Shown here: positions 1-64,000 of the stretch, piece by piece | Position numbering within the stretch: the first letter of the stretch is position 1 | Layout: the number at the start of each line of letters is the position of its first letter | Source of the DNA: Prorocentrum cordatum | Lineage: Eukaryota | Direction of reading: 5' to 3' | Assembly (NCBI GenBank): GCA_963575745.1 | Contig: CAUYUJ010000229.1 | Span: 1-64,000, forward strand | Length of the DNA: 64,000 nucleotides | The notes under the pieces: model-generated | Seen by the model: the letters and a program-made list of their open reading frames with translations, nothing else | What the model was told of the DNA's origin: nothing | The model's database searches: none | Translations under genes and position numbers: made by a program

Positions 1-552
1 GCGGCCGCGGCTGGGAGGGGGAAACTATCGCGAATTTTTCGCGATAGTTTTCTTCTTCCAGCCGCGGCCGCGGCCGCGGCTGCAGCTCTGGCTGTGGCTG
101 CGGCCGCGGCTGGGAGGGGGAAACTATTGCGATTTTTTCGCGGTGGTTTTCTTCTTCCAGCCGCGGCCGCGGCCGCGGCCGCGGCTGCGGCTGCGGCTGC
201 GGCTGGGAGGGGGAAATTATCGCGAATCTGCGCGGCGGTTTTCTTCTTCCAGCCGCGGCCGCGGCCGCGGCTGCGGCTCGGCTGGCGTGGCCGCGGCTGG
301 GAGGGGGAAACTATCGCGATTTTTTCGCGGTGGTTTTCCTTCTTCCAGCCGCGGCCGCGGCCGCGGCTGCGGCTCTGGCTGTGGCTGCGGCCGCGGCTGG
401 GAGGAGGAAATTATCGCGAATTTTTCGCGGTGGTTTTCCTCTTCCAGCCGCGGCCGCGGCCGCGGCTGCGCAGGCGCGGCTGCCGCAGCGGCTGGGAGGG
501 GGAAACTATCGCGAATTTTTCACGGTGGTTTTCTTCTTCCAGCCGCGGCCGC
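1..552 (+). repeat. Tandem array (about 6 units, ~90-100 bp) of hairpin-forming repeats GCTGGGAGGGGGAAACTATCGCGAA-TTT-TTCGCG(A/G)T(A/G)GTTTTCTTCTTCCAGC separated by GCCGCG/GCTGCG runs
   Basis: Units start near 1, 101, 197, 287, 387 and 487. Unit 1 (4-68) folds into a 31-bp stem with 4 G-T pairs and a TTT loop. The array may continue left of the window. Confidence 0.9.
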
Positions 553-1410
<858 letters not shown>

Positions 1411-1448
1411 GGGGGGGGGCCGCCGCCGCCGCGCAGCCTCCACAGGCG

Positions 1449-1488
1449 CTCCTCCTTCCTCTTCCTTTAGGCTCAAGGAGCCTTGAGC
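1449..1488 (+). promoter_or_regulatory. Polypyrimidine tract + AG followed by GCTCAAG: candidate trans-splice acceptor or relic dinoflagellate spliced leader; overlaps the palindrome GCTCAAGG-AG-CCTTGAGC
   Basis: CCTTTAGGCTCAAG at 1464-1477 resembles the 3' part of the dinoflagellate SL (CCATTTTGGCTCAAG). It lies ~115 bp upstream of ATG 1594. Confidence 0.4.
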
Positions 1489-1593
1489 TTCTAGCGCGGC
1501 CCGGGGGTCTGCAGTCGTTCCGCAGGGAGCGGCGGCGGGCTCTGGGGCCTACCTTCGGGGCTAACCCGAGGGAGATCTGCTGTCTCACAGGAG

Positions 1594-3420
1594 ATGGCGG
1601 GGCACCTGGTGAAAGCCCAGGACCTGCTGCTGCCTCCGGGTGGCGGTGGGGGAGCTGGTGCAAGCCTAGCAGAGTCGTGCGTCCCTGCGCGGAGTGCGGC
1701 GCGTCCGGTGGAAACCCGCGACGACCTTCTGCTGCTTCCTCCGGGAGGCGGTGGGGGAGTTGGTGAAAGCCCAGCAGAGCTGTGGCTCCCTCCGGGGACT
1801 GCGGCGTGCCCGGTGAGAACCCGGGAACCTCTCTCTTCAAGACCTGGGCTCTCCTGCCCGGGCCGCCCTTCGGGGTGTGCCTCAGAGCAATCTGAGGAAA
1901 CGCTGGAGCCCGCAGAAGCTTTCGAGCACGCTGTGGGGGAAGGCTCGGCCGCGTACGCGGTTGTGCTCTCGAGTGATCGAGAGAAATGCTGGGTTGATGC
2001 CGGCTCTCCCTCCGCGGGTGCGATGCGCGGACACCCCCGGGTTAACCGCGCCGGGGTTCATCGACACTTCACGGCAGTCGCTCGGGAGTCTCCACTCTCC
2101 GAGAAAGATAGTAGTGAAGGGAACCTCGATCCTACCGAGGCTAAACAAAGGACCTATGCAGCGGGCGCTCGGGAGTCTCCTCTCCCTTGGCAGCTAGCTG
2201 TTGTGGAAGCCCCAGCTCCGGCTGGGCGCCTGGTCGCGCCGCGCTGTGCGGCCGGGGAAAGTCCCGCGAAAGCGGGCCCTGGTTCCCCTCCGGGTTGGCC
2301 TGGTGCCATGGGGACTCGGTGGTTCATCACATCGGGTTACATTAAAGAAAGTTTGGAGGGAATGTCTGTATGTGCGGAAGCGTGGTGTGTCGGTGGCGCG
2401 GCGGGCGCGGTGGGCGGACGCGACTGCGGTCTGCGCTGGGAGGACGAAACGCTCGCCAAATTTTCGCGGGCGTTTTCGGCCCCAGCGCGGGCTGTGCGGC
2501 GCGGGGAGGCCTCTGGGTCAGTGCGCTGGGAGGGGGAAACTATCGCGAATTTTTCGCAACGGTTTTCTGCTCCGGCGTGTGGCCTGCTGGGCCGAGCGGG
2601 CGTTTCGGGAAGGGCGCTCTCGGAGGGGGATGCCCTCGCCGATTTTTCCCGAGGGTCTTCTGCTCCGGGGGCCGCTCGGTGCGGATGTGTCTCTTCGGAG
2701 GCAGCGCGCTGGGAGGGGGAAACTATCGCGAATTTTCTGCGACAGTGTTCCGATTCTGCCGCCAGCGACTGTGACAAGGACGACGAGATTGACGCTGGCG
2801 ACGATTGGTTTGGAGCTGACGACGTTGTCAGGCCAGCCCCGGTTTTGGCTTCCGCTTGGTCACCGGCGTTGGCCTCGGTTCTGTCGCGGCCGTGGCCTCG
2901 GTCCCGGCTCCGTCTGTGCGGGGCGCGGAGCGCGCCCCGCTGCTGGGGGGATCAGTTGAGTGGGAGGACCGGCTGCGTGAGAGCTTGCGCGCAGAGCACG
3001 ACGTGTTCATGGAGGAAGTCGTTGATGATTCCGCCTGGGAGGCGGCGAAGCGCGAGCAGAAAGCGCATCGCAAGGCGTGCCGCGCGTTGCTTCGGAGGTC
3101 GCGCTGCGCGCGGCGGGAGGCGGAGTGGGCGCGGCGGACGGAGGCGGCGGCGGCGCGTAACGAAGAGATGGCGGTCCGTGTCCCGCTTCGGGTCGTGCCG
3201 CGCTCGCTTCCGCGCGATGGGTCGCCGCGTGCGCGCGATGAGTTGCCGCGACGTGCCCGGGTGTCCCGCGCGGCGCTGGGGGGGCGGAGAAGCGCGCGAC
3301 TGCAGCAGTTTCTCAATGCCCGAGCGGCGCGGGCTGTCGATTCGGTGTCCACCCCGCGCGTGGCGCTGCCGTCTCTGGAAGCGCGGGTGTCTGCGCTGTC
3401 AGTCGGGGAGGTTGCGCTGA
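1594..3420 (+). CDS. Upstream ORF, probable N-terminal part of the transposon polyprotein (protein-like to ~2850, then likely joined to the giant ORF by a -1 frame change)
   Basis: ATG start. Contains frame-preserving repeats (2x DLLL(L)PPGGGGG, 2x ARESPL, 4x ~30-aa RWEGETIANFS-type units). Overlaps the giant ORF, whose frame is open from 2820. Confidence 0.5.
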   Translation: MAGHLVKAQDLLLPPGGGGGAGASLAESCVPARSAARPVETRDDLLLLPPGGGGGVGESPAELWLPPGTAACPVRTREPLSSRPGLSCPGRPSGCASEQSEETLEPAEAFEHAVGEGSAAYAVVLSSDREKCWVDAGSPSAGAMRGHPRVNRAGVHRHFTAVARESPLSEKDSSEGNLDPTEAKQRTYAAGARESPLPWQLAVVEAPAPAGRLVAPRCAAGESPAKAGPGSPPGWPGAMGTRWFITSGYIKESLEGMSVCAEAWCVGGAAGAVGGRDCGLRWEDETLAKFSRAFSAPARAVRRGEASGSVRWEGETIANFSQRFSAPACGLLGRAGVSGRALSEGDALADFSRGSSAPGAARCGCVSSEAARWEGETIANFLRQCSDSAASDCDKDDEIDAGDDWFGADDVVRPAPVLASAWSPALASVLSRPWPRSRLRLCGARSAPRCWGDQLSGRTGCVRACAQSTTCSWRKSLMIPPGRRRSASRKRIARRAARCFGGRAARGGRRSGRGGRRRRRRVTKRWRSVSRFGSCRARFRAMGRRVRAMSCRDVPGCPARRWGGGEARDCSSFSMPERRGLSIRCPPRAWRCRLWKRGCLRCQSGRLR

Positions 3421-6400
3421 TTGCAGCTTTAGTTTTCGCTGCGCTGGGTCTGTTCCCGCCAAGGCCACAAGTTCTTTCGGGTGGCCGCGCTGTGACGCGC
3501 GCGATGGCGCGCGCGCGGATGTGGAAAGAGAGAGAGAGCTTCTGGCGCGACGTGGACGCTCCGTCCGATGCGGCGCCGTCTGCCGCGAAGGTTTGGGTCG
3601 CCAAGTGGTTTTACTGTGGCCTGCGTGGGCTCTCCGCGCGGAGGTGCGGGGGGCGGCGCGTGTGCGCGCGCAGGTTCTCCCCCGGCATTGGCATCCGCGC
3701 TGCCAGGGCCAGGGCGGGCCGGGGCGCGGACGAGTGCGTGGGGGGCGCTGCCTGGAGGGCGTCGCAGAGGGCGGGGCAGTGCGTTGGCGATGCGGCTTTG
3801 CGCGTGGCCTGTGTCTTCGCCGCGGTGGGCGGTGTGTCCTGCGATGTGTGTTCCCGCGTGGGACGACTCGGTGCTGCTGGGGGGGTTGGCGCGTCCCGCG
3901 CGTGGCGGCGGCGCCTTCGACGTGGCGTCGCGTCGGGGCGACTCGGAGTCGTTGATGCGGGAGATCGCCTGGGGCCGTGGCGGAACAAGTGTCTGCAATT
4001 GAGTGTCGCTCGGTGCGGGGGTACTGGCGCGCGCGCGCAGGCGGAGTGCTTCTTCGAGTTGCAGTGCGCTAATGATTCCGGAGCTGGGGCGTGCGGTGAC
4101 GCGGCGGAGAAGGCGAACTTTGCTCTCGTGCAGGATTGGCTGGAGTCGCGTGGGGCGATGGTGCGCGTTTATGGGGCGGACGGTGCAGATGCTTTGCTGC
4201 GGGGCGTGTGTTGCGCCGTGTGGGTGCTGGGTTGTCCATGTGGGCACGACTTCGGATCTGTTGTGTGGTATCCCGAGGGCCATGTTGCAGCGGTTGTGGA
4301 TTCGGATGATCGGCTGGGCGCTCGCGTGCGTGTTGGAGATGCGGATGCTGCGCCGTGGCTTCGGTCCGTGGCTGGCGCCCCGAAGGCCGGTATGGGCGGT
4401 GTCAACCCGGATGCCGCGGGGATGAAGCGGCCCCGCCGCGACTTTGCATCTGCGGTCGGCTCTCCTGGTGGCAGCTCGCGTTCTGATGCCGTCTTCATGG
4501 CTCCGTCTCTTGGCGGCCCGCAGCGCGGAGACGGGGATGTGGAGCGTCTGCTGCCAGCAGACGAGGTTTCTAAATCGTCTTCTTCCGCGGGTGTCTCCGG
4601 CGTTCCTCCAGTTGTGCCCGCATCTGCTGCTCCGACCGTATCGGCGCATCTGGACGACGCTGCCGCATCTTTCGCTTCGCCTGTCGTTCCCGACGATGGC
4701 GTCAGGGATTCTGTTGGTCAAAAGTGCGCTTGTGATGGCACGTCGCCGCATTGCAAGTTCGGCCAAATGGTTCTGGGGTCCGGAGGCCATGCTGGTAGGA
4801 AGTGTGGCAATCGAGTGTCGATGAAGGGAGACTGGTGTGGGAAATGTAACGGCCGCTGCCATGGGGGGCAAAGGGGGGGCGCGGTTGGCTGTGTTGCGGA
4901 TATCGCGTCCGCCAGCGACGCCGTCCTCAATCGGGGGGCCGCGTGGGAGTCGTTGCCGCAGCACTTGCGCATGGACCGAGGTGTGGTGTTGCGCGTTGTC
5001 GGAGCTCGGGGGGGGGCTTTGGCTTCGGTACCCATTGAATTCCGAGACGATGTTGAAGTCGTGCTTGCCGCTGTGCGTAGTGATGACTTCGCTTGGGCGT
5101 CCGTGAGCGAACGGTTGCGGCTGGACCCGCGCGTGGTCGAAGAGGTTGCTGGTCAATTGGCTGAGACGGCGGACGAGGTTTCGCATGATGATTGGACCGT
5201 GCTGCCCCAGTTTGCTTCCGTGTTGGTTCGTTCAATGGGGCCCTTGGCCGCGGCGGTGACGAGTCAGCACGTCCGCGATAAGGAACGAATGTGTGTTCTC
5301 CGGCACCTGTGCCCAGCGGATTCTCTCGTGAAGGGTCTCGTTGCGCCGGGCGGCATTCGATTTGCTAGTCCTTCTCTGGCGGAGCGGCAGTGTTTGCAAT
5401 TCCTGGCAGAGAAGTATAAGCTCAAGCCCGAGTTTGTTCACTTCAAGTGCGTCTGGCTGCTTCACATTGCCGTTGCCATCACAGGGATTGCTCCTGCGAG
5501 TGTTCCCATCCATGGTCCGTCTGATGCCGCTGGGGGTGAGAGTGATGGTTTCGTGCTGGGTTCGCTGTACCAGCCGTGTTTGCTGAAGCGCTTCGAGAGG
5601 GGCGTGTCCAATGGTCGGATTACTCCGCTGGGGACGTTCGCGAGGAAGCGGGGGCAGTTTGCCGCGGGTCTTCACAGCCCCGTGCCTGATCTGTCGCCGA
5701 CGACTCTGGCTCATCGCGTCGCTGCGCTGTTCCCGAATGGATCTCTTGCCTCCGAGGATGCGTTTCGTGTGTGGGTGTTCTACGACTTGGTCTTCCGTTT
5801 CTTCGCTGACATCGCTGGCTTCGAAGCGTTCCTCGAGGTCACAGGTGGGTTGTTGCGAGATATCGACGCGTGGGCTCGACGCGCGCGGTTGGTCTTGGCC
5901 GAGTGCCCCTGTCCGGCTTACTTCTGGGGATCTACGAACGACGGGCGCCGGGAGTTCCCCATGGATCTCGTTCGACGTCGCGTGGAAGAGATCGGGTGGT
6001 GCATGTCTTGGCAGGGTGTTTCCGATGCGGATGAGCCAATCGCCCGTGTTTTGGCTTTCGTTGCGTTCCTGGGCGATTGGGCAGTGGGGGCGCGTCGCAT
6101 CGCTGCTGGCGTCATGCGGTTGCAGAGTTCGCGGACTGATTTGCATGCCATCGCCGAAGATATTGCGCTTGATTTTTGTCTGCCAGGGTTTGCTCACGCG
6201 GGAGAATGCCGAAAATTTGAATACTACTGGCCGAAGTTTCCGTTTAGTGACCTCGTGTTGTACTTTCAGGTGTCTCGTGCTTCGCGCGCGTCTGGGCGGT
6301 TCCTCTTGGGTCAGCGGAAGGTTCAGGCTTTGGAAGCCGTTACTTTCAATGGTCGTGGTGGCCGTCTCCCTTTGGTTGCTTTCGACATGGAGCCTTCTCT

Positions 6401-9400
6401 AGGCTTGTACAAGAAGTTGCGCGACCTGGACTCCGATTTACTTCGGTCAGATGCACTGCCCATCAGGGAATGTTGGGTGGGTCCGAGGTGTGTCGACCCA
6501 GCTTTGCTTACTGCGTACGACCCTCAGGTTACGAACTGTATGCTGTGGAAGCATGATGTCTGTGTGTGGAAGCCGCCCAATCAGAGATTCCTCGGTGTGT
6601 CTCGGGACGTCGATGCGTTCTACCGATTCTGGCGCAAGACGTACCGGGTGGAACGGCAAAATGTGTCTGCCCCGCGAGGTGTCCAGGATCCGCTGCTCCC
6701 TCCGCCTGTGCCTGTTTCGTCTCCTTCGGTTCCCGTGCCTTCGCCGTCGTCGGCTGGTGCTGCTTGGTGTTTGCGCGTTCAAGATTCTGCGACTGCAGGG
6801 CGGCTCTCGGTTGTCGACTACGGGAGTGTCTTTGTCGGTTTGCCTCGGAAGTGTTTTCCTCTGTGCATTGCTGCTTCTGGGGGCTCCGCATGGAACATTG
6901 CTGATGCCACTGCTTTTTTTGCTGAGCGTCTGAGCAATGATGTAGGCACTGGCATGGGCGGCGGAGTCGTTGAAAAGGCTAATATGGATCTGGTGCTGCT
7001 GTGGCTTCAGATGCGCAGCGCAGGCTACTGGGTTTTTCGAGCGAAGGCTTCTTCGGATTTTTTTTCTGGGGCGGTTGCAGGTCCATGGTGGCTCGGTGCG
7101 CCTGGCGCGGCGTGTGTCGGTGCGCTCCTCTGGCTCGAGCACGGTCACGTGGTGCGGATCGTGGACGACGATGGGGTTTTTCTTTCTGCCTCATTCTCAG
7201 CTGGGGTGTCTTCTGCGGAATCTGCGGACGCGCCGTGGCTGCGGTCCGTTGCAGGCGCGCCGAAAAAGAAGGCAGCCGCGAAAAGCAAGCGAGGTGCGCA
7301 TTTCCGAGGTGCGCAGAACCCAATTTCGATGGCGGCCGTTGCTGCGCGGCAGCGACGCGCGACTGGTGAGGATGGGGCGCCGTCGTCGTCTGGCGAGGAC
7401 ATGCCAGTCATCCCGGGAGTCACCGTCGACGATGCCGATTCGGGCGATGCTGCGGGGGCGTCCGTGCTTCGTCGACCTGCAGCTGCGGCCGCCACGCATG
7501 GCCGTGCGTCTGGGGACGAGAGCGATTCGGGTGAGGACATGCCGATGCTTCCAGGGGTTACGGTGGAAGAGGATGACGCGGGGGCTGCTCGGGCGCGATC
7601 GGACGCCGTCGCACCGCAGGCAGCGGCTGCGAGGCGCGCTCTTCGGGGCGCGGCTTCGGCCGCGGCGCCGCCGAGCGATTCTGATGGCGAGGAGATGCCT
7701 GTCCTTCCTGGAGTGACCGTGGACGTCGGGGGTGCTGACGATGGTGCAAGCGATGGCAGCGGGCCGGCCGCGCGTCCGCGCGGTGCCCGGAGAGCGCGCC
7801 GGAAGCGCGGGGCCGCGGACGGGGCGCTTGCGTCCGAGGCAGAGTCCCGGCAGTTCCAGCCGGATTACGTGGACGAGGACCGCTGCAAAGGGCTGACGTG
7901 GGGGGGGGGCTGGGGGCGAGAGCAGTGCCGGTTTCGGCCGAAGACGGGGAGCGACGTGTGCGGGAAGTGCGCTCGATATGGGTGCCCGCACGGGCGCGTC
8001 AGGGGCCCGATTCCTGCAGGCGCGTTGGATAAGTTCAAGGAGTTCGCGCTGAAGGCGAACAAGCCATCTAAGCAGTGGTACGCGCGGCACGCGATGTGGG
8101 ACGTGGCGTCGAAGATGAAGCCTGAGCTGAAGTCCTTGTGTGAGGTGGACGAGCACAAGCGATTTGTGTTAACGAACAGTGAGTACGAGCAGTGCCTCAA
8201 GCAAGTCCATGACAATCTCCGAATCCATAAGAACCATGGCCGTTCTGGCTTCGTATACGAGAAGGGGGCAGGGGTGCGGACACTGCAGGATCGCTGCGGG
8301 GAGGGAACTACTCGGTTCGGATCGGAGAGGGAGTCCTACAATGGGCAGCAGGGGGGGAAGGTGTTCATGTGGTACAGCAGGGCGGTCTTCAACAAGTACC
8401 TGGGGCAGCTGCAAGCTTCCGAAATGGATTGTAGCGAGAAGGACTGCGTGGAGGCGTTGCGGTTGACCAGCGAGGAGATTCGGCGGTACCCAATGAAGCA
8501 GCAGTATCTGAGACCGTACGCAGGCCCGCAGTGCTATCCGCACATTGATCCGCGTTCGAAGGAGAACAGGCTGCACGCGAACGAGAGAATGGGGCATGCG
8601 CTGGGAGAGGATCCGCAGGGGGGCGGCGACGGCGGCGCCAGGCCCGAGGCGTGCGGGGGAGCCGACGACGGGGCGTCGCACTTGTTCTGTATGCGGAATT
8701 GGGCGCAGTGCGATCGGTGCCACTGCTGGCGCCTGCTTCTGCCTGCCTGCGCTGCGCGCGCGCGAGGGGATGAGTACTACAGGGTTCGCGACACCGACTT
8801 GGATTGGGAGGGGTGGTTGACGGGGGCGGCGCATCGGTGTGCGGCGGCGGCTGGTGCGTCGAGAGACCAGGGCGCTGCGCTCGGTGGGGGGGGCGGCGAC
8901 GCCGTGGAGGGTGCGATGCAGCAGGGCGGCGGCGCGGACGAGGGCGGCGGTGGGGGGGAGATGCGCGGCGGCGCTCGGAAGCGGCGCCTGGGGCGGAAGA
9001 CATCCGAGGCGGAGGCTGCCGAGCCCGTCGCGGTGCGCGGCGGGGCGCGGAAGCGGCGGTTGGGGCGCAAGACGTCCGAGGCGGAGGCCGCTGCGAGCGG
9101 AGCGGGGCGCAGGGGCGCGGAGGAGGGGCGAGCTGGCGAGGGGGGCGCGGAGGTGCCGGAGGCGCGCCGGGGGCGCCGGAGACTCGAGCGCAAGACGTCC
9201 GCCGAAGAAGGGGCCGAAGCGGGCGGCGCGGTTCGCGGAGCCGTGGACGAGGAGGGCGGTGGCGACGAGACATTCGTCGGCATGGCGGAGTTATCGGCCT
9301 CCGATTGCGACGACGAGCGTTCTGCGTCAGATCATGAGTGCGCCTCGGAAGAAGACGCGGCACCGCTGCCGCGCGAGGTGCGCAGCGCGCTCGATGCGGA

Positions 9401-12400
9401 GCTGGTGCGTTTCGCTGGTGCTGGGCCGCCGACGGAGGCAGACTGGGCAGAGGCGCGAGCGGCCGAGGAGGGGCGCGGGAGCGCGCCGCGCCGCGCGGGA
9501 TTGTCGCGAACCGGAGGTGGGGATGCGCGGGCGTGGGCAGTTGCGTCCGTGCCCCACCTCAAGGACAAGCGGATGGTGGCATTGGTCGGTGCCGTCCGCG
9601 AGTACCTGGTGTTGTGCCGTCAGTGCGACCGGGGTAGTTTTCGGATCCAGGGGTCGGACGGCGATAAGTTGTGGGTTGCGCTGATGGAGCCGGGGCGGCC
9701 AGGACAGTTCGGGCGCGTGCTGCTGGAGCTGGAGGATCGCGCGCGCGGTCGTGGGCCGAGCGCGGAGCGTTCGTCTTGGGAGGCGATAGCCGTGGAGGAG
9801 GATTTCCGTCGTCGCTCGGAGTGGCCCCGAGTGCGTTTCGAGTGTAGTATGTTGCAGACGCCGGTCGTGTCCGAGAGCGGCGGGACGCAGTGGCGGGCGG
9901 TGCGGTGCTGCGATGAGCCGGACGGGGGCGATGCGGACGATTTCCAGGCTCTGTGGCAGCGCGAGTCGCGGGTCGCGGCCGGCTTCGCAGCGAACGTGGT
10001 TCGGGATGACGACGTGGTCGTGTTGCCTGTGGAGCGGCCTGCCGGGTGGACGGAGCCCGCGCACATGGCGGGGGCGTGGTGGCGGGGCCAGGGCCCGCGG
10101 GAGCGCAGAGCAGAGGAGGGGGAGAATCCCGGGCGCGTCTGGGTGGGCCAGCTGCAGGAGGACGCCGGCGTGGCGGGGCTGCTGCCCGAGGGCGGCGCGG
10201 GCGAGCGCACTGCGAAAGAAGGGCTCGACGCGCTGCAGCAGGCCGGTCAGGGAGCGCGGGGGGCGGGTCGCGCGGGTCGTGGCCGGGGGCGCCGAGCGAA
10301 GAAGCGCGGTCGGTACGGGAATGATTTGCGGGCCGTTATTCGGACCAGATGGGCGCCTGGGAGGTCGTCGGAAGGTGCCGGCCCGGGCGTCGCGGAGTCG
10401 TTTGTGTTTGGATCAGCGCCAGAATCGGAGCATTGGGAGATTCGTGTGGAGGCGCGTTTGCGCGAGCGCTGCGGAGGGCGTGTAGACCAACGAGCGCGTG
10501 TTGCTGCAGGGGACGTTCACCAGAAGTGCATGCTGCTGGCGCTGAAGACGGTGCCGCTGCGCGTGGCGAAGTATGACGTGCAGCTGCGCGATGCGTCCGT
10601 GCGGGCCGTGCAGGCGGCGCAGGCGATCCTGACGCGCATGGTGAAGTTCACGTGCCACGAGTGCCAGGAGCGGTTCCCGGCGTTCCACCCTGCCTTCGAG
10701 CCGCCGGACCAGCTGGCGGATGAGATGCTGCTGCTGCGTCGCGGCGGGGACGGGCTGGCTGCGTGCAGCACGGAGGTGGCCGAGTGGGACGAGGTGCCGC
10801 CGAGCGACCCGCCGGATGGCTTCGCCCTGGAGTGCGCGGGCGTGTGCATGCGGTGTAGGCGGGATCTGGACAAGCAGGCGGCGGCCGCGCCCACGGAAGA
10901 CGACCTGTATCAGGTGGTGGGTCTCCGCACCGCGCAGAATCACATGGACCCGTGCTTCCGGTTCCCCTCCGATGACCTGCGCGACCTGTTCGACCAGGCC
11001 ACGCTCACGGAGAGCCTGCTCATTGCTCTGGACCACATGCAGGTGCATCTGGCCACCGTGTCTCGGACAGGGCTGCGCAAGTTCCGCAAGAACATCATCT
11101 CGTTCCCGCAGGATGTGGCCGGGTTCGCGCGGCGTCACGAGCTAATGAAGGGGTACCGCGTCGGGGATCGCGTGAACTCGGTGCGCGGACCTGGCGAGCG
11201 CCCCGACGACCCGCACCGCCCGGAGCGCATTGCCGCGGGGGGCACGGACGAGGAGCGGCAGCGCTTCGGCGTGGACGTGTACGGGCGCCTGGTGTTTCCC
11301 GGTCGGGTCGCGGAGGTGCTGCTCAGTGGGGAAGTGATCATCGACTACGACCATGGCGGCAGGGGGAGGGAGCTTCAGGAGAACGTGGAGCCGCGGGTGA
11401 TGCTGCCCTGGCACCCGAGGAAGGTGCCCTTCAGTCTGATGCTGCGGCGGAACGTTGGTTTCGGGAAGGAGGTGGTCGAGGGCCTGCACGTGCGCTGGCG
11501 CTACTGTGGGCACCTGCTGCGGGCGCTGTGCGCGTTCGCCGGCACGTGCGGGCCCTGGCGCCTGGGCGGCACTGCGAATGAGCCCATGCACAAGTACTAC
11601 GACCCGCGTTTGTTTGATGTGCTGCCGGACGACGACATCATCCGGTGCTATGCGCCGAAGGAGAGCGACGACGGCGCCGTGCTGTCGGGGGACGAGGCGG
11701 GGGAAGCCGAGGGGCCGGGGCCGGTGACTCGGGCGGAGGCCATTGCCAGGGATACTGTTCCGTGTGGCGTCGACGTCGTCACGCCGCGGCAGTTCATTGC
11801 CGCGGGTTTCGACGTGCACTTCGTGGGGCCGCGTGATGAGGCTCAGCGAGGGGCGAGAGTCCGCGACGGCGACGGCGCACAGCGTGGCGACGAGGGCGGC
11901 CAGGACGCCGCGGGCGACGGTGGTGCGATGGAGGCAGATGAGGACCAGTTCGATGTCGGGGACGGAGACGAGGCCATGGCCGTCGATCACGATGTGTTCA
12001 GTGCTTGGCTCGAGAAGGCGCAGTTCAGGTACGGCGGGGCTGTGCAGCGATGGTGGGCGGGGCTGCAGCCGGAGGCGGAGGGTCATTTGGAGGGGCTGAA
12101 GTTTGGTGATGACGAGACGACGGAGGACCTTTTCGGGCGCTTGCTGGACGCGGCGCGGGGGGAGAGCAAAGTGGTGGCCGTGCAGAGGGATCGGGTGCCC
12201 GTGGAGTGCGTGTGCGTCGATTTCCTCGTGCATTGGATGGGGCCGCGGGTCGGGGGGCCGTTCTCTGACCCGGGCGGGGGCGTGACTCCAGAGGCGGTCC
12301 TGGACGATGTGATGCTGGAGTTGGCCATGGCCGGCAGGTTCGTGGGAGCTGCTCAGGACAAGGATACGGGGTGCGTGGAGGAGAATTTGCCGGAGTTTGA

Positions 12401-15400
12401 CGAGGACGAGGTGGTCGCGCGGACGGGAGAGCGGATGATTTACGGGTGGCCCGGCCAGAGTGACGACCCGATCCCGGCGCGCTCCGTCGGTCGCTTCGCG
12501 AGGGCGTTCCCGTTGGAGTTCCCGATGGGCATCGGCGACCTCTTCGAGGACCGCCCTCGCCGGGTCTCCGTGCAGGAGTGGGTGCAGCACCTGATGCGCT
12601 ACCGCACCGGGCAGTTCGTTGGTGGTCCGCGTGGGCAGCGCGTGATGTGGGCTATGGTGAACGTGCTGCTCCTGAACGAGGCACGGGCGAAGGGCTTCGG
12701 CGTGTATCGGACCATGTACAGGCGGGCGGGGCTCGCGGTGCAGGGCCCGAGTGTGATGACCAAGGGTGGGCTCAGGCAGATCTTGGAGAGCGAGGACCGT
12801 GTGCGGATCCTGGTGGGTCAGCTGGCGAACGTTGGGCGCGACGTGCCCTCGACCACGATGCATTGGTCCTATGAGTCCAAGAAGTTGCAGAGTACCGTGA
12901 AGCACCTGTCCTGGCACCCGCCCTGGGTCGAGGGCCCTCTGGCGGACGGCGCGGAGCATGTCGGCAGGCGGTTCCTGCGCGAGATGGACCTGCCGGCGGG
13001 GAACGGTCGGACTCAGCGCAGGCGGCCTCTCGTGCCGGATGTTGTCGGGCTCGGCCGGCACCCGTCCATCTGGTGGACGCAGAATCCGTTCTACAATGCC
13101 GCGTTTGACATTCAGCGCATGGGAGGAGGCCGGGGGGCGCGGGCGGCAGGGGAGCGCGCTCTCGGGGATTGGGTGGGTGACGGGCGAGAGGAGCGCTTTC
13201 GGTTCGCTCGGGACAACCCGGACCTGGTGGCGTACATGATGGCCCTGCGGGTGGAGCTGAACATGCGGATGGTGATGCCCGCAGTGCTGCCGCACTCTGA
13301 GCAGTTCAAGTACATGGCCATGGCCAGGGCCGAGTGTGGCGCGGGAGGGAATCTGCACTACCACGGGTTCAGCGTAGGGTTGCCGGGGCCCGAGGTTGCG
13401 CGGGTGCGTGCGGACGTGGACGGGGAGGGCGACATGCTCCCGCCGAGCGTGACCAGCGACTTGGCGGCGTGTTTGCCATCGCTGGAGGCGGGGCCGATGG
13501 CTTGGCCCCCGCAGGAGCAGAAGCGCCGCGCCGCTGCTCTCGCGGTCCTGGAGCGGGTGCTGCGCGCCGCTGCCGGCCGGCCAGGCGCGCGTGCATCCAG
13601 GGGTCGCGGGGGTGAGGATACGGCGGCTTCAGGGTCTGGGAGTGAGGATGGCGCGGACGACGACGATGAGGATGAGTTCGTGGGCAGGGCTGATGCGCTG
13701 CTTGACGCGCTGGTGGATCGCGGGTGGTTGGTGATCGTGGATGTTGATGAGGGTGCGCGCGGTCGGGGAGGCGACCGAGATGTTGCGTTCGAGCGTGTCG
13801 GCCGAGAGATTTCCGCGCCTGTGGACGCGCTGGGAGAGAGTCCTGTGGAGGATGGTGAGGGCGGTGACGGCGCAGAGGACGCGGGTGCGGGTTGGCCTGG
13901 TCCCGCGGGGGTCCGCTTGCAGCGCTTGACGGGTGCTGGCGCTGATTTCGGCGTGCTGAAGCCAGAACACGAGAACGTTTCGCTGCAGAGCGTTCTGGAG
14001 AAGCGGTTCTATGAGTTCTTCGGGCACGTGGTCTCGGAGTGGAACCCCTGCTACGATGACGCGGGCGCGTGCAGATACACGTGGGACGACGAGGTTGGGG
14101 CCTTCGATGTTGACGTGGAGATGGAAGACCAGGCTGCTGCTGAGACGTCGGAGGCCCGGGCGGTCCGGAGCGTGCCTGCGTCTGCGCCGGAGTGCTTGAA
14201 CTTGCGGAAGGTTCTGGACGAGGCCTTTCAGTCCGAGGCAGCAGGGACGTTGGACGTGCAGCCGGTTCGGAGAATGGTGTCCGCGCTGGTGAACAGGGTT
14301 GCGCGCCACACGAAGCATGGCATGGGCCCGCCGAAGCTCGGGGTACATGCGTGTGCGCGCGGAAAGGAGGGGTGCGTGTTCTGCCGGTATGATTTTCCGC
14401 GAGAGAGGTGGGGCCGCGTCGGGCCGAGACCGTTCCGGATGGAGAAGGGGCGCAGGGAGGGCCACTGGCAGGCGGTGTTCCCGAGGAACGACCGGCTCTG
14501 CAACAGCTACGAGGAGCACGTGCTCCTGGCCAATATGGGGAACATCGATTGGCGCCCCGTCCTGAACCTGTGGGCCGTTGTGGAGTACGTCACGAAATAT
14601 GCGACGAAAGCGCCCAAGGGCTCGCGGAAGATCAAGGAGGTGCTGGACGACGCCGTCAACGAGGTCTGCGCGTACGTTCCCGACGGCGAGGGCACCGACT
14701 TCCTCCGACGCTCGATCCAGAAGTTCTTCGCTCGGATGCTCGGGGAGAGGGATTACCATTGTTACGAAGTGGCGCTGCTGGGGTTGCGCTTGCCAATGGT
14801 CTTGTCCATGATGCCCGTCGTGACTCTGAACACGACGGGCGCGCGTGCCCTGAAGCCTGCGTCCGCACTGCGGGACAAGTCGGAGGATGAGCCGGTTCAC
14901 TGGGATAGCAAAGTGGACAAGTTCGACAAGCGCCTGGAGTTGGTGCGGCGCCAGCGGGCCCGGGGCGACGGGTCCATCACGGAGGAGGAGGTGCGCGATG
15001 TGTCACTCTTCGAGTTTTACTGGAAGTACGCCGTGTATCGAGGGAAGCTGAGGCGCGGGAACCCTGCGGTGTGCCTGCAGGTGACGCCCGGCTATAGCGC
15101 GGAGTGTGCGAACGTGGAGCACGCCTGCCACGAGGCGTACGCGCGGGCGAACGTCATCGCGCACTGGCGGCACATGGCGACGGCGGACCGCAGAGCCATG
15201 ATCGGTGCAGAGATGCGGCGCGACGTCCGCCCTGTGCCGGAAGTCTGCATTGGGGCCACGGATTTCGTGCCCCATGCTGGGGGCGATCGGTTCCTGGGAG
15301 TGCAGGATCTGTGGTTCAAGTCGGGGGGGGCGGCTTGGAGGGGCAGGGAGGATCGGTTCTGGGGAGATATGTTGATGGAGATGCTCACGGACCCGATGCT

Positions 15401-18400
15401 CCGACAGTGGGTGCCGGCGTGGGTCGTGGAGCAGTACGAACGCGCGAATCCGTTCTACAAGGAGGTGCTGGGCGCAATCTTGGAGGCTGGTGGGGTGCGG
15501 ACCAACCGCGAGCTGCTGAGGCGGACGCGCCGCGAGATGGTGCGTCGGCACCGGGCGCGGCAGCAGGGGCGTGACGCTGGGGCGGGCGACGCCGCGGGCG
15601 ACGTGGGGGGCCAGGAATCCGACGGTGGCTCGAGGGAGGGTGACGCTGGCAGAGAGAGCGATGCGGCGGAGTCGGGGGAGGACGTGGAGGAGCTGGTGGA
15701 CAGACTCGCGCAGAACGCCGAGGACGATCCCAACGAGGAGCCTCGGGATATCGTGTTGCGCGACCCGCGACCAGGGGAGGGTGTGGAGGGTGCCGCAGGT
15801 GCGGGGGAGGTGTCCGAGTGGGATCGCCGCCCAGCGGATGAGCGTGTTAGCGCGGCGGGCCCCGCGGTGCAGGCGGCAGACGTGCGCGTCGGGGATGTGG
15901 CGCGGGAAGACGTTCGCGGGAGGGTGCGTGTGAACCCGAAGGATTTCAATTGGCTGGATGAACCGTGCAATGTGTCGACAGGGGAGAAGCGGCGCCTCGA
16001 GGAGCTGCGCGATGTCTGGTACGGCAAGGCCAACGTGGGTGACGGGGCCGAGGTCGTCTTGCGCGAAGACCTGGACCCCTGGCAGAAGTTTGCCCACGAC
16101 ATCGTTATGGATGGACGCCACTCCGAGAAGGACCCGCTCCGCCTGATGGTCACGGGCGTGGCAGGCACGGGGAAGTCGCGCACGGTGCGTAGTTTTGTGG
16201 CGGCGAGGCGACAGAGGGCGCGTCAGACGGCTCCGCGGACCAGAATGGATCGGGTGCCGGGCCTCCGGGGTGGGATGCGGGAGGGAAGGCGCTCTCAGTC
16301 GGAGATTGATGAGGAGGTGCGGAATTGCTGTTTGCTGGCTGCTCCGACAGGGTGCGCCTCGTTCCAGTTGAAGTATGGGGCGACTACTCTGCACAGGGCT
16401 TTCGGCGTTCCGGTGGGGTACTGCGGGCCTTGGAAGCAAAAGGGCGGTGAACGCTTCTTGCGGACGCGGGGCCGGTTGCGGCAGGCGAAGCTGTTTGTGT
16501 TGGATGAGATGAGTATGATCGGGCGGCAGATGTTGGGGAAGATCGAGTACAAGGTGCAGGACACTCTGGGCACGGATGCGAAGTTTGCGGCACGCGGAGG
16601 AGGCGGAAAAGGAGGAAAGGGGAGGAAGATGGAGGAGGAGAAGCCAGTGTATCTCGGCGGGAAGGATGTCGTGCTGGCAGGAGATCCGCAGCAGGCGCCG
16701 CCCATCGGCGACGATCCGTTGTATCGAATGGGCAAGTATGAGGGGCATGGGAAAAATAAGCCGAGGGGGGCGGAGCGCACTCCAGACGATGCGTGGAGCA
16801 CGGAGAAGTTGGTGGCCACGGGCCAGTTTGTGCGCAATACGTTCCAGGACGTCGCCGTGCTACGGCGCGTGCACAGATGGAGTGGGAAGAAGGAGGGTCT
16901 GTCCGCCGAGCGGCAGGCGGAGTACCGGCGGGATGCCGATCGTTTTCTGGAGGTGACCAAAGGAATGGCGCAGTGCACGTGGGACCAGTCGGATCATGCG
17001 TGGTTGAGGCGCCGGAACAGGTCGGTGCTGCAGATGACGAAGGAGGGCAGGGAGGAGCTCGCAGCGTTCGAGACGGCGCCGCTGCTGATGGATGGCAGGA
17101 AGGATCGGGCGTCGGGTGCCTGCGGCGCGGATAGGGTGAACCTGGAGAGGCTGTACCAGGTGGCGGCTGCCAGTGGCAAGCCCATTGCGTCTCTGCGCGC
17201 CTATCACAATTGGAAGGATAAAAGTAAATCTCGGCCGGAAGAGATGGCGGCCGACGATTTCCGAGGGATCGAGAACGAGCTTCACATGTGTGAAGGGGCG
17301 CGCGTGCTGCTGACGCAGAACTTGTGGGTCGAGGCGGGGTTGATGAACGGGGCGATGGGCACGCTGCGCGGGTACATGTGGCCGGACGGGGCGGACCCGC
17401 ACAACAGTGCGCGCCCGGATCTGCAGGCGCCCATTTGTGTTTTCGTCGAGTTCGACGACGTCGATCTGGGAAAGGACGAGAATGGCGAGCCGCGGTCTTT
17501 CTTCAAGAACGATCCTGTGCGCAAGAACTGGGTGCCCATCTGGAGGCAGACTGTATCGTCCACGACGGAGGACGGCCTCGCGCGCGAGAACTACCCGCTG
17601 CAGCTGGCGTGGGCTTTGACGCACTGGAAGGCGCAGGGGATGACGTTGGCGAAAGTCCGCGTGCACATGTCGGCGAAGACCGCGGCCGTCGCTGGGATCG
17701 GGTTCGTCGCAACGACGCGCGTCAGGCATCCGTGGGACTTGGTGTTCGAGGAAGACTTGCCGGAGTACGCGGACTTCATGCGGGCCAGGCACACGACGGC
17801 GTTCCGGGAGCGCCGTCGGTTCGAGCTGCGGTTGGAGGCGCGCGCTTCGTCAACGTTGCGGAAGTATGGGTACTGCGAGGCGGATTTGTGGACCGCAGAG
17901 GAGAGGTGTGCGGCGGGGAGATTGTTGGGCCGTCTCGAGACCGTCCGTGCGGCGCAGGCGGAGAGGCTCAGAGGTCTGAACAGAGTGGTGGATGATGACA
18001 CTTGGCTCTGGGGTGAGGACGGCGCGCCGTGCGTGTCCGCGTTGGCTGAGGCTGTCGATGCCGAGGCGGGGGGTGATGACGTCGCGCGGCGGCGTCTGAC
18101 CGCCGTGGCTGACAGGCTCCTGGACCGGAAGAGGGTGCGCGGTGTGACGTTGGAGGAACGCGAGGCCGCGCGGGAGCTGGCGGGTGGGGATGCAGAGGAT
18201 TTCTCTGGTGTTGACACGGTGGAAGAGTTGCGGGGGCGTTTGAGGGCTGCCGCTGCGCGGCTGTCGCGGGAGCGCCCAGACGACGACGGAGTGGAGTTGT
18301 TGGGCCGTGTCGCTGACATGATGGTGGATCGGTGGGTGGCGTGTGGGCGGTGGGATGGTCGCGTGTTCGATGTCGTGGAACCGAGCCTGGGCCCGCTGCA

Positions 18401-21400
18401 CATGAGCGCTGTGAAGGAGGCCATGGGTGCGCTGGTGCCGCCGAGACTGCACGGGAGCTTGGATAAGGCGGCCAGGAAGATGAAGGATGCGTTCGGGGAT
18501 GTTCGCGGTGGCTGCGCGCTGCGGATGGACAAGTGGGTCGTGAACGTGCGGTCGGAGGGCGCTCTGGCGGAGGGCAGACTGGAGCGTCAAGCGTTGGAGT
18601 TCTTCCTGAAGGTGGCGCGACAGCTGTGCTCAGGGTTAGACCTGCCGATGACTGTGGCCTCGGCAAAGGTGGGCGAGCACGTCGGCGCGGAGGAGAACCC
18701 AGAGCATTTTGCTCGGGTGGCGCACAACTGGACGAGCGTTTGGGACGCGAGCTGCGTCAGCGATAAGAAGGAGTTGCTGATGGTTGCTGCCGTGGACGCT
18801 CTGAGCGTGTCTGGCGTTCCCCAGGATTGGATCTTCGTGCGCGTCCAGGCTGGTCGGGCGGGGGAGGCGCTCGGGCGTGCCGAGTCTCTGACCGTGTGCG
18901 TGTACGATCGAGGCCGCAGGGAGGCGGTTGCAGGGCGAATCGCTCGGAATATCGACGCGCTGCTGCGGCCGATACAGGCCAGTGATGGGCGGCGCCCGCC
19001 ACCAGTGGTAGAGTTTGGGGAGGCGCCGCACGTTCGGGTGCCTTCGCAGAGGATCGCCGGCGCACTCGGGCTCCTGCTGGGCCACGTTGGTCGCGGGGCC
19101 GGTGCCAGGGTGCTGGATGCGTCGGCGGAGTCGTTCGTGCCAGACGTGTGTCGTGCGTTGCGGGGCGCGTTCGCGTCTTTCCGCGCGGGTGTCGGCGCGC
19201 GGGGTGCGCGGGATGTCATGGAGTTGTTGCTCTCGGACCAGGAGTGCCGTGACGCTCTGGACCTCTTCGGCGTCGCCCCGCGCGCGGATGTGTCTGGGCC
19301 CAGTGCGGCGGGCGCGGGCCGGGCGATGGCGGGTGTGGTGGGGAGGGCCGTGGACGAGGCAGGCGAGGGAGAGGGCCTTGAGGGCGCGTCGACGTTGTCG
19401 TTTGCGACGTGGAACATTGCTGGTGGGCATCGCGCTGCCGTGGCGCCGCATTCCTGGACCGCGCGGGATCAGCGCGCCGCGGTTCTTGGCGAGGTGCTCC
19501 GTTGGAGGCAGGCGCGCGGGTGTGACGTCGTTGCCTTGCAGGAGTGCGAGGGCGGGGGTGCGTACGAGGAGCTGTCAGGGGAGTTTCAATTGGCGGGCGT
19601 TGCGCAGGCGCACGAGTCCAGGGGGTATGTGCATCTGTACGTCAGGCACGGTCTGCGGGCGGAATCTGTGGCTGTGCCAGGGCAGGATCCGTGCGTGCTG
19701 TGCCGTGTCCAGGTGCCCGGAGACGGCGGCGCCGGCGGCGATGGGCACGTGCACGTGGCGGCGGTGCACCTGCCCACGGACGCGTCATGGGAACGGCGTC
19801 GTGCGATACTTGGGAAGATTGTGGCGAAGTGCGGGGACGAATGCCATCGGCTGCTCATCGTGGGCGACATGAACAGCACGGATGCGCAGGTGCAGGCAGC
19901 CGTGGAGCAGTTGCGTCTGAGGGACGCATGGTATGAGGGCCGATCCTGGGGTTGCCCCGGCAATAAGTTCTATTCGGGTCTCGGCGAGAGGGGGGCTGTC
20001 GGCCAGAGACGTGACCGGGTGCTCTTTGGAGCGGATCTCTGGTCCGAGGTGCACTTGGTAGGGAAAGGGAAGGTGTTCTTCGAGGGTTCCGAGTTCCACA
20101 TGTCCGACCACTATGGGCTGTTCGGGTATGTGCGTGCCCACGCGTGCTTTGGATCTCGGGAGCAGAAGATGAGGGCCGTGGCGCAGCGCGCGCGAGTCGT
20201 GCTGCAGGCGACGCGCGATCAGTCACAGAGACTGGAGGGTGTGGAGGTTCAGAGTCGGTTACAGCGTGGTCGAGAGGCCGCGGCGCTGGCCCGGCAGCAG
20301 GCGCAGGAACGAGATCGAGAGGCGTACTTGCGGACGCAGCAGCGGGCTGCCGGCCGCCGACAGCGCCGTCGGGAACAAGCGATATCCGCAGCGTTCGGGC
20401 CACAGAGTTTGTTTGCTTTGGGTCGCCCGGTTCCGCCGCCGCCGAGCCCCTGCCCGCCTCCGCCGCCACCGTGCCCGGCAGACATGTATGTCCCGAACGT
20501 GGCTGGCATTCGCGCGGCTTCGTGGGACAGCGTGCGGTGCGTGCCCGTCCGAGGGATGCCGCGGCCATGGCACACCTGCTACGTGGTCAGTGTGACGCAG
20601 CTGATGTTGCGGACGCCTGCCGTCTTGGAGTGGCTTCGATGGCATTCAGAGCAGCAGTGCGAGGACCGGGGCACGGGGCGTTGTTGCGTGTGCGGGATGT
20701 GGGAGACGTACAACCAGTTGTGCTCGCGACGCTGGCAGCAGGGACCTGTGAGTGTGCTGCGGCGTACGAGCGTTGACTGCGACGACGATGTGATGGGGCG
20801 GCCGAGTGAGTTCAATGACCCGTGGCAGCAGCAGGATGTGTTTGCGTATTGGGGTAAGCTGATGGTGGCTGCGCGTGACGCAGAGATGTTGGCAGGTCGG
20901 TTTGCGCAGCGGGAACCCGATAGCATCCGCGCGGTGAATCTGCGGGTGACGTGCGTTGATCAGATGTTCGGGTTCGTCGTGGAGAAGCGGGAGAAGTGTG
21001 ACGTGTGCAATTACGAGACTGTCGCGTACGAGGCTGAGGATGTGCTGAAGCTGCGTGTTCATGGGCGTCCAGGTGGGCCCTTGATGCTGCAGGAGTTGTA
21101 CTGCGACTTTTGTGCTCCTGAAGATATCGAGAAGAGCTGCCCGGGGTGCTGCCGCGACGAGCACGACCGGGTTAAGCACGTGAGGCAGACGAGAGCCACT
21201 GGTGTGCCACAGGTTCTGGTGGTTCAATTGAGGAGGGGCTCCGAGGCGCGGGAGGCAGTGTGGGTGGAAGAGCAACTGAGGCTGCCAGGGCTTCCCCAGA
21301 TGCAGTTGGTCGGTGTGGTTTACCATAATGGGCGGTCAGTTAATTGCGGCCATTACACGACTCTGTGCCGCGTTCATGATGGGAGGTACTTCATGTTTGA

Positions 21401-22730
21401 CGACGACGAGCCACCGCGCTTGATCCGAGACGAGCCGGCGCACATCAAGCAGAAGGAGGCGTACATGGCAGTGTATTGCCGCCTGGGCCGCGGTCAGGGG
21501 CAGGGCGCGGGCGCAGGTGCGACCGAGGTGGACGCAGCGCGTGAGGGGCAGGGCAGTGGCGGGAGTGGGCCGGGGGGCGGTGATGCGAGTGCGTCTGGTG
21601 GCGGCGGATGGGGCGGGGGTGGGGCTGTTGGTGGTGACGCCGACGGAGCGACGGAGCGCGAGGGGGGGAGTGGGGCGTCGGCGGCCCGAGGGAACGGGCG
21701 CGCGGGCGGCGTCGCTGGCGATCGGGCCGGGGCTTCGGCGTCTGTTGGGTCGAGGGGTGAGCCTACGTCCGGCGGTGGAGTTGGTGCAGGGCCAGGCCGT
21801 GGAGGACGCAGGGAGGGCGTTGTCTCGGTTGCCGCCGCCGAGCCGCGTTCCGCGAGCAGGCGCCTGCGGAGGAAGTGCGCGGTTTCGACGTCAGGGGAGG
21901 GGCGCGCCGTCGATGGTGATTGTGCGGCTGGGCGGCGAGCGGTCACGACGAAGGGCAGGGCTTCGGGCGCAGCCGAGTCAAGGGGCGCGGCAGGCGCCCG
22001 CGACTTGACCGCTGGGGTTGGCGGGGGGGCGGTGTCTCCGAGGGAGGGGGGGGTCTCTGGCTCGCCTGGTGGCGCCGCTCCGCGTTCCGCCGCGCGGCGG
22101 GCACGGGAAAAGACGGCGACGCCTCGCTCGGATGCAGGGGCGGCGGGTGGCGCGGCGGGCGCGGCTGGAGTCAGGGATGTCGGCGGGGAGCGCGACGTCG
22201 CTGGGCCAGGGCGCGTCCGAGGTGCTCGAGGGTCCGGGGGGGCGCGCGCGGGCGGCGGGGGTCTAGGTGGCGATGTGGCGTGCGCGAGTGTCGCGGGGGG
22301 GAAAGATGCGGCAGCGGTGGAGACGGTGCGGGTTTCAGCGTCGGGGAAACGAAAGGTGGAGCCTCGGTCAGAGGCGGAGGTCCCGCGGAGGAGCTCGGCG
22401 CGTTTGGCGGCGCGAGCTGCGCCCGGCCCCGTCGCGGTCGAGGAGGGGGCTGCCGCGGGCGAGGGCGCGTATATACGGGGGGGGGTGCTGGTGCGCCCGA
22501 GGCGCGCGGAGCCGTCTGGACCGTCGAGTGGCGGCGGCGCCGCGCGAGTGGTGACAGGTTTCGGCGCGGGAAGGATCGAGAACTTGGCTGCGTTCCAGCG
22601 CAGCCGCGATTTGGGGGATGCGACGCGCGCGTCGCAGCGGGTCTCGGAGGGGGCCCGAGGGAGGTGCGTGGATATGCAGGGGAATGAGCTGGATCCGTCT
22701 GCGGGGTCCGCCTGGCATGCGGGTCGATAG
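2856..22730 (+). CDS. 6624-aa Rep-helicase polyprotein: 2x papain-like module, DUF4116, aGPT-Pplase-like domain, split CW finger, DUF6570-like region, HUH Rep, PIF1 helicase, Ulp1-like domain, EEP nuclease, USP protease
   Basis: 19.9 kb with no stop codon and many recognisable motifs in Helitron order. The annotated start is TTG and the first in-frame ATG is at 3009. Confidence 0.93.
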   Translation: MVTGVGLGSVAAVASVPAPSVRGAERAPLLGGSVEWEDRLRESLRAEHDVFMEEVVDDSAWEAAKREQKAHRKACRALLRRSRCARREAEWARRTEAAAARNEEMAVRVPLRVVPRSLPRDGSPRARDELPRRARVSRAALGGRRSARLQQFLNARAARAVDSVSTPRVALPSLEARVSALSVGEVALIAALVFAALGLFPPRPQVLSGGRAVTRAMARARMWKERESFWRDVDAPSDAAPSAAKVWVAKWFYCGLRGLSARRCGGRRVCARRFSPGIGIRAARARAGRGADECVGGAAWRASQRAGQCVGDAALRVACVFAAVGGVSCDVCSRVGRLGAAGGVGASRAWRRRLRRGVASGRLGVVDAGDRLGPWRNKCLQLSVARCGGTGARAQAECFFELQCANDSGAGACGDAAEKANFALVQDWLESRGAMVRVYGADGADALLRGVCCAVWVLGCPCGHDFGSVVWYPEGHVAAVVDSDDRLGARVRVGDADAAPWLRSVAGAPKAGMGGVNPDAAGMKRPRRDFASAVGSPGGSSRSDAVFMAPSLGGPQRGDGDVERLLPADEVSKSSSSAGVSGVPPVVPASAAPTVSAHLDDAAASFASPVVPDDGVRDSVGQKCACDGTSPHCKFGQMVLGSGGHAGRKCGNRVSMKGDWCGKCNGRCHGGQRGGAVGCVADIASASDAVLNRGAAWESLPQHLRMDRGVVLRVVGARGGALASVPIEFRDDVEVVLAAVRSDDFAWASVSERLRLDPRVVEEVAGQLAETADEVSHDDWTVLPQFASVLVRSMGPLAAAVTSQHVRDKERMCVLRHLCPADSLVKGLVAPGGIRFASPSLAERQCLQFLAEKYKLKPEFVHFKCVWLLHIAVAITGIAPASVPIHGPSDAAGGESDGFVLGSLYQPCLLKRFERGVSNGRITPLGTFARKRGQFAAGLHSPVPDLSPTTLAHRVAALFPNGSLASEDAFRVWVFYDLVFRFFADIAGFEAFLEVTGGLLRDIDAWARRARLVLAECPCPAYFWGSTNDGRREFPMDLVRRRVEEIGWCMSWQGVSDADEPIARVLAFVAFLGDWAVGARRIAAGVMRLQSSRTDLHAIAEDIALDFCLPGFAHAGECRKFEYYWPKFPFSDLVLYFQVSRASRASGRFLLGQRKVQALEAVTFNGRGGRLPLVAFDMEPSLGLYKKLRDLDSDLLRSDALPIRECWVGPRCVDPALLTAYDPQVTNCMLWKHDVCVWKPPNQRFLGVSRDVDAFYRFWRKTYRVERQNVSAPRGVQDPLLPPPVPVSSPSVPVPSPSSAGAAWCLRVQDSATAGRLSVVDYGSVFVGLPRKCFPLCIAASGGSAWNIADATAFFAERLSNDVGTGMGGGVVEKANMDLVLLWLQMRSAGYWVFRAKASSDFFSGAVAGPWWLGAPGAACVGALLWLEHGHVVRIVDDDGVFLSASFSAGVSSAESADAPWLRSVAGAPKKKAAAKSKRGAHFRGAQNPISMAAVAARQRRATGEDGAPSSSGEDMPVIPGVTVDDADSGDAAGASVLRRPAAAAATHGRASGDESDSGEDMPMLPGVTVEEDDAGAARARSDAVAPQAAAARRALRGAASAAAPPSDSDGEEMPVLPGVTVDVGGADDGASDGSGPAARPRGARRARRKRGAADGALASEAESRQFQPDYVDEDRCKGLTWGGGWGREQCRFRPKTGSDVCGKCARYGCPHGRVRGPIPAGALDKFKEFALKANKPSKQWYARHAMWDVASKMKPELKSLCEVDEHKRFVLTNSEYEQCLKQVHDNLRIHKNHGRSGFVYEKGAGVRTLQDRCGEGTTRFGSERESYNGQQGGKVFMWYSRAVFNKYLGQLQASEMDCSEKDCVEALRLTSEEIRRYPMKQQYLRPYAGPQCYPHIDPRSKENRLHANERMGHALGEDPQGGGDGGARPEACGGADDGASHLFCMRNWAQCDRCHCWRLLLPACAARARGDEYYRVRDTDLDWEGWLTGAAHRCAAAAGASRDQGAALGGGGGDAVEGAMQQGGGADEGGGGGEMRGGARKRRLGRKTSEAEAAEPVAVRGGARKRRLGRKTSEAEAAASGAGRRGAEEGRAGEGGAEVPEARRGRRRLERKTSAEEGAEAGGAVRGAVDEEGGGDETFVGMAELSASDCDDERSASDHECASEEDAAPLPREVRSALDAELVRFAGAGPPTEADWAEARAAEEGRGSAPRRAGLSRTGGGDARAWAVASVPHLKDKRMVALVGAVREYLVLCRQCDRGSFRIQGSDGDKLWVALMEPGRPGQFGRVLLELEDRARGRGPSAERSSWEAIAVEEDFRRRSEWPRVRFECSMLQTPVVSESGGTQWRAVRCCDEPDGGDADDFQALWQRESRVAAGFAANVVRDDDVVVLPVERPAGWTEPAHMAGAWWRGQGPRERRAEEGENPGRVWVGQLQEDAGVAGLLPEGGAGERTAKEGLDALQQAGQGARGAGRAGRGRGRRAKKRGRYGNDLRAVIRTRWAPGRSSEGAGPGVAESFVFGSAPESEHWEIRVEARLRERCGGRVDQRARVAAGDVHQKCMLLALKTVPLRVAKYDVQLRDASVRAVQAAQAILTRMVKFTCHECQERFPAFHPAFEPPDQLADEMLLLRRGGDGLAACSTEVAEWDEVPPSDPPDGFALECAGVCMRCRRDLDKQAAAAPTEDDLYQVVGLRTAQNHMDPCFRFPSDDLRDLFDQATLTESLLIALDHMQVHLATVSRTGLRKFRKNIISFPQDVAGFARRHELMKGYRVGDRVNSVRGPGERPDDPHRPERIAAGGTDEERQRFGVDVYGRLVFPGRVAEVLLSGEVIIDYDHGGRGRELQENVEPRVMLPWHPRKVPFSLMLRRNVGFGKEVVEGLHVRWRYCGHLLRALCAFAGTCGPWRLGGTANEPMHKYYDPRLFDVLPDDDIIRCYAPKESDDGAVLSGDEAGEAEGPGPVTRAEAIARDTVPCGVDVVTPRQFIAAGFDVHFVGPRDEAQRGARVRDGDGAQRGDEGGQDAAGDGGAMEADEDQFDVGDGDEAMAVDHDVFSAWLEKAQFRYGGAVQRWWAGLQPEAEGHLEGLKFGDDETTEDLFGRLLDAARGESKVVAVQRDRVPVECVCVDFLVHWMGPRVGGPFSDPGGGVTPEAVLDDVMLELAMAGRFVGAAQDKDTGCVEENLPEFDEDEVVARTGERMIYGWPGQSDDPIPARSVGRFARAFPLEFPMGIGDLFEDRPRRVSVQEWVQHLMRYRTGQFVGGPRGQRVMWAMVNVLLLNEARAKGFGVYRTMYRRAGLAVQGPSVMTKGGLRQILESEDRVRILVGQLANVGRDVPSTTMHWSYESKKLQSTVKHLSWHPPWVEGPLADGAEHVGRRFLREMDLPAGNGRTQRRRPLVPDVVGLGRHPSIWWTQNPFYNAAFDIQRMGGGRGARAAGERALGDWVGDGREERFRFARDNPDLVAYMMALRVELNMRMVMPAVLPHSEQFKYMAMARAECGAGGNLHYHGFSVGLPGPEVARVRADVDGEGDMLPPSVTSDLAACLPSLEAGPMAWPPQEQKRRAAALAVLERVLRAAAGRPGARASRGRGGEDTAASGSGSEDGADDDDEDEFVGRADALLDALVDRGWLVIVDVDEGARGRGGDRDVAFERVGREISAPVDALGESPVEDGEGGDGAEDAGAGWPGPAGVRLQRLTGAGADFGVLKPEHENVSLQSVLEKRFYEFFGHVVSEWNPCYDDAGACRYTWDDEVGAFDVDVEMEDQAAAETSEARAVRSVPASAPECLNLRKVLDEAFQSEAAGTLDVQPVRRMVSALVNRVARHTKHGMGPPKLGVHACARGKEGCVFCRYDFPRERWGRVGPRPFRMEKGRREGHWQAVFPRNDRLCNSYEEHVLLANMGNIDWRPVLNLWAVVEYVTKYATKAPKGSRKIKEVLDDAVNEVCAYVPDGEGTDFLRRSIQKFFARMLGERDYHCYEVALLGLRLPMVLSMMPVVTLNTTGARALKPASALRDKSEDEPVHWDSKVDKFDKRLELVRRQRARGDGSITEEEVRDVSLFEFYWKYAVYRGKLRRGNPAVCLQVTPGYSAECANVEHACHEAYARANVIAHWRHMATADRRAMIGAEMRRDVRPVPEVCIGATDFVPHAGGDRFLGVQDLWFKSGGAAWRGREDRFWGDMLMEMLTDPMLRQWVPAWVVEQYERANPFYKEVLGAILEAGGVRTNRELLRRTRREMVRRHRARQQGRDAGAGDAAGDVGGQESDGGSREGDAGRESDAAESGEDVEELVDRLAQNAEDDPNEEPRDIVLRDPRPGEGVEGAAGAGEVSEWDRRPADERVSAAGPAVQAADVRVGDVAREDVRGRVRVNPKDFNWLDEPCNVSTGEKRRLEELRDVWYGKANVGDGAEVVLREDLDPWQKFAHDIVMDGRHSEKDPLRLMVTGVAGTGKSRTVRSFVAARRQRARQTAPRTRMDRVPGLRGGMREGRRSQSEIDEEVRNCCLLAAPTGCASFQLKYGATTLHRAFGVPVGYCGPWKQKGGERFLRTRGRLRQAKLFVLDEMSMIGRQMLGKIEYKVQDTLGTDAKFAARGGGGKGGKGRKMEEEKPVYLGGKDVVLAGDPQQAPPIGDDPLYRMGKYEGHGKNKPRGAERTPDDAWSTEKLVATGQFVRNTFQDVAVLRRVHRWSGKKEGLSAERQAEYRRDADRFLEVTKGMAQCTWDQSDHAWLRRRNRSVLQMTKEGREELAAFETAPLLMDGRKDRASGACGADRVNLERLYQVAAASGKPIASLRAYHNWKDKSKSRPEEMAADDFRGIENELHMCEGARVLLTQNLWVEAGLMNGAMGTLRGYMWPDGADPHNSARPDLQAPICVFVEFDDVDLGKDENGEPRSFFKNDPVRKNWVPIWRQTVSSTTEDGLARENYPLQLAWALTHWKAQGMTLAKVRVHMSAKTAAVAGIGFVATTRVRHPWDLVFEEDLPEYADFMRARHTTAFRERRRFELRLEARASSTLRKYGYCEADLWTAEERCAAGRLLGRLETVRAAQAERLRGLNRVVDDDTWLWGEDGAPCVSALAEAVDAEAGGDDVARRRLTAVADRLLDRKRVRGVTLEEREAARELAGGDAEDFSGVDTVEELRGRLRAAAARLSRERPDDDGVELLGRVADMMVDRWVACGRWDGRVFDVVEPSLGPLHMSAVKEAMGALVPPRLHGSLDKAARKMKDAFGDVRGGCALRMDKWVVNVRSEGALAEGRLERQALEFFLKVARQLCSGLDLPMTVASAKVGEHVGAEENPEHFARVAHNWTSVWDASCVSDKKELLMVAAVDALSVSGVPQDWIFVRVQAGRAGEALGRAESLTVCVYDRGRREAVAGRIARNIDALLRPIQASDGRRPPPVVEFGEAPHVRVPSQRIAGALGLLLGHVGRGAGARVLDASAESFVPDVCRALRGAFASFRAGVGARGARDVMELLLSDQECRDALDLFGVAPRADVSGPSAAGAGRAMAGVVGRAVDEAGEGEGLEGASTLSFATWNIAGGHRAAVAPHSWTARDQRAAVLGEVLRWRQARGCDVVALQECEGGGAYEELSGEFQLAGVAQAHESRGYVHLYVRHGLRAESVAVPGQDPCVLCRVQVPGDGGAGGDGHVHVAAVHLPTDASWERRRAILGKIVAKCGDECHRLLIVGDMNSTDAQVQAAVEQLRLRDAWYEGRSWGCPGNKFYSGLGERGAVGQRRDRVLFGADLWSEVHLVGKGKVFFEGSEFHMSDHYGLFGYVRAHACFGSREQKMRAVAQRARVVLQATRDQSQRLEGVEVQSRLQRGREAAALARQQAQERDREAYLRTQQRAAGRRQRRREQAISAAFGPQSLFALGRPVPPPPSPCPPPPPPCPADMYVPNVAGIRAASWDSVRCVPVRGMPRPWHTCYVVSVTQLMLRTPAVLEWLRWHSEQQCEDRGTGRCCVCGMWETYNQLCSRRWQQGPVSVLRRTSVDCDDDVMGRPSEFNDPWQQQDVFAYWGKLMVAARDAEMLAGRFAQREPDSIRAVNLRVTCVDQMFGFVVEKREKCDVCNYETVAYEAEDVLKLRVHGRPGGPLMLQELYCDFCAPEDIEKSCPGCCRDEHDRVKHVRQTRATGVPQVLVVQLRRGSEAREAVWVEEQLRLPGLPQMQLVGVVYHNGRSVNCGHYTTLCRVHDGRYFMFDDDEPPRLIRDEPAHIKQKEAYMAVYCRLGRGQGQGAGAGATEVDAAREGQGSGGSGPGGGDASASGGGGWGGGGAVGGDADGATEREGGSGASAARGNGRAGGVAGDRAGASASVGSRGEPTSGGGVGAGPGRGGRREGVVSVAAAEPRSASRRLRRKCAVSTSGEGRAVDGDCAAGRRAVTTKGRASGAAESRGAAGARDLTAGVGGGAVSPREGGVSGSPGGAAPRSAARRAREKTATPRSDAGAAGGAAGAAGVRDVGGERDVAGPGRVRGARGSGGARAGGGGLGGDVACASVAGGKDAAAVETVRVSASGKRKVEPRSEAEVPRRSSARLAARAAPGPVAVEEGAAAGEGAYIRGGVLVRPRRAEPSGPSSGGGAARVVTGFGAGRIENLAAFQRSRDLGDATRASQRVSEGARGRCVDMQGNELDPSAGSAWHAGR
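3936..4385 (+). other. Duplicated module copy 1: GRLxVVD...KC...EKAN...W..GHV...APWLRSVAGAPK (putative papain-like protease plus cleavage motif)
   Basis: Aligns with copy 2. Cys codon at 3990 and His codon at 4281. Confidence 0.55.
4920..5147 (+). other. DUF4116-type helical repeats
   Basis: AWESLPQHLRMDRGVVLRVV / ALASVPIEFRDDVEVVLAAV / AWASVSERLRLDPRVV: 25-aa periodic pattern typical of DUF4116. Confidence 0.75.
5550..6650 (+). other. Globular domain resembling the aGPT-Pplase1 / 5-hmdU-DNA-kinase helical (HhH-glycosylase-related) family
   Basis: Ordered motifs LVFRFF, LPGF...FSDLVLY, TFNGRGGRLPL and LTAYDPQVTNCMLWKH parallel the family's FR/KxFN, DLxY, GPGAxxGL and DxQxxxCExxKY motifs (comparison from memory). 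Confidence 0.45.
6798..7265 (+). other. Duplicated module copy 2 (putative papain-like protease plus APWLRSVAGAPK motif)
   Basis: Cys codon at 6852 and His codon at 7146. The terminal motif is identical to copy 1 at the protein level. Confidence 0.55.
7881..8015 (+). other. Cys/His-rich putative zinc-binding motif RCxxxxWGGGxGxxQC...CxxC...HGRVxGPIP
   Basis: Motif read from the translation; family not assigned. Confidence 0.5.
8697..9923 (+). other. CW-type zinc finger apparently split by a ~370-aa insertion
   Basis: WAQCDRCHCWRLL (8700-8738) and FECSML...CDEPD (9837-9923) match the two halves of zf-CW. Confidence 0.5.
10647..14830 (+). other. Helitron Rep region: CxxC...CxxC finger, DUF6570-like segment, Helitron_like_N, HUH and Y2 motifs
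   Basis: FTCHECQERFP...CMRC; TLTESLLIA...KNIISFPQDV; AFPLEFPMG; GRHPSIWWT (motif I); NLHYHG at 13350-13367 (HUH); YVTKYATK at 14586-14609. Confidence 0.9.
16071..17760 (+). other. PIF1-family SF1B helicase domain
   Basis: GVAGTGKS (16155-16178), LAAPTG, TTLHR, LDEMSM, GDPQQAPP, GARVLLTQN, YPLQLAWALTHWKAQGMTL, FVATTRV. Confidence 0.96.
18555..19090 (+). other. Degenerate Ulp1/SENP (C48)-like fold, apparently lacking the catalytic His and Cys
   Basis: LAEGRLERQALEFFL, KELLMV...QDWIFV and VCVYDR parallel the C48 WLxDxxIxF, HWxL and IxxYDS motifs. Confidence 0.35.
19395..20135 (+). other. EEP (APE/TDP2-like) endonuclease/phosphodiesterase domain
   Basis: FATWNIAG, DVVALQE, AVHL, IVGDMN, RDAW, RDRVL, SDHYGL. 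Confidence 0.9.
20550..21482 (+). other. Ubiquitin-specific protease (peptidase C19) domain
   Basis: Cys box GMPRPWHTCYVVSVTQ (Cys at 20577), QQQD, CxxC/CxxC finger, His box HNGRSVNCGHY (His at 21351), FDD, AYMAVY. Confidence 0.88.
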
Positions 22731-22857
22731 GGCGGGGGGTGCGGTGGGAGCTGGGTGTTGAGGGGGGAAGAGTGGGGAAGCAAGACGGGGGGGGAGAGCG
22801 GGTAAATCAGGGCAAGGCTGTGCTGCGAGGTTCGGCTCCTCCCCCCTCAAGTCTTTT

Positions 22858-22958
22858 CTCTCCGCTGGCGCTCCGTGAGGGCGAAGTGGCTGGAGCGGAG
22901 GGAGGGCTGGCCCCGTAGTGGGGCGGTGCCTCCCCCCTCCGGAGCGCCAGCGAGGAGG
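22858..22958 (+). repeat. GC-rich nested hairpin island, copy 1 of 9 (others at ~23113, 26138, 28165, 30973, 32880, 35629, 36895, 37520)
   Basis: Consensus core of the copies is GCGCTCCGCGAGGGCGGAGTGGTTGGAGTGGAGGGAGGGCCGGCCCCAAAATGGGGCGGTGCCTCCCCCCTCCGGAGCGC; it has self-complementary ends. Confidence 0.85.
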
Positions 22959-23218
22959 GGGGTGCGCGTGGATGAAGGGCTGGAACTCTTTGTGGCGGTG
23001 GCGCCGATCAAGTGGTGGATGGTTCCGAAGGGATCGATGATTGGAGGGGCCTGGGGAGGGTCTCGGGTATGCCGGGAAATGAGTTGGATCCGTCGGCGTG
23101 GTTGTCGGAGTTCGCGAGGGCGGAGTGGTTGGAGTGGAGGGGCGGCCGGCCCCGAAATGGTGCGGCGCCTTCCCCCTCCGGAGCGCCGGAAGGGGGTGTG
23201 GTGGGTGGGGGGGGGGCT

Positions 23219-23348
23219 CTGTGTGCCTGTCTGTGTGTCTGTGTGTCTATGTCTCTATGTGTCTATGTGTCTGTGTGTCTGTGTGTCTGTGTGTCTGTGT
23301 TTTTGCGTCTGTGTGTCTGCGTGTCAGTGTGTCAGTGTGTCTGTGTAT

Positions 23349-23391
<43 letters not shown>

Positions 23392-26300
23392 TGTGTGTCT
23401 GTCTGTCTGGGTGTTTGTGTGTCTGTGTGCCTGTGTGTCTATGGTCAGGAGGAAAAAAGCACAGACGCAATTAATCGTCGCTTCCATAGAATATATGGGA
23501 AAATATGGGGAGTGGGATGGAAGACAAAAGCACAGAAAATATGGGAACATATGGGGATTTGTTTAATTTGTGTGTATTCATTTGTGTGTCCTGGGGCCCC
23601 TTCATTTTTGCCTGCGTGTCTGTGTGTCCTTGTGTCTGCGTGTCTGTGTGTTGTTGTGTCTGCGTGTCTGCGTGTCTGTGTGTCCGCGTGTCTGTGTGTC
23701 CGTGTGTCTTGTGTGTCTGTGTGTCTGTGTGTCTGTGACTCTGGTGCTCTGTGTGTCTGTGTGCTTGAGTGTCTGTGTCTCTGTGTGTCTGTGTATTTGT
23801 GTGTCTGTATGTCTGCGTGTCTGCGTGTCTGTGTGTCTTCGTGTCTGTGTGTCTGTGTGTCCGTGTGTCTGTGTGTCTGTGTGTCTGTGTGTCTGTGTGT
23901 CTGTTTGTGTGTGTGTCTGTGTGTCTGTGTCTGTGTGTCTGTGTGTCTGTGTGTCTGTGTGTCTGTGTGTCGGTGTGTCTGTGTGTCTGTGACTGTGTGT
24001 CTGAGTGTCCGTGTGTATTTTGTGTCTGTATGGCCGTGTGTCTGTCTGTCTGTGTGTGTGGTTGTCTGTGTGTCCGTGTGTCCGTGTGTCCGTGTGTCTG
24101 TGTGTCTATGTGTCTGTCTGTCTCTCTGTATGTCTGTCTGTCTGTTTGTCTGTCTGTGTGTCTGTGTGTCAGTGTGTCTGTGTGTCTGTGTGTCTGTGTG
24201 TCTGTGTGCCTGTGTTTCTGTCTTTCTGTCTTTCTGTGTGTCTGTGCGTCTGTGCTGCTGTGTGTCTGTGTGTTTGTGTGTCTGTGTGTCAGTGTGTCAG
24301 TGTGTCTGTGTGTCTGCGTGTCTCTGTGTCTGTGTTTCTGTGTGTCAGTGTGTCAGTGTGTCTGTGTCTCTGTGTGTCTGTGTGTCTGTGTGTCTGTGTG
24401 TCTGTGCGTCTGTGTGTCTGGGTGTCTGGGTGACCGTGTGTCTGTGTGTCTGTGTGTCTGTGTGTCTGTGTGTCTGTGTGTCTGTGTGTCTTGTTTTTTT
24501 TTTTTGCGTCCGTGTGTCTGTGTGTCAGTGTGGCAGTGTGTCCGTGTAACTTTTTGTCTGCGTGTCTGTGTGTCTGTCTGTCTGTGTGTCTGTGTGCCTG
24601 TGTGCTTTTGTGCCTGCGTGTCTGTGTGTCCCTTTGTCTGCGTGTCTGTGTGTGTTGGTGTTTCTGCGTGTCTGCGTGTGCTTGTGTGTCTGTGTGTCTG
24701 TGTGTCTGTGTGTCTGTGTGTCTGTGTGTCTGTGTGTCTGAGTGTCTGTGTGTCTGTGTGTCTGTGTGTCTGGTGCTGTGTGTGTCGGTGTTTTTGAGTG
24801 TCTGTGTGTCTGTGTGTGTGTATTTGTGTGTCTGTGTGTCTGCGTGTATGCGTGTCTTTTTGTCTGTGTGTCTGTGTGTCTGTGTGTCTGTGTGTCTGTG
24901 TGTCTGTGTGTCTATGTGTCTGTGTGCCTGTGTGTCTGTGTGTCCGTGTGTATGTGTGTCTGTGAGTCTGTGTGTCTGTGTATCTGTCTCTCTGTCTTTC
25001 TGTTTGTCTGTGTGTCTGTTTGTCCGTGTGTCTGTGTGCCTGAGTGTCCGTGTGTCTGTGTGTCTGTGTGTCTGTGTTTCTGTGGGTCTGTGTGTCCGTG
25101 TGTCTGTGTGTCTGTTTGTCTGTGTGTCCCTGTGCCTCTGTGTCAGTCTTCCTGTCATTCTTTGTGTCCTGTGTCTGTGTGTTTGTGTATCTGTGTGTCT
25201 GGTTGCTTGTGTGTCTGTGGGTCCGTGTGTCAGTGTGTCTGTGTGTCTGTGTTTCTGTGTGCCAGTGTGTCAATTTGTCAATTTGTCAGTGTGTCAGTGT
25301 GTCTGTGTGTCTGTGTGTCTATGTGTCTGTGTGTCTGGGTGTCTGGGTGTCAGTCTGGCAGTGTGTCCGTGTGTCTGTGTGCCTGTGTGTCTGTGTATCT
25401 GTGTGTCTGGTTGTCTGTGTGTCTGGGTGTCTGTGTGGTTGTGTGTCTGTGTGTCTGTGTGTGCGTGTGTCCGTGTGTCTGTGTGTCTGCATGTCCGTGT
25501 GTCCGTGTGTCCGTGTGTCTGTCTGTCTGTGTGTCTGTGTGTCTGTGTGTCTGTGTGTCTGTGTGTCTGTGTGTTTCTGTTTTGGTGTGTCTGTGTGTCT
25601 GTGTGTTGGTGTCTGTGTGTCCGTGTGTCCGTGTGTCTGTGTGTCTGTGTGTCTGTGTGTCTGTGTGTCTGTGTCTGTGTGTCTGTGTGTCCGTGTGTCT
25701 GTGTGTATGTGTGTGTGTCTGTCTGTCTGTGTGTCGGTGTGTCTGTGTGTCTGTGTGTCTGTGTCTGTGTGTCTGTATGTCCGTGTGTCTTTTGTGTCCG
25801 TGTGTCCGTGTGTCCGTGTCTGTGTGTCTGTATGTCTGTGTGCTTGTGTGTCTGTGTGTCTGTGTGTCTGAGTGTCTGCGTGTCTGGGTGTCTGTGTGTC
25901 TGTGTGACTGGTTGTCTGTGTCTCTGTGTATCCTTGTGTCTGCGCGTCTTTGTGTCTGTGTGTCTGCGTTTCAAAATGTCAGTATGTCTGTGTGTCTGTC
26001 TGTCTGTGGATCTGTCTGTGTGTCTGTCTTTCTGTGCGTGTGTGTGTGGGTGTCTGTCTGTGTGTCTGTGCGCGTGTATTTGCGTGTGTGTGTGTGTGTG
26101 CGCGTGTGTGTGTGTGTGTCAGTGTGTGTGTGTGTGCGCGTGGCGCTGGCATCCCCGCGCTGCCCCCCCCTCCCCTTTCCCGGGCGCTCCGCGAGGGCGG
26201 AGTGGTTGGAGTGGAGGGAGGGCCCGCCCTAAATTGGGGCGGTGCCTCCCCCCTCCGGAGCGTCTGCGTGTCTGTGTTTCTGCGTGTCTGTTTGTCTGTG

Positions 26301-29300
26301 TGTCTTTGTGTCGATGTGTCTATGTGTCCGTGTGTCTGTATGTCTGTGTGTCTGTGTGTCTGTGTGTCTGTGTGTCTGTGTGTCTGTGTCTGTGTGTCTG
26401 TGTGTCTGTGTGTCCCTGTGTCTTTTGTTTCTGTATGGCCGTCTGTGTCTGGTGTCTGTGCTTCTGTCTGTGCGTGTTTGTCTGTGTGTCCGTGCGTCCG
26501 TGTGTCTGTGTGTCTGTGTGTCGGCGTGTCTATGTGCCCTGTGTTTCTGTGTGTCAGTGTGTCAGTGTGTCTGTGTCTCTGTGTGTCTGAGTGTCTGTGT
26601 GTCTGTGTGTCTATTTATCTGTGTGTCTGTGTGTGTGCCTGTCTGTCTGTGTGTCTTCAGTGTGACAGTGTGTCTGTGTGTCTGTGTGTCTGTGTGTCTG
26701 TGTGTCTGTATTTTTTTTGGGCGTCTGTGTGTCAGTGTGTCAGTGTGTTTGTGTATCTGTTTGTCTGTGTGTCTGTGTGTCTGTCTGTCTGTGTGTCTGT
26801 GTGCCTGTGTGCCTTTGTGCCTGCGTGTCTGTGTGTCCTTGTGTCTGCGTGTCTGTGTGTCTGTGTATTTGTGTGTCTGTATCTCTGTGTGTCTGTGTGT
26901 CTGCGTGTCTGTGTTTCTGTGTGTCTGTGTGTCTGTGTGTGTGTGTGTCTGTGTGTCTGTGCTTCCGTGTGTTTGTGTGTCTGTGTGTCTCTGTGTCTGT
27001 GTGTCTGTGTGCTTGTGTGTTCTGTCTTTCTGTCTTTCTGTCTTTCTGTGTGTCTGTGTGTCTGTGTGTCTGTGTGTCTGTGTGTCTGTGGGTCTGAATG
27101 TCCAAGTTTTTGCGTGTCTGTGTGTCTGTGTGTCGGTGTGTTTGTGTGTCTGTGTGTTTGTGTGTCTGTGTGTCCCTGTGCCTGTGTGTGTTTTTCTGTC
27201 TTTCTTTGTGTCCGTGTGTCTGTGTGTCTGTGTATCTGTATGTCTGGTTGCCTGTGTGTCTATGTGTCTGCGTGTCTGTGTGTCTGGGTGTTTGGGTGTC
27301 CGTCTGTCAGTGTGTCCGTGTGTCTGTGTGTCTGTGTTTCTGTGTATCCTTGTATTTGTGTGTCTGTATGTCTCTGTGTCTGTGTGTCTGCGTTTCTGTG
27401 GGTCCGTGTGTGTGTCCGTGTGTCTGTGTGTCAGCGTGTCCGTGTGCCCATGTGTCTGTGTGTCTGTGCGTCTGTGTGTCTGTGGGCCCGTGTGTGTGTC
27501 TGTGTGTCTGTGTGTCAGCGTGTCCGTGTAACCATGTGTCTGTGTGTCTGTGTGTCTGTGTGTATGTGTGTGTGTGTGTGTGTGTGTCTGTGTGTCTGAA
27601 TGTCTGTGAGTCTTGTGTGTTTTTGTGTGGGTGTGTCCGTGTGTCTGTGTGCTGGTGTCTGTGTGTTCGTGTGTCCGTGTGTCTGTGTGTTTGAGTGTCG
27701 GAGTGTTTGTGTGGCTGTGTTTCTGTGTGTCTGTGAGTTCGTGTGTCTGTGTGTATGTGTGTCTGTGTGTCTGTGTGTCTGTGTGTCTGTGTATCTGTCT
27801 GTCTGTGTGTCTCTGTGTCTGTTTGTCTGTGTGTCTGTACGTCCGTGTCTTTTGTGTCCGTGTGTCCGTGTGGTCGTGTCTGTGTGTTTGTATGTCTGTG
27901 TGTTTGTGTGTTCGTGTGTCTGTGTGTCTGAGTGTCTGCGTGTCTGGGTGTCTATGTGTCTGTGTGACTGGTTGTCTGTGTGTCTGTGCATCCTTGTGTC
28001 TGCGTGTCTTTGTGTGTGTGTCTGCGTGTCTGTGTGTCTGTCTGTTTGTGGATCTGTCTGTGAGTCTGTCTTTCTGTGCGTCTGTGTGTGTGTCTGTCTG
28101 TCTGTGCGCGTGAATTTGCGTGTGTGTGTGCGCGTGTGCGTGTGCGTGTCAGTGTGTGAGTGTGTGCGCGCGCGGCGCTGGCAGCCCCGCGCTGCCGCCC
28201 CCCCCCCCCCTTCCGGGCGCTCCGCGAGGGCGGAGTGGTTGGAGTGGAGGGAGGGCCGGCCCCAAAATGGGGCGGCGCCTCCCCCCTCCGGAGCGCTGGA
28301 AGGGGGTGTGGTGGGTGGGGGGGCTCTGTCTGCCTGTCTGTGTGTCTGTGTGTCTGTGTATCTGTGTGTCTGTGTTTTTGTGCGTCTGTGTGTCTGTGTG
28401 TCAGTGTGTCAGTGTGTCTGTGTGTCTGTGTTGTCTGTGTGTCTGTGTGTCTGTCTGTCTGGGTGTTTGTGTGTCTGTGTGCCTGTGTGCCTTTGTGCCT
28501 GCGTGTCTGTGTGTCCTTGTGCCTGCGTGTCTGTGTGTGGGTGTGTCTGCGTGGCCGCGTGTCTGTGTGTCTGCGTGTCTGTGTGTCCGTGTGTCTATGT
28601 GTCTGTGTGTCTGTGTGTCTGTGTGCTTGAGTGTCTGTGTGTCTGTGTGCTTGAGTGTCTGTGTGTTTGTGTGTCTGTGTATTTGTGTGTCTGTATGGCT
28701 GTGTGTCTGTGTGTCTCCGTGTCTGTGTTTCTGTGTGTCTGTTTGTCTGTGTGTCTGTGTGTCTGTGTGTCTATGTGTCCGTGTGTCTCTGTGTCTGTGT
28801 GTCTGTGGGTCTGTGGGTCTGTGTGTCTGTTTGTCCGTGTGTCTGTGTGTCTCTATGGCCGTATGTCTGTCTGTCTGTGTGAGAGTTTGTCCGTGTGTCT
28901 GTGTGTCCGTGTGTCTGCGTGTCTGTGTGTCTGTGTGTCTGTGGGTCTTTGTGTCTGTGTGTCTATGTGTGTCTGTCTGTCTGTCTGTATGTGCGTCTGT
29001 GTGTCTGTGTGTCTGTGTGTCTGTGTGTCTGTGTGTCTGTGTGTCTGTGAGTCAGTGTGTCTGTGTGTCTGTTTGTATGTTTGCCTGTGTTTCTGTCTGC
29101 GTGTCTTCCTGTAGGTCTGTGTGTTTGTGTGGCCGTGTCTGTGTGTCTATGTGTCTGTGAGTCTGTGTGTCTGTGTGTTTGTGTCTCTGTGTGTCTGCGT
29201 GTCTGTGTTTCTGCGTGTCAGTGTGTCAGTGTGTCATTGTGTCTGTGTCTCTGTGTGTCTGTGTGCCTGCGTGTCTGTGTGTCTGTGTGTCTGGGTGTCC

Positions 29301-32300
29301 CTGTTTCTGTGTGTCTGTGTGTCTGTGCGTCTGTGTGTCTGTGTGTCTGTTTCTTTTTTGCGTCTGTGTGTCTGTGTGTCAGTGTGTCAGTGTGTCGGTG
29401 TATTTGTTTGTGTGTGTCTGTATGTCTGTCTGTCTGTGTGCCTGTGTGCCTGTGTGCATTAATGCCTGCGTGTCTGTGTGTCCTTGTGTCTGTGTGTCTG
29501 TGTGCGTGTATGCGTGTGCCTGTGTGTCTGTGTGTTTGTGTTTCTGTGTGTCTGTGTGTCTGAGTGTCTGTGTGTCTGTGTGTCTGGTGCTGTGTGTGTC
29601 AGTGTGCTTGAGTGTCTGTGTGTCTGTGTGTCTTTGTATTTGTGTGTCTGTACGTCTGTGTGTCTGTGTGTCTGCGTGTCTGTGTGTCTGTGTGTCTGTG
29701 TGTCTGTGTGTCTGTGTGTCTGTGTGTCTGTGTGTCTTTGTGTCTGTGTGCCTGTGTGCCTGTGTTTCTGTCTTTCTGTCTTTTCCGTGTCTGTGTTTCT
29801 GTGTGTCTGTGTGTCTGTGTGTCTGTGAACCTGAGCGTCCGCTTGTCTGTGCGTCACTGTGTCTGGGTCTCTGTGTCTGTGTGTCTGTGTGTCTGTGTGT
29901 CTGTGTGTCTGTGTGTCTGTGTGTCCCTGTGCCTGTGTGTGTTTGTCTGCCTGTCTTTGTGCCCGTGTGTTTTTGTGTCTGTGTATCTGTATGTCTGTTT
30001 GCCTGTGTGTCTATGTGTCCGTGTGTCCGTGTGTCAGTGTGGCTGTGTGTTTGTGTTTCTGTGTGTCAGTGTGTCAATGTGTCAGTGTGTCAGTGTGTTT
30101 GTGTGTCTATGTGTCTGTGTGTCTGTGTGTCTTGGTGTCTGGGTGTCAGTCTGTCAGTGTGTCCGCGTGTCTGTGTGTCTGTGTGTCTGTGTGTCTGTGC
30201 ATCTGTGTGTCTGGTTGTTTCTGTGTCTGTGTGTCTGTGTGTTTGCGTGTCTGTGTGTCCGTGTGCGTGTCCGTGTGGTTGTGTGTCTGCGTGACCGCGT
30301 GTCCGTGTGTCTGTTTGTCTGTGTGTCTGTGTGTCTGTGTGTCTGTGTGTCTGTGTGTCTGTGTGTCTGTGTGTTTTTGTGTTGGTGTGTCTGTGTGTCT
30401 GTGTGTTGGTGTCTGTGTTCTGTGTGTCCGTGTGTCTGTGTGCCTGTGTGTCTGTGTGTTTGTGTGTCTGTGTGTCCGTGTGTCTGTGTGTATGTGTGTC
30501 TGTGTTTCTGTGTGTCTTTGTGTCTGTGTGTCTGTGTGTCTGTGTGTCTGTGTGTTTGGGTTTTGTGTGTCTGTATGTCCGTGTGTCTTTTGTGTCCGTG
30601 TGTCCGTGTCTGTGTTTCTGCATGGCTGTGTGTTTGTGTGTCCGCGTGTCTGTGTGTCTGAGTATCTGCGTGTCTGGATGTCTGTGTGTCTGTGTGACTG
30701 GTTGGCTGTGTGTCTGTGTATCCTTGTGTCTGCGTGTCTGCGTGTCCGTGTGTCTGCGTGTCCGTCTGTCTGTGTGTCTGTGTGTCTGTCTGCCTGTGGA
30801 TCTGTCTGTGTTGTCTTTCTGTGCGTCTGTGTGTGTGTGTGTCTGTCTGTCTGTCGGTCTGTCTGTCTGTCTGTCTGTCTGTCTGTGCGCGTGTATTTGC
30901 GTGTGTGTGTGTGCGTGCGTGTGTGTGTGTGTGTGTGTGTGTCAGTGTGTGTGTGTGTGTGTGTGTGTGCGTGCGCGCGCGGCGCTGGCAGCCCCGCGCT
31001 GGCCCCCCCCCCGCCTCTCCCTTTCTCGGGCGCTCCGCGAGGGCGGAGTGGTTGGTCCGTGGAGGGAGGGCCGGCCCCAAAATGGGGCGGTGCCTCCCCC
31101 CTCCGGAGCGCCGGAAGGGGGTGTGGTGGGTGGGTGGGGGGGCTCTGTCTGCCAGTCAGTGTGTCTGTGTGTCTATGTGTCTGTGTGTCTATGCTTCTGT
31201 GTGTCTGTGTGTCTGTGTTTTTGTGCGTATGTGTGTCAGTGTGTCAGTGTGTCAGTGTGTCTGTGTGTCTGTCTGTCCGGGTGTCTGTGTGTCTGTGTGC
31301 CTGTGTGCCTTTGTGCCTGCGTGTCTGTGTGTCCTTGTGTCTGCGTGTCTGTGTGTTGGTGTGTCTGCGTGTCTGCGTGTCTGTGTGTCTGCGTGTCTGT
31401 GTGTCCGTGTGTCTGTGTGTCTTTGTGTCTGTGTGTCTGTGAATCTGGTGCTCTGTGTGTCTGTGTGCTTGAGTGTCTGTGTGTCTGTGTGTCTGTGTAT
31501 TTGGGTGTCTGTATGTCTGTGTGTCTGTGTGTCTGCGTGTCTGTGTTTCTGTGTGTCTGTGTGTCTGTGTGTCTGTGTGTCTATGTGTCCGTGTGTCTGT
31601 GTGTCCGTGTGTGTGTGCCTGTGTGTCTGTGTCTGTGTGTCTGTGTGTCTGTGTGCCTGTGTCTGTGTGTCTGTGTGTCTGTGTGTCCGTGTGTTTGTGT
31701 CTGTATGGCCGTGTGTCTGTCTGTCTGTCTGTGTGTGTGTGTTGTCTGTGTGTCCGTGTGTCCGTGTGTCTGTGTGTCTGTGTTTATGTGTGTCTGTGGG
31801 TCTCTGTGTTTGTGTGTCTGTGTGTGTGTCTGTCTGTCTGTCTGTGTGTCTGTCTGTCTGTGTGTCTGTGTGTCTTTGTGTCTGTGTGTCTGTGTGTCTG
31901 GTTGCCTGTGTGTCTGTGTGTCCGTGTGTCTGTGTGTCTGTGTGTCTGTGTGTCTGTGTGTCTGTATGCCTGTGTGTCTGTGTGTCTGTGTGTCTGTCTG
32001 TCTGTCTGTCTGTCGGTGTGTCTGTATGTCTGATTGCCTGTGTGTCTGTGTGTCCGTGTGTCAGTGTGTCTGTGTGTCTGTGTTTCTGTGTGTCTGTGTG
32101 TCACTGTGTCAGAGTGCCAGTGTGTCTGTGTGTCTATGTCTGTTTATCCTTGTATTTGTGTGTCTGTATGTCTCTGTGTCTGTGTGTCTGCGTGTCTGTG
32201 GGTCCGTGTGTGTGTCTGTGTGTCTGTGTGTCAGCGTGTCCGTGTAACCATGTGTCTGTGTGTCTGTGTGTATGTGTCTCTGTGTGTCTGTGTGTCTGAA

Positions 32301-35300
32301 TGTCTGTGTGTCCTGTGTGTTTTTGTGTTGGTGTGTCTGTGTGTCTGTGTGTTGGTGTCTGTGTGTTCGTGTGTCCGTGTGTCTGTGTGTCTGAGTGTTT
32401 GTGTGTTTGTGTGTCCGTGTTTCTGTGTGTCTGTGAGTTCGCGTGTCTGTGTGTATGTGTGTCTGTGTGTCTTCGTGTCTGTGTGCCTGTGTGTCTGTGT
32501 GTCTGTGTGTCTCTGTGTCTGTTTGTCTGTGTGTCTGTATGCCCGTGTCTTTTGTGTCCTTGTGTCCGTGTGCTCGTGTCTGTGTGTTTGTATGTCTGTG
32601 TGTTTGTGTGTTCGTGTGTCTGTGTGTCTGAGTGTCTGCGTGTCTGGGTCTCTGTGTGTCTGTGTGACTGGTTGTCTGTGTGTCTGTGTATCCTTGTGTC
32701 TGCGTGTCTTTGTGTGTGTGTGTCTGCGTGTCTGTGTGTCTCTCTGTTTGTGGATCTGTCTGTGTGTCTGTCTTTCTGTGCGTCTGTGTGTGTGTGTGTG
32801 TCTGTCTGTCTGTTTGTGCGCGTGAATTTGCGTGTGTGTGTGTGCGCGTGCGTGTGTGCGTGTCAGTGTGTGAGTGTGTGCGCGCGCGGCGCTGGCAGCC
32901 CCGCGCTGCCGCCCCCCCCCCCCCCTTCCGGGCGCTCCGCGAGGGCGGAGTGGTTGGAGTGGAGGGAGGGCCGGCCCCAAAATGGGGCGGCGCCTCCCCC
33001 CTCCGGAGCGCTGGAAGGGGGTGTGGTGGGTGGGGGGGCTCTGTCTGCCTGTCTGTGTGTCTGTGTGTCTGTGTATCTGTGTGTCTGTGTTTTTGTGCGT
33101 CTGTGTGTCTGTGTGTCAGTGTGTCAGTGTGTCTGTGTATCTGTTTGTCTGTGTGTCTGTGTGTCTGTCTGTCTGGGTGTTTGTGTGTCTGTGTGCCTGT
33201 GTGCCTTTGTGCCTGCGTGTCTGTGTGTCCTTCGTAGCCGCGTGTCTGCGTGTCTGTGTGTCCGTGTGTCTATGTGTCTGTGTTTCTGTGTGTCTGTGTG
33301 CTTGAGTGTCTGTGTGTCTGTGTGCTTGAGTGTCTGTGTGTCTGTGTGTCTGTGTATTTGTGTGTCTGTATGGCTGTGTGTCTGTGTGTCTCCGTGTCTG
33401 TGTTTCTGTGTGTCTGTTTATCTGTGTGTCTGTGTGTCTGTGTGTCTATGTGTCCGTGTGTCTGTGTGTCTGTGTGTCTGTGTGTCTGTGTGTCTGTGTG
33501 TCTGTGTGTCTGTGTGTCTGTGTGCCTGTGTGTCCGTGTCTGTGTGTCTGTGTGTCTGTGTGTCCGTGTGTCTTTTGTGTCTGTATGGCCGTATGTCTGT
33601 CTGTCTGTGTGTGTGTGTGTGTCCGTGTGTCCGTGTGTCCGTGTGTCTGTGTGTCTGTGTGCTTGTGTATCTGTGGGTCTTTGTGTCTGTGTGTCTATGT
33701 CTGTCTGTCTGTCTGTCTGTCTGTATGTGTGTCTGTGTGTCTGTGTGTCTGTGTGTCTGTGTGTCTGTGTGTCTGTGAGTCAGTGTGTCTGTGTGTCTGT
33801 TTGTATGTGTGCCTGTGTTTCTGTCTGCGTGTCTTCCTGTGTGTCTGTGTGTTTGTGTTGCCTTGTCTGTGTGTCTGTGTGTCTGTGAGTCTGTGTGTCT
33901 GTGTGTTTGTGTCCCTGTGTGTCTGCGTGTCTTTGTTTCTGTGTGTCAGTGTGTCAGTGTGTCAAATGTGTCTGTGTCTCTGTGTGTCTGTGTGTCTGTG
34001 TGTCTGTGTGTCTGGGTGTCCCTATTTCTGTGTGTCTGTGTGTCTGTGTGTCTGTGTGTCTGTTTCTTTTTTTGCGTCTGTGTGTCTGTGTGTCAGTGTG
34101 TCAGTGTATCGGTGTATCCGTTTGTGTGTGTCTGTGTGTCTGTCTGTGTGTGTCTGTGTGCCTGTGTGCCTTTTTGCCTGCGTGTCGGTGTGTCCTTGTG
34201 TCTGTGTGTCTGTGTGCGTGTATGCGTGTGCCTGTGTGTCTGTGTGTCTGTGTTTCTGTGTGTCTGTGTGTCTGAGTGTCCGTGTGTCTGTGTGTCTGTG
34301 CATCTGTGTGTCAGTGTGCTTGAGTGTCTGTGTGTCTGTGTGTCTTTGAAATTGTGTGTCTTTATGTCTGTGTGTCTGTGTGTCTGCGTGTCTGTGTGTC
34401 TGTGTGTCTGTGTGTCTGTGTGTCAGTGTGTCAGTGTGTCTGTGTGTCTGTGTTCCTGTGTGCCTGTGTTTCTGTCTTTCTGTCTTTCTGTGTGTCTGTG
34501 TTTCTGTGTGTCTGTGTGTCTGTGTGTCTGAGTGTCCGCTTGTCTGTGCGTCTGTGTGTCTGTGGGTCTGTGGGTCTCTGTGTCTGTGTGTCTGTGTGTC
34601 TGTGTGTCAATGTGTCCCTGTTCCTCTGTGTGCGTGTTTGTTTGTCTGTCTTTGTGTCCGTGTGTTTTTGTGTCTGTGTATCTGTGTGTCTGGCGGCCTA
34701 TGTGTGCATGTGTCTGTGTGTCTGTGTGTCCGTGTGTCCGTGTGTCAGTGTGGCTGTGTTTCTGTGTGTCAGTGTGTCAGTGTGTCAGTGTGTCAGTGTG
34801 TCAGTGTGTCTGTGTGTCTATGTGTCTGTGTGTCTGTGTGTCTTGGTGTCTGGGTGTCAGTCTGTCAGTGTGTCCGCGTGTCTGTGTGTCTGTGTGTCTG
34901 TGTGTCTGTGCATCTGTGTGTCTGGTTGTTTCTGTGTCTGTGTGTCTGTGTGTTGCGTGTCTGTGTGTCCGTGTGTGTGTCCGTGTGGTTGTGTGTCTGC
35001 GTGACTGCGTGTCCGTGTGTCTGTGTGTCTGTGTGTCTGTGTGTCTGTGTGTCTGTGTGTCTGTGTGTCTGTGTGTCTGTGTGTCTGTGTGTTTTTGTGT
35101 TGGTGTGTCTGTGTGTCTGTGTGTTGGTGTCTGTGTTCCGTGTGTCCGTGTGTCTGTGTGCCTGTGTGTCTGTGTGTTTGTGTGTCTGTGTGTCCGTGTG
35201 TCTGTGTGTATGTGTGTCTGTGTTTCTGTGTGTCTGTGTGTCTGTGTGTCTGGGTTTGTGTGTCTGTATGTCCGTGTGTCATTTGTGTCCGTGTGTCCGT

Positions 35301-36623
35301 GTCTGTGTGTCTGCATGGCTGTGTGTTTGTGTGTCCGCGTGTTTGTGTGTCTGAGTTTTTGCGTGTCTGGATGTCTGTGTGTCTGTGTGACTGGTTGGCT
35401 GTGTGTCTGTGTATCCTTGTGTCTGCGTGTCTGTGTGTCCGTGTGTCTGCGTGTCTGTCTGTGTGTGTGTCTGTGTGTCTGTCTGCCTGTGGATCTGTCT
35501 GTGTTGTCTTTCTGTGCGTCTGTGTGTTTGTCTGTCTGTATGTGTGTCTGTGCGCGTGTATTTGCGTTTGTGTGTGTGTATGCGTGCGTGTGTGTGTGTC
35601 AGTGTGTGTGTGTGTGTGTGTGTGTGCGTGCGCGCGCGGCGCTGGCAGCCCCGTGCTGGCCCCCCCCCGCCCTTCCCCTTTCTCGGGTGCTCCGCGAGGG
35701 CGGAGTGGTTGGAGTGGAGGGAGGGCCGGCCCCAAAATGGGGCGGTGCCTCCCCCCTCCGGAGCGCCGGAAGGGGGTGTGGTGGGTGGGTGGGGGGGGGC
35801 TCTGTCTGCCAGTCAGTGTGTCTGTGTGTCTATGTATCTGTGTGTCTATGTGTCTGTGTGTCTGTGTGTCCGTGTTTTTGTGCGTCTGTGTGTCAGTGTG
35901 TCAGTGTGTCAGTGTGTCTGTGTATTTGTTTGTCTGTGTGTCTGTGTGTCTGTCTGTCTGGGTGTCTGTGTGTCTGTGTGCCTGTGTGCCTTTGTGCCTG
36001 CGTGTCTGTGTGTGCTTGTGTCTGCGTGTCTGTGTGTTGGTGTGTCTGCGTGTCTGCGTGTCTGTGTGTCTGAGTGTCTGTGTGTCGTGTGTCTGTGTGT
36101 CTGTGTGTCTGTGTGGCTGTGAATCTGGTGCTCTGTGTGTCTGTGTGCTTGAGTGTCTGTGTGCCTGTGTGTCTGTGTATTTGTTGTGTCGTCTGTATGT
36201 CTGTGTGTCTGTGTGTCTACGTGTCTGTGTTTCTGTGTGTCTGTGTGTCTGTGTGTCTGTGTCTATTGTCCGTGTGCTGTGTGTCTGTGTGTCTTTGTGT
36301 TTGGGTGTGTCTGTGTGTCTGGTGTCTTTGTCTCTGTGTGTTGTGTGTCTGTCTGTGCTGTGTGTGTGTGTGTGGGGTGTGTGTGTGTGTGTTGTGGCGT
36401 GTGTCCGTGTGTCTGTGTGTCTGTGTGTCTGTGTGTCTGTGGGTCTCTGTGTTTGTGTGTCTGTGTGTGTGTCTGTCTGTGTGTGTGTCTGTCTGTCTGT
36501 GTGTCTGTGTGTCTGTGTGTCTGTGTGTCTGTGTGTCTGTGTGTCTGGTTGCCTGTGTGTCTGTGTGTCCGTGTGTCTGTGTGTCTGTGTGTCTGTGTGT
36601 CTGTGTGTCTGTATGCCTGTGTG

Positions 36624-36662
<39 letters not shown>

Positions 36663-36708
36663 GTGTCTGCTGTCTGTGCGTGTGTGTGTGTCTGTCTGTC
36701 TGTCTGTC

Positions 36709-36755
<47 letters not shown>

Positions 36756-36785
36756 GTCTGTCTGTCTGGTCTGTCTGTCTGTCCG

Positions 36786-36843
<58 letters not shown>

Positions 36844-37331
36844 GCGCGTGTGTATGCGTGTGTGTGCGTGTGTGTGTCAGTGCGTGTGTGTGTGCGCGCG
36901 CGGCGCTCGCAACCCCGCGCCCCCCCTCCCCCTTCCTCCAGCGCCCCGCGAGGGCGGAGTGGTTTGAGTGGGGGGAGGGCCGGCCCCAAGATGGGGCGGT
37001 GCCTCCCCCCTCCGGAGCGCCGGGAGGAGGTCGGGGGGGGGTTCGTGCGTGTGTTTGTAAGTGTTCGTTCGTGTGACGTGGGTGTGGTTGTAAGTGTGTT
37101 CGTTTGTGCGTGTGTGTGTGTGTGCGTTTGCTTGTGTGACTGTCTCTGTTCTCAGTGCGTGTTTTCTGTGGGTGTTCGCGATTGCGTTCGTGTGTCTGGT
37201 GCGTGTGTGTGTGTGTCTGGTGCGTGTGTGTGTGTGTGTGCGCGTGTGCCTGTGTGTTCGTGCGTGTGTGTGTGTGCTTTTCCGTTTGCGTGTGTTTATG
37301 TTTGTATGAGTGGGTGCGCGTGTGTCTGGTA

Positions 37332-37369
<38 letters not shown>

Positions 37370-37960
37370 CGTCTGTGTGTGTACGTGGGTATGGGCGTGC
37401 GTGTGGGGTGCGCGCGCATGAATGGGCGCGCGTGGATGAGTGTGCGCGCGCGTGTGGATGTGTGTTTGTGTCTGTGCTCGTGTGATTCTGTGTGCGTGCG
37501 TGCGCGTGCGTGTGCGCGCGCGCGCCCTCGGTGGCGCCGTGGTCCGCGCGCCCCCCCCCCCTTCTCTCTCTCCCCTGCCTCGGGCGCACCGCGGGGGCGG
37601 AGTGGGTGGAGTGGGGGGAGGGCCGGTCCCAGAATGGCGCAGCGCCTCCCCCCTCCGGAGCGCCGGCGGAGAGGGCGGGGGGCGAGGCGCGCGTGGGCGG
37701 CTCGTGTGTAGGGGTGTGTGCGCCTGTTTGTATGTATGTATGTATGTATGTATGTATATATATATATATGATTATGTGTGAACGCGCGCGTGCGTGCGTG
37801 TCTGTGTGTGCGTGAGTGTGTATGTGTGTGTGTGTGTTCGCATGCTGTCCTACGCGTGGTTTCATGTTTCTCTGTATGTCTGTGTTTTTAGGTGTGTTGC
37901 GTGTCTGTTGTGTGTGTGTGCTCGTTTGTGCTCGTGTGTGCGTGTGCTTGTATGTGTGAA
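23219..37960 (+). repeat. ~14.7-kb TG-rich satellite ((TGTGTCTG)n with (TG)n and (GTCT)n tracts), organised in 1.3-3-kb units and a ~4.7-kb higher-order duplication
   Basis: Read directly. Shared rare variants recur ~4.7 kb apart (e.g. GTGTAACCATGTGTC at ~27526 and ~32242). Confidence 0.97.
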
Positions 37961-38705
37961 TGCATCTTCGCTACTCGGTTTCTCGACCTCGCGCCGAACA
38001 CTTTCAGGGTCGGATGGGGACATGGGAAATACCTTGTTTGAAATGTCTAAGAAGATCATATCTGAAGCTCTCTGCTTTTTTTCCGAGCACCTCTCGAGGG
38101 TGCGAGGAGCTCTACGAGGTCCCCGGCGGTAACCAGGTTGACGGTTTACCGCCGGCGCCAGTTCCGGCGCGGGGTGCAGCTAGTTGGCCAACCCGGCCCG
38201 GGCGGACAATGTGGTGACCTGGGGTCGGTTTTTCGAAGATGGCGAGAGATTTTGAAATTTGTTTTGCAAATTAGAACTTTTATTCTATGCAGTGAATCAT
38301 GGCGCTTTCAATGGTGTAATCCTTAGGGTTCTAGCTACATTATATCTATGAAAAGACTGCGGGGAATCAGTATTCTGTACAACCGACAATAAGTATTTTT
38401 GAAGCTGGTATTGAGAAGCGTTTTTCTGTTGTTATCTCGGATCTCACTTGTCTGTTCAGAGCTCTACGAGGGTCCCGGCGGTAACATGGTTGACGGTTTA
38501 CCGCCGATCCCAGTTTTGGACGCTTACAAGTTCTCCCGTGTGTTCTCTTTGCTCTCCGGGTTTTGGACGCTACCAGTAAACATTCCCGGAGAGCTCGCTG
38601 AGAGCTAAAGGGTTTAAGATTAGAAACCGAACAGTGGTGGTGCCCGCCAGGAGCTCTTTTCCATCGCTCCACAGGCCTCGCAGCGCCTCCGGTTACCGAA
38701 ACGTG

Positions 38706-40198
38706 ACTCGTAGAGCTTCCCCAAGCTAGTTGCTGGAAGCTTAAGAGTAATTCCGGCGCGCTGGAGAGCTAGTTGGCTCGAAAAAAGAACGGAACTTTTG
38801 GTGAACTTTTGGTCGGTTGAAAATTTTGTTCTCGAAATTCAACAATTCGTTAGAGCTCTAGTATTTTTTCCCGTGATATTCGATCTTATTCCCGCTCGCC
38901 ATCTTGATCTCAGCTCGATCGGGTAACTTTTAAGCCAAAAAGCACACTGGCGGGATCGGCCGTTTCGAGTCATCTTGATACGCGCTGTCGGTATTTTCTA
39001 CTTAACTCGAGCTGTAGGGCAGCTACAGTGCTGGTAAGCACAGCTATCGCACTCAGAATCATCAGGCGCGTTCGCCTGTTGAATCCATAGCTCTGAACTC
39101 GGTCTGCTAGCCGAGCTTGGTCCGCAAACCTATTCGTATTATTCGAGTCAACTTGATACGCGTTGTCGGTATTTTCTACTTAACTCGAGCTGTAGGGCAG
39201 CTACAGTGCTGGTAAGCACACCTATCGCACTCAGAATCATCAGGCGCGTTCGCCTGTTGAATCCATAGGTCTAAACTCGGTCTGCTAGCCGAGCTTGGTC
39301 CGCAAACCTATTCGTATTATTCGAGTCATCTTGATACGCATGGTGGGTATTTTGTACTTAATTCGAGCTGCAGGGCAGCTACAGAGCTGGTAAGCACATC
39401 CATCGCATTCAGAATCATCAGGTGCGTTCGCCTCTCGACTCCAGAGGTCAGAACTCGGTCTGCTAGCCGAGCTAGGTCCGCAAATCTATTCGTATTATTC
39501 GAGTCATCTTGACAAACGCTCTCGGTTTTCTGTACTTAACTCGAGCTGTAGGGCAGCTGCAGAGCCTATAGTCACAGAAATCGATTGGGAATTATCGGGC
39601 GCGCGTGTCTGTTGAATCGAGAGCTCTGAACTCGGCCTGCTGCCCGAGCTAGGTTCGCGAAACTATTCGTATTGTCCGAATCATCGTGAAAAGTGCTCTC
39701 AATTTTCTGCACTCAACTCGTGCTGGGGGAGGGCTACAGTGCTGCGGGTCATAGAAATCGATTTCCACACATCAGGCGCGTTCGTTGGTCGATTCGAGAG
39801 CTCGACGGAACTTTCGGTGACTTTTGCTCAGTGAAAATTTTGTTCTCGAGTTTCAACCATTCGTTAGAGCTCTAGTATTTTTTCCGCTCTCAGTTTTCTG
39901 CACTGAACTCGAGCTGTGGGGGGGCTGCAGGGTTGGTGGTCACAGGTTTCGGTTTGCAGACATCAGGCGCGTCTCTTTGTCGAATCCAGAGCTCGAAACT
40001 CGGTCTGCTGCCCGAGCTAGGTCCGCAAAGCTATTCGCATTGTTCGAGTCATCCTGAGCGTTGCTCTCGGTTTCCTGCACTCGACAGGAATCGATTCGGA
40101 GACATCAGACGCGTCCGCCTGTCGCATTCAGAGGTCTGAATTCAGTCAGGAAGCTCTACGAGTCTAACAAAGGTTGACGGTTTACCGCCGGCGCCCAG
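38706..40198 (+). mobile_element. Family A non-autonomous element (left arm of the 3' hairpin deleted)
   Basis: 5' ACTCGTAGAGCTTCC, ~180-bp internal repeats, 3' GGAAGCTCTACGAGT...CCCAG. Confidence 0.7.
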
Positions 40199-42829
40199 TG
40201 TCCGGGAGAGCTTCCGGCAAGCTTCCACGCGTGCCCGCGCGCGTGCAGGCGCGCACGGAAGCGTTTCTGCCAGCGCCTCGGCAGCGCTGAAGGGGGGCCT
40301 TCCAGAGCCCTCCAGGAAAGATTTCCCGTCCCCAAAAGATCTCTTTGCTCTCCGGGTTTTGGGCGCTACCATACCTCGTTGAGCTCTTCGGCATCGATGA
40401 GCAAGGGAAATTTCGGCGCGGGGTGGAGCTAGTTGGCCCAGCCGGCCGAGACGGACAATGTGACAGCTTTTGGGGGGTTTTGCGAAAATGTAAAAGATAT
40501 TTGGCCATTTATTTGAAAAAGCAAATTTTTACGCCGAACATTGGCATATGAACTCCTCTCTGACAGCAGCTCAGCTCTCGATGCATTTTTGCATGAGTTG
40601 ACTTCCGGGAACTGGGCGAATATGAACATCGAAGAAATCGAAATTCAAGATTTTCGAAAAAAAACTCCATTTTTTGATTATGTGTCGATTCTCTGCACTC
40701 TTACTAGTGAGAGGAGCTCTACGAGGTTCCTGACGGTGACCAGGTTGACGGTTCACCGCCGGCGCCACTTCGTTTTCAGAACCGGTATTTTTCGCATCTG
40801 TAGTGGGTTTTTTGACGTCTGCCAATGAATTCCCAGGTGGCAAGAAACATCTCGACGGAACTTTTGGTGACTTTTGGTCGGTTGAAAATTTTTTTCTGAA
40901 AATTTGAACATTCGTTGGAGCTCTAGTAATTTTTACCGTGATGTCCGATCTTATTCCCGCTCGCCATGTTGATCTCAGCTCGATCGGGTGAATATTACTA
41001 TCGAACAGCACTGTGGCGGGATCGGCCGTTTTCAGTCATCTCGATACGCGCTGACGGTTTTCTGAACATAGCTCGAGCTTTAGGACAGCTACAGAGCTGC
41101 TAAGTACAGCTAACCGATTCAGAATGATCAGGCGCGTTTGCCTGCTGAATGTGAAGGTCTGAACTCGGTCTGCTAGCCGAGCTAGGACCGGAAACCTATT
41201 CATATTATTCGAGTCATCTTGACTGGAAGCCGGCGGTAAACTGTCAACCGGGTAAGCACAGCTAATCGATGTAGAATGATTAGGCGCGTTCGCCTGTTCA
41301 ATCTAGAGGTCTGAACTCCGTCTGTTAGCCGAGCTACGTCTGCAAACCTATTCGTATTATTCGAGTCATCCTGACAGGAACTCTCGGTTTTCTGTACTTA
41401 ACTCGAGCTGTAGGACAGCTACAGAGCTGCTATCCACAGAAACCGATTCAGAATCATCAGTTGCGTTTGTCTGTCGAATCCAGAGCTCTGAACTCGGTCT
41501 GTTGCCCGATCTAGAATCACGAAACTATTCGTATTGGTCGAGTCATCTTGAGAAGTGCTCTTGGTTTTCTTCACTGAACTTGCGCTGAGGGGGGCTACAG
41601 TGCTGGTGGTCACAGGAATCGATTGGAAGACATCAGGCGCGTCCGTCTGTCGAATCCAAAGCTCGGAACTCGGTCTGCTGCCCGAATTAGGTGTGCGAAA
41701 CTACTGTATTGTTCGAGTCATCCTGAGAGGTGCTGTCGGTTTCCTGCACTTAACTCGTGCTCTAGGGGGGCTGCATGGCTGGTAATGATTGGAGTCGATT
41801 CGCAGACATCAGACGCGTCCACCTGTCGCATTCAGAGGCCAAACAATATTTACTATGAGTCGGAATGTTGGCAGGTACTGTCGGTTTTCTCAACTTAAGT
41901 CGAGCTAGGAAGCTCTACGAGTCTTCCAGCGGTAACCAAGGTTGACGGTTTACCGCCGGCGCCCAGTTTTGGGTGGTTTTGCGAATATTTGAAGAATATT
42001 TGACCATTTATTTTGAGAAAGCAGATTTTTCGCACCTGTAGAAGGTTATGAGGGTCTCAGCGTTTTAGTATGAACTCTCTAGATGCACTTTTACTATCAA
42101 AACACTTGGGGGAACCAACTTTGTGTCGACTTGAACAAAAATCGCGATTTCTCTTTTTCGAGAAATGCTTCCAGAAGCCCTCTCTTTTGATGCTGAGCAC
42201 TCACGCGTGCTAGGAGCTCTACGAGGTTCCCGGCGGTGACCAGGTTGACGGTTCACCGCCGGCGCCAGTTTTGGACGCTACCAAGTGGACGCTACCAAGT
42301 GATAACTTTCGGTCTGTTTTGCAAAAATTTGAAAGATATTTGAGAATTGATTTTGAGAAAGATTTTACTCCGAGCATTAGTATCTCAACTTTCTTATGCG
42401 AGCTCTTTCGAGACAGTTTTACTATCCAAACATTTGCAGGAACCGACGTCACGTTAACACGAGAAATGCAAATTTACGCCTTTCTACAAATGCTCTGAGA
42501 AGCTGTCTGCTTGAAATCTGAGCACTCTTAGTGCAAGGAGTTCTACGAGATTCCTGGTGGTGCCCGGGTTGACGGTTCGCCGCCTGCGCCAGTGGAGGCT
42601 GCCAAGTTCTTCGTAGAGCTCTTCCACATCGATGAGCTAGAGCAATTCCGGCGCGGGTAGGAGCTAGTTACTCGTAGAGCTTCCCTTAGCAAGTTGTTGC
42701 TGGAAGCTTAAGAGTAATTCTGAGGCTGGAGAGCTAGTTGGTAAGGAAATTCTCGACGGAACTTTTGCTGACTTTTGGTCGGTTCAAAATTTTGTTATCA
42801 AAATTCAACCATTCGTTAGAGCTCTAGTA

Positions 42830-44018
42830 ACTCGTAGAGCTTCCCTAAGCAAATTATTGCCGGAAGCTTAATAGTAATTCCGGGGCGCTGGAGAGCTAGT
42901 TGGCAAGAAAAATCTCGACAGACGTTTTGACACTTTTGCTCAGTTCAAATTTTGTTCTCAAAATTCAACTATTCGTTAGAGCTCTAGTATTTTTACCGTG
43001 ATATTCGATCTTATTCCCGCTCGCCATCTTGATCTCAGCTCGATCGGGTACCTTTGACTGCCAAAAAGCACTGCGGCGGGATCCGCCGTTTCGAGTCATC
43101 CGATTCGCGCTGTCGGTTTTCTCAAGATAACTCGAGCTTTAGGACAGTTACAGAGCTGGTAAGCAGAGCTAATCGATCCAGAATGATCAGACACGTTCGT
43201 CTGTTGAACGCAGAGGTCTGAACTCGGTCTGCTAGCCGAGCTAGGTCCGCAAACTTATTCGTATTATTCGAGTCATCTTGACCGACGCTCTCGGTTTTCT
43301 GTAATTCACTCGAGCTACTGGACAGATATAGAGCTGGTACGTACAGAAACCGATTCAGAATCATCAATTGCGTTTGTCTGTTGAATCCAGAGCTCTGAAC
43401 TCGGTCTGCTTCCCGATCTAGAATCGCGAAACTATTCGTATTGTTCGAGTCATCTTGAGAGATGCTGTCGGTTCTCTGCACTGAACTCGGGCTGTGGGGG
43501 GCTGGATGGCTGGTAATCGCTGGAATCGATTCGGAGACATCAGGTGCGTCCGCCTTTCGAATCCAGAGCTCGGAACTCTGTCTGCTGCCGAGTCCGCGAA
43601 ACTATTATTGTTCGAGCCATCCTGAGGTGCTGTCGGTTTCCTACACTTGACTCGGGCTGTAGGGGGCTGCAGGGCTGGTAATCACAGGGATCGATTCAGA
43701 GACATCAGACGCGTCCGCCTGTTGCATGGAGAGGTCTGACTCGAGCTAGGTTTGCCAAACTATTCGTATTGTTCGAGTCCTATTGAGAGGTGCTGTCGAT
43801 TTACGCACGTAACTCGGGCTGTAGGAGAGCTACAGAGCTCGTGCAGAAGACAATCCAGAAGCATCGGGGGCGTTCGGCTGTTACATCGGAGAGGTCTGAA
43901 ATTGTTTGGGCGGAAAAACTATTTATCAGTGTAATTTTCTTCGACATTACATGTTGTCAGGAAGCTCTACGAGTCCCCCGGCGGTAACGAAGGTTGACGG
44001 TTTACCGCCGGCGCCCAG
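42830..44018 (+). mobile_element. Family A full-length non-autonomous element (~1.2 kb)
   Basis: Both subterminal inverted repeats and an intact 3' hairpin. Confidence 0.8.
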
Positions 44019-47000
44019 TTTTTTTTCTCATTATATTCGATCCTATTCCCGCTCGCCATCTTGATCTCAGCTCGATCGGGTACCTTTTACTTCCAAAAAG
44101 CACACGGGCGGGATCGCCCGTTTCGAGTCATCTTGTCACGGTTTTCTCAAGATAACTCGAGCTTCAGGACAGCTACAGAGCTGGTAAGGTAAGCACATCT
44201 AATCGATCCGGAATGATGCGGCGCATTCGTCTGTTGAGCTGAGAGGTGTGAACTCGGTCTACTAGCCGAGCTATGTCCGCAAATCTATTCGTATTATTCG
44301 AGTCATCTTGACAGACGCTCTCGGTTTTCTGTCTTAACTCGAGCTACAGGGCAGCTACAGAGCTTTCACGTACCGAATCTGATCCAGAATCATCAGTGGT
44401 CGTTGTCTGTTGAATGCAGAGCTCTGAACTCGGTCTGCTGTCCAATCTAGAATCGCGAAACTATTCGTATTGTTCGAGTCATCTTGAGGTCGCTGTCGGT
44501 TCTGTGCACTTAACTTGCGTGGCTGGTAATCACTGAAATCGATTTGGAGACATGATATTTGTATTGTTCGAGTCATCTTGAGAGTGAAACTATTTGTATT
44601 GTTCGAGTCATCTTGAGAGTCGCTGTCGGTTTTCTGTACTTAACTCAGGCTGGGGGAACTATAGGGCTGGTGATCTCAGGGTTCGATTCGCAGACATCAG
44701 ACGCGTCCGCCTGTCGAATCCAGAGCTCGGAACTCGGTCTGCTGCCCGAGCTAGGTCCGCGAAACTGTTCGTATTGTGCGAGTCATCTTGAGAGTCGCTG
44801 TCGGTTTTCTACACTTAACTCGGGCTGTAGGGTGGCTGCAGGGCTGGTAATCACAGGAATCGATTCGGGGACATCAGACGCGTCCCACTATTGCATTGAG
44901 AGGTCTGAACTCGGTCTGATACTCGAGCTAGGGTTGCGAAACTATTCCTTTTGTTAGAGTCATTCTGAGAGGTGCTGTCGATTCACGCAAGTAACTCGGC
45001 TGTAGGAGAGCTACAGAGCTCGTACAGAAGACAATCGAGAAGCATCGGGGGCGTTTGGCTGTTGCATCGAGAGGTCTGAAATTGTTTGGGCTGAAAAACT
45101 TTTTTTTCTGTATATTTTTTTAGACATTATATGTTGTCAGGAAGCTCTACGAGTCTCCCGGCGGTAACAAAGGTTGACGGTTTACCGCCGGCGCCCAGTT
45201 GGCCCACCCGGCCGGGGCGGACAATGTGACAACTTTTGGGTGATTTCGCGAATATTTGAAAGATATTTGACCATTTGTTTGAGAAAGCAGATTTTTCGCA
45301 CCTGTGAACGTGAGGGCCTCTGCGTCTTAATATGAGCTCTCTAGGTGCACTTTTACTATCAAAACACATGGCTAAACCACTTTTATGTCGACCTGAAAAA
45401 AATCATGTTTTCTCTTTTTCGAGAAATGCTTCGAGAAGCCATCTCTTTTGATGCTGAGCACTCTTTGGGGTGCAAGGAGCTCTACGAGGTTCCCGGCGGT
45501 GACCAGGTTGACGGTTCACCGCCGGCGCCAGTTGGCAAGAAAAATCTCGACGGACCTTTTGCTGACTTTTGGTCGGTAGAAAGTTTTCTTCTCGAAATTC
45601 AACCATTCGTTAGAGCTTTAGTATTTTTTCCCGTGATATTCGATCTTATTCCCGCTCGCCGTCTTGATCTCAGCTCGATCGGGTACCTTTTACTGCCAAA
45701 AAGCGTCCAGGCGGGATCGGCCTTTTTGAGTGATCTTTATTCGCGCTGTCGGTATATTGCACTTAACTCGAGATAGAGGACAGCTACAGAGCTGGTAAGC
45801 ACACCTTATCGATTGAGAATGATCAGGCGCGTTCGTCTGTTGCATCCAGAGCTCTGAACTCGGTCTGCTAGCCGAGCTAGGTCCGCAAACCTGTTGGTAT
45901 TATTCGAGTCATCTTGACAGGCGCTCTCGGTTTCTGTACTTAACTCGAGCTACATGACAGCTACAGAGCTGATACTTACAGAAAGTAGTTCAGAGTCATC
46001 AGTCGCGCTTGTCTGTTGAATCCAGAGCTCTGAACTCGGTCTGCTGCCCGCTCTAGAATCGGGAAACTATTTGGATTGTTCGAGTCATCTTGAGAGGTGC
46101 TCTCGGTTTTCTGTACTTAACTTGGGCTGTATGGGGACTACAGTGCTGGTAGTCACATGAATCGATTCGGAGACATCAGGCGCGTCCACCTGTGAAACTA
46201 TTCGTACTGTTGGAGTCATCCTGAGGGATGCTGCCGGTTTTCTGCACTTAACTGAGGCTGTAGGGCGCTGCAGGGCTGGTAATGACAGGAATCGATTCAG
46301 AGACATCAGACGCGTTCGTCTGTCGCATTCAGAGGTCTGAACTCGGTCTGATACTCGAGCTAGGTTTGCCAACTATTCCTATTGTTCGAGTCATCTTGAG
46401 ATGTGCTGTCGATCCACGCACGTAACTCGAGCTGTAGGAGATCTACAGAGCTCGTACAGAAGGCAATCCAGAAGCATCAGGGGCGTTGGGCTGTTGCATC
46501 GAGAAGTCTCAAATTGCTTGGGCTGAAAACTATACGTTCTCTGCAATTCTTTCCGACATTATATATTGTCAGGAAGCTCTACGAGTCCCCCGGCGGTAAG
46601 AAAGGTTGACGGTTTACCGCCGGCGCCCAGTTCGGACGCATTGGCGGGCTAGTTGGCTCGAAAAATCTCGACGGAACTTTTGATGACTTTTGCTCAGTTG
46701 AAAATTATGTTCTCAGAATTTGAACATTCGTTTGAGCTCTAGTATTTTTTCCCGTTATTCGATCTTATTTCCGCTTGCCATCTTGATCTCAGCTCGATCG
46801 GGTACATGTTACTGCTAAAAAGCGAAATCACTGTGGCGGGATCGGCCGTTTCGAGTCATCTTGATACGCGCTGTCGGTATATTGGACTCAACTCGAGATA
46901 CAGGACAGCTACAGAGCTGGTAAGCACACCTTATCGATTCAGAATGATCAGGCGCGTTCGTCTGTCGCATCCAGAGGTCTGAACTCGGTCTGCTAGCTGA

Positions 47001-48279
47001 GCTAGGTCCGCAAACCTGTTCGTATCATTCGAGTCATCTTGACAGACGTTGTCGGTTTTTATACTTAACTCGAGCTGTAGCACAGCTACAGAGCTGATAC
47101 TTACAGAAACCGATTCAGAATCATCGGGCGCGTTTGTCTGTTAATTCAGAGCTCTGAACTTGGTCTGCTGCCCGAGCTAGGTCGCGAACTATTCGTATTG
47201 TTCGAGTCATCTTGAGAGGTGCTGTCGGTTTTCTGCACTCACTCGGGCTGTAGGGGGGCTACAGGGCTCATAATCACAGGACTCGATTCGGAGACATCAG
47301 GCGCGTTCGCTTGTCGCATTTAGAGGTCTGAACTCGGTCTGCTACTCGAGCTAGGTTCGCGAAACTATTCGTATTGGTCGAGTCATCTTGGGAGGTGCTG
47401 TCGGTTTTCTGCACTTAACTCGGTCTGTAGGGGGGCTGCAGGGGGCATAATCACAGGAATCGATTCGGACATCAGGCGCGTCCGCCTGTCGCATTCAGAG
47501 GTCTGAACTCGGTTTGCTATTCGAGCTAGGTTCGCAAACCAATTCGTATTGTTCGAGTTATCTTGACAGGTGCTGTCGATTTTCGCACGTAACTCGGGCT
47601 GTAGGAGAGCTACACAGCTGATACTCACAGAAACTGATTCGAAATCATTCTGCGCGCTCGTCTGTTGCATCCAGAGGTCTGAACTGGGTTTGCCTCTCGG
47701 ACTAGCTCCGCAAAACTATTCGCATTCTTCAAGTTACATTGGCAGATTTCGTCCCTCTTCTGCATTGAACTCGGGCTGTAAGAGCTACGAGCTGGTACGC
47801 ACAGAAAACGATCCAGAAGTATGAGAGGCGTTCGGCTGTTGCATCGAGAGGTCTGAAATCGCTGGGGCTGAGAAACTATTCGTTCTCTACAACTTTTTAA
47901 CATTATGTGTGATCAGGAAGCTCTACGAGTCCCCCGGCGGTAACAAAGGTTGACGGTTTACCGCCGGCGCCCAGTGGTGACCTCGGGTCGGTTTTCCGAA
48001 GATGGCGAGAGATTTTGAAAGTCGTTTTGCAAATTCGAATTTTACCCTATGCAGTCAATCATGACGCTTTCGATGGTGCAGTCCTCAGGGTCCTAGCTGC
48101 ATTATTTCGATCAAAAGACGGGGGGAACCAACATTCTCTACGACCGAGAACAACATTTCTTATTCTTTAAGCTGGTATTGAGAAGCGTTTTCCTGCTGTT
48201 CTCTCGGAACCGTGGTCTATTCAGAGCTCTACGAGGGTCCCGGCGGTAACCTGGTTGACAGTTTACCGCCGGCTTCCAG

Positions 48280-49755
48280 TCAAGATGACTCGAATAATAT
48301 GAGTAGGTTTCCGGACCTAGCTCGGCTAGCAGACCGAGTTCAGACCTTTACATTCAGCAGGCAAACGCGCCTGATCATTCTGAATCGGTTAGCTGTACTT
48401 AGCAGCTCTGTAGCTGTCCTAAAGCTCGAGTTATGTTCAGAAAACCGTCATCGCGTGTCAAGATGACTTGAAACGACCGATCCCGCCTGCCTGCTTTTTA
48501 GCAGTAAAAGGTACCCGATCGAGCTGAGATCGAGATGGCGAGCAGGAATGAGATCGAATATCATGGGGGAAAAATAATAGAGCTCAAACGAATGGTTGAA
48601 TTTCGAGAACAAAATTTTCAACCGACCAAAAGTCAGCAAAAGGTCTGTCGAGATTTTTCTTGCCAGCTAGCTCTCCAGCGCCCGGAATTACTGGGAGCCG
48701 GCAGTAAACCGTCAACCAGGTTACCGCCAGGAGCCTGGTAGAGCTCTTTTCTCGCGCGGCGCTGCTCTACGTATCAGCTCGCCAGCTCACCTACAGCTCG
48801 AGTTCAGTGTATAAAACCAACAGCGCATCCACAGATAACTTGAGAAATACGAAGAGCAATGTCGCCTAGCTCGAGTGCCAGACCGAGTTCGAACCTCTCG
48901 ATGCGAGAAAAGCACGCGCCGGGTGATACTGGACCGGTCTACATGCGAACCAGCTCTGTAGCTCTCCTAAATCTTCAGTTTGGGAAAACCGAGAGCACTC
49001 GTCAAAATAACTAATACGAATAGTTTCGCGTAGCAGAACGATTTCAGACCTCTCGATGGAACAGACGAACGCGCCTGATGATTCTGGATCGGTTTCTGTA
49101 AGTATCAGCTCTGTAGAATCTCGGGATAAGTACAGGAAACCGTTCACGTGCGTCCAAATAACTCGAAACGCCGACGGTTCCAGCAAGTGTTTTGATAGTA
49201 ATATTGCAGCTACGGACCTGAGAGTTTAACTGGCGGCATGATCTGCTACAGGTGGGAAAATTACCGGTTCTCAAAACGAATTTTCAAATTTTGCACAAAG
49301 ATCAAACAACCGACCCCAAGTCGTCACATTGTCTCTTAACGTCGGGTCGGCGAACTAGGAGCCGGCGGTAAACCGTCAACCAGGTTACCACCGGGAGCCT
49401 CGTGGAGCTCTTTTCTCGTGCGGGGCTGCCCGGTGCACATTAAGGGGGTTTCCTTCAAGATTTCTGTGCGAAAGAGCTCTCAAGCTCATCTGCAGCTCGA
49501 GTTTAGTGGGAAAAATCACCATCAGTCTCACAAAAAATCGGTCCCATACGAATAGTTTTGCAGACCTAGCTCGGGTAGCAGACTGTGGTCAGAGCTCGCT
49601 TCAGCCGAACGCCACTGATGATTCTGGATCGGTGTCTGTGCGTACCAGCTCTGCAACTCTGCTACAGCTTCAGTTAAGTACAGAAGATCGACAGCGCCTG
49701 CGAAGAGAACTTGGATAATACAAGTAGTTTTGCGGACCTAGCTCGGGTAGCAGAC
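48280..49755 (-). mobile_element. Minus-strand fragments of the same non-autonomous families
   Basis: Reverse-complement internal repeats (CAAGATGACTCGAATAAT) and reverse-complement 3' ends at ~48690-48746 and ~49355-49410. Confidence 0.75.
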
Positions 49756-49884
49756 GTGGAATAACTATGTCGTCGGATTTCGTTCGGTGCTCGAAACCTT
49801 GCAGATCCCCCAGGCAGAGTCCGTGAGTGATTTCTTGGAAAGGAAGCGTTGCGATGAATCCTTTCGCCGGAATGGCAAACTAGC

Positions 49885-52800
49885 ATGCACGCGCGCGATT
49901 ACATAGCACCTGTGTTTTCCAAGCTTGGCATGAATGGTGACACGTGCATGTGCTTCCCCCCCCCCTCTTCTCCTTGCTTCTGCCAGCGCATCAACGTGAG
50001 GGATTGGACTGAGATGGAAGATAAGTATGCTTTGCCACACGTTCGTCGTGCACGACGTTTGCTTGAATGCGAATCGTGGGATCGTCGTCTGGCTGTCGAA
50101 AGCGCCCGCTCTGTAGGCGTCATCATAAAAAATGTCAATTTGAATGTTCATTGCCGGTACGTTCAAGTGAAGGCTTGGAGACAGGTTACCGGTCTCTTGC
50201 GTTGTATGGGTTGCGTTTCTCTTCATGTCAGAAGGCCACTGCACTTGCTAAGTCGGAGATGAGCACTATGTTGGACATTCTTAACTTTCTGCACTCCATC
50301 TCTACCATCCGCCTGCTTGGTCTCTCTTCCTTTCGCCACCATCAGAAAGTTTACTCTGCCATTGTTCGCTCTGCGTCTGCTGTGTATTGCGATCGTGTCT
50401 CTCCCTTGTTCACCGCCCATGTTGTGTGCGCCTGGTTGTCCACAGATCACAATTTTATGTATGTCGGCAAGACGAATCGGGGGATGGACGTGCGCATGCG
50501 TGAGCATTTGGGTAATCTGCAGCGACCGGCCTCGTTCTCAAATCCCTGCTTATTACAAAATGAGGTCGTTGGATGTTGCTAGTTTTGTGTCATCCCTCTC
50601 GTTTGTTTGTCGTCGTCGTCGGATTTTGAATTGCGCGTGCTTGAAAAACGGTTCATTCATGCCCGTCGTCCTCAATTGAATGTTCCGTTTGTGAAACCAT
50701 GCGTCGATCTTCCTTGTCTGCCTTGGTTCTCAGATTGGGCGATATGCGACGGAAAGCTAATAGCAGCAGTCATGTTCTTAAATGGCTGCGCGATAACAAA
50801 CCCATCGTCGTGCCCTGGTGGTTGCAACGTCTGCCAAAGACGCTGTCCGGATCAAGCCTTGCCGTGGCTCGCCAGAGAGTGTTCCAGATTATTGACCGCA
50901 AGAGTTCTCGTTCTTTTGTTTCTTGTTCTCTGCTTCTCCCTTCTCTGCTGGATTCCCCCATTCGTCCTGCTCTCGCTTCTGCCATCCGTTCTCAATTATC
51001 CGTTCAACTTCCGGTTGGTACGTCTGTGCACTTGTTGTTCAAGCGATTGAAGGCACCATCCCCGAGGAGTTTGCTTTTGAATTCAAAGGTTTGGTCTAAA
51101 TCACTTGATACTTGTGAGTTCCCATGCACATGTGATGCCCTCTGTGATGAATTGTCTGTGGGCCGTTCCCAGAACGGACACGTCTGTTGCCTGTTGCAGA
51201 ACGCGGCAATTTCATCCAGCATTCCGGCTGGTTTCCATTCTGAGGGGGCTTGCGTTTGGAGTTTTGCTCAATTTCGCGATAGTTTGTTGCGTGCTGTTGA
51301 CACTCTGCACACGAAATGCGCACATGTTGTTCCGGATGTTTGTGTTGACTTGTCTGATGCTTGCGAGGAAATCGGGGCAATGTTTGCTCGAGCTGACGCC
51401 TTCAGAGGGTATGGCGTTTTACAATCTGATGTGGTGGAGTGGAGTCGTCGTCTTCGTCGTATTGCTGTCGTCTCCCCCGTTGACAAAATGCCATCTGCTC
51501 TTGCCATCTCCTGCCCTCGTTCTTGGCAGTTCCGTGCTCTTGAGGTTTTCCTTGGTAAGGGCAACGTGTGTCGCTCTTTCCCTGGCTGGAATTCCATCCA
51601 CAATGCTTTCTCGGAGTTGCAGTCTAAGCTGTCGTACACAGGCCTTCTTCCACGTGATGTCACTCATCACCAGTGTGGCCGAAAGCATCCAGCTTGCACC
51701 TCAAAGTCCGACCTCTGGGGTCTTACGCTAAGCATTGCATGCGTTCGTACTTCTCGCTTGCTTGCCGTGCTCTGAATTTCATGACCACCAATCTGTGCCC
51801 GGAGTCTATATCTGTGACTGCTGCGGAGAAGGTTGTGAGCAAATTTCACAACTTTAGTGTTGATTGCGTTGACAAGTGTTCTCGTGGCTTCACTCCCAGT
51901 TACGTGCCATTCAAGCGGGACATCGATAATTTCTTCAATAATGTTCCGCGCAACCTCATCAGTAAAGCCCTGTCCTGGGTGGTTGCTCGTTGGTATGAAG
52001 TCCATGGCTCTCGTCGTCGTTTCATCCGTCTCCCTCGGCTCTATAGGTACGCCCCTCGGCATCGCGAGTCCCCACATTGTTTCACTCGCGCCTTCAAGGG
52101 TCATGTCCGTAATTTGGCACGAGCTAACATGCCTAAACCGTCGCCTCACAATTGCCGTGTCGTCTCTGCTGACGATTATGTTCTGCGCGTGCATGACATT
52201 GTTCCCGTTGTGAACGCTGATTTAGACAGTGGGTTCTTACACTTCGGGAAGGGACTGTTTGTGCCGACTGTGGGGATGACGCAGGGTAGCAATTTGTCCC
52301 CTGGCGTGTGCAATATGGTGTGTTGTTTTCTGGAGTTCGAACGTATGCGATTGCCACCCCACGTTCCTTGCGATGGTATCCAATTTGTCACTATGATGAT
52401 TGCCCGGTGGGTTGATGACATATTCGGTGTGCTACGTTTCTGGCATCAGGCGCACCAGTCTGCACCGGATGTCCGGGCTCTGAGTGACCAATTCATTGAA
52501 AGCCTTATGGGGATCTATAGCCAAGCGGTCCATAGCCGGATCCGTAAGAAACGCACACATGAGTGCTTGAAACTGAAGGTCGAGGATCCTGCTGTCTTTG
52601 TTGGGTTCAATGTTGGCACTGCTCCTCATGTGTCTTTGTCCCCCCACAGCAAGAACGGTGATCTGTTTCATGCTGCTGTCGTGTGTGCTCCGTTCCCTCG
52701 GTTCCAGTCGTGGCACAGCAATAGGCCTCTCTCGGAAAAAGTGGGTTCCGTGCAAGGCTTGCTTGTACAATGCGTTGACCGTTGCTTGAACGTTGATCCC

Positions 52801-52977
52801 CTTCCACACATTGCGAGCCTCATGCTTGAGCTAAAGTGTCTCGAGTATCCCTGGGAGGCTCTCCGGCGTGCGGTTGACAGAGTTTGTTCTAAGCATCCGT
52901 ACTTGTCCTGCATCCGGGTTGCGTTGACAGCTGCTCAAGAGAAATGGACACGTTGCAATAACCCACGTGCGGATTAA
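49885..52977 (+). pseudogene. Frameshifted EN-RT ORF of the Penelope-like element (pieces 49885-50262, 50067-50582, ~50535-50585, 50583-50700, 50699-51775, 51673-52977)
   Basis: HVVCAWL...MYVGKTNR...RMREH; QIPAYYKMR; LEKRFIHARRPQLN; CTC...GHVC; VSPVDK. About five frame changes are needed to join them. Confidence 0.75.
51673..52977 (+). CDS. Reverse transcriptase domain (PLE/telomerase-like, with a long insertion between motifs A and B')
   Basis: WPK...KVRPL, KRDIDNFFNNV, GMTQGSNLSP, RWVDDIF, FVG, and a thumb-like ELKCLEYP. Confidence 0.85.
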   Translation: MWPKASSLHLKVRPLGSYAKHCMRSYFSLACRALNFMTTNLCPESISVTAAEKVVSKFHNFSVDCVDKCSRGFTPSYVPFKRDIDNFFNNVPRNLISKALSWVVARWYEVHGSRRRFIRLPRLYRYAPRHRESPHCFTRAFKGHVRNLARANMPKPSPHNCRVVSADDYVLRVHDIVPVVNADLDSGFLHFGKGLFVPTVGMTQGSNLSPGVCNMVCCFLEFERMRLPPHVPCDGIQFVTMMIARWVDDIFGVLRFWHQAHQSAPDVRALSDQFIESLMGIYSQAVHSRIRKKRTHECLKLKVEDPAVFVGFNVGTAPHVSLSPHSKNGDLFHAAVVCAPFPRFQSWHSNRPLSEKVGSVQGLLVQCVDRCLNVDPLPHIASLMLELKCLEYPWEALRRAVDRVCSKHPYLSCIRVALTAAQEKWTRCNNPRAD

Positions 52978-55628
52978 GCATCCGCTTGAGGGCTCCGTGT
53001 GTGTTCGCGTGTGTGGTGGCGTACTGCTCTCCATGCTTCCGTCTATCCTTCAAGTTTTGCGCTGCTTGCTCTTTCCTCCCCTTTCCTCCTTGTTTGCTTT
53101 TATTGTATGATTGTGTGTTTCGTGCTCGTGTTCATATTTTTGTACATTCACATTCCGTCTGGCCGTAATGCTAGCCGGGCCCTGCGGATGATTCTTGCTA
53201 GAACCTCCGGCCGTGTTCGTGAAGCCATGGCAAGTTGATTGCTGCGGCGTGGCTCCCATTCCCACGTGCATGTATATACTAGCGAAAGTAAGTCGAGCCG
53301 AATTCACGCATGTAATTAATATGTTTGTGTACTTTGCTTTCTGTGTGTGTGTCGTGCATGCGCATTCGCACTGTTGGCATCTGCTCAGGCTACAGCTCGA
53401 TGAAGTAGTCATCTCATCATCTCATCTCATCATCGCTGGAGAGCTAGTTGGCAAGAAAAATCTCGACGGAACTTTTGCTGATTTTGCTCGGTTGAAAATG
53501 TTGTTCTCGAAATTTAACAATTCGTTTGAGCTCTAGTATTTTTTCCCATGATATTCGATCTTATTCCTGCTCGCCATCTTGATCTGAGCTCGATCGGGTT
53601 GCGCGCTCTCGATATATTGGACTTAACTCGAGATACAGGACAGCTACAGAGCTGGTAAGCACACCTTATCGATTCAGAATGATCAGGCGCGTTTGCCTGT
53701 TGCATCAAGAGGTCTGAACTCGGTCTGCTAGCCGAGCTAGGTCCGCAAACCTATTCGTATTATTCGAGTCACCTTGACAGGCGCTCTCGGTTTTTTGTAC
53801 CCAACTCGAGCTATGCGACAGCTACAGAGCTGATACTTACAGAAACCGATTTGGAATAATCAGTCGCGTTTGTTTGTTGAATACAGAGCTCTGAACTCGG
53901 TCTACTGCCCGATCTAGAATCGCGAAACTATTCGTATTCTTCGAGTCATCTTGAGAGGTGCTGTCGGTTTTCTGTACTTAACTCGGGCTGTAGGGGGGCT
54001 ACCTGGTAAGCACAGGAATGGATTTGAAGACATCAGGCGCGTCCGCATGTCGAATCCAGAGCTCGAATCTCGGTCGGCTGCCCGAACTAGGTCCGCAAAA
54101 CTATTCGTATTGTTCGAGTCATCCTGAGAGCTGTCGGTTTTCTGCACTTAACTCGGGTTGTAGCGCGGCTGCAGGGCTGGTAATCACAGGAATCGATTCG
54201 AAGACATCAGGCGCGTCCGCCTGTCGAATCCAGCTCTGAACTCGGTCTGATACTCGGGCCAGGTTTGCCAAGCTATTCATACTGTTCGAGTTATCTTCAG
54301 AGGTGCTGTCGATTTACGCACGTAACTCGGGCTGTAGGAGAGCTACAGAGCTCGTACAGAAGACAATTCAGAAGCATCGGGGGCGTTCCGTGGGCTGAAA
54401 CACTATTCGTTCTCTGCATTTTGTTTTCATTATATATTGTCAGGAAGCTCTACGAGTCCCCCGGCGGTGAGGAAGGTTGACGGTTTACCGCCGGCGCCCA
54501 GTTTTACGCGTGGCAGGAGCTCTACGAGGTCCCCGGCGGTGACCAGGTTGACAGTTTACCGCCGGCGCCAGTCCCGGGGCGCTGGAGAGCTAGTTGGCAA
54601 GAAAAATCTCGACGGACCTGCTGACTTTTTGGTCGGTTGAAAATTTTGTTCTCGAAATTCAACCATAAGTGAGAGCTCTAGTATTCGTTCCCGTGATATT
54701 CGATATTATTCCCGCTCGCCATCTTGCTCTCAGCTCGATCGGGTACCTTTTACTGCCAAAAAGCGTCCAGGCGGGATCGGCCGTTTCGATTCATCTTGAT
54801 ACGCGCTGTCCGTCTATTGGACTTAACTCGAGATACAGGACAGCAAGAGAGCTGGTAAGCACACCTTATCGGTTCATAATCATCAGGCGCGCTCGTCTGT
54901 TGTTTCTAGATGTCTGAACTCGGTCTGCTAGCCGAGCTAGGTCCGTAAACCTATTCGTATCATTCGATTCATCTTGACAGGCGCTCTCTGTTTTCTGTAC
55001 TTAACTCGAGCTATAGAAAATGCACAGAGCTCATACTTACAGAGCTCTGAACTCGGTCTGCTGCCCGATGTAGAATCGTTTTCTGCACTTAACTCGGGCT
55101 GTAGGGGGGCTACAGTGCTACTAATCACAGGAATCGATTCAAGGAGACATCAGACGCGGTCTGAACTCGGTCTGATACTCGAGCTGGATTTGCGAACTAT
55201 TCGCTTTGTTCGAGTTATCTTGAGAGATGCTGTCGCTTTACGCGCGTAAGGGCCGTAGGAGAGCTACAGAGCTCGTACAGAAGACAATCCAGAAGCATCG
55301 GGGGCGTTCGGCTGTTGCATCGAGAGGTCTGAAATCGCTTGGGCTGAAAAACTATTCGTTCTCTGCAATTTTTCTTCGACATTATATATTGTCAGAATCT
55401 CTACGAGTCTCCCGGCGGTAAGGAAGGTTGACGGTTTACCACCGGCGCCCAGTTTTGCGGACCTAGCCCGAGTAGCAAACCCAGTTCAGACCTCTGGATG
55501 CACAGACAAATGCGCATCATAATTCCGAATCAGTTTCTGTGTGTATCAGGTCTGTAGCTCCCCTGCAGCCCGAGTTGCGTGCGAAAACCGACAACGCCTC
55601 TCAAGATGACCCGAACGATACGAATAGT

Positions 55629-56025
55629 ACCTCGTAGAGCTCTTCGTTAAGGATGAGCTAGAGGAATTCCGGCGCGGGGTGGAGCTAGTTGGTCGATCTG
55701 GCCAGAAAAGAAGATGTGGTAACTTTGGGTTGGTTTTGCTAAGATTTGAAAGATATTTGACAATTCATGTTGAGAAACCAGATTTTTCGCACCTGTAGAC
55801 GACTGTGAGGGCCTCTGTGTCTTAATATGAGCTCTGTAGGCGCACTTTTACTATCAAAACACTTGGAGGAACCAACTTTATGTCGACATGAAGAAAATGA
55901 ATGTTCAATTTTTCAAGAAATGCCTCCAGAAGCTCTCTCCTTCCACTCTGAGCATTCTCACGCGTGGAAGGAGCTCTACGAGGTTTCCGGCGGTGACCAG
56001 GTTGACGGTTCACCGCCGGTGCCAG
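55629..56025 (+). mobile_element. Family B full-length non-autonomous element (~400 bp)
   Basis: 5' ACCTCGTAGAGCTC and 3' GAGCTCTACGAGGT, then the hairpin CCGGCGGTGA...TCACCGCCGG and CCAG. Confidence 0.8.
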
Positions 56026-56121
56026 TGACTCGTAGAGCTTCCCTAAGCTAGCAGCTGGAAGCGTAAGAGTAATTCGGACGCACTGGCGAGCTAGTTGGCA
56101 AGAAACATCTCGACGGAACTA

Positions 56122-57309
56122 ACTCGTAGAGCTTCCCGTAGCAAGTTATTGCTGGAAGCTTAAGAGTAATTCCGGGGCGCTGGAGAGCTAGTTGGGCAGA
56201 AAAATCTCGACGGACCTTTTGGTGACTTTTGGTCGGTTGAAAATTTTGTTCTCAAAATTTGAACATTCGTTAGAGCTCTAGTATTTTTCCCATGATATTC
56301 GATCTTATTTCCGCTCGCCATCTTGATCTCAGCTCGATCGGGTACCTTTTACTGCCAAAAAGCAGGCAGGCGGGATCGGCCGTTTCAAGTCATCTTGACA
56401 CGTGATGACGGTTTTCTGAACATAACTCGAGCTTTAGGACAGCTACAGAGCTGGTAAGCACAGCTAATCGATTCAGAATGATCAGGCGCGTTCACCTGTT
56501 GAATCCAGAGGTCTGAACTCGGTCTGCTAGCCGAGATAGGTCCGCAAACCTATTCGTATTATTCGAGTCATCTTGATAGACGCTCTCGGTTTTCTGTACC
56601 TAACTCGATCTATAGGACAGCTACAGAGTTGATACTTACAGAAACCGATTCAGAATCATCAGTCGGATTTGTCTGTTGAGTCCATAGCTCTGAACTCGGC
56701 CTGCTGCCCGATCTAGAATCGCGAGACAATTCGTATTGTTTGAGTCATCTTAAGAAGTGCTCTCGGTTTCCTGCACTCAACTCTGGCTGGGGGGGGCTAC
56801 AGTGAAGACATCAGGCGCGTCCGCCTGTCGAATCCAGAGCTCGGAACTCGGTCTGCCCGAACTAGGTCCGCGAAACTCTTGTATTGTTCGAGTCATCCTG
56901 AGAGGTGCTGTCGGTTGCCTGCACTTAACTCGGGCTGTAGGGCGGCTGCAGGGCTGGTAATCACAGGAGTCGATTCGCAGACATCAGACGCGTCCGCCCG
57001 TCGCATATAGAGGTCTGAACTCGGTTTGATACTCGAGCTGGGTTGCCAAACTATTCTTTTTGTTAGGGAGTCATCTTGAGAAATGCTGTCGATTTACGCA
57101 CGTAGCTCGGGCTGTAGGAGAGCTCCAGAGCTCGCAAAGAAGACAATCCAGAAGCATCGGGGGCGTTTGCCTGTTGCATCGAGAGGTCTGAAATCGACTG
57201 GGCTGAAAACATATTCGTTCTCTTCATTTTTTCCACATTATATATTGTCAGGAAGTTCTACGAGTCCCCCGGCGGTAAGGAAGGTTGACGGTTTACCGCC
57301 GGCGCCCAG
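56122..57309 (+). mobile_element. Family A full-length non-autonomous element
   Basis: Both subterminal inverted repeats and the 3' hairpin. Confidence 0.8.
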
Positions 57310-58409
57310 TTTTGATGAGTTTTGCTCAGTTGACAATTATGTTTTCAAAATTTGAACATTCGTTTTTTTTCCCCGTGATATTCGATCTTATTCCCGCTCG
57401 CCATCTTGATGTCAGCTCGATCGGGTGAATATTACTATCGAAAAGCACTGTGGCGGGATCGGCCGTTTCGAGTCATCTTGATACGCGCTGTCGGTGTATT
57501 GGACTTAACTCGAGATACAGGACAGCTACAGAGCTGGTAAGCACACCTTATCGATTCAGAATGATCAGCCGCGTTCATCTGTTGCATCCAGAGGTGTGAA
57601 CTCGGTCTGCTAGCCGAGCTAGGTCCGCAAACCTATTTGTATTATTCGAGTCATCTTGACAGGCGTTCTCGGTTTTCTGTACTTAACTCGAGCTATATGT
57701 CAGCTACAGAACTGATACTTAGAGAAACTGATTAATGATCATCAGTCGCGTTTGTCTGTTGAATTCAGAGCTTTGAAATCGGTCTGCTGCCCGATCCAGA
57801 ATCGCGAAAATATTCGTATTGTTCGAGTCATCTTGAGAGATGCGGTCGGTTTTCTGTACTTAACTCGAGCTGTACAGGGGCTACAGTGCTGGTAGTCACA
57901 GATCACAGAAATCGATTCGGAGACATCAGAGGCGTCTGCCCGTTCAATCCAGAGCTCGGAACTCGGTCTGCTGCCCGAACTGGGTCCGCGAAACTATTTG
58001 TATTGTTCGAGTCATCCTGAGAGGTGCTGTCGGTTTTCTGCACTTAACTGAGGCTGTATGGGGCTACAGGGCTGGTAATGAGAGGAATCGATTCAGAAAC
58101 ATCAGACGCGTCCGCCTGTCGCATTCCGAGGCTGAACTCGGTCTGATACTCGAGCTAGGTTTGCCAACTATTCCTGTTGTTCGAGTCATCTTGAGAGGTG
58201 TTGTCGATTTGCACGTAACTCGGGCTGTAGGAGAGCTACAGAGCTCGCAAAGAAGACAATCCAGAAGCATCGGGGGCGTTCGGCTAAATCGCTTGGGCTG
58301 AAAACTATACGTTCTCTGCAATTCTGTTTTCAACATTATATATTGTCAGGAAGCTCTACGAGTCCCCCGGCGGTAAGAAAGGTTGACGGTTTACCGCCGG
58401 CGCCCAGTG

Positions 58410-59225
58410 ACTCGTAGAGCTTCCCTAAGCTAGCAGCTGGAAGCTTAAGAGTAATTCGGACGCACTGGCGGGCTAGTTGGCTCGAAAAATCTCGACGGAA
58501 CTTTTGGTGACTTTTGCTCAGTTGAAAATTATGTTCTCAAAATTGGAACATTCGTTAGAGCCTTAGTATTTTTTCCCGTGATCTATGATCTTAGTGCGAC
58601 TCGCCATCTTGATGTCAGCTCGATCGGGTGAATATTACTATCGAAAAGCACTGTGGCGGGATCGGTTGGCGAGTGCTATGTTGGTAGGTGCTGCCGGTTT
58701 TCTCAACTTAACACGAGCTATAGGCAAGCTACAGAGATGGCGAGCACAGCTTTCGGATTCAGACTGATGATGCGCGTCTAGATGTGGCGGGAGAATGTTC
58801 AGCGCTGAATATGTAAGAAGTTATGATCGAAAGACCTCTTTGCATGAGTACTACACTTGATTGTGTGATGTGGTTTTCTCAACTTAACTCGAGCTGTAGG
58901 GCAGCTACAGAGCTCTTAGGCACAGCAGACGACTCAGAATCATCATTCGCGTCTGCTCATTGCGCCAGAACTCTCGAAGTCAGCTAGAATTCGAGAATCG
59001 ATTGAACAACTTATTCACTATGAGTCGGAATGTTGGTAGGTGCTCTCGGTTTTTTCAGCTTAACTCGAGGTGTAGGCAAGCTACAGAGCTCTCAGGCACA
59101 GCAGGCGGCTCAGAATGATCATGCGCACATGCTATTCATATATATATATATATATATATATGGCAAGGAAGCTCTACGAGTCTCCCGGCAGTAACCAAGG
59201 TTGACGGTTTACCGCCGGCGCCCAG
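58410..59225 (+). mobile_element. Family A variant with divergent internal repeats and a (TA)n tract at ~59138-59161
   Basis: Family A termini; the interior is shared with 59308-60318. Confidence 0.75.
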
Positions 59226-59307
59226 TAGCCCTTTCCTCTCCGGGCTTTGGACGCTACCAAGTAACTCGTAGAGCTTCCCTAAGCTAGCAGCTGGAAGCTT
59301 AAGAGTG

Positions 59308-60318
59308 ACTCGTAGAGCTTCCCTAAGCTAGCAGCTGGAAGCTTAAGAGTAATTCGGACGCACTGGCGGGCTAGTTGGCTCGAAAAATCTCGACGGAACT
59401 TTTGGTGACTTTTGCTCAGTTGAAAATTATGTTCTCAAAATTGGAACATTCGTTAGAGCTCTAGTATTTTTTCCGTGATCTATGATCTTAGTGCGACTCG
59501 CCATCTTGATGTCAGCTCGATCGGGTGAATATTACTATTGAAAAGCACTGTGGCGGGATCGGGTGGCGAGTGCTATGTTGGTAGGTGCTGTCGGTTTTCT
59601 CAACTTAACTCGAGCTATAGGCAAGCTACAGAGATGGCAAGCACAGCTTTGTGATTCAGAATGATGATGCGCGTCTACATGTGGCGGGAGAATGTTCAGC
59701 GCTGGATATGTAAGAAGTTAGGATCGAACAACCTCTTTGCATGAGTACTATACTTGATTGTTTGATTTGGCTTTCTCAACTTAACTCGAGCTGTAGGGCA
59801 GCTACAGAGCTCTTAGGCACAGCAGACGACTCAGAATCATCATGCGCGTCTGCTCATTGCGCCAGAGCTCTCGAAGTGAGCTAGAATTCGAGAATCGATT
59901 GAACAACTTATTCACTATGAGACGGAATGTTGGTAGGTGCTCTCGGTTTTTTCAACTTAACTCGAGCTGTAGGCAAGCTACAGAGCTCTCAGTGACAGCA
60001 GGCGGCTCAGAATGATCATGCGCGTCTGCTCATTGCGCGCGAGCTTCCATTATGAGCTAGAATTCGAGAAACCATTCAAAACATATTCACTATGAGTCGG
60101 AATGTTGGTAGGTGCTGTCGGTTTTCTCAACTTAACTCGAGCTGTAGGGCAGCTACAGAGCTCTCAGGCACAGCAGGCGACTCAGAATGATCATGCGCGT
60201 CTGCTCATTGCGCGCGAGCTCCCGCCATGAGCTAGAATTCGAGAAACGATTGAAAAAAAGGAAGCTATACGAGTCTCCCGGCGGTAACCAAGGTTGACGG
60301 TTTACCGCCGGCGCCCAG
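59308..60318 (+). mobile_element. Family A variant, second copy
   Basis: Family A termini; the interior is similar to 58410-59225. Confidence 0.75.
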
Positions 60319-61490
60319 TAATTCGGACGCACTGGCGGGCTAGTTGGCTCGAAAAATCTCGACGGAACTTTTGGTGACTTTTGCTCAGTTGAAAATTTTG
60401 TTCTCAAAATTTGAACATTCGTTAGAGCTCTAGTATTTTTTCCCATGATATTCGATCTTATTCCCGCTCGCCATCTTGATCTCAGCTCGATCGGGTGAAT
60501 ATTACTATCGAAAAGCACTGTGGCGGGATCGGCCGTTTCAAGTCATTTTGATACGCGATGACGGTTTTCCGAACATAACTCGAGCTTTAGGAGAGCCACA
60601 GAGCTGGTAAGCACAGCTAATCGATTCAGAATGATCAGGCGCGTTCGCCTGTTGAATCGAGAGGTCTGAACTCGGCATGCTAGCCGAGCTAGGTTCGCAA
60701 ACCTATTCGTATTATTCGAGTTATCTTGACAGACACTCTCGGTTTTATGTTCTAAACTCGAGCTGAAGGACAGCTACAGAGCTGATGCTTACAGAAACCG
60801 ATTCAGGATCATCAGTCGCATTTGTCTGTTGAATCCAGAGCTCTGAACTCGGTCTGCTGCCCGATCTAGTATCGCGAACCTATTTGTATTGTTTGAGTCA
60901 TCTTGAGAAGTGCTCTCGGTTTTCTGCACGCAACTCGGGCTGGGGGGGGGCTACAGTGCTGGTGGTCAGAGGAATCGATTTGAAGAAATCAGGCGCGTCC
61001 GCCTGTCGAATCTAGAGCTCGGAACTCGGTCTGCTGCCCAAACTAGGTCCGCGAAACTATTGTATTGTTCGAGTCATCCTGAGAGGTGCTGTCGGTTTTC
61101 TGCACTTAACTCGGGCTGCAGGGGGGCTGCTGGGCTGGTAATCACAGGAGTCGATTCGCAGACATCAGACGCGTCCGCCTGTCGCATTCAGAGGTCTGAA
61201 CTCGGTTTGATACTCGAGCTGGGATGCTAAACTATTCGTTTTGTTAGAGTCATCTTGAGAGGTGCTCTCGATTTTTGCACGTAACTCGGGCTGTAGGAGA
61301 GCTAAAGAGCTCGCAAAGAAGACAATCCAGAAGCATCGGGGGCGTTCGGCTGTTGCATCGAAAGGTCTGAAAATCGCTTGGGCCGAAAAACTATTCGTTC
61401 TCTCCATTTTCCCACATTATATATTGTCAGGAAGCTCTACGAGTCCCCCGGCGGTAACGAAGGTTGACGGTTTACCGCCGGCGCCCAGTA

Positions 61491-62708
61491 ACTCGTAGAG
61501 CTTCCCTTAGCCAGTTATTGCTGGAAGCTTAAGAGTAATTCCGGGGCGCTGGAGAGCTAGCTGGCAAGAAAAATCTCGACGGACCTTTTGGTGACTTTTG
61601 GTCGGTTGACAATTTTGTTCTCGAAATTCAACCATTCGTTAGAGCTCTAGTATTTTTTCCCGTGATATTCGATCTTATTCCCGCTGGCCATCTTGATCTC
61701 AGCTCGATCCGGTACCTTTTACTGCCAAAAAGCGTCCAGGCGGGATCGGCCGTTCCGAGTCATCTTGATACGCGCTCTCGGTATATTGGACTTGACTCGA
61801 GATACAGGACAGCTACAGAGCTGGTAAGCACACCTCATCGATTCAGAATGATCAGGCGCGTTCGTCTGTTGCATTCAGAGGTCTGAACTCGGTCTGCTAG
61901 CCGAGCTAGGTCCGCAAACCTATTCGTATTTTTCGAGTCATCTTGACAGGCGCTCTCGGTTTTTCTGTATTTAAGTCGAGCTATATGACAGCTACAGAGC
62001 TGATGCTTACAGAAACCGATTCAGAGTCATCAGTCGCGTTTTTCTGTTAAATCCACAGCTCTGAACTCGGTCTGCTGCCCGCTCTAGAATCGCGAAACTA
62101 TTCGTATTGTTCGAGTTATCTTGAGAGGTGCTGTCGGTTTTCTGTACTTAACTCGGGTTGTGGGGTGCTACAGTGCTGGTGGTCACAGGAATCGATTCGG
62201 AGACATCGGGCGCGTCCACCTGTCGAATTCAGAGCTCTGAACTCGGTCTGCTGCCCGAGCTAGGTCCGCGAAATTATTCGTATTGTTCGAGTCATCCTGA
62301 AATGCTGTCGGTTTTCTGCACTTGACTTGGGCTGTAGGGGGGCTGCAGGGCTGGTAATCACAGAAATCCATTCGGAGACATCAGACGCGTCCGCCTGTCG
62401 CATTCAGAGGGCTGAACTTGGTCTGATACTCGAGCTAGGTTTGCCAAACTATTCGTATTGGTCGAGTCATCTTTAGGGTTGCTGTCGATTTACGCACGTA
62501 ACTCGGGCTGTAGGAGAGCTACAGCGCTCGTACAGAAGAGAATCCAAAAGCATCGGGGGCGTTCGGCTGTTGCATCGAGAGGTTTGAAATCGCTTGGGCT
62601 GAAAAACTACTCGTTCTCTACAATTTTCTTTCGACATTATATATTGTCAGGAAGCTCTACGAGTCCCCCGGCGGTAAGAAAGGTTGACGGTTTACCGCCG
62701 GCGCCCAG
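61491..62708 (+). mobile_element. Family A full-length non-autonomous element (~1.2 kb)
   Basis: Begins 2 nt after the CCCAG end of the previous copy; both inverted repeats and the hairpin are intact. Confidence 0.82.
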
Positions 62709-64000
62709 TAAACGCTACCAAGTATCTCGTAGAGCTCTTCGTTACGGTGAGCGAAGAGGATTCCGGCGCGGGGTGACCTCGTGGAGCTTTTCGGCATCGA
62801 TGAGCTGGAGGAATCCCGGCGCGGGGTGGAGCTAGTGGTCGATCCGACCAGAAACAAAGTTACAACTTTGGATGGTTTTGCGAGCATACCTCGTAGAGCT
62901 CTTCGGCATCGATGAGCTAGAGGAATTCCGGCGCGGGGTGGAGCTAGTTGGCCGACCCGGCCAGAAAGGACAAAGTGGTAACTTTTGGGTGGTTTAGCGA
63001 AAAATTGAAGGATATTTGACAATTCATTTTGAGAAAACAGATTTCTCGCACCTGTAGTGGGTTTTGCCGCGTCCGCCAGTGCAATTTTCAGGTCCGTAGC
63101 TGCAGTATTACTATCAAAACACTTGGGGGAACCGACGTTGTATAAAAACAGAACGTGATTTTTCGAGTTTCTGAGGTCGAGCCGTGGGAGAAAAGAGCTC
63201 TACGAGAGCCCCGGCGGTAACCTGGTTGACGGTTTACCGCCGGTTCCCAGTTCGAAAGATATGTTTGCCATTTATTTTGAGAAAGAAGATTTTTCGCACC
63301 TGTGAACGACTATGAGAGTCTCTGCGTCTTGATATCAGCTCTGTAGGCGTACGTTTACGATCAAAACACTTGGCGTACCAACTTCATCTCGACATGATAA
63401 TATGAGTTATTACCTCGAGAAGTTATCTCTTTCGACTCTGAGCACTCTGACGCGTGAAAGGAGCTCTACGAGGGTCCCGGCGGTGACCAGGTTGACTGTT
63501 CCCTGCCGACGCCAGTCGAACCGCCCAGAAAAGACAAAGTAACTCGTAGAGCTTTCCTTAGCAAGTTGTTGCTGAAGCTTACGAGTAATTCTGGGGCGCT
63601 GGAGAGTTAGTTGGCAAGAAAAATGTCGACGGACCTTTTGCTGACTTTTAGTCGGTTGAACATTCTGTTCGAAATTGAACCCTCTGTTCGAGCTCCAGTA
63701 TTTTCCCGTGATGTTCGATCGTATTCCCGCTCGCCCTTTGCTCAACTCGGTCTGATACTCGAGCTGGGTTTGCCAAACTGTTCGTTCTGTTGGAGTCATC
63801 TTGAGAGGTGCTGTCGATTTACGCACGTAACTCGGGCTGTAGGACAGCTACAGAGCTACAGAGACAATCCAGAAGCATCGGGGGCGTTCGGCTGTTGGAT
63901 CGATTTGAAATCGCTTGGGCTGAACAACTATCGTTCTCTGCAATTTTTCCCGATATTATATATTGTCAGGAAGCTCTACGAGTCTCCCCGCTGTGAGAAA

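Follow-up and report, generated by a model that had tools for sequence, protein, structure and literature searches.

The 64,000-nt stretch of Prorocentrum cordatum DNA analysed here (the window; contig CAUYUJ010000229.1, forward strand) very probably carries an intact autonomous member of a multicopy family of Helitron-like rolling-circle transposons that lies on the Helentron/Helitron2 ('HLE2') side; the genome is dinoflagellate-like. A single intron-less open reading frame (ORF) of about 5,200–5,600 aa holds all that the family encodes, in the order variable cargo, OTU module with a tail, acidic repeats, zinc motifs, DUF6570-like region, HUH Rep, PIF1 helicase, degenerate SENP fold, TDP2-like EEP domain, USP and conserved tail. 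Known Helitron-like elements encode moderately sized Rep-helicase proteins that sometimes have extra domains; throughout this family, which is widespread in marine metagenomes, 5,000–6,600 codons stay in one frame and a fixed set of ubiquitin-system domains is retained, adding to the view that dinoflagellate genomes harbour unusually large mobile elements with many enzymes.

A giant reading frame in a multicopy family

The giant ORF runs from 2856 to 22730 on the forward strand (6624 codons from a TTG; stop at 22728–22730). Both the ORF listing and the translation gave zero internal stops over these 19.9 kb, bearing out the original prediction of a stop-free frame of at least 6624 aa. The open stretch of the frame begins at 2820; started from its earliest ATG, at 3009 (residue 52), the protein would have 6573 aa. 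Codon periodicity (GC1 > GC2 < GC3) extends across residues ~600–6300, and the GC content of the ORF region is 0.62–0.70 versus ~0.50 elsewhere in the window; at 68% GC, chance is ruled out as the source of the stop-free length. A start of the feature at 1594, as first proposed, found no support: the ORF at 1594–3420 lies in another frame, gave no match in a Pfam scan and does not show the main ORF's codon periodicity (its GC at the three codon positions is 0.72/0.64/0.61). Pfam families were likewise absent from residues 1–330, from the ORFs at 50699–51775 and 51673–52977, and from protein P0002, and the N-terminal parts that precede the OTU in the relatives P0003 and P0167 were unmatched in the window upstream of 3900. 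We rejected a spliced-leader relic, given 0 matches to the 21-nt dinoflagellate leader at ≤3 mismatches; the 11-nt end of the leader had 2 matches versus 0.79 expected. Contig set X18, which is only presumed to be RNA, covered most of 9204–23200 and very little upstream.

Colinear relatives of 3,800–5,600 aa were found. Eight giant relatives of the window protein were recovered among proteins of 3,643–11,592 aa, with cluster members reaching 5,583 aa; P0163, P0003, P0161 and P0167 have 5,014–5,583 aa, and P0003 is colinear with window residues 1625–6469. Colinear relatives from other sources share 40–52% identity across >4,000 aa. The Rep-helicase piece matched 1,273 representatives at E ≤ 1e-3, and 43 metagenome loci encode relatives, one of which (L012) has a frame open for 6,460 aa at 55% GC; of the 28 metagenome loci matched over 3 kb or more, 9 were uninterrupted. 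The position of the stop is common to relatives, and phmmer aligned the conserved C-terminal tail that precedes it (22167–22727, +) with the ends of P0005, P0007, P0167, P0161 and P0163. The family is multicopy, with many near-identical copies and decayed copies too. The region had been taken for an unusually large, intact lineage: exceptional size, intactness and multiple copies all stood, but the size is a family trait and the excess in this copy comes from an insert (below).

Rep-helicase core and C-terminal enzymes

The Rep (HUH) domain (12993–15035, +) contains 'GGNLHYH' (HUH at 13356–13364; 'HYH' at aa 3501) and 'YVTKYATK' (14586–14609; aa 3911). In an alignment of family Rep domains, H122, H124, Y532, K535 and Y536 were invariant in 12/12 sequences, so that each sequence had the 'GGN(P/L)H.H' motif and the two tyrosines of 'Y..KY' that define a Helitron-like Rep. 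The window Rep did not match Pfam Helitron_like_N at E ≤ 1; the same model matched 5/12 family Rep pieces weakly (best E 1e-4), REP_ORF2-G2P matched 6/12, and the distant relative P0027 reached 31.1 bits for Helitron_like_N against a cutoff of 28.9. A PDB search with the Rep profile, run to E ≤ 10, brought up no Rep of solved structure. Fused C-terminal to Rep, as in Helitron-like proteins, is an SF1 PIF1-type helicase (16143–17705, +; Walker A GTGKS at 16164, DEMSM at 16503), which scored 38.6 bits against Pfam PIF1 in the window and was matched in all 11 scanned relatives. When residues 3201–5000 were searched against the PDB as a single sequence, only Pif1 helicases were found. With Rep and PIF1 both present, the original assignment to a rolling-circle transposon protein holds.

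Between the OTU modules and Rep, the translation contains acidic repeats (7353–7835, +) made of three 'GEDMP.(I/L)PGVTV' units, followed by a Cys/His motif 'CKGLTW...CGKC...H' and a conserved domain (7884–8750, +) that is colinear in P0003, P0167, L012 and L031 and ends in a CW-type-like zinc finger (8697–8750). The Pfam match to zf-CW was weak (15.4 bits, E 0.019, versus a cutoff of 27.5 bits). A DUF6570-like stretch (10938–11126, +; aa 2695–2757) scored 20.3 bits, below the cutoff of 24.3; DUF6570 was detected in 3/11 relatives at E ≤ 1e-3, and only P0027 exceeded the cutoff (28.2 bits).

Downstream of the helicase, the predicted structure of residues encoded at 18393–19295 (+; pLDDT 85.8, pTM 0.83) has a Ulp1/SENP fold. 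By VIA comparison, the model matched NEDP1 at Z 18.1 (rmsd 3.2, 201 residues aligned) and Ulp1 at Z 15.9, and the best 29 matches all belonged to the CE clan; Foldseek gave E 5.4e-6. Across 19 aligned sequences, Asp D172 alone was invariant, and the places expected to hold the catalytic His and Cys, read by eye from motif layout rather than structural superposition, were variable, with Q and R in the window. The domain is probably catalytically dead. An ESM Atlas search with this piece was uninformative (best 0.86, HopA1-named clusters, low recognition values), and a complex prediction with ubiquitin from relative L031 scored 0.00, to which we give no weight either way.

The adjoining EEP domain (19350–20165, +) matched Exo_endo_phos at 52.8 bits. 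A 15-sequence profile searched against the PDB retrieved TDP2 for all of its top 13 sequences (E 2.3e-13 to 8.9e-11), with the next family at E 1.9e-6, APE at 0.54 and ExoIII at 0.61. LINE endonuclease structures are present in the PDB, and none was among the best 50 matches. The alignment to TDP2 spanned profile positions 2–238 of 245 (about 50 bits), and the catalytic N, E, D, N and D-H were invariant in the family (N22, E65, D173, N175, D253, H254). Judged by these profiles, the domain is closest to TDP2 among EEP enzymes rather than to AP or LINE endonucleases; an APE-type endonuclease, as originally predicted, was not borne out, since the profile ranks TDP2 far above APE and ExoIII. The 'TWNI.G', 'GD.N.R' and 'RFDR' stretches are shared with TDP2 structures (PDB 5ino, 5j3p, 5ht2, 4gyz and others), but the window domain is embedded in a transposase and its activity is putative. 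It follows the helicase in the same frame in the window and in 10/11 relatives.

The last enzyme domain is a USP/UCH deubiquitinase (20571–21476, +) with a 'HTCY' Cys box and a 'GHYT' His box. It scored 54.1 bits against Pfam UCH, above cutoff, and the family profile matched USP36 at 100.5 bits. T-C-Y and H-Y were invariant (n = 7 sequences); the window Cys box, 'RPWHTCY', differs from the consensus 'N.GNTCY' at three positions but keeps the Cys. The type of deubiquitinase at the C terminus varies in the family, with two USPs in P0167 and a Josephin replacing the USP in P0027.

The separate domains are not new, because the available portion of the HELIANO study (Li et al. 2024, PMC11417382) reports Helitron-like elements with each of OTU, EN, UCH, Peptidase_C48 and DUF6570. 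That portion proposes DUF6570 as an HLE2 marker and describes UCH and EN as HLE2-associated; the domains it lists for HLE2 are DUF6570, EN (Exo_endo_phos), UCH and OTU, of which the giant ORF has the last three and a below-cutoff DUF6570-like stretch, and Peptidase_C48 is reported there for HLEs. Enrichment is described for UCH in subgroups c and d, and for EN in subgroup b, whereas the giant ORF has both, and most added domains are placed in separate ORFs, whereas the giant ORF carries them in one. The words dinoflagellate, Symbiodini- and Alveolat- are absent from the main text of that paper, as far as it was available.

Helentrons, as described in the accessible part of Thomas et al. 2014 (PMC4067079), have the same succession of Rep, PIF1 and an EEP-superfamily domain in one ORF, as well as an association with OTU-type proteases, terminal stem-loops and gene capture. 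Their endonuclease is described there as a CR1-LINE-like AP endonuclease, whereas that of the giant ORF is TDP2-like; and the residue given as diagnostic in RG(S)PH.H, 'S' in Helentrons and 'L' in Helitrons, is N in the giant-ORF family ('E.G.GGN(P/L)H.H'). Unlike the Helentrons of that account, the giant-ORF family joins OTU, SENP-fold domain and USP in one frame of 5,200–6,600 aa. The Helitron2-like RepHel of Symbiodinium microadriaticum (Heringer and Kuhn 2021, PMC8788227), compared by its description only, also comes from a dinoflagellate and lies on the Helentron/Helitron2 side, but is presented in the available text as having neither an endonuclease domain nor a giant multi-protease architecture.

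OTU modules, exchangeable cargo and possible processing

Two OTU-like modules lie in the N-terminal half of the window protein, at 3903–4391 (+; aa ~350–512) and 6780–7271 (+; aa 1309–1472; Cys 1333, His 1431). They are paralogues with 39% identity, and both end in the tail APWLRSVAGAPK (4350–4385 and 7230–7265), whose two copies differ by 5 synonymous and 0 non-synonymous changes. The family consensus of the tail is 'PW(L/Y)R..(A/G)G(A/F)(P/G)K'. Module 1 is matched by the N-terminal modules of P0003 and P0167, and word depth is high up to ~4294. The model of module 2 (pLDDT 68.6) retrieved OTU deubiquitinases for all of the best 31 of 50 VIA matches (best Z 7.1), with OTUD1 as the best Foldseek match (E 0.012), and in the family alignment K-C and H-V were invariant (n = 6 sequences); the tail was disordered in the model (pLDDT <50, residues 137–164). 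We assign moderate support to a predicted OTU fold in which a helix starts at the Cys and the His follows downstream, and no more than that because of the Foldseek E value and the model pLDDT. The structural matches include TYMV PRO/DUB, nairovirus vOTU and arterivirus PLP2, in which the same OTU-like fold lies inside a long polyprotein; these viral chains reached only Z 2.9–5.3, and module 2 sits in a DNA transposon, where cleavage is putative. Together with the SENP fold and the USP, the two modules make up the four cysteine-protease-fold domains that had been suggested as an upper number, and nearly every domain in the proposed order was confirmed, one by one, by translation, Pfam, profiles or predicted structures.

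The segment from about 4295 to 7229 (+; 2.9 kb), which holds the module 1 tail, a linker, a cargo gene, a second linker and the body of module 2, is a low-copy in-frame insert. Over 4535–6535, depth was 11.6 in contig set X1 and 0 in X7, X10 and X18, compared with 148–975 in X1 over 7203–23200. One X10 contig (depth 2.82) joins 4294 directly to 7230; the joint is defined by that single contig and the depth profiles, and the depths are sums over contigs, not copy numbers. The borders of the insert are spanned by an X1 contig (4116–6814) and an X7 contig (6730–7286), and GC3 is ~0.6 in the insert versus ~0.8 in the core. The window copy is a low-copy variant, and the usual family form has one OTU and about 5,200–5,600 aa; the record length of 6,624 codons arises because the insert adds ~980 residues.

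Within the insert, a captured gene-like unit (4698–6623, +; aa 615–1256) comprises a Cys-rich finger, visible in the translation, a DUF4116 (4974–5120) and a helical domain. The unit is 52–57% identical to predicted Prorocentrum cordatum proteins of 549–646 aa; these homologues are separate proteins, named 'unnamed protein product, partial [Prorocentrum cordatum]'. Scanning a 775-aa piece gave DUF4116 at 25.4 bits (cutoff 24.9); in a 2500-aa piece it scored 22.5 bits. For the helical domain, neither the Pfam scan nor the ESM Atlas gave a family (best 0.92, unnamed clusters, low recognition values), and the DNA-modification-like cargo of the original prediction was not recovered, with no DNA-modification domain in the Pfam scans. 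Relatives L012 and L031 carry other cargo upstream of their OTU (900–1,400 aa, including a DnaJ), and the N-terminal cargo of L031 contains a complete ubiquitin ending LRLRGG. A search of the giant protein for conserved LRGG-type junctions found nothing beyond the two OTU tails; P0003 does not keep as GG sites the '(M/V)RGGARKRRLGRKTS' repeats that the window protein has at aa 2036 and 2060.

Polyprotein processing of the giant protein is plausible because of the conserved OTU tail motif, the LRLRGG ubiquitin in one relative's cargo and the swappable N-terminal cargo. The OTU would cut its own tail, with '...SVAG/APK' as the putative site, and so separate the transposase core from the N-terminal cargo; the part set free would be exchangeable (ubiquitin, DnaJ or captured host genes), all from a single 20-kb message. 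Rep would nick DNA and become tyrosine-linked to the 5' end, the PIF1 helicase would unwind 5'→3', and a hairpin would mark the element's 3' end. TDP2 removes tyrosine-linked protein from a DNA 5' end, and an HUH Rep forms exactly that bond. The TDP2 likeness of the EEP domain gives a concrete, testable idea for the role of an added domain in this family: it may hydrolyse 5'-phosphotyrosyl (Rep–DNA) links or otherwise process ends, rather than make AP-type nicks, and the USP and the dead SENP-like domain may read or remove ubiquitin-like marks. We put forward only tentatively, as a rather unlikely whole, the joint scheme in which the TDP2-type domain, the flanking SENP-like reader and the USP release or protect tyrosine-linked Rep–DNA and a cut in the OTU tail frees the cargo. 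If true, it would mean a DNA transposon that follows a polyprotein strategy like that of viruses, and a rolling-circle transposon with its own kit for the covalent protein–DNA bond made by Rep; exchangeable cargo beside a protease with a conserved tail makes a testable polyprotein case.

The protein might instead stay uncut, as one giant multidomain machine whose OTU, USP and SENP-like domains would work in trans, with ubiquitin or ubiquitin-like marks of the host as their targets, for example by keeping the Rep–DNA complex from being treated as a DNA–protein crosslink or by blunting host silencing. An interchangeable C-terminal deubiquitinase fits a general need for deubiquitination, and the proximity of the SENP-fold and TDP2-like domains and the disorder of the OTU tail in the model also favour an uncut protein. 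But the tail motif, maintained by purifying selection, lies exactly where variable cargo gives way to the conserved core, and the complete ubiquitin within the L031 frame points the other way, since cleavage is expected after ubiquitin in ubiquitin fusions; we rate the uncut machine somewhat below an even chance. Coming closer to even is the view that the 6,624-codon form arose once by accident, through recent recombination or capture in a single copy, and does nothing of its own, the ~5,200–5,600-aa form alone being the working transposon. The depth of the insert, its low GC3 and the gene capture for which Helitrons and Helentrons are known (as described in the available part of PMC4067079) all agree with an accident, whereas the frame stays open through the ~980 codons of the insert, two complete OTU-plus-tail units bracket it, as expected for release of cargo by cleavage, and the L012 and L031 lineages likewise carry 900–1,400 aa of cargo upstream of the OTU.

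Two further readings concern the region as a whole. The polyprotein-like layout with papain-like proteases and the raised GC content would suit an endogenous virus or plasmid-like Rep-helicase replicon with a processed polyprotein, which we nevertheless regard as very improbable: a search of 2.9 million viral contigs gave 26 pattern matches and 0 relatives, the Pfam scans contained no capsid or virion gene, and the high copy number with decayed copies, the Rep–PIF1 fusion, the terminal hairpin and the DUF6570 and Helitron_like_N matches in relatives all speak for a transposon. Least credible of all, to the point of being scarcely tenable, is the idea that the frame stems from chimeric assembly or is open by chance because the DNA is rich in GC. 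This stretch does hold many antisense or off-frame ORFs of 300–740 aa, but the relatives from other sources are colinear over most of the protein, L012 has an equally long frame at only 55% GC, and contigs of two sets cross the insert borders, although X1 is possibly the window's own source.

Candidate 3' signal and element ends

The 5' terminus of the Helitron-like element was not recognised in the window, which starts inside GC-rich tandem repeats. About 130 nt after the stop lies a long imperfect hairpin of ~90 nt (22863–22952, +), which is conserved in the family and is a candidate 3' cis signal. Its DNA fold has an energy of −36.4 kcal/mol (z −3.79; 0/200 shuffles as good), the real gap of its arms is 64 nt, and word depth at 22932, inside the hairpin, is very high. 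Across 10 units, we found 35 consensus pairs, 8 of them with compensatory changes, and in the units of metagenome locus L002 the pairing is maintained by double changes. A partial second copy of the ORF end and the right part of the hairpin unit follows at 23040–23210 (+), as a tandem 3' unit with 239-nt spacing. Contigs of set X7 contain variable tandem copies of this 3' unit, with joints from 23140–23152 back to 22905–22926, and L002 has three tandem hairpin units after its stop.

The giant open reading frame

The giant Helitron-like ORF occupies 2856..22730 (+) and translates without a stop into 6,624 aa when counted, as in the ORF listing, from its TTG, which bears out the long stop-free ORF of the original prediction. 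Its frame is open from 2820, with the first ATG at 3009. The gene start had been placed at 1594, which is instead the start of an ORF read in a different frame (1594..3420). A Pfam scan found no family in that ORF, and it lacks the codon periodicity GC1 > GC2 < GC3 that the giant ORF keeps across residues ~600-6300; we therefore rejected it as part of the gene. GC content is 0.62-0.70 over 1..23000 versus ~0.50 past 38 kb, and spurious ORFs of 300-740 aa are numerous in this GC-rich DNA, although none other comes near 6,624 codons. Since L012, a metagenome locus encoding a relative, has a stop-free frame of 6,460 aa at 55% GC, the giant size is neither a GC artefact nor unique to the window.

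Domain composition and a proposed mechanism

The Rep motifs of the ORF read 'GGNLHYH' and 'YVTKYATK', and both histidines and the Y..KY are invariant across 12 aligned family members. Pfam matches were obtained for PIF1 (38.6 bits), Exo_endo_phos (52.8 bits), UCH (54.1 bits) and, in a scan of a 775-aa piece, DUF4116 (25.4 bits), while a DUF6570 match fell below threshold. The predicted Rep, DUF4116, PIF1 and USP domains were thus all recovered, and USP36 scores 100.5 bits with the family profile of the UCH/USP domain.

The endonuclease/exonuclease/phosphatase (EEP) domain, whose catalytic residues are invariant in the family alignment, is TDP2-like by profile comparison. With a profile of 15 sequences, the 13 best distinct PDB sequences were all TDP2 (E 2.3e-13 to 8.9e-11, nearly full length), followed by beta-hemolysin and nocturnin (E about 2e-6); AP-type enzymes scored far worse (plant APE, E 0.54; ExoIII, E 0.61). 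By this ranking the domain lacks the AP-endonuclease feature of Helentrons, whose endonuclease has been described as closest to that of CR1 LINEs (Thomas et al. 2014, PMC4067079). Compared with that description, the domain position is the same here, but the domain is TDP2-like rather than a CR1-LINE-like AP endonuclease. In the literature searched, no paper connected Helitrons to TDP2, or Helentrons to a tyrosyl-DNA phosphodiesterase.

Two protease-like modules had been predicted, and both stand: module 1 (3903..4391) and module 2 (6780..7271) are paralogues with 39% identity. Together with four relatives they share an invariant K-C, an H-V and the tail 'PW(L/Y)R..(A/G)G(A/F)(P/G)K'; the 12-residue tails of the two modules are identical in protein, with 5 synonymous and 0 non-synonymous differences. 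A structure model of module 2 (pLDDT 68.6, pTM 0.66) places the Cys at a helix start. OTU deubiquitinases made up 34 of the 35 Foldseek matches listed, at weak E-values (0.012 or worse), and all of the best 31 entries in a Foldseek-independent search (best Z 7.1, rmsd 3.4, 111 aligned). The model places module 2, with moderate support, in the OTU fold, and module 1 is assigned as its paralogue. For the Ulp1-like stretch, the predicted fold was upheld, its model (pLDDT 85.8) matching NEDP1, Ulp1 and SENPs (Z 18.1-13.7; Foldseek E 5e-6), but the catalytic triad is not conserved: because Asp is its sole invariant residue in 19 sequences, the domain is probably a pseudo-protease.

The analysis shows the domain set, its order and conservation, the multicopy state, the insert and the hairpin. 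By analogy with known HUH Reps and PIF1, rolling-circle transposition would proceed via a 5'-phosphotyrosyl intermediate, and the TDP2-like domain, if it behaves as known TDP2, would act on that bond. Known deubiquitinases suggest that the OTU could cut itself at its tail, freeing the cargo, and that the USP and SENP-like domains may handle ubiquitin-like marks.

Basic motifs of the 'RRL.RK(T/S)S' type recur in linkers (8961-9044, aa 2036-2063) and in the C-terminal tail (~21850). They are also present in P0003, a protein relative, and may be nuclear-localisation or phosphorylation motifs.

Relatives and a low-copy insert

Eight relatives with PIF1 and Exo_endo_phos were found among proteins of 3,643-11,592 aa, seven of them also with UCH; family cluster members reach 5,583 aa. 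P0003 (5,179 aa) aligns colinearly to residues 1625-6469 of the window ORF and has one N-terminal module, matching both modules 1 and 2. The Rep-helicase piece retrieved 1,273 representatives at E<=1e-3, for the most part fragments. Relatives are encoded at 43 metagenome loci; a search of viral contigs gave none. At 28 loci the match reached 3 kb or more; 9 of these were uninterrupted and 19 broken, as expected for a transposon family. The HELIANO paper (PMC11417382) already records DUF6570, EN, UCH and OTU in the Helentron/Helitron2 group and Peptidase_C48 in Helitron-like elements, where UCH and EN belong to distinct subgroups and lie mainly in separate ORFs. The type of C-terminal deubiquitinase differs between relatives: the distant P0027, above Pfam cutoffs for Helitron_like_N and DUF6570, has a Josephin (aa 3066-3203) where others have USP, and P0167 has, at aa 5083-5311, a second USP and a repeat of the Cys/His motif.

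Near-identical 31-letter words of window 5000-14000 occur in 20 public runs from 13 studies, labelled as marine, freshwater, 'urban' and plankton metagenomes, plus cultures. We aligned contigs of four runs (X1, X7, X10 and X18) to 3201..23200 and summed their word depths. Over 7203..23200 the depth was 148-975 in X1 and 365-1,548 in X7; over 4535..6535 it dropped to 11.6 in X1 (one 2,699-nt contig, 8 differences) and to 0 in X7, X10 and X18. Because of this drop, and because one X10 contig runs from 4294 straight on to 7230, we conclude that ~4295..7229 is a low-copy addition and that the common family form has one OTU. One X7 contig covers 6730-7286. Whole predicted Prorocentrum cordatum proteins of 549-646 aa share 52-57% identity with the insert core (aa 615-1256), a similarity we read as gene capture. 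Other lineages bear different cargo upstream of the OTU, including a DnaJ-containing block common to L012 and a second locus, L031. In L031, a complete ubiquitin (604-831; Pfam 83.8 bits, ending LRLRGG) shares the open frame of the OTU module, with DnaJ-like and WW-like stretches downstream. Of the aligned contigs, 287 of 504 in X1 and 6,381 of 11,693 in X7 were at least 99% alike, which is compatible with recent activity of the element, though the window itself may derive from X1.

The 3' hairpin and flanking repeats

About 130 nt 3' of the stop lies an imperfect hairpin of ~90 nt (z -3.79; 0 of 200 shuffles as good), with a second, partial unit 239 nt after the first. Three tandem units follow the stop of L002, a locus whose protein is ~51% identical. 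Across 10 units compared, 8 of the 35 predicted pairs show compensatory changes.

A 13-kb array of (CTGTGTGT)n (23612-36893) is interrupted by copies of the hairpin unit; within 23113-37700 these share one orientation and lie near 26183, 28216, 31029, 32931, 35686, 36941 and 37550. A GC-rich C-run segment comes before each copy, and a G run and further microsatellite come after it. The array resembles units of hairpin plus microsatellite strung together, and these may be non-autonomous derivatives or repeated 3' ends. The many short arrays of a ~176-178 bp repeat (38964-62528, ~50% GC) lack the hairpin unit.

Upstream of the giant ORF, tandem repeats of 99 bp (1-555) and 93 bp (2400-2740) share the motif GGGAGGGGGAAACTATCGCGAATTTTTCGCG, which has a palindromic core, and extend in part into the rejected ORF; the window's first base falls within the 99-bp repeats. 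A (CGA)147 trinucleotide array lies at 965-1409 (98% matches). GC skew is strongly positive (0.16-0.38) over 1-38000, spanning the element and the microsatellite array, and ~0.05 past 38 kb.

Follow-up and report, generated by a model that had tools for sequence, protein, structure and literature searches.

A conserved domain of tentatively glycosylase-like architecture in a variably present block of a giant, apparently Helitron-like polyprotein

What kind of domain sits in frame within a giant transposase polyprotein of Prorocentrum cordatum, and how did it come to be there? This question is raised by the 64,000-nucleotide stretch of DNA analysed here (the window), in which a single ORF of 6,624 aa runs on the + strand from 2856 to 22730. 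In dinoflagellates, 5hmU replaces a large share of thymine and appears to silence transposons (PMC11572971). If a transposon carried a base-processing domain in these organisms, it would open a direct route to studying how mobile elements deal with 5hmU.

The polyprotein and its variably present block

By its domain content, the ORF appears to belong to a giant rolling-circle Helitron-like element of the Helentron/Helitron2 type. A PIF1-family helicase (PIF1, 1.1e-09 in Pfam, with further matches to AAA_19, AAA_30 and Pif1_2B_dom) is fused to an HUH-type Rep motif pair lying upstream of it (HYHG at 13356-13367 and YVTKYATK at 14586-14609), although the Rep profile match is weak (REP_ORF2-G2P, E 0.077) and the Pfam model Helitron_like_N finds no match in the ORF. 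Downstream of the helicase lies an endonuclease domain, an arrangement that is a Helentron hallmark. The features discussed here are collected in Table 1.

Table 1. Positions in the window of the features of the ORF, its block and the conserved domain
Feature	Position	Strand	Basis or remarks
Flanking domain D, copy 1, ~160 aa	3900-4370	+	BLASTP vs copy 2
In-frame block missing from many element copies	4151-7228	+	3,078 nt = 1,026 codons; contig junctions, codon usage
Edges of the block	left within 4150-4385, right within 7229-7288	+	contig junctions
Alternative register of the block, 2,880-nt unit	4386-7265	+	35-nt direct repeat spacing
35-nt direct repeat, encodes APWLRSVAGAPK	4350-4384	+	partner 7230-7264, 89% identical
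Cys/His-rich cluster at start of conserved module	4725-4868	+	read from sequence; kept in relatives P0002, P0004
DUF4116 repeat, best stretch	4974-5120	+	Pfam E 5.3e-05 and E 6.6e-10
N-terminal subdomain of conserved unit	5256-5495	+	model 1 residues 1-80, block pLDDT 46-94, mostly 67-94
Linker, poorly modelled	5499-5702	+	model 1 residues 82-149, pLDDT mostly <50
Core helical domain, 326 aa (the "cargo domain" of the first-pass annotation)	5703-6680	+	
NDGRR motif	5937-5951	+	core D80, G81, R82, R83 invariant in 8/8 sequences covering them
YYWPKFPFSDLVLY motif	6222-6263	+	Y174, Y175, P177, K178, P180, S182, D183 invariant
Candidate helix-hairpin-helix	6312-6380	+	helix QRKVQALE, loop AVTFNG, helix RGGRLPLVA; core residues 204-226
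DPQVTNCMLWKH motif	6519-6554	+	Q275, C279, H284, D285, C287 each kept in 12-13 of 13-14 sequences
Flanking domain D, copy 2, inside block	6762-7250	+	BLASTP vs copy 1
PIF1-type helicase region	16143-17363	+	Pfam: PIF1, AAA_19, AAA_30, Pif1_2B_dom
Endonuclease/exonuclease/phosphatase (AP-endonuclease-like) domain, 3' of helicase	19404-20111	+	PF03372 Exo_endo_phos 2.8e-12
Ubiquitin C-terminal hydrolase (UCH) domain	20571-21476	+	PF00443, 2.2e-14

Presence or absence of the block that harbours the domain was read from DNA contigs of three public runs (X1, X2 and X3). Many element copies lack this in-frame block of ~2.9-3.1 kb, which appears to be present only in a minority, because contigs join 4150 directly to 7229 (runs X2 and X3; side 60; 3,078 nt skipped, in frame; ~98% like the window) or 4301 to 7288 (all three runs; side 34; a subfamily ~87% like the window). 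A single long contig lies over the block (X1 record 3, 4116-6814), and its word depth is 11.6 versus 265-332 in X1 contigs that cover the flanks at 3662-4145, these values being contig depths and not copy numbers. The element can thus very probably exist with or without the block, and the coexistence of block-bearing and block-less forms in the same species provides a clean natural experiment on the value of an accessory domain to a transposon.

The block contains a Cys cluster, DUF4116, the conserved domain and a second copy of the flanking domain that we refer to as D (36% identity between copies, E 2e-20 by BLASTP; no Pfam match at E<=1), and the unit is bracketed by 35-nt direct repeats spaced 2,880 nt apart. 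Two more copies of the block were found at 96% aa identity, and an identical module order (Cys cluster, DUF4116, domain) is seen, at 59-61% identity, in other records of P. cordatum. Judging from its residues, the Cys/His-rich cluster is possibly a zinc ribbon that would bind metal. DUF4116, on whose function we found nothing in the literature, forms three stretches within 4500-5255 and is also carried by 4/18 members of the domain family.

The block is further set apart by its codon usage. T-ending codons account for 0.25-0.46 in every segment of 4151-7228 versus 0.12-0.18 outside, and are about twice as frequent in the motif-bearing stretch, which bears out the enrichment suspected in the first-pass annotation. 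The shift is present for nearly every amino acid, and its range coincides exactly with 4151-7228, with edges matching the contig junction. CpG deamination was ruled out as the source of these codons, because CpG observed/expected is unaltered (1.16 v 1.17).

We consider that the block was probably gained rather than lost. The conserved module (Cys cluster, DUF4116, domain) would have entered the giant polyprotein as an in-frame block of 2.9-3.1 kb, probably via recombination with a diverged relative sharing the flanking domain D and its APWLRSVAGAPK end. The opposite scenario, in which the block is ancestral and the abundant block-less copies are internal deletions between the two D copies or the 35-nt repeats that subsequently multiplied, is in our opinion unlikely. 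It gains from the junction of 4150 with 7229, which drops the C-terminal half of D together with the block (...QDWLESR joined to APWLRSVAGAPK) and is deletion-like, in a form 98% alike; from the direct repeats that bracket the unit; and from the general observation that deleted derivatives of Helitrons usually outnumber full-length elements. However, loss leaves unexplained why the block has a codon usage of its own whose edges are the junction, the block is missing, with different junction coordinates, from two subfamilies (~98% and ~87% like the window), and the 87% form retains part of the C-terminal half of D (4259-4301). In addition, the 2,986-nt skip in the latter form would correspond to 2,880 nt plus the 106 nt on the flanks of the repeat, as if this form had never had the unit. 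The description of this region as cargo is thus supported as regards an optional block with contig junctions and a codon shift, while its gain is less firm in view of the deletion-like junction.

Conservation and distribution of the domain

The four ordered motifs by which the domain was originally recognised are confirmed. LVFRFF (5787-5804), FSDLVLY (6243-6263), NGRGGRLPL (6348-6374) and DPQVTNCMLWKH (6519-6554) lie in this order in one + strand frame, spanning 5787-6554 inside the ORF. The aromatic richness noted at the same time is equally real, F+W+Y making up 13.4-13.5% of the stretch versus 6.7% of the whole ORF, within which no 326-aa window is more aromatic (99.7th percentile when windows are slid along it). 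The motifs are not there by chance, because homologues at 36-65% identity retain YYWPKFPxSD, GRGGRLPL and TAYDPQVxNCMxWKHD almost unaltered, and this invariance indicates that the function of the domain is under selection. The conserved unit (~5256-6680, ~475 aa) is larger than the span first annotated and consists of an N-terminal subdomain, which is conserved in P0002-4, P0013, P0019 and P0021, a linker and the 326-aa core; conservation was read from a shallow alignment of 16-18 sequences.

The domain defines an unnamed family that has so far been seen only in dinoflagellate-type sequences, has neither a Pfam model nor a solved relative, and is tiny (18 cluster representatives, of which those with a name come from P. 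cordatum). Pfam returned no match at E<=10 for the domain, and the same is true for 18/18 members apart from DUF4116 and stray matches; PHROGs returned none for the domain at E<=1. Searches of PDB sequences, with phmmer as well as with a profile, gave only chance-level matches, and two ESM Atlas queries gave low recognition (1570 and 1390) and unrelated clusters. A profile search with A4 yielded 10 matches, all close to relatives already found, and pattern scans of viral contigs and prokaryote genomes revealed no relatives. Longer, fused relatives were not found, in a search that constitutes weak evidence. A metagenome scan uncovered two loci (L002 and L003, 97% alike) in which the domain is represented by its C-terminal 260 aa alone, within a 348-aa ORF; the rest of the giant ORF is absent from their 3.3-kb contigs, which say little on context. 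In the literature, no such domain is described among the matches listed for Helitrons in dinoflagellates, no report joining P. cordatum, transposable elements and Helitron was found, and no Helitron-borne captured DNA glycosylase is described among the matches listed.

Fold of the domain and its possible chemistry

The only structural lead for the domain is to enzymes acting on DNA bases by flipping and processing them. When two structure models were compared with the PDB (48,161 chains searched, best 50 rows each), the glycosylase superfamily represented 18/50 and 14/50 of the best rows and provided the only full-length matches among them. We propose as the likeliest reading, with a probability of roughly 40%, that the domain acts on DNA and has a two-lobed, glycosylase-like architecture containing a helix-hairpin-helix (HhH). 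In the AlphaFold core model, a helix (204-211), a loop (212-217) and a second helix (218-226) follow one another, and G217, R218, G219, G220 and R221 are retained in 11-12 of 12 sequences, which makes core residues 204-226 a candidate HhH. The GRGGRLPL hairpin would grip DNA, while the invariant polar set (D28, DGRR, WPK..SD, Q275, C279, H284 and D285) would be presented to a flipped or damaged base. The C-terminal DPQVTNCMLWKH stretch, which is the best-conserved motif, has an AlphaFold pLDDT of 32-49.

Foldseek found no match at E<=0.001 for either model against PDB, or against BFVD; HhH-GPD and related Pfam models, a comparison suggested in the first-pass annotation, have no match at E<=10 for 18/18 members; and no Pfam HhH model matches the candidate hairpin (E<=10). 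From Endonuclease III, the catalytic Asp of HhH-GPD enzymes is expected ~20 residues after the hairpin, and no conserved Asp was found after the candidate HhH, as D228 and D243 vary and neither reaches 85% conservation. At somewhat worse than even odds, the domain could instead have a distinct helical fold devoid of DNA chemistry, e.g., a protein-binding or regulatory scaffold, whose glycosylase matches merely reflect a common packing of ~15 helices. If so, the finding shrinks to an ordinary capture event. Arguing against such a scaffold, the recurrent rows come from one superfamily that accounts for only a small share of the 48,161 chains. Most of the invariant residues, moreover, carry a charge or are polar (D, R, K, Q, H, C), which fits a site for catalysis or for binding nucleic acid, and the domain resides in a polyprotein that processes DNA.

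A more specific proposal, made in the first-pass annotation, was kinship with phage aGPT-Pplase/ADDT proteins, whereby the domain would read or modify 5hmU-derived bases and its conserved Cys would be a C6-attacking nucleophile or a binding residue. This was not borne out, and we view it as very unlikely. PF18724 (ADDT, formerly aGPT-Pplase2) is not matched at E<=10 by the domain or by 18/18 members, while M6 gp51, run against the same library as a positive control, reached 1.4e-46 (159.6 bits). Comparison of A1, A2 and A4 with seven phage ADDTs (A3) by hhalign gave a probability of 0.2% (E 0.26-0.32, 15-27 columns aligned), or 0.04% in global mode, the power of these comparisons being limited by two shallow profiles (Neff 1.4-3.7). 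A forced alignment (mact 0.01) places DGRR opposite ERR and GDW..IA opposite GPW..K.AD, which lacks statistical support and was rejected as evidence; in its long form, it does not bring the two cysteines opposite each other. The E-T-x-x-C motif near the C terminus of ADDTs (E243, T244, C247) is invariant in 7/7 of them, and the roles of these residues have been described, E243/T244 being metal-binding (PMC11472151). At the putative equivalent position, the domain reads Q-V-T-N-C, in which Glu and Thr are absent, and Cys and Gln are each kept in 12/13 sequences. Moreover, both structure lists rank Endonuclease III-type enzymes above ADDT. Finally, ADDTs need a phosphorylated substrate (PMC8989533), though the 6,624-aa ORF has no P-loop kinase or HMUDK_hel match at E<=0.01 that might represent a 5-hmU DNA kinase partner. 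The domain is thus neither a canonical glycosylase nor a demonstrable ADDT.

Returning to the glycosylase-like reading, an acquired enzyme of the glycosylase/ADDT fold class could conceivably remove or rewrite 5hmU with the AP-endonuclease-like domain of the element itself, thereby erasing the silencing mark or nicking DNA to start rolling-circle transposition. We regard this as improbable. If true, the transposon would carry its own means of erasing an epigenetic mark derived from thymine.

Comparison with known systems

The ORF shares with Helentron/Helitron2 elements the PIF1 helicase, the HUH-type Rep motif pair and the downstream endonuclease, and differs from them in its size and in its additional UCH protease. 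Capture of host or foreign sequence by Helitrons is well known, and this element likewise seems to carry acquired sequence. However, unlike capture between an ORF and a terminus, a 1,000-codon block is here spliced in frame inside the transposase polyprotein, and this block has been kept open.

When compared with HhH-GPD glycosylases (Endonuclease III/NTHL1, MagIII, AlkA, AGOG, OGG1, MutY and ROS1) and with DUF2419, a queuine-salvage enzyme related to the glycosylase fold, the domain displays no sequence or profile similarity. It conserves none of the catalytic Asp or Lys that these glycosylases have after the hairpin, and it has an extra conserved Cys/His motif (C279, H284, C287) with a spacing that seems unlike that of the iron-sulfur loop in Endonuclease III. 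Unlike phage ADDTs (PF18724; M6 gp51, ViI gp247, PaMx11 gp46/PUGT, PDB 8z2m), it fails both the Pfam model and profile-profile comparison, does not keep E243/T244, and has no 5-hmU kinase partner within the ORF. Furthermore, ADDTs are stand-alone phage genes in a modification cluster, whereas this domain comes from a eukaryote and is fused to the other parts of a transposase polyprotein.

A parallel in strategy would be found in fungi, where transposons, including Helitrons, captured TET/JBP dioxygenases that were passed between transposon lineages (Kojima 2025, PMC12730594). This is a precedent for DNA transposons taking an enzyme that acts on the silencing mark of their host. In the fungal case, it is established to which family the enzyme belongs and what chemistry it performs, and the mark is 5mC, whereas here the domain is a candidate only and the relevant dinoflagellate mark would be 5hmU (PMC11572971).

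An optional in-frame block in a giant Helitron-like ORF

A conserved module sits in frame within a polyprotein that processes DNA, and the element family encoding that polyprotein exists both with and without the module. Judged by its domain content, the giant ORF belongs to a giant Helitron-like element, one of those whose endonuclease lies behind the helicase. Pfam matches include DUF4116 toward the front, a PIF1-type helicase (1.1e-09), an endonuclease/exonuclease/phosphatase (EEP) domain (2.8e-12) and a ubiquitin C-terminal hydrolase (UCH; 2.2e-14), while the region around HYHG, which like YVTKYATK lies 5' of the helicase, has a weak rolling-circle Rep match (E 0.077). The UCH domain, at the C-terminal end of the polyprotein, may be unusual because the proteases known from Helitrons are of the OTU class. 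The giant ORF is listed from a TTG, and a 608-aa ATG-started ORF in another forward frame overlaps its first 565 nt, so its true start is uncertain.

Features of the element and its surroundings, in window coordinates
Feature	Position	Strand	Remark
~95-nt tandem unit	1-600; 2426-2781		imperfect palindrome GGGAAACTATCGCGAATTTTTCGCGATAGTTTTC
608-aa ORF	1594-3420	+	ATG start
Giant ORF	2856-22730	+	single frame, 6,624 aa
D copy 1	3900-4370	+	ends in APWLRSVAGAPK
Block	4151-7228	+	
Conserved domain	5256-6680	+	~475 aa
Core of domain	5703-6680	+	326 aa
LVFRFF	5787-5804	+	
FSDLVLY	6243-6263	+	
Candidate helix-hairpin-helix	6312-6380	+	core residues 204-226
NGRGGRLPL	6348-6374	+	
DPQVTNCMLWKH	6519-6554	+	
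D copy 2	6762-7250	+	ends in APWLRSVAGAPK
Acidic repeat	7380-7720	+	linker 3' of block
Second Cys cluster	~7880-8000	+	CKGLTW...CGKCARYGCPHG
HYHG	13356-13367	+	
YVTKYATK	14586-14609	+	
EEP domain	19404-20111	+	AP-endonuclease-like
UCH domain	20571-21476	+	
8-nt array	23612-36893 (also 23228-23440)		unit CTGTGTGT

Several repeats accompany the ORF. Just 3' of it, an 8-nt unit recurs ~1,667 times (76% matching) in a 13.3-kb array that accounts for the extreme AT skew at 24-38 kb (-0.85 to -0.9). The ~95-nt unit occurs six times at the window start and in three to four further copies immediately 5' of the ORF, and may form part of an element end or of a promoter. Downstream of the block, the linker carries a short acidic repeat (GEDMPxxPGVTV, three times), followed by a Cys cluster resembling the one inside the block.

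The first-pass annotation had proposed that the domain is transposon cargo, and this proves to be our firmest result, supported by both codon usage and block-less DNA contigs. T-ending codons, already suspected to be frequent, make up 0.25-0.46 in every segment of the block versus 0.12-0.18 outside, drop back 3' of it, and are raised across nearly all amino acids; CpG, computed for the block, shows no depletion. When contigs from four public DNA runs (X1-X4) were aligned to 2500-9500, contigs ~98% like the window ran from 3662 to 4150 and resumed at 7229, skipping 3,078 nt (1,026 codons) in frame (X2 and X3; shorter side 60 letters). A more diverged subfamily (~87% alike) has its junction between 4301 and 7288, in contigs of X1, X2 and X3. 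DNA of block-less forms is present in three runs, each from a different study. In X1 the block is covered by one 2,699-nt contig (4116-6814, eight differences) at a word depth of 11.6, versus 265-332 for flank contigs at 3662-4145, but contig depths are not copy numbers and we therefore place weight on the junctions. Letter-for-letter pieces of the block also occur in short contigs from two marine metagenomes (X2, 5281-5582; X4, 6500-6752).

Origin of the block

Two copies of D, a ~160-aa domain of no known family (36% identical, E 2e-20), bracket the block; a 35-nt repeat, its occurrences exactly 2,880 nt from each other, encodes their shared end. No Pfam model matches D at E<=1; the domain retains a Cys (..KC..) and a GH pair, which might fit a cysteine protease. 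We put the probability that the block was gained rather than lost at roughly two in three, because it has its own codon usage and because the two subfamilies without it differ in their junction coordinates. The 87% subfamily retains part of the C-terminal half of D copy 1 (4259-4301), and its 2,986-nt skip equals 2,880 + 106 nt next to repeats, as expected if the 2,880-nt unit had never been present, an arithmetic that rests on letters reported as "not known". The ~98% form looks instead like the product of a deletion: its junction reads ...QDWLESR followed directly by APWLRSVAGAPK, so that half of D is missing, which counts against gain. If the block was gained, it probably came from a diverged relative, for instance a different lineage of elements, since it has the D domain and a Cys cluster in common with the backbone; an unrelated host gene is a less likely source. 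Our data support in-frame Helitron capture of an unnamed domain family, Helitron capture itself being already known.

A conserved, predicted all-helical domain

The four ordered motifs described at first pass were all found in one ORF, and the stretch containing them is indeed aromatic rich (F+W+Y 13.5% versus 6.7% for the whole ORF), more so than any other part. When 1.84 billion cluster representatives were searched exhaustively with phmmer, 18 proteins matched at E<=0.001, including six at E<=1e-30, and a word-indexed search gave five proteins of similar length, three of which bear source names that mark them as partial products of Prorocentrum cordatum (59-61% identity). A profile search with the family alignment added no relatives, a search for longer proteins containing the domain found none, and pattern scans detected it in two short metagenome contigs and nowhere in viral and prokaryote collections. 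Two records, P0007 and P0009, each share 96% identity with the window and carry distinct substitutions, hence at least two more copies of the stretch are present in P. cordatum records, and the window itself probably comes from that species or one closely related. Relatives and window share the module order Cys/His cluster, DUF4116, N-terminal subdomain, core. Invariant or near-invariant core positions include Y27-D28, R60, R62, C68-P69, Y73-F74, G76-S77, D80-G-R-R83, R115, D125-W126, C159, Y174-Y-W-P-K178, S182-D183, Q189, G217-R-G-G-R221, Q275, C279, H284-D285 and C287. This is a genuine domain under selection, its motifs not being due to chance. The two metagenome contigs (L002, 1555-2601; L003, 1874-2732) are 97% alike and hold only the C-terminal 260 aa, with a stop directly after, then low-complexity AT-richer DNA, and a frameshift in one; another protist may be their source, with the domain truncated there or divided between exons.

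AlphaFold2 models of the 475-aa unit (pLDDT 62.4, pTM 0.59) and the core (73.9, 0.76) are both all-helical, with the C-terminal motif poorly modelled in each; the core model places GRGGRLPL in a candidate helix-hairpin-helix. This makes a glycosylase-like architecture a tentative reading, held at slightly below even odds. A canonical glycosylase was rejected, as no conserved Asp follows the candidate hairpin among relatives in the family alignment. The four near-invariant Cys (C68, C159, C279 and C287) and H284 could be metal ligands. The domain might grip DNA through its Gly/Arg hairpin and offer a polar pocket to a base; with an AP-endonuclease-like domain in the same protein, a base-excision-like nick would be possible.

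Comparison with phage transferases and transposon-borne enzymes

The proposed membership in the phage amino-acid:DNA transferases (ADDT, PF18724 in the Pfam version used, formerly aGPT-Pplase2) is unsupported, for four reasons. First, neither the domain nor any of 18/18 family members matches PF18724 at E<=10, a profile that phage M6 gp51, our positive control, matches at 1.4e-46. Second, hhalign of the family against seven phage ADDTs (M6, PaMx11, PhiW-14, RHph_I65, P26218, CaiB and SH-Ab 15599) gives a probability of 0.2% (E 0.26-0.32, 15-27 columns). Third, the aligned ADDTs share an invariant E-T-x-x-C, not the CE dipeptide named at first pass, whereas the corresponding stretch of the domain reads Q-V-T-N-C; in the PaMx11 structure, the E-T-x-x-C residues are described as binding metal and attacking C6 (PMC11472151). 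Fourth, Pfam finds no 5-hmU kinase domain in the 6,624-aa ORF, and ADDTs are reported to act on kinase-phosphorylated 5hmU (PMC8989533). There is a loose parallel in motif order, of no statistical weight: ERR/DGRR, a W..K..[AS]D stretch, and a C-terminal Cys followed by K and H.

There are older measurements of 5hmU in Prorocentrum. In three dinoflagellates, 5hmU is reported at 22-45% of thymidine and enriched on repeats, and its loss to activate marked transposons (PMC11572971). That the element carries a 5hmU eraser or rewriter is improbable. This biology would make an anti-silencing role a reasonable idea, as would the precedent described in fungi, where TET/JBP enzymes have been acquired by transposons, among them Helitrons (PMC12730594), though neither counts as evidence for such a role.

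Follow-up and report, generated by a model that had tools for sequence, protein, structure and literature searches.

Domain organization of the giant open reading frame

The window, i.e. the whole stretch of 64,000 nucleotides of Prorocentrum cordatum DNA that was analysed, contains on its forward strand a stop-free run of 6,636 codons, the chance of which was estimated from base composition to be far below 1e-50. The GC content by codon position was 0.71/0.53/0.76 over the giant ORF (2820-22730) and 0.71/0.50/0.76 over the stretch encoding its EEP domain, as for coding sequence in frame. The following features were annotated:

2820..22730, + strand: stop-free frame of a giant polyprotein, 6,636 codons, first Met at nt 3009
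12867..14969, + strand: Rep (HUH) region, HYH at nt 13356-13364 and two-tyrosine motif YVTKYATK at nt 14586-14609, motifs read directly
16143..17750, + strand: Pif1-family SF1 helicase, Walker A GTGKS at nt 16167
18507..19394, + strand: clan-CE (ULP/SENP/NEDP1-like) fold, apparently without catalytic His and Cys, from AF2 and Foldseek
19374..20156, + strand: TDP2-like EEP phosphodiesterase domain, family-HMM envelope, in frame within the giant ORF
20157..20400, + strand: basic Arg/Gln/Glu-rich helical linker, then a Pro-rich stretch, read from the sequence
20571..21476, + strand: USP/UCH deubiquitinase domain, Cys box HTCY at nt 20571 and His box CGHY at nt 21345
21477..22727, + strand: Gly/Ala/Arg-rich low-complexity tail of the ORF, matching no Pfam family

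The HUH motif, the two-tyrosine motif and the Pif1-like helicase share a single ORF, in which Rep precedes the helicase; this is the Rep-Hel organization of Helitron-like elements. In Pfam the Rep region was matched only weakly, by REP_ORF2-G2P over the HUH motif (E 0.087), and Helitron_like_N was unmatched in the giant ORF; of the 30 feature matches that the Rep region had in the ESM Atlas, 25 were Helitron_like_N clusters with a score of 0.95, taken here as a lead only. The helicase was matched by Pfam PIF1 (E 2.4e-9, nt 16323-16712) and AAA_19, and its region matched Pif1 helicases in the PDB at E 1e-10. The tyrosine motif of Rep is kept in the homologue P0048 (43% identical over 770 aa), in which the order Rep, Hel and EEP recurs as well, and the order helicase, CE-like fold, EEP and USP is repeated in divergent members of the family. 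A BLASTP self-comparison of the giant ORF with SEG filter revealed no extended internal duplication (E<=1e-5), short repeated motifs are present, and tblastn of the EEP domain across the window returned a single copy only.

Identification and conservation of the EEP domain

The original prediction had named eight sequence strings as marks of an EEP domain at 19395-20135, and all of them were found in the frame 1 translation of this stretch: TWNIAG, HLPTDASWERRRAIL, GDMN, RDAW, SWGCPGN, RDRVLF, LVG and SDHYGL. The domain was matched by Pfam PF03372 over the complete profile (positions 1-225 of 225, E 4.1e-14; score 53.3 bits, cut-off 24.5), placing it at nt 19404-20111, and NCBIfam held no family for it. 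The AF2 model had a pLDDT of 92 and showed the EEP fold. In giant-ORF numbering the catalytic residues are N5532, E5575, D5683, N5685, D5763 and H5764, all six of which are intact in the window copy, and H5650 and W5710 are present in addition.

A scan of 1.84 billion representative proteins retrieved 209 relatives at E<=1e-3, including 24 at E<=1e-30; one family member, P0007, comes from the dinoflagellate Prorocentrum cordatum. Among 27 full-length family rows, given in mouse TDP2 numbering, N130 was kept in 26, E162 in 26, H236 in 27, D272 in 27, N274 in 26, W307 in 27, D326 in 27, D358 in 22 and H359 in 22. Due to the number of relatives and these near-invariant catalytic positions, the domain is not a chance occurrence.

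The same data bear on the possibility of a decaying or neutral passenger, i.e. a captured fragment of a host gene that contributes nothing to transposition. Captured domains are numerous in Helitron-like elements, 20 of them being stably carried according to Table S11 of PMC11417382, the residues corresponding to R276 and F325 are changed in the window copy and its closest relative P0153, and P0153 lacks the SDH motif and has an apparent frame change near its end. Such a passenger is nevertheless improbable, as the domain is in frame with catalytic residues intact in 22 to 27 of the 27 rows while the family has diverged down to about 34-37% identity, as the order of helicase, CE-like fold, EEP and USP recurs in divergent members, and as the ORF in the window is unbroken over its 6,636 codons.

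Affinity of the EEP domain to TDP2

The window domain alone retrieved no EEP match in the PDB at E<=10, only chance matches to enterovirus protease 2A, and therefore a family profile of 23 members was used. With this profile TDP2 was ranked first and made up 13 of the 15 best chains (E 2.5e-11 to 1.3e-8), compared with Exonuclease III at 1e-6 and APE1 at about 3e-3 to 5e-3 or worse; of the 93 matches, the best 60 contained no LINE-1 endonuclease. Nocturnin reached 41.4 bits (E 8e-10), close to the 41.7-43.7 bits of mammalian TDP2, with a match in two pieces, the better of which spans profile positions 46-99 only. In Foldseek comparisons of the EEP model, ranks 1-7 were TDP2 with 20-21% identity and TM-scores of 0.63-0.66, and LINE-1 endonuclease followed at rank 44 with 12% identity; the E values of some other EEP proteins were near those of TDP2 (3mpr 9e-13, sphingomyelinase 9e-12). 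Thus TDP2 is the best match among solved EEP structures by profile and by fold, with small margins over nocturnin and other EEP folds.

The motifs given for TDP2 in the original prediction were seen in the HMMER alignments to the human, mouse and C. elegans chains, namely TWNIDG, HLES..R, GDTN, DVWE, TWD..N, RFDR and SDHW. Animal TDP2 (TTRAP) and the window family have in common the EEP fold, the catalytic N/E/D/N/D/H set, H236, W307, RxDR and a block resembling GDxN(v/l)R(d)xE. They differ in overall sequence (20-21% identity) and in an insert of 8 residues, 'AP..W', which the family carries after the first motif. TDP2 furthermore has a UBA-like ubiquitin-binding N-terminal domain, whereas no UBA was detected in the ORF by Pfam and the window domain sits in a transposon polyprotein between the CE-like fold and the USP.

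The residues to which roles in the grasp, in the pocket and in end binding are ascribed in TDP2 (PMC5778467) are kept to varying degrees. In TDP2 the 'grasp' motif M7 comprises W307, the aromatic F325 and the hydrophobic L315, H236, S239, R241 and R276 belong to M5/M6, and D132, L134, Y188 and the M214-M215-R216 patch are residues of the tyrosine pocket and of Mg. At Y188 an aromatic residue after Gly is found in 18/27 rows (Tyr in the window), F325 is aromatic in 24/27 (Arg in the window and P0153), R276 is R or K in 19/27 (Thr in the window and P0153), R327 is kept in 21/27, and S239 is Ser or Thr in 8/27 (Thr in the window). D132 is Asp in only 2/27 rows, with Ala in the window, where Gly also takes the place of L134. 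The M214-M215-R216 patch of the tyrosine pocket and R241 are absent from the family alignment rows. The 'grasp' stretch of the AF2 model, with a pLDDT of 65, contains no helices, and the beta-2-helix-beta motif was not seen in it.

Standalone relatives and phylogeny

Single-domain proteins of about 250 aa were retrieved as further relatives of the family:

P0133, P0144, P0148, P0105, P0122, P0151, P0140 and P0165 (Chlamydomonas schloesseri): standalone 'AP..W' TDP2-like proteins

Standalone relatives matched TDP2 in 13/15, 13/13 and 13/13 of their PDB matches; the bridging ones reached it at 1e-10 to 5e-16, with nocturnin at 4e-3 or without a match. With the family HMM the standalones scored 100-151 bits, compared with 32-63 for four of five bacterial or unassigned EEP outgroups, 41 for the LINE-1-like endonuclease control P0161 and 16 for E. 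coli XthA; in the reverse direction, an HMM of the standalones gave 130 bits for the window, 19 for the LINE-1-like endonuclease and 13 for XthA. The 'AP..W' insert, present in 25-26 of the 27 family rows and in 8-9 of 10 standalones, is absent from the aligned TDP2 chains and was not seen in XthA, in the LINE-1-like endonuclease or in four of the five outgroups. In outgroup P0162, however, an insert of comparable length (N..E 44) contains 'PAGWW', which loosely resembles it, and 'AP..W' is therefore not an exception-free marker. The standalones differ from the window family in being single-domain and nearer to the canonical TDP2 motifs (TWDT, GDTNMRD, RYDR), and they share the insert and form its sister group in the maximum likelihood (ML) tree.

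These matches also bear on an RNA or nucleotide enzyme of the nocturnin or CCR4 type, a deadenylase or phosphatase that would not act on DNA ends. The nocturnin score within the range of TDP2 fits such an enzyme, and in the bacterial relative P0160 the EEP domain occurs together with domains for RNA-end repair (MJ1316, 2'-5' RNA ligase-like). The fragmented nocturnin match, the preference of the bridging standalones for TDP2 and the neighbouring Rep and helicase, both of which are DNA enzymes, make this highly improbable.

An EEP phylogeny had been proposed as a check, and its outcome was divided. Trees were computed from rows covering at least 215 profile positions together with 7 outgroups, fragments being excluded. 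The word-indexed homologue searches had reached no named TDP2, their useful named or typed rows being P0007, P0165 and P0161 only, and the tree was built without any named TDP2, nocturnin/CCR4, APE1, CR1 or Helentron sequence. Quick ML trees joined the family with the TDP2-like standalones, with an SH-aLRT of 93-94 for the joint clade. However, three alternatives were left unrejected by AU tests, i.e. a grouping of the family with the LINE-1-like endonuclease (p 0.494), with this endonuclease and XthA (p 0.486) or with three bacterial EEPs (p 0.393); a fourth constraint was already present in the tree and hence uninformative. For this reason the assignment to TDP2 was not rested on the tree.

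Profile ranking, fold ranking and the bridging standalones, and likewise the reciprocal HMM scores, the common insert and the signature residues, support the claim that TDP2 is a nearer relative of the domain than the APE or LINE-type endonucleases are. Most likely, the domain was taken from a cellular TDP2-like gene of the 'AP..W' subfamily to which the Chlamydomonas protein belongs.

Comparison with endonucleases of Helentrons and non-LTR elements

The endonuclease of Helentrons as described in PMC4067079 is likewise an EEP-superfamily domain located C-terminal to Rep-Hel and accompanied by a deubiquitinase-family protease. The alignment published there (supplementary file S6) has Tyr in block IV of 21/21 Helentron, non-LTR and APE sequences, the 12 Helentrons among them, 'ET' in block II of 20/21, and SYH in block VII of 9/12 Helentrons. 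By contrast, the window family has His in block IV in 27/27 rows, a non-T residue after QE, and SDH; XthA and P0161 also carry Tyr at block IV. Overall, the Helentron signature N.QSL, sETW, GGV, vY, GDFN and SYH, together with a match to PF14529, marks an EEP lineage different from that of the window family with TWN, LQE(c), GY, vHL, GDxN and SDH. PF14529 was not matched in the window even at E<=10 nor in any of 47 homologues (0/47), and it did match the LINE-1-like control P0161. Since the HELIANO paper annotates Helentron endonucleases under both PF03372 and PF14529 (PMC11417382), this absence is supportive and not decisive. The proteases differ too, being OTU ORFs in Helentrons and a USP inside the same ORF in the window.

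Judged by these blocks, the domain is different from the CR1/APE-like endonuclease of Helentrons. Because the published Helentron signature is missing, a separate acquisition is the simplest reading, in agreement with the independent capture suggested earlier. Another Helitron-like Rep-Hel of a dinoflagellate, the Helitron2-like RepHel of Symbiodinium microadriaticum (Heringer and Kuhn 2021, PMC8788227), is reported there to lack an AP endonuclease domain.

A TDP2-like scaffold could still have been re-purposed for cutting strands in rolling-circle transposition, in which case the domain would be a nicking endonuclease doing the job proposed for the Helentron enzyme. Its position C-terminal to Rep-Hel, as in Helentrons (PMC4067079), would agree with this, and so would the loss of the TDP2 adduct-pocket residues (D132, M214-M215-R216 and R241, and in the window copy R276 and F325), the grasp region not modelled as a beta-2-helix-beta motif, and AU tests that allow a position beside the LINE-1-like endonuclease. 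We consider this role unlikely, as the family has His in block IV where all 21 published sequences of the APE, non-LTR and Helentron types have Tyr, TDP2-like proteins lead by 60 to 110 bits in the profile and reciprocal HMM comparisons, the end-binding W307 and the aromatic residue at F325 are conserved in the family, and nicking is already provided by the HUH Rep (PMC4778049).

Ubiquitin-related domains flanking the EEP domain

Pfam returned no match over the CE-like stretch 18507-19394. Its AF2 model (pLDDT 83, core above 90) retrieved in Foldseek searches of the PDB exclusively Ubl proteases as top matches (NEDP1, NopD, SENP, Ulp1), the best being NEDP1 with E 3.5e-5, and the best target-normalised TM-score was 0.62. 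By motif inspection, and not by superposition, the expected His is Asp or Glu in 14/14 rows and the expected Cys-Gly is Leu, Phe or Tyr-Gly in most rows. The stretch upstream of the EEP domain thus seems, on its predicted structure, to be a ULP/NEDP1 protease-like fold minus the catalytic His and Cys, which is a new observation here.

Downstream of the EEP domain follows a linker (20157-20400) that we infer from its sequence to be coiled-coil-like; similar linkers follow the EEP domain in P0003, P0008, P0014, P0019, P0032, P0050 and P0072. The adjacent USP of the original prediction is real and was matched by Pfam PF00443 (E 4e-14 and 1.6e-15; score 57.9 bits, cut-off 23.9; profile positions 8-254 of 254). 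With both its Cys and His boxes present it is apparently active. Of the 47 homologues scanned, 7 have a UCH domain downstream of EEP and 2 more a weak UCH_1 match there, and P0043 has more than 1,100 residues beyond its EEP domain with no UCH match at E<=1. Processing of the polyprotein by the USP was also considered and set aside, with a single LRGG only and no ubiquitin-like domain detected by Pfam.

Possible role in the release of Rep

According to PMC4778049, the Rep of Helitrons forms a 5'-phosphotyrosine intermediate, and TDP2 hydrolyses 5'-phosphotyrosyl DNA as well as the picornavirus VPg-RNA and the hepadnavirus P protein-DNA links (PMC5778467). By analogy with TDP2, release of Rep from a 5'-phosphotyrosyl DNA link is plausible and fits the context. 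As the best explanation, to which we assign a somewhat less than even chance, the domain would be a catalytically intact, Mg-dependent EEP enzyme of TDP2 lineage, derived from a cellular gene and fused to Rep-Pif1, that hydrolyses this link. Its domain identity, TDP2 affinity, architecture and conservation were shown, and its substrate and the cooperation of the domains are what we infer. The conserved Trp and the aromatic 'grasp' residues would grip the 5' end of the DNA, and the EEP domain would then hydrolyse the 5'-phosphotyrosyl link, either of the Rep-DNA intermediate or of a stalled or partly degraded Rep adduct, leaving a ligatable 5'-phosphate. The two ubiquitin-related domains may recognise or trim ubiquitin-like marks on the Rep adduct; TDP2 has its own ubiquitin-binding domain, and its protein substrate must be proteolysed first (PMC5778467). 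In canonical rolling-circle transposition, the phosphotyrosine is described as resolved by strand transfer, with no hydrolase needed (PMC4778049). This mode of resolution, the lost TDP2 contacts and the weak tree count against the release of Rep.

A TDP2-type enzyme could alternatively serve for lesions of the host, such as trapped topoisomerase II or other 5' blocks arising as the helicase unwinds DNA over long stretches, or for the cleaning of DNA ends at the donor or target site. The evidence for TDP2 affinity applies here in the same way, TDP2 canonically acts on topoisomerase II adducts, which are processed via ubiquitin and SUMO pathways (PMC5778467), and the flanking Ubl-related domains would fit too; the data agree with a host lesion as they do with a Rep adduct. 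This assignment is nonetheless rather improbable, as the host presumably has its own enzyme and standalone relatives exist, and as the covalent fusion to Rep-Hel would argue that the enzyme works in cis, on the intermediate of the element itself.

Release of Rep can be extended, with less confidence and as a doubtful proposal, to a transposon-borne module for the repair of DNA-protein crosslinks, in which a Ubl-binding pseudo-protease, a TDP2-type enzyme and a USP, all fused to the HUH Rep-helicase, would unhook the transposase or its stalled, ubiquitin-marked remnant from the 5' end of the DNA. The pair of APE-like endonuclease and OTU in Helentrons would then solve the same problem in a second, independent way. 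If true, such a module would give this long-unexplained pair a testable role.

APE/CR1-like endonucleases and deubiquitinase-family proteases are known in Helitron-like elements, and their roles were called undetermined in PMC4067079 and PMC8788227. The window element points to a separate lineage which recruited a different EEP enzyme, whose closest characterised relative specifically cuts the 5'-phosphotyrosyl bond, the bond type of the HUH Rep, and ubiquitin-related domains flank it on both sides. Elements whose 5' ends are linked to a protein, such as picornaviruses and hepadnaviruses, were so far known to borrow the host enzyme (PMC5778467). Should the activity be confirmed, the window element would be the first mobile element found to code for an unlinkase of its own, and a concrete biochemical role would also be suggested for the accessory domains carried by Helentrons. 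A full-text literature search found no work mentioning both Helitron and TDP2. Literature on TDP2, HUH and Rep, judged by titles and the starts of abstracts, was mostly on hepatitis B, with none on transposons among the matches listed; the others comprised work on base damage repair and a haematology abstract book.

Organization of the giant open reading frame

The EEP domain is located in a stop-free frame whose codon-position G+C of 0.71/0.53/0.76 is typical for coding sequence; the DNA around the open reading frame (ORF) has a G+C content of 63-70%. Three Pfam families exceeded their cut-offs in the ORF frame, namely Pif1-like helicase, Exo_endo_phos and UCH/USP. The USP that had been predicted next to the EEP domain was confirmed by the Pfam UCH match and by the presence of its Cys and His boxes.

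Features of the giant ORF
2820-22730, +, stop-free frame of 6,636 codons holding the EEP domain
4353 and 7233, +, repeated motif PWLRSVAGAPK, N-terminal half
4836 and 7959, +, repeated Cys-rich CGKC motif, N-terminal half
7392 and 7530, +, repeated motif GEDMPxxPGVTV, N-terminal half
8976 and 9048, +, repeated motif RKRRLGRKTSEAEAA, N-terminal half
13356, +, HUH-type motif HYH upstream of the helicase (motif reading)
14586, +, two-tyrosine motif YVTKYATK upstream of the helicase (motif reading)
16323-16712, +, Pif1-like helicase (Pfam E 2.4e-9)
18507-19394, +, CE-like fold, 296 residues directly upstream of the EEP domain, conserved in the family (alignment A2)
19374-20156, +, envelope of the EEP family HMM
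19404-20111, +, Exo_endo_phos (EEP, PF03372; Pfam E 4e-12 in the long piece, 4e-14 alone)
20571-21476, +, UCH/USP (Pfam E 4e-14 in the long piece, 1.6e-15 in the piece 20136-22727)
20571, +, USP Cys box HTCY (motif reading)
21345, +, USP His box CGHY (motif reading)

Solved Pif1 helicases in the PDB matched the helicase of the ORF at E 1e-10. Over the HUH motif a Pfam Rep family was found below threshold only (E 0.087), and 25 of 30 language-model atlas hits of the Rep region were Helitron_like_N clusters, which served as a lead only. From the HUH and two-tyrosine motifs and the helicase, with the atlas hits as a lead, the EEP domain is assigned to the Rep-Hel polyprotein encoded by a Helitron-like element.

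The short motifs of the N-terminal half (4353-9100) are each present twice, which suggests duplicated modules in the N-terminal part of about 3,300 residues, where Pfam returned weak DUF4116 and DUF6570 hits only.

Relatives of the EEP domain and their architecture

All strings named in the original prediction, from TWNIAG to SDHYGL, were present in the translation of 19395-20135. A search of 1.84 billion representative proteins returned 209 relatives of the domain with E<=1e-3, of which 102 reached E<=1e-10 and 24 reached E<=1e-30. Most are fragments from short contigs; one, P0007, is a protein of the dinoflagellate Prorocentrum cordatum. Within the window the domain is present as a single copy, and no second one was found.

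Pfam scans of 47 relatives detected PF03372 in 36 and PF14529 in none. UCH followed the EEP region in 7/47 (P0004, P0005, P0007, P0026, P0055, P0057 and P0083) and helicase matches preceded it in 3/47 (P0047, P0048 and P0120). Weak UCH_1 hits were obtained for two further proteins, P0023 (E 0.005) and P0044 (E 0.06), and P0043 gave no UCH hit at E<=1 despite more than 1,100 residues beyond its EEP domain. The relative P0048 is 37% identical to the window in the EEP domain and 43% over 770 residues of the C-terminal half of Rep, with the tyrosine motif conserved. By domain scan and alignment, the order in which Rep, helicase, EEP and, usually, a USP follow one another is thus shared across the family and no peculiarity of one gene model.

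The closest relative, P0153 (85% identical), diverges abruptly at its C-terminus just ahead of the SDH motif, reading FTCPTTMGC where the window reads FHMSDHYGL. A frame change would give such an end, which makes damage to this copy, or an error in sequencing, the probable cause. A bacterial relative, P0160 (890 aa, from an Alphaproteobacteria MAG), has, beside its EEP domain, an MJ1316 RNA cyclic-end recognition domain and a 2'-5' RNA ligase-like (2H) domain, and additionally shows a weak poly(A) polymerase hit; it looks like a TDP2-like EEP in an RNA-end repair context.

Affinity of the EEP domain to TDP2

The PDB was searched with profile A1, built from 23 family members. Of the best 15 sequences, 13 were TDP2 chains (C. 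elegans, zebrafish, mouse and human; E 2.5e-11 to 1.3e-8), with two nocturnin entries among them (E 8.3e-10). Exonuclease III (1.1e-6) ranked next, ahead of inositol phosphatases and sphingomyelinases (1e-4 to 1e-3); APE1 reached 3e-3 at best, and no LINE-1 endonuclease was among the best 60 of 93 matches. As a single query against the PDB, the window domain did not reach TDP2. An AlphaFold model built on A1 had a pLDDT of 92, and with Foldseek the PDB ranks 1-7 were TDP2 chains (E 1.7e-13, TM 0.63-0.66, 20-21% identity), closely followed by other EEP folds (3mpr, 9e-13; sphingomyelinase, 9e-12) and by the LINE-1 endonuclease 2v0r (E 3e-11, 12% identity). The ranking of the modelled fold fits TDP2 but discriminates weakly.

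Standalone single-domain proteins of about 250 residues were recovered as distant hits of the window domain, and TDP2 dominated their own PDB matches (P0133, 13/15; P0144, 13/13; P0148, 13/13; E down to 5e-16). With an HMM of 27 full-length family rows, scores of 100-151 bits were obtained for these standalones plus the intermediate rows P0126 and P0158, compared with 32-63 for five bacterial or unassigned EEPs, 41 for P0161 and 16 for E. coli XthA. The protein P0161 is a valid LINE-1-like control, since its domains include PF14529 and RVT_1 and LINE-1 ORF2p structures are among its matches. Reciprocally, on the standalone HMM the window reached 130 bits, within the family's range of 80-150 (median 115), against 19 for P0161 and 13 for XthA.

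Family and standalones have in common an insert of about 8 residues past the first catalytic motif with a conserved Ala-Pro..Trp (family: Ala 25/27, Pro 26/27, Trp/Phe/Tyr 26/27; standalones: 8/10, 9/10 and 8/10). It was absent from the TDP2 chains aligned by HMMER, and the alignment did not show the motif in XthA or P0161, nor in four of the five outgroups of bacterial or unassigned origin. The Asn-to-Glu spacing is 39-44 residues with the insert versus 28-37 without. The insert is thus a good marker, though not exception-free: the fifth outgroup, P0162, has a spacing of 44 residues and a loosely similar PAGWW at the corresponding position. The claim that the domain is closer to TDP2 than to a LINE endonuclease is supported by profile ranking, fold, bridging standalones, reciprocal HMMs and insert; this TDP2-like identity is probable, and much firmer than the role proposed below.

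Comparison with Helentron endonucleases

Motif blocks of 12 Helentron endonucleases, 6 non-LTR endonucleases and 3 cellular APE/ExoIII proteins were taken from PMC4067079 (supplementary file S6). Block IV has Tyr in 21/21 of these sequences, as do XthA and P0161 in our alignment, whereas the family has His in 27/27 rows. Block II reads ET in 20/21, in contrast to QE in the family, where the next residue is C, V, S, N or A, and block VII is SYH in 9/12 Helentrons versus SDH in the family. The closest relatives of Helentron endonucleases, which match PF14529, are the CR1 endonucleases (PMC4067079). The EEP domain is therefore not a Helentron endonuclease. On these signatures, the simplest reading would be that it was acquired independently of the Helentron enzyme.

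Phylogeny

Quick maximum-likelihood trees were calculated from 43 and 44 rows with 251-253 columns (the 27 family rows together with 7-8 standalones, P0126 and P0158 as intermediate rows, and 7 outgroups; named TDP2, nocturnin/CCR4, APE1, CR1 and Helentron sequences were not included). The family formed a single group in both trees (SH-aLRT 96 and 86) and joined the TDP2-like standalones, with a support of 93-94 for the branch separating all outgroups. AU tests did not reject grouping of the family with the LINE-1-like endonuclease (lnL difference 0.17, p 0.494), with this endonuclease and XthA (0.07, p 0.486) or with three bacterial EEPs (2.91, p 0.393), and the outgroup branches were very long (2.3-2.9 changes per column). 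Half of the EEP phylogeny proposed as a check of the original prediction, with TDP2, APE1, CR1 and Helentron sequences, is thereby covered; the result agrees with an affinity to TDP2 but is not decisive. A re-purposed nicking endonuclease, with these AU tests on one side and the block signatures on the other, is somewhat unlikely.

Residue-level comparison with TDP2

Residue roles and mouse TDP2 numbering were taken from PMC5778467, and, with HMMER alignments to mouse and human TDP2, the positions were tallied over the 27 family rows.

Conservation of TDP2 residues (residue; family rows; window)
N130; 26/27; kept
E162; 26/27; kept
D272; 27/27; kept
N274; 26/27; kept
D358; 22/27; kept
H359; 22/27; kept
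H236; 27/27; kept
W307; 27/27; kept
D326; 27/27; kept
R327; 21/27; kept
F325 (aromatic); 24/27; Arg
R276 (Arg or Lys); 19/27; Thr
Y188 (aromatic); 18/27; Tyr
D132 (Asp); 2/27; Ala
S239 (Ser or Thr); 8/27; Thr

An aromatic residue equivalent to N314 (Phe/Tyr) occurs in 27/27 rows, and Tyr/His/Phe equivalent to L315 in 20/27. The family does not preserve L134, the M214-M215-R216 patch or R241 of TDP2, and the grasp stretch of the AlphaFold model has no helices, with low confidence there (pLDDT 65, residues 201-210). The adduct pocket thus differs from that of animal TDP2, and the domain is a putative TDP2-lineage enzyme rather than an orthologue-like copy. With the catalytic residues kept in 22-27 of the 27 rows, a mere passenger domain is quite unlikely.

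Neighbouring domains and proposed role

A basic, helical-looking linker, which recurs in relatives, joins the EEP domain and the USP. The stretch 18507-19394 had no Pfam match; its model (pLDDT 83) gave clan-CE ubiquitin-like proteases as all best PDB matches (NEDP1, E 3.5e-5, then NopD, SENP5, Ulp1 and SENP2), with modest TM-scores of 0.35-0.46 normalised to the query and up to 0.62 to the target. By motif inspection, the catalytic His-Trp place has Asp/Glu followed mostly by Trp or Cys (14/14 rows), the catalytic Asp is kept (17/17) and the Cys-Gly place reads Leu/Phe/Tyr-Gly in most rows. This looks like an inactive protease fold, which might still bind a ubiquitin-like protein.

After nicking the end of the transposon, Helitron Rep remains attached via a 5'-phosphotyrosine (PMC4778049). 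TDP2 hydrolyses 5'-phosphotyrosyl bonds, the kind formed by Rep, is used by picornaviruses and hepadnaviruses for removal of their 5'-linked proteins, and binds ubiquitin, its protein substrate having first to be degraded or remodelled (PMC5778467). Combined, the Rep linkage and the TDP2 activity make 5'-tyrosyl hydrolysis the most likely role. The EEP domain would act on an intermediate of the element itself, hydrolysing the 5'-tyrosyl link of a stalled Rep or Rep remnant and leaving a ligatable 5'-phosphate, and the CE-like fold and the USP would handle ubiquitin-like marks on the adduct. This whole chain is put forward tentatively. An enzyme for host lesions, acting for example on topoisomerase II adducts, is unlikely, and one directed at RNA or nucleotides is highly improbable.

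EN and OTU domains, and even UCH, have already been reported in Helitron-like elements (PMC11417382, including Table S11), and a Symbiodinium RepHel without endonuclease is described in PMC8788227. Full-text literature, with bioRxiv supplements and subscription literature outside its scope, yielded nothing on Helitrons together with TDP2. Among the matches listed for TDP2, HUH and Rep, judged by title and start of abstract, none concerned transposons; they were mostly on hepatitis B, with base damage repair and haematology abstracts.

Repeats flanking the ORF

About 900 bp past the end of the ORF begins a microsatellite of about 13 kb, (CTGTGTGT)n (23228-36893; 1,667 copies, 76% matches), with a strong skew of T over A and G over C. 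Helentrons carry tandem repeats. Many satellite blocks of 175-178 bp (2-6 copies each, 73-88% matches) are interspersed over 24 kb at 38964-62528, a region of about 50% G+C, far below that of the ORF. Upstream of the ORF (1-2736), a (CGA)147 run is located at 965-1409, and 99-bp and 93-bp repeats (1-555; 2519-2736) have a common GGGAGGGGGAAACTATCGCGAATTTTT core; these upstream arrays are possible terminal or subterminal repeats of the element.
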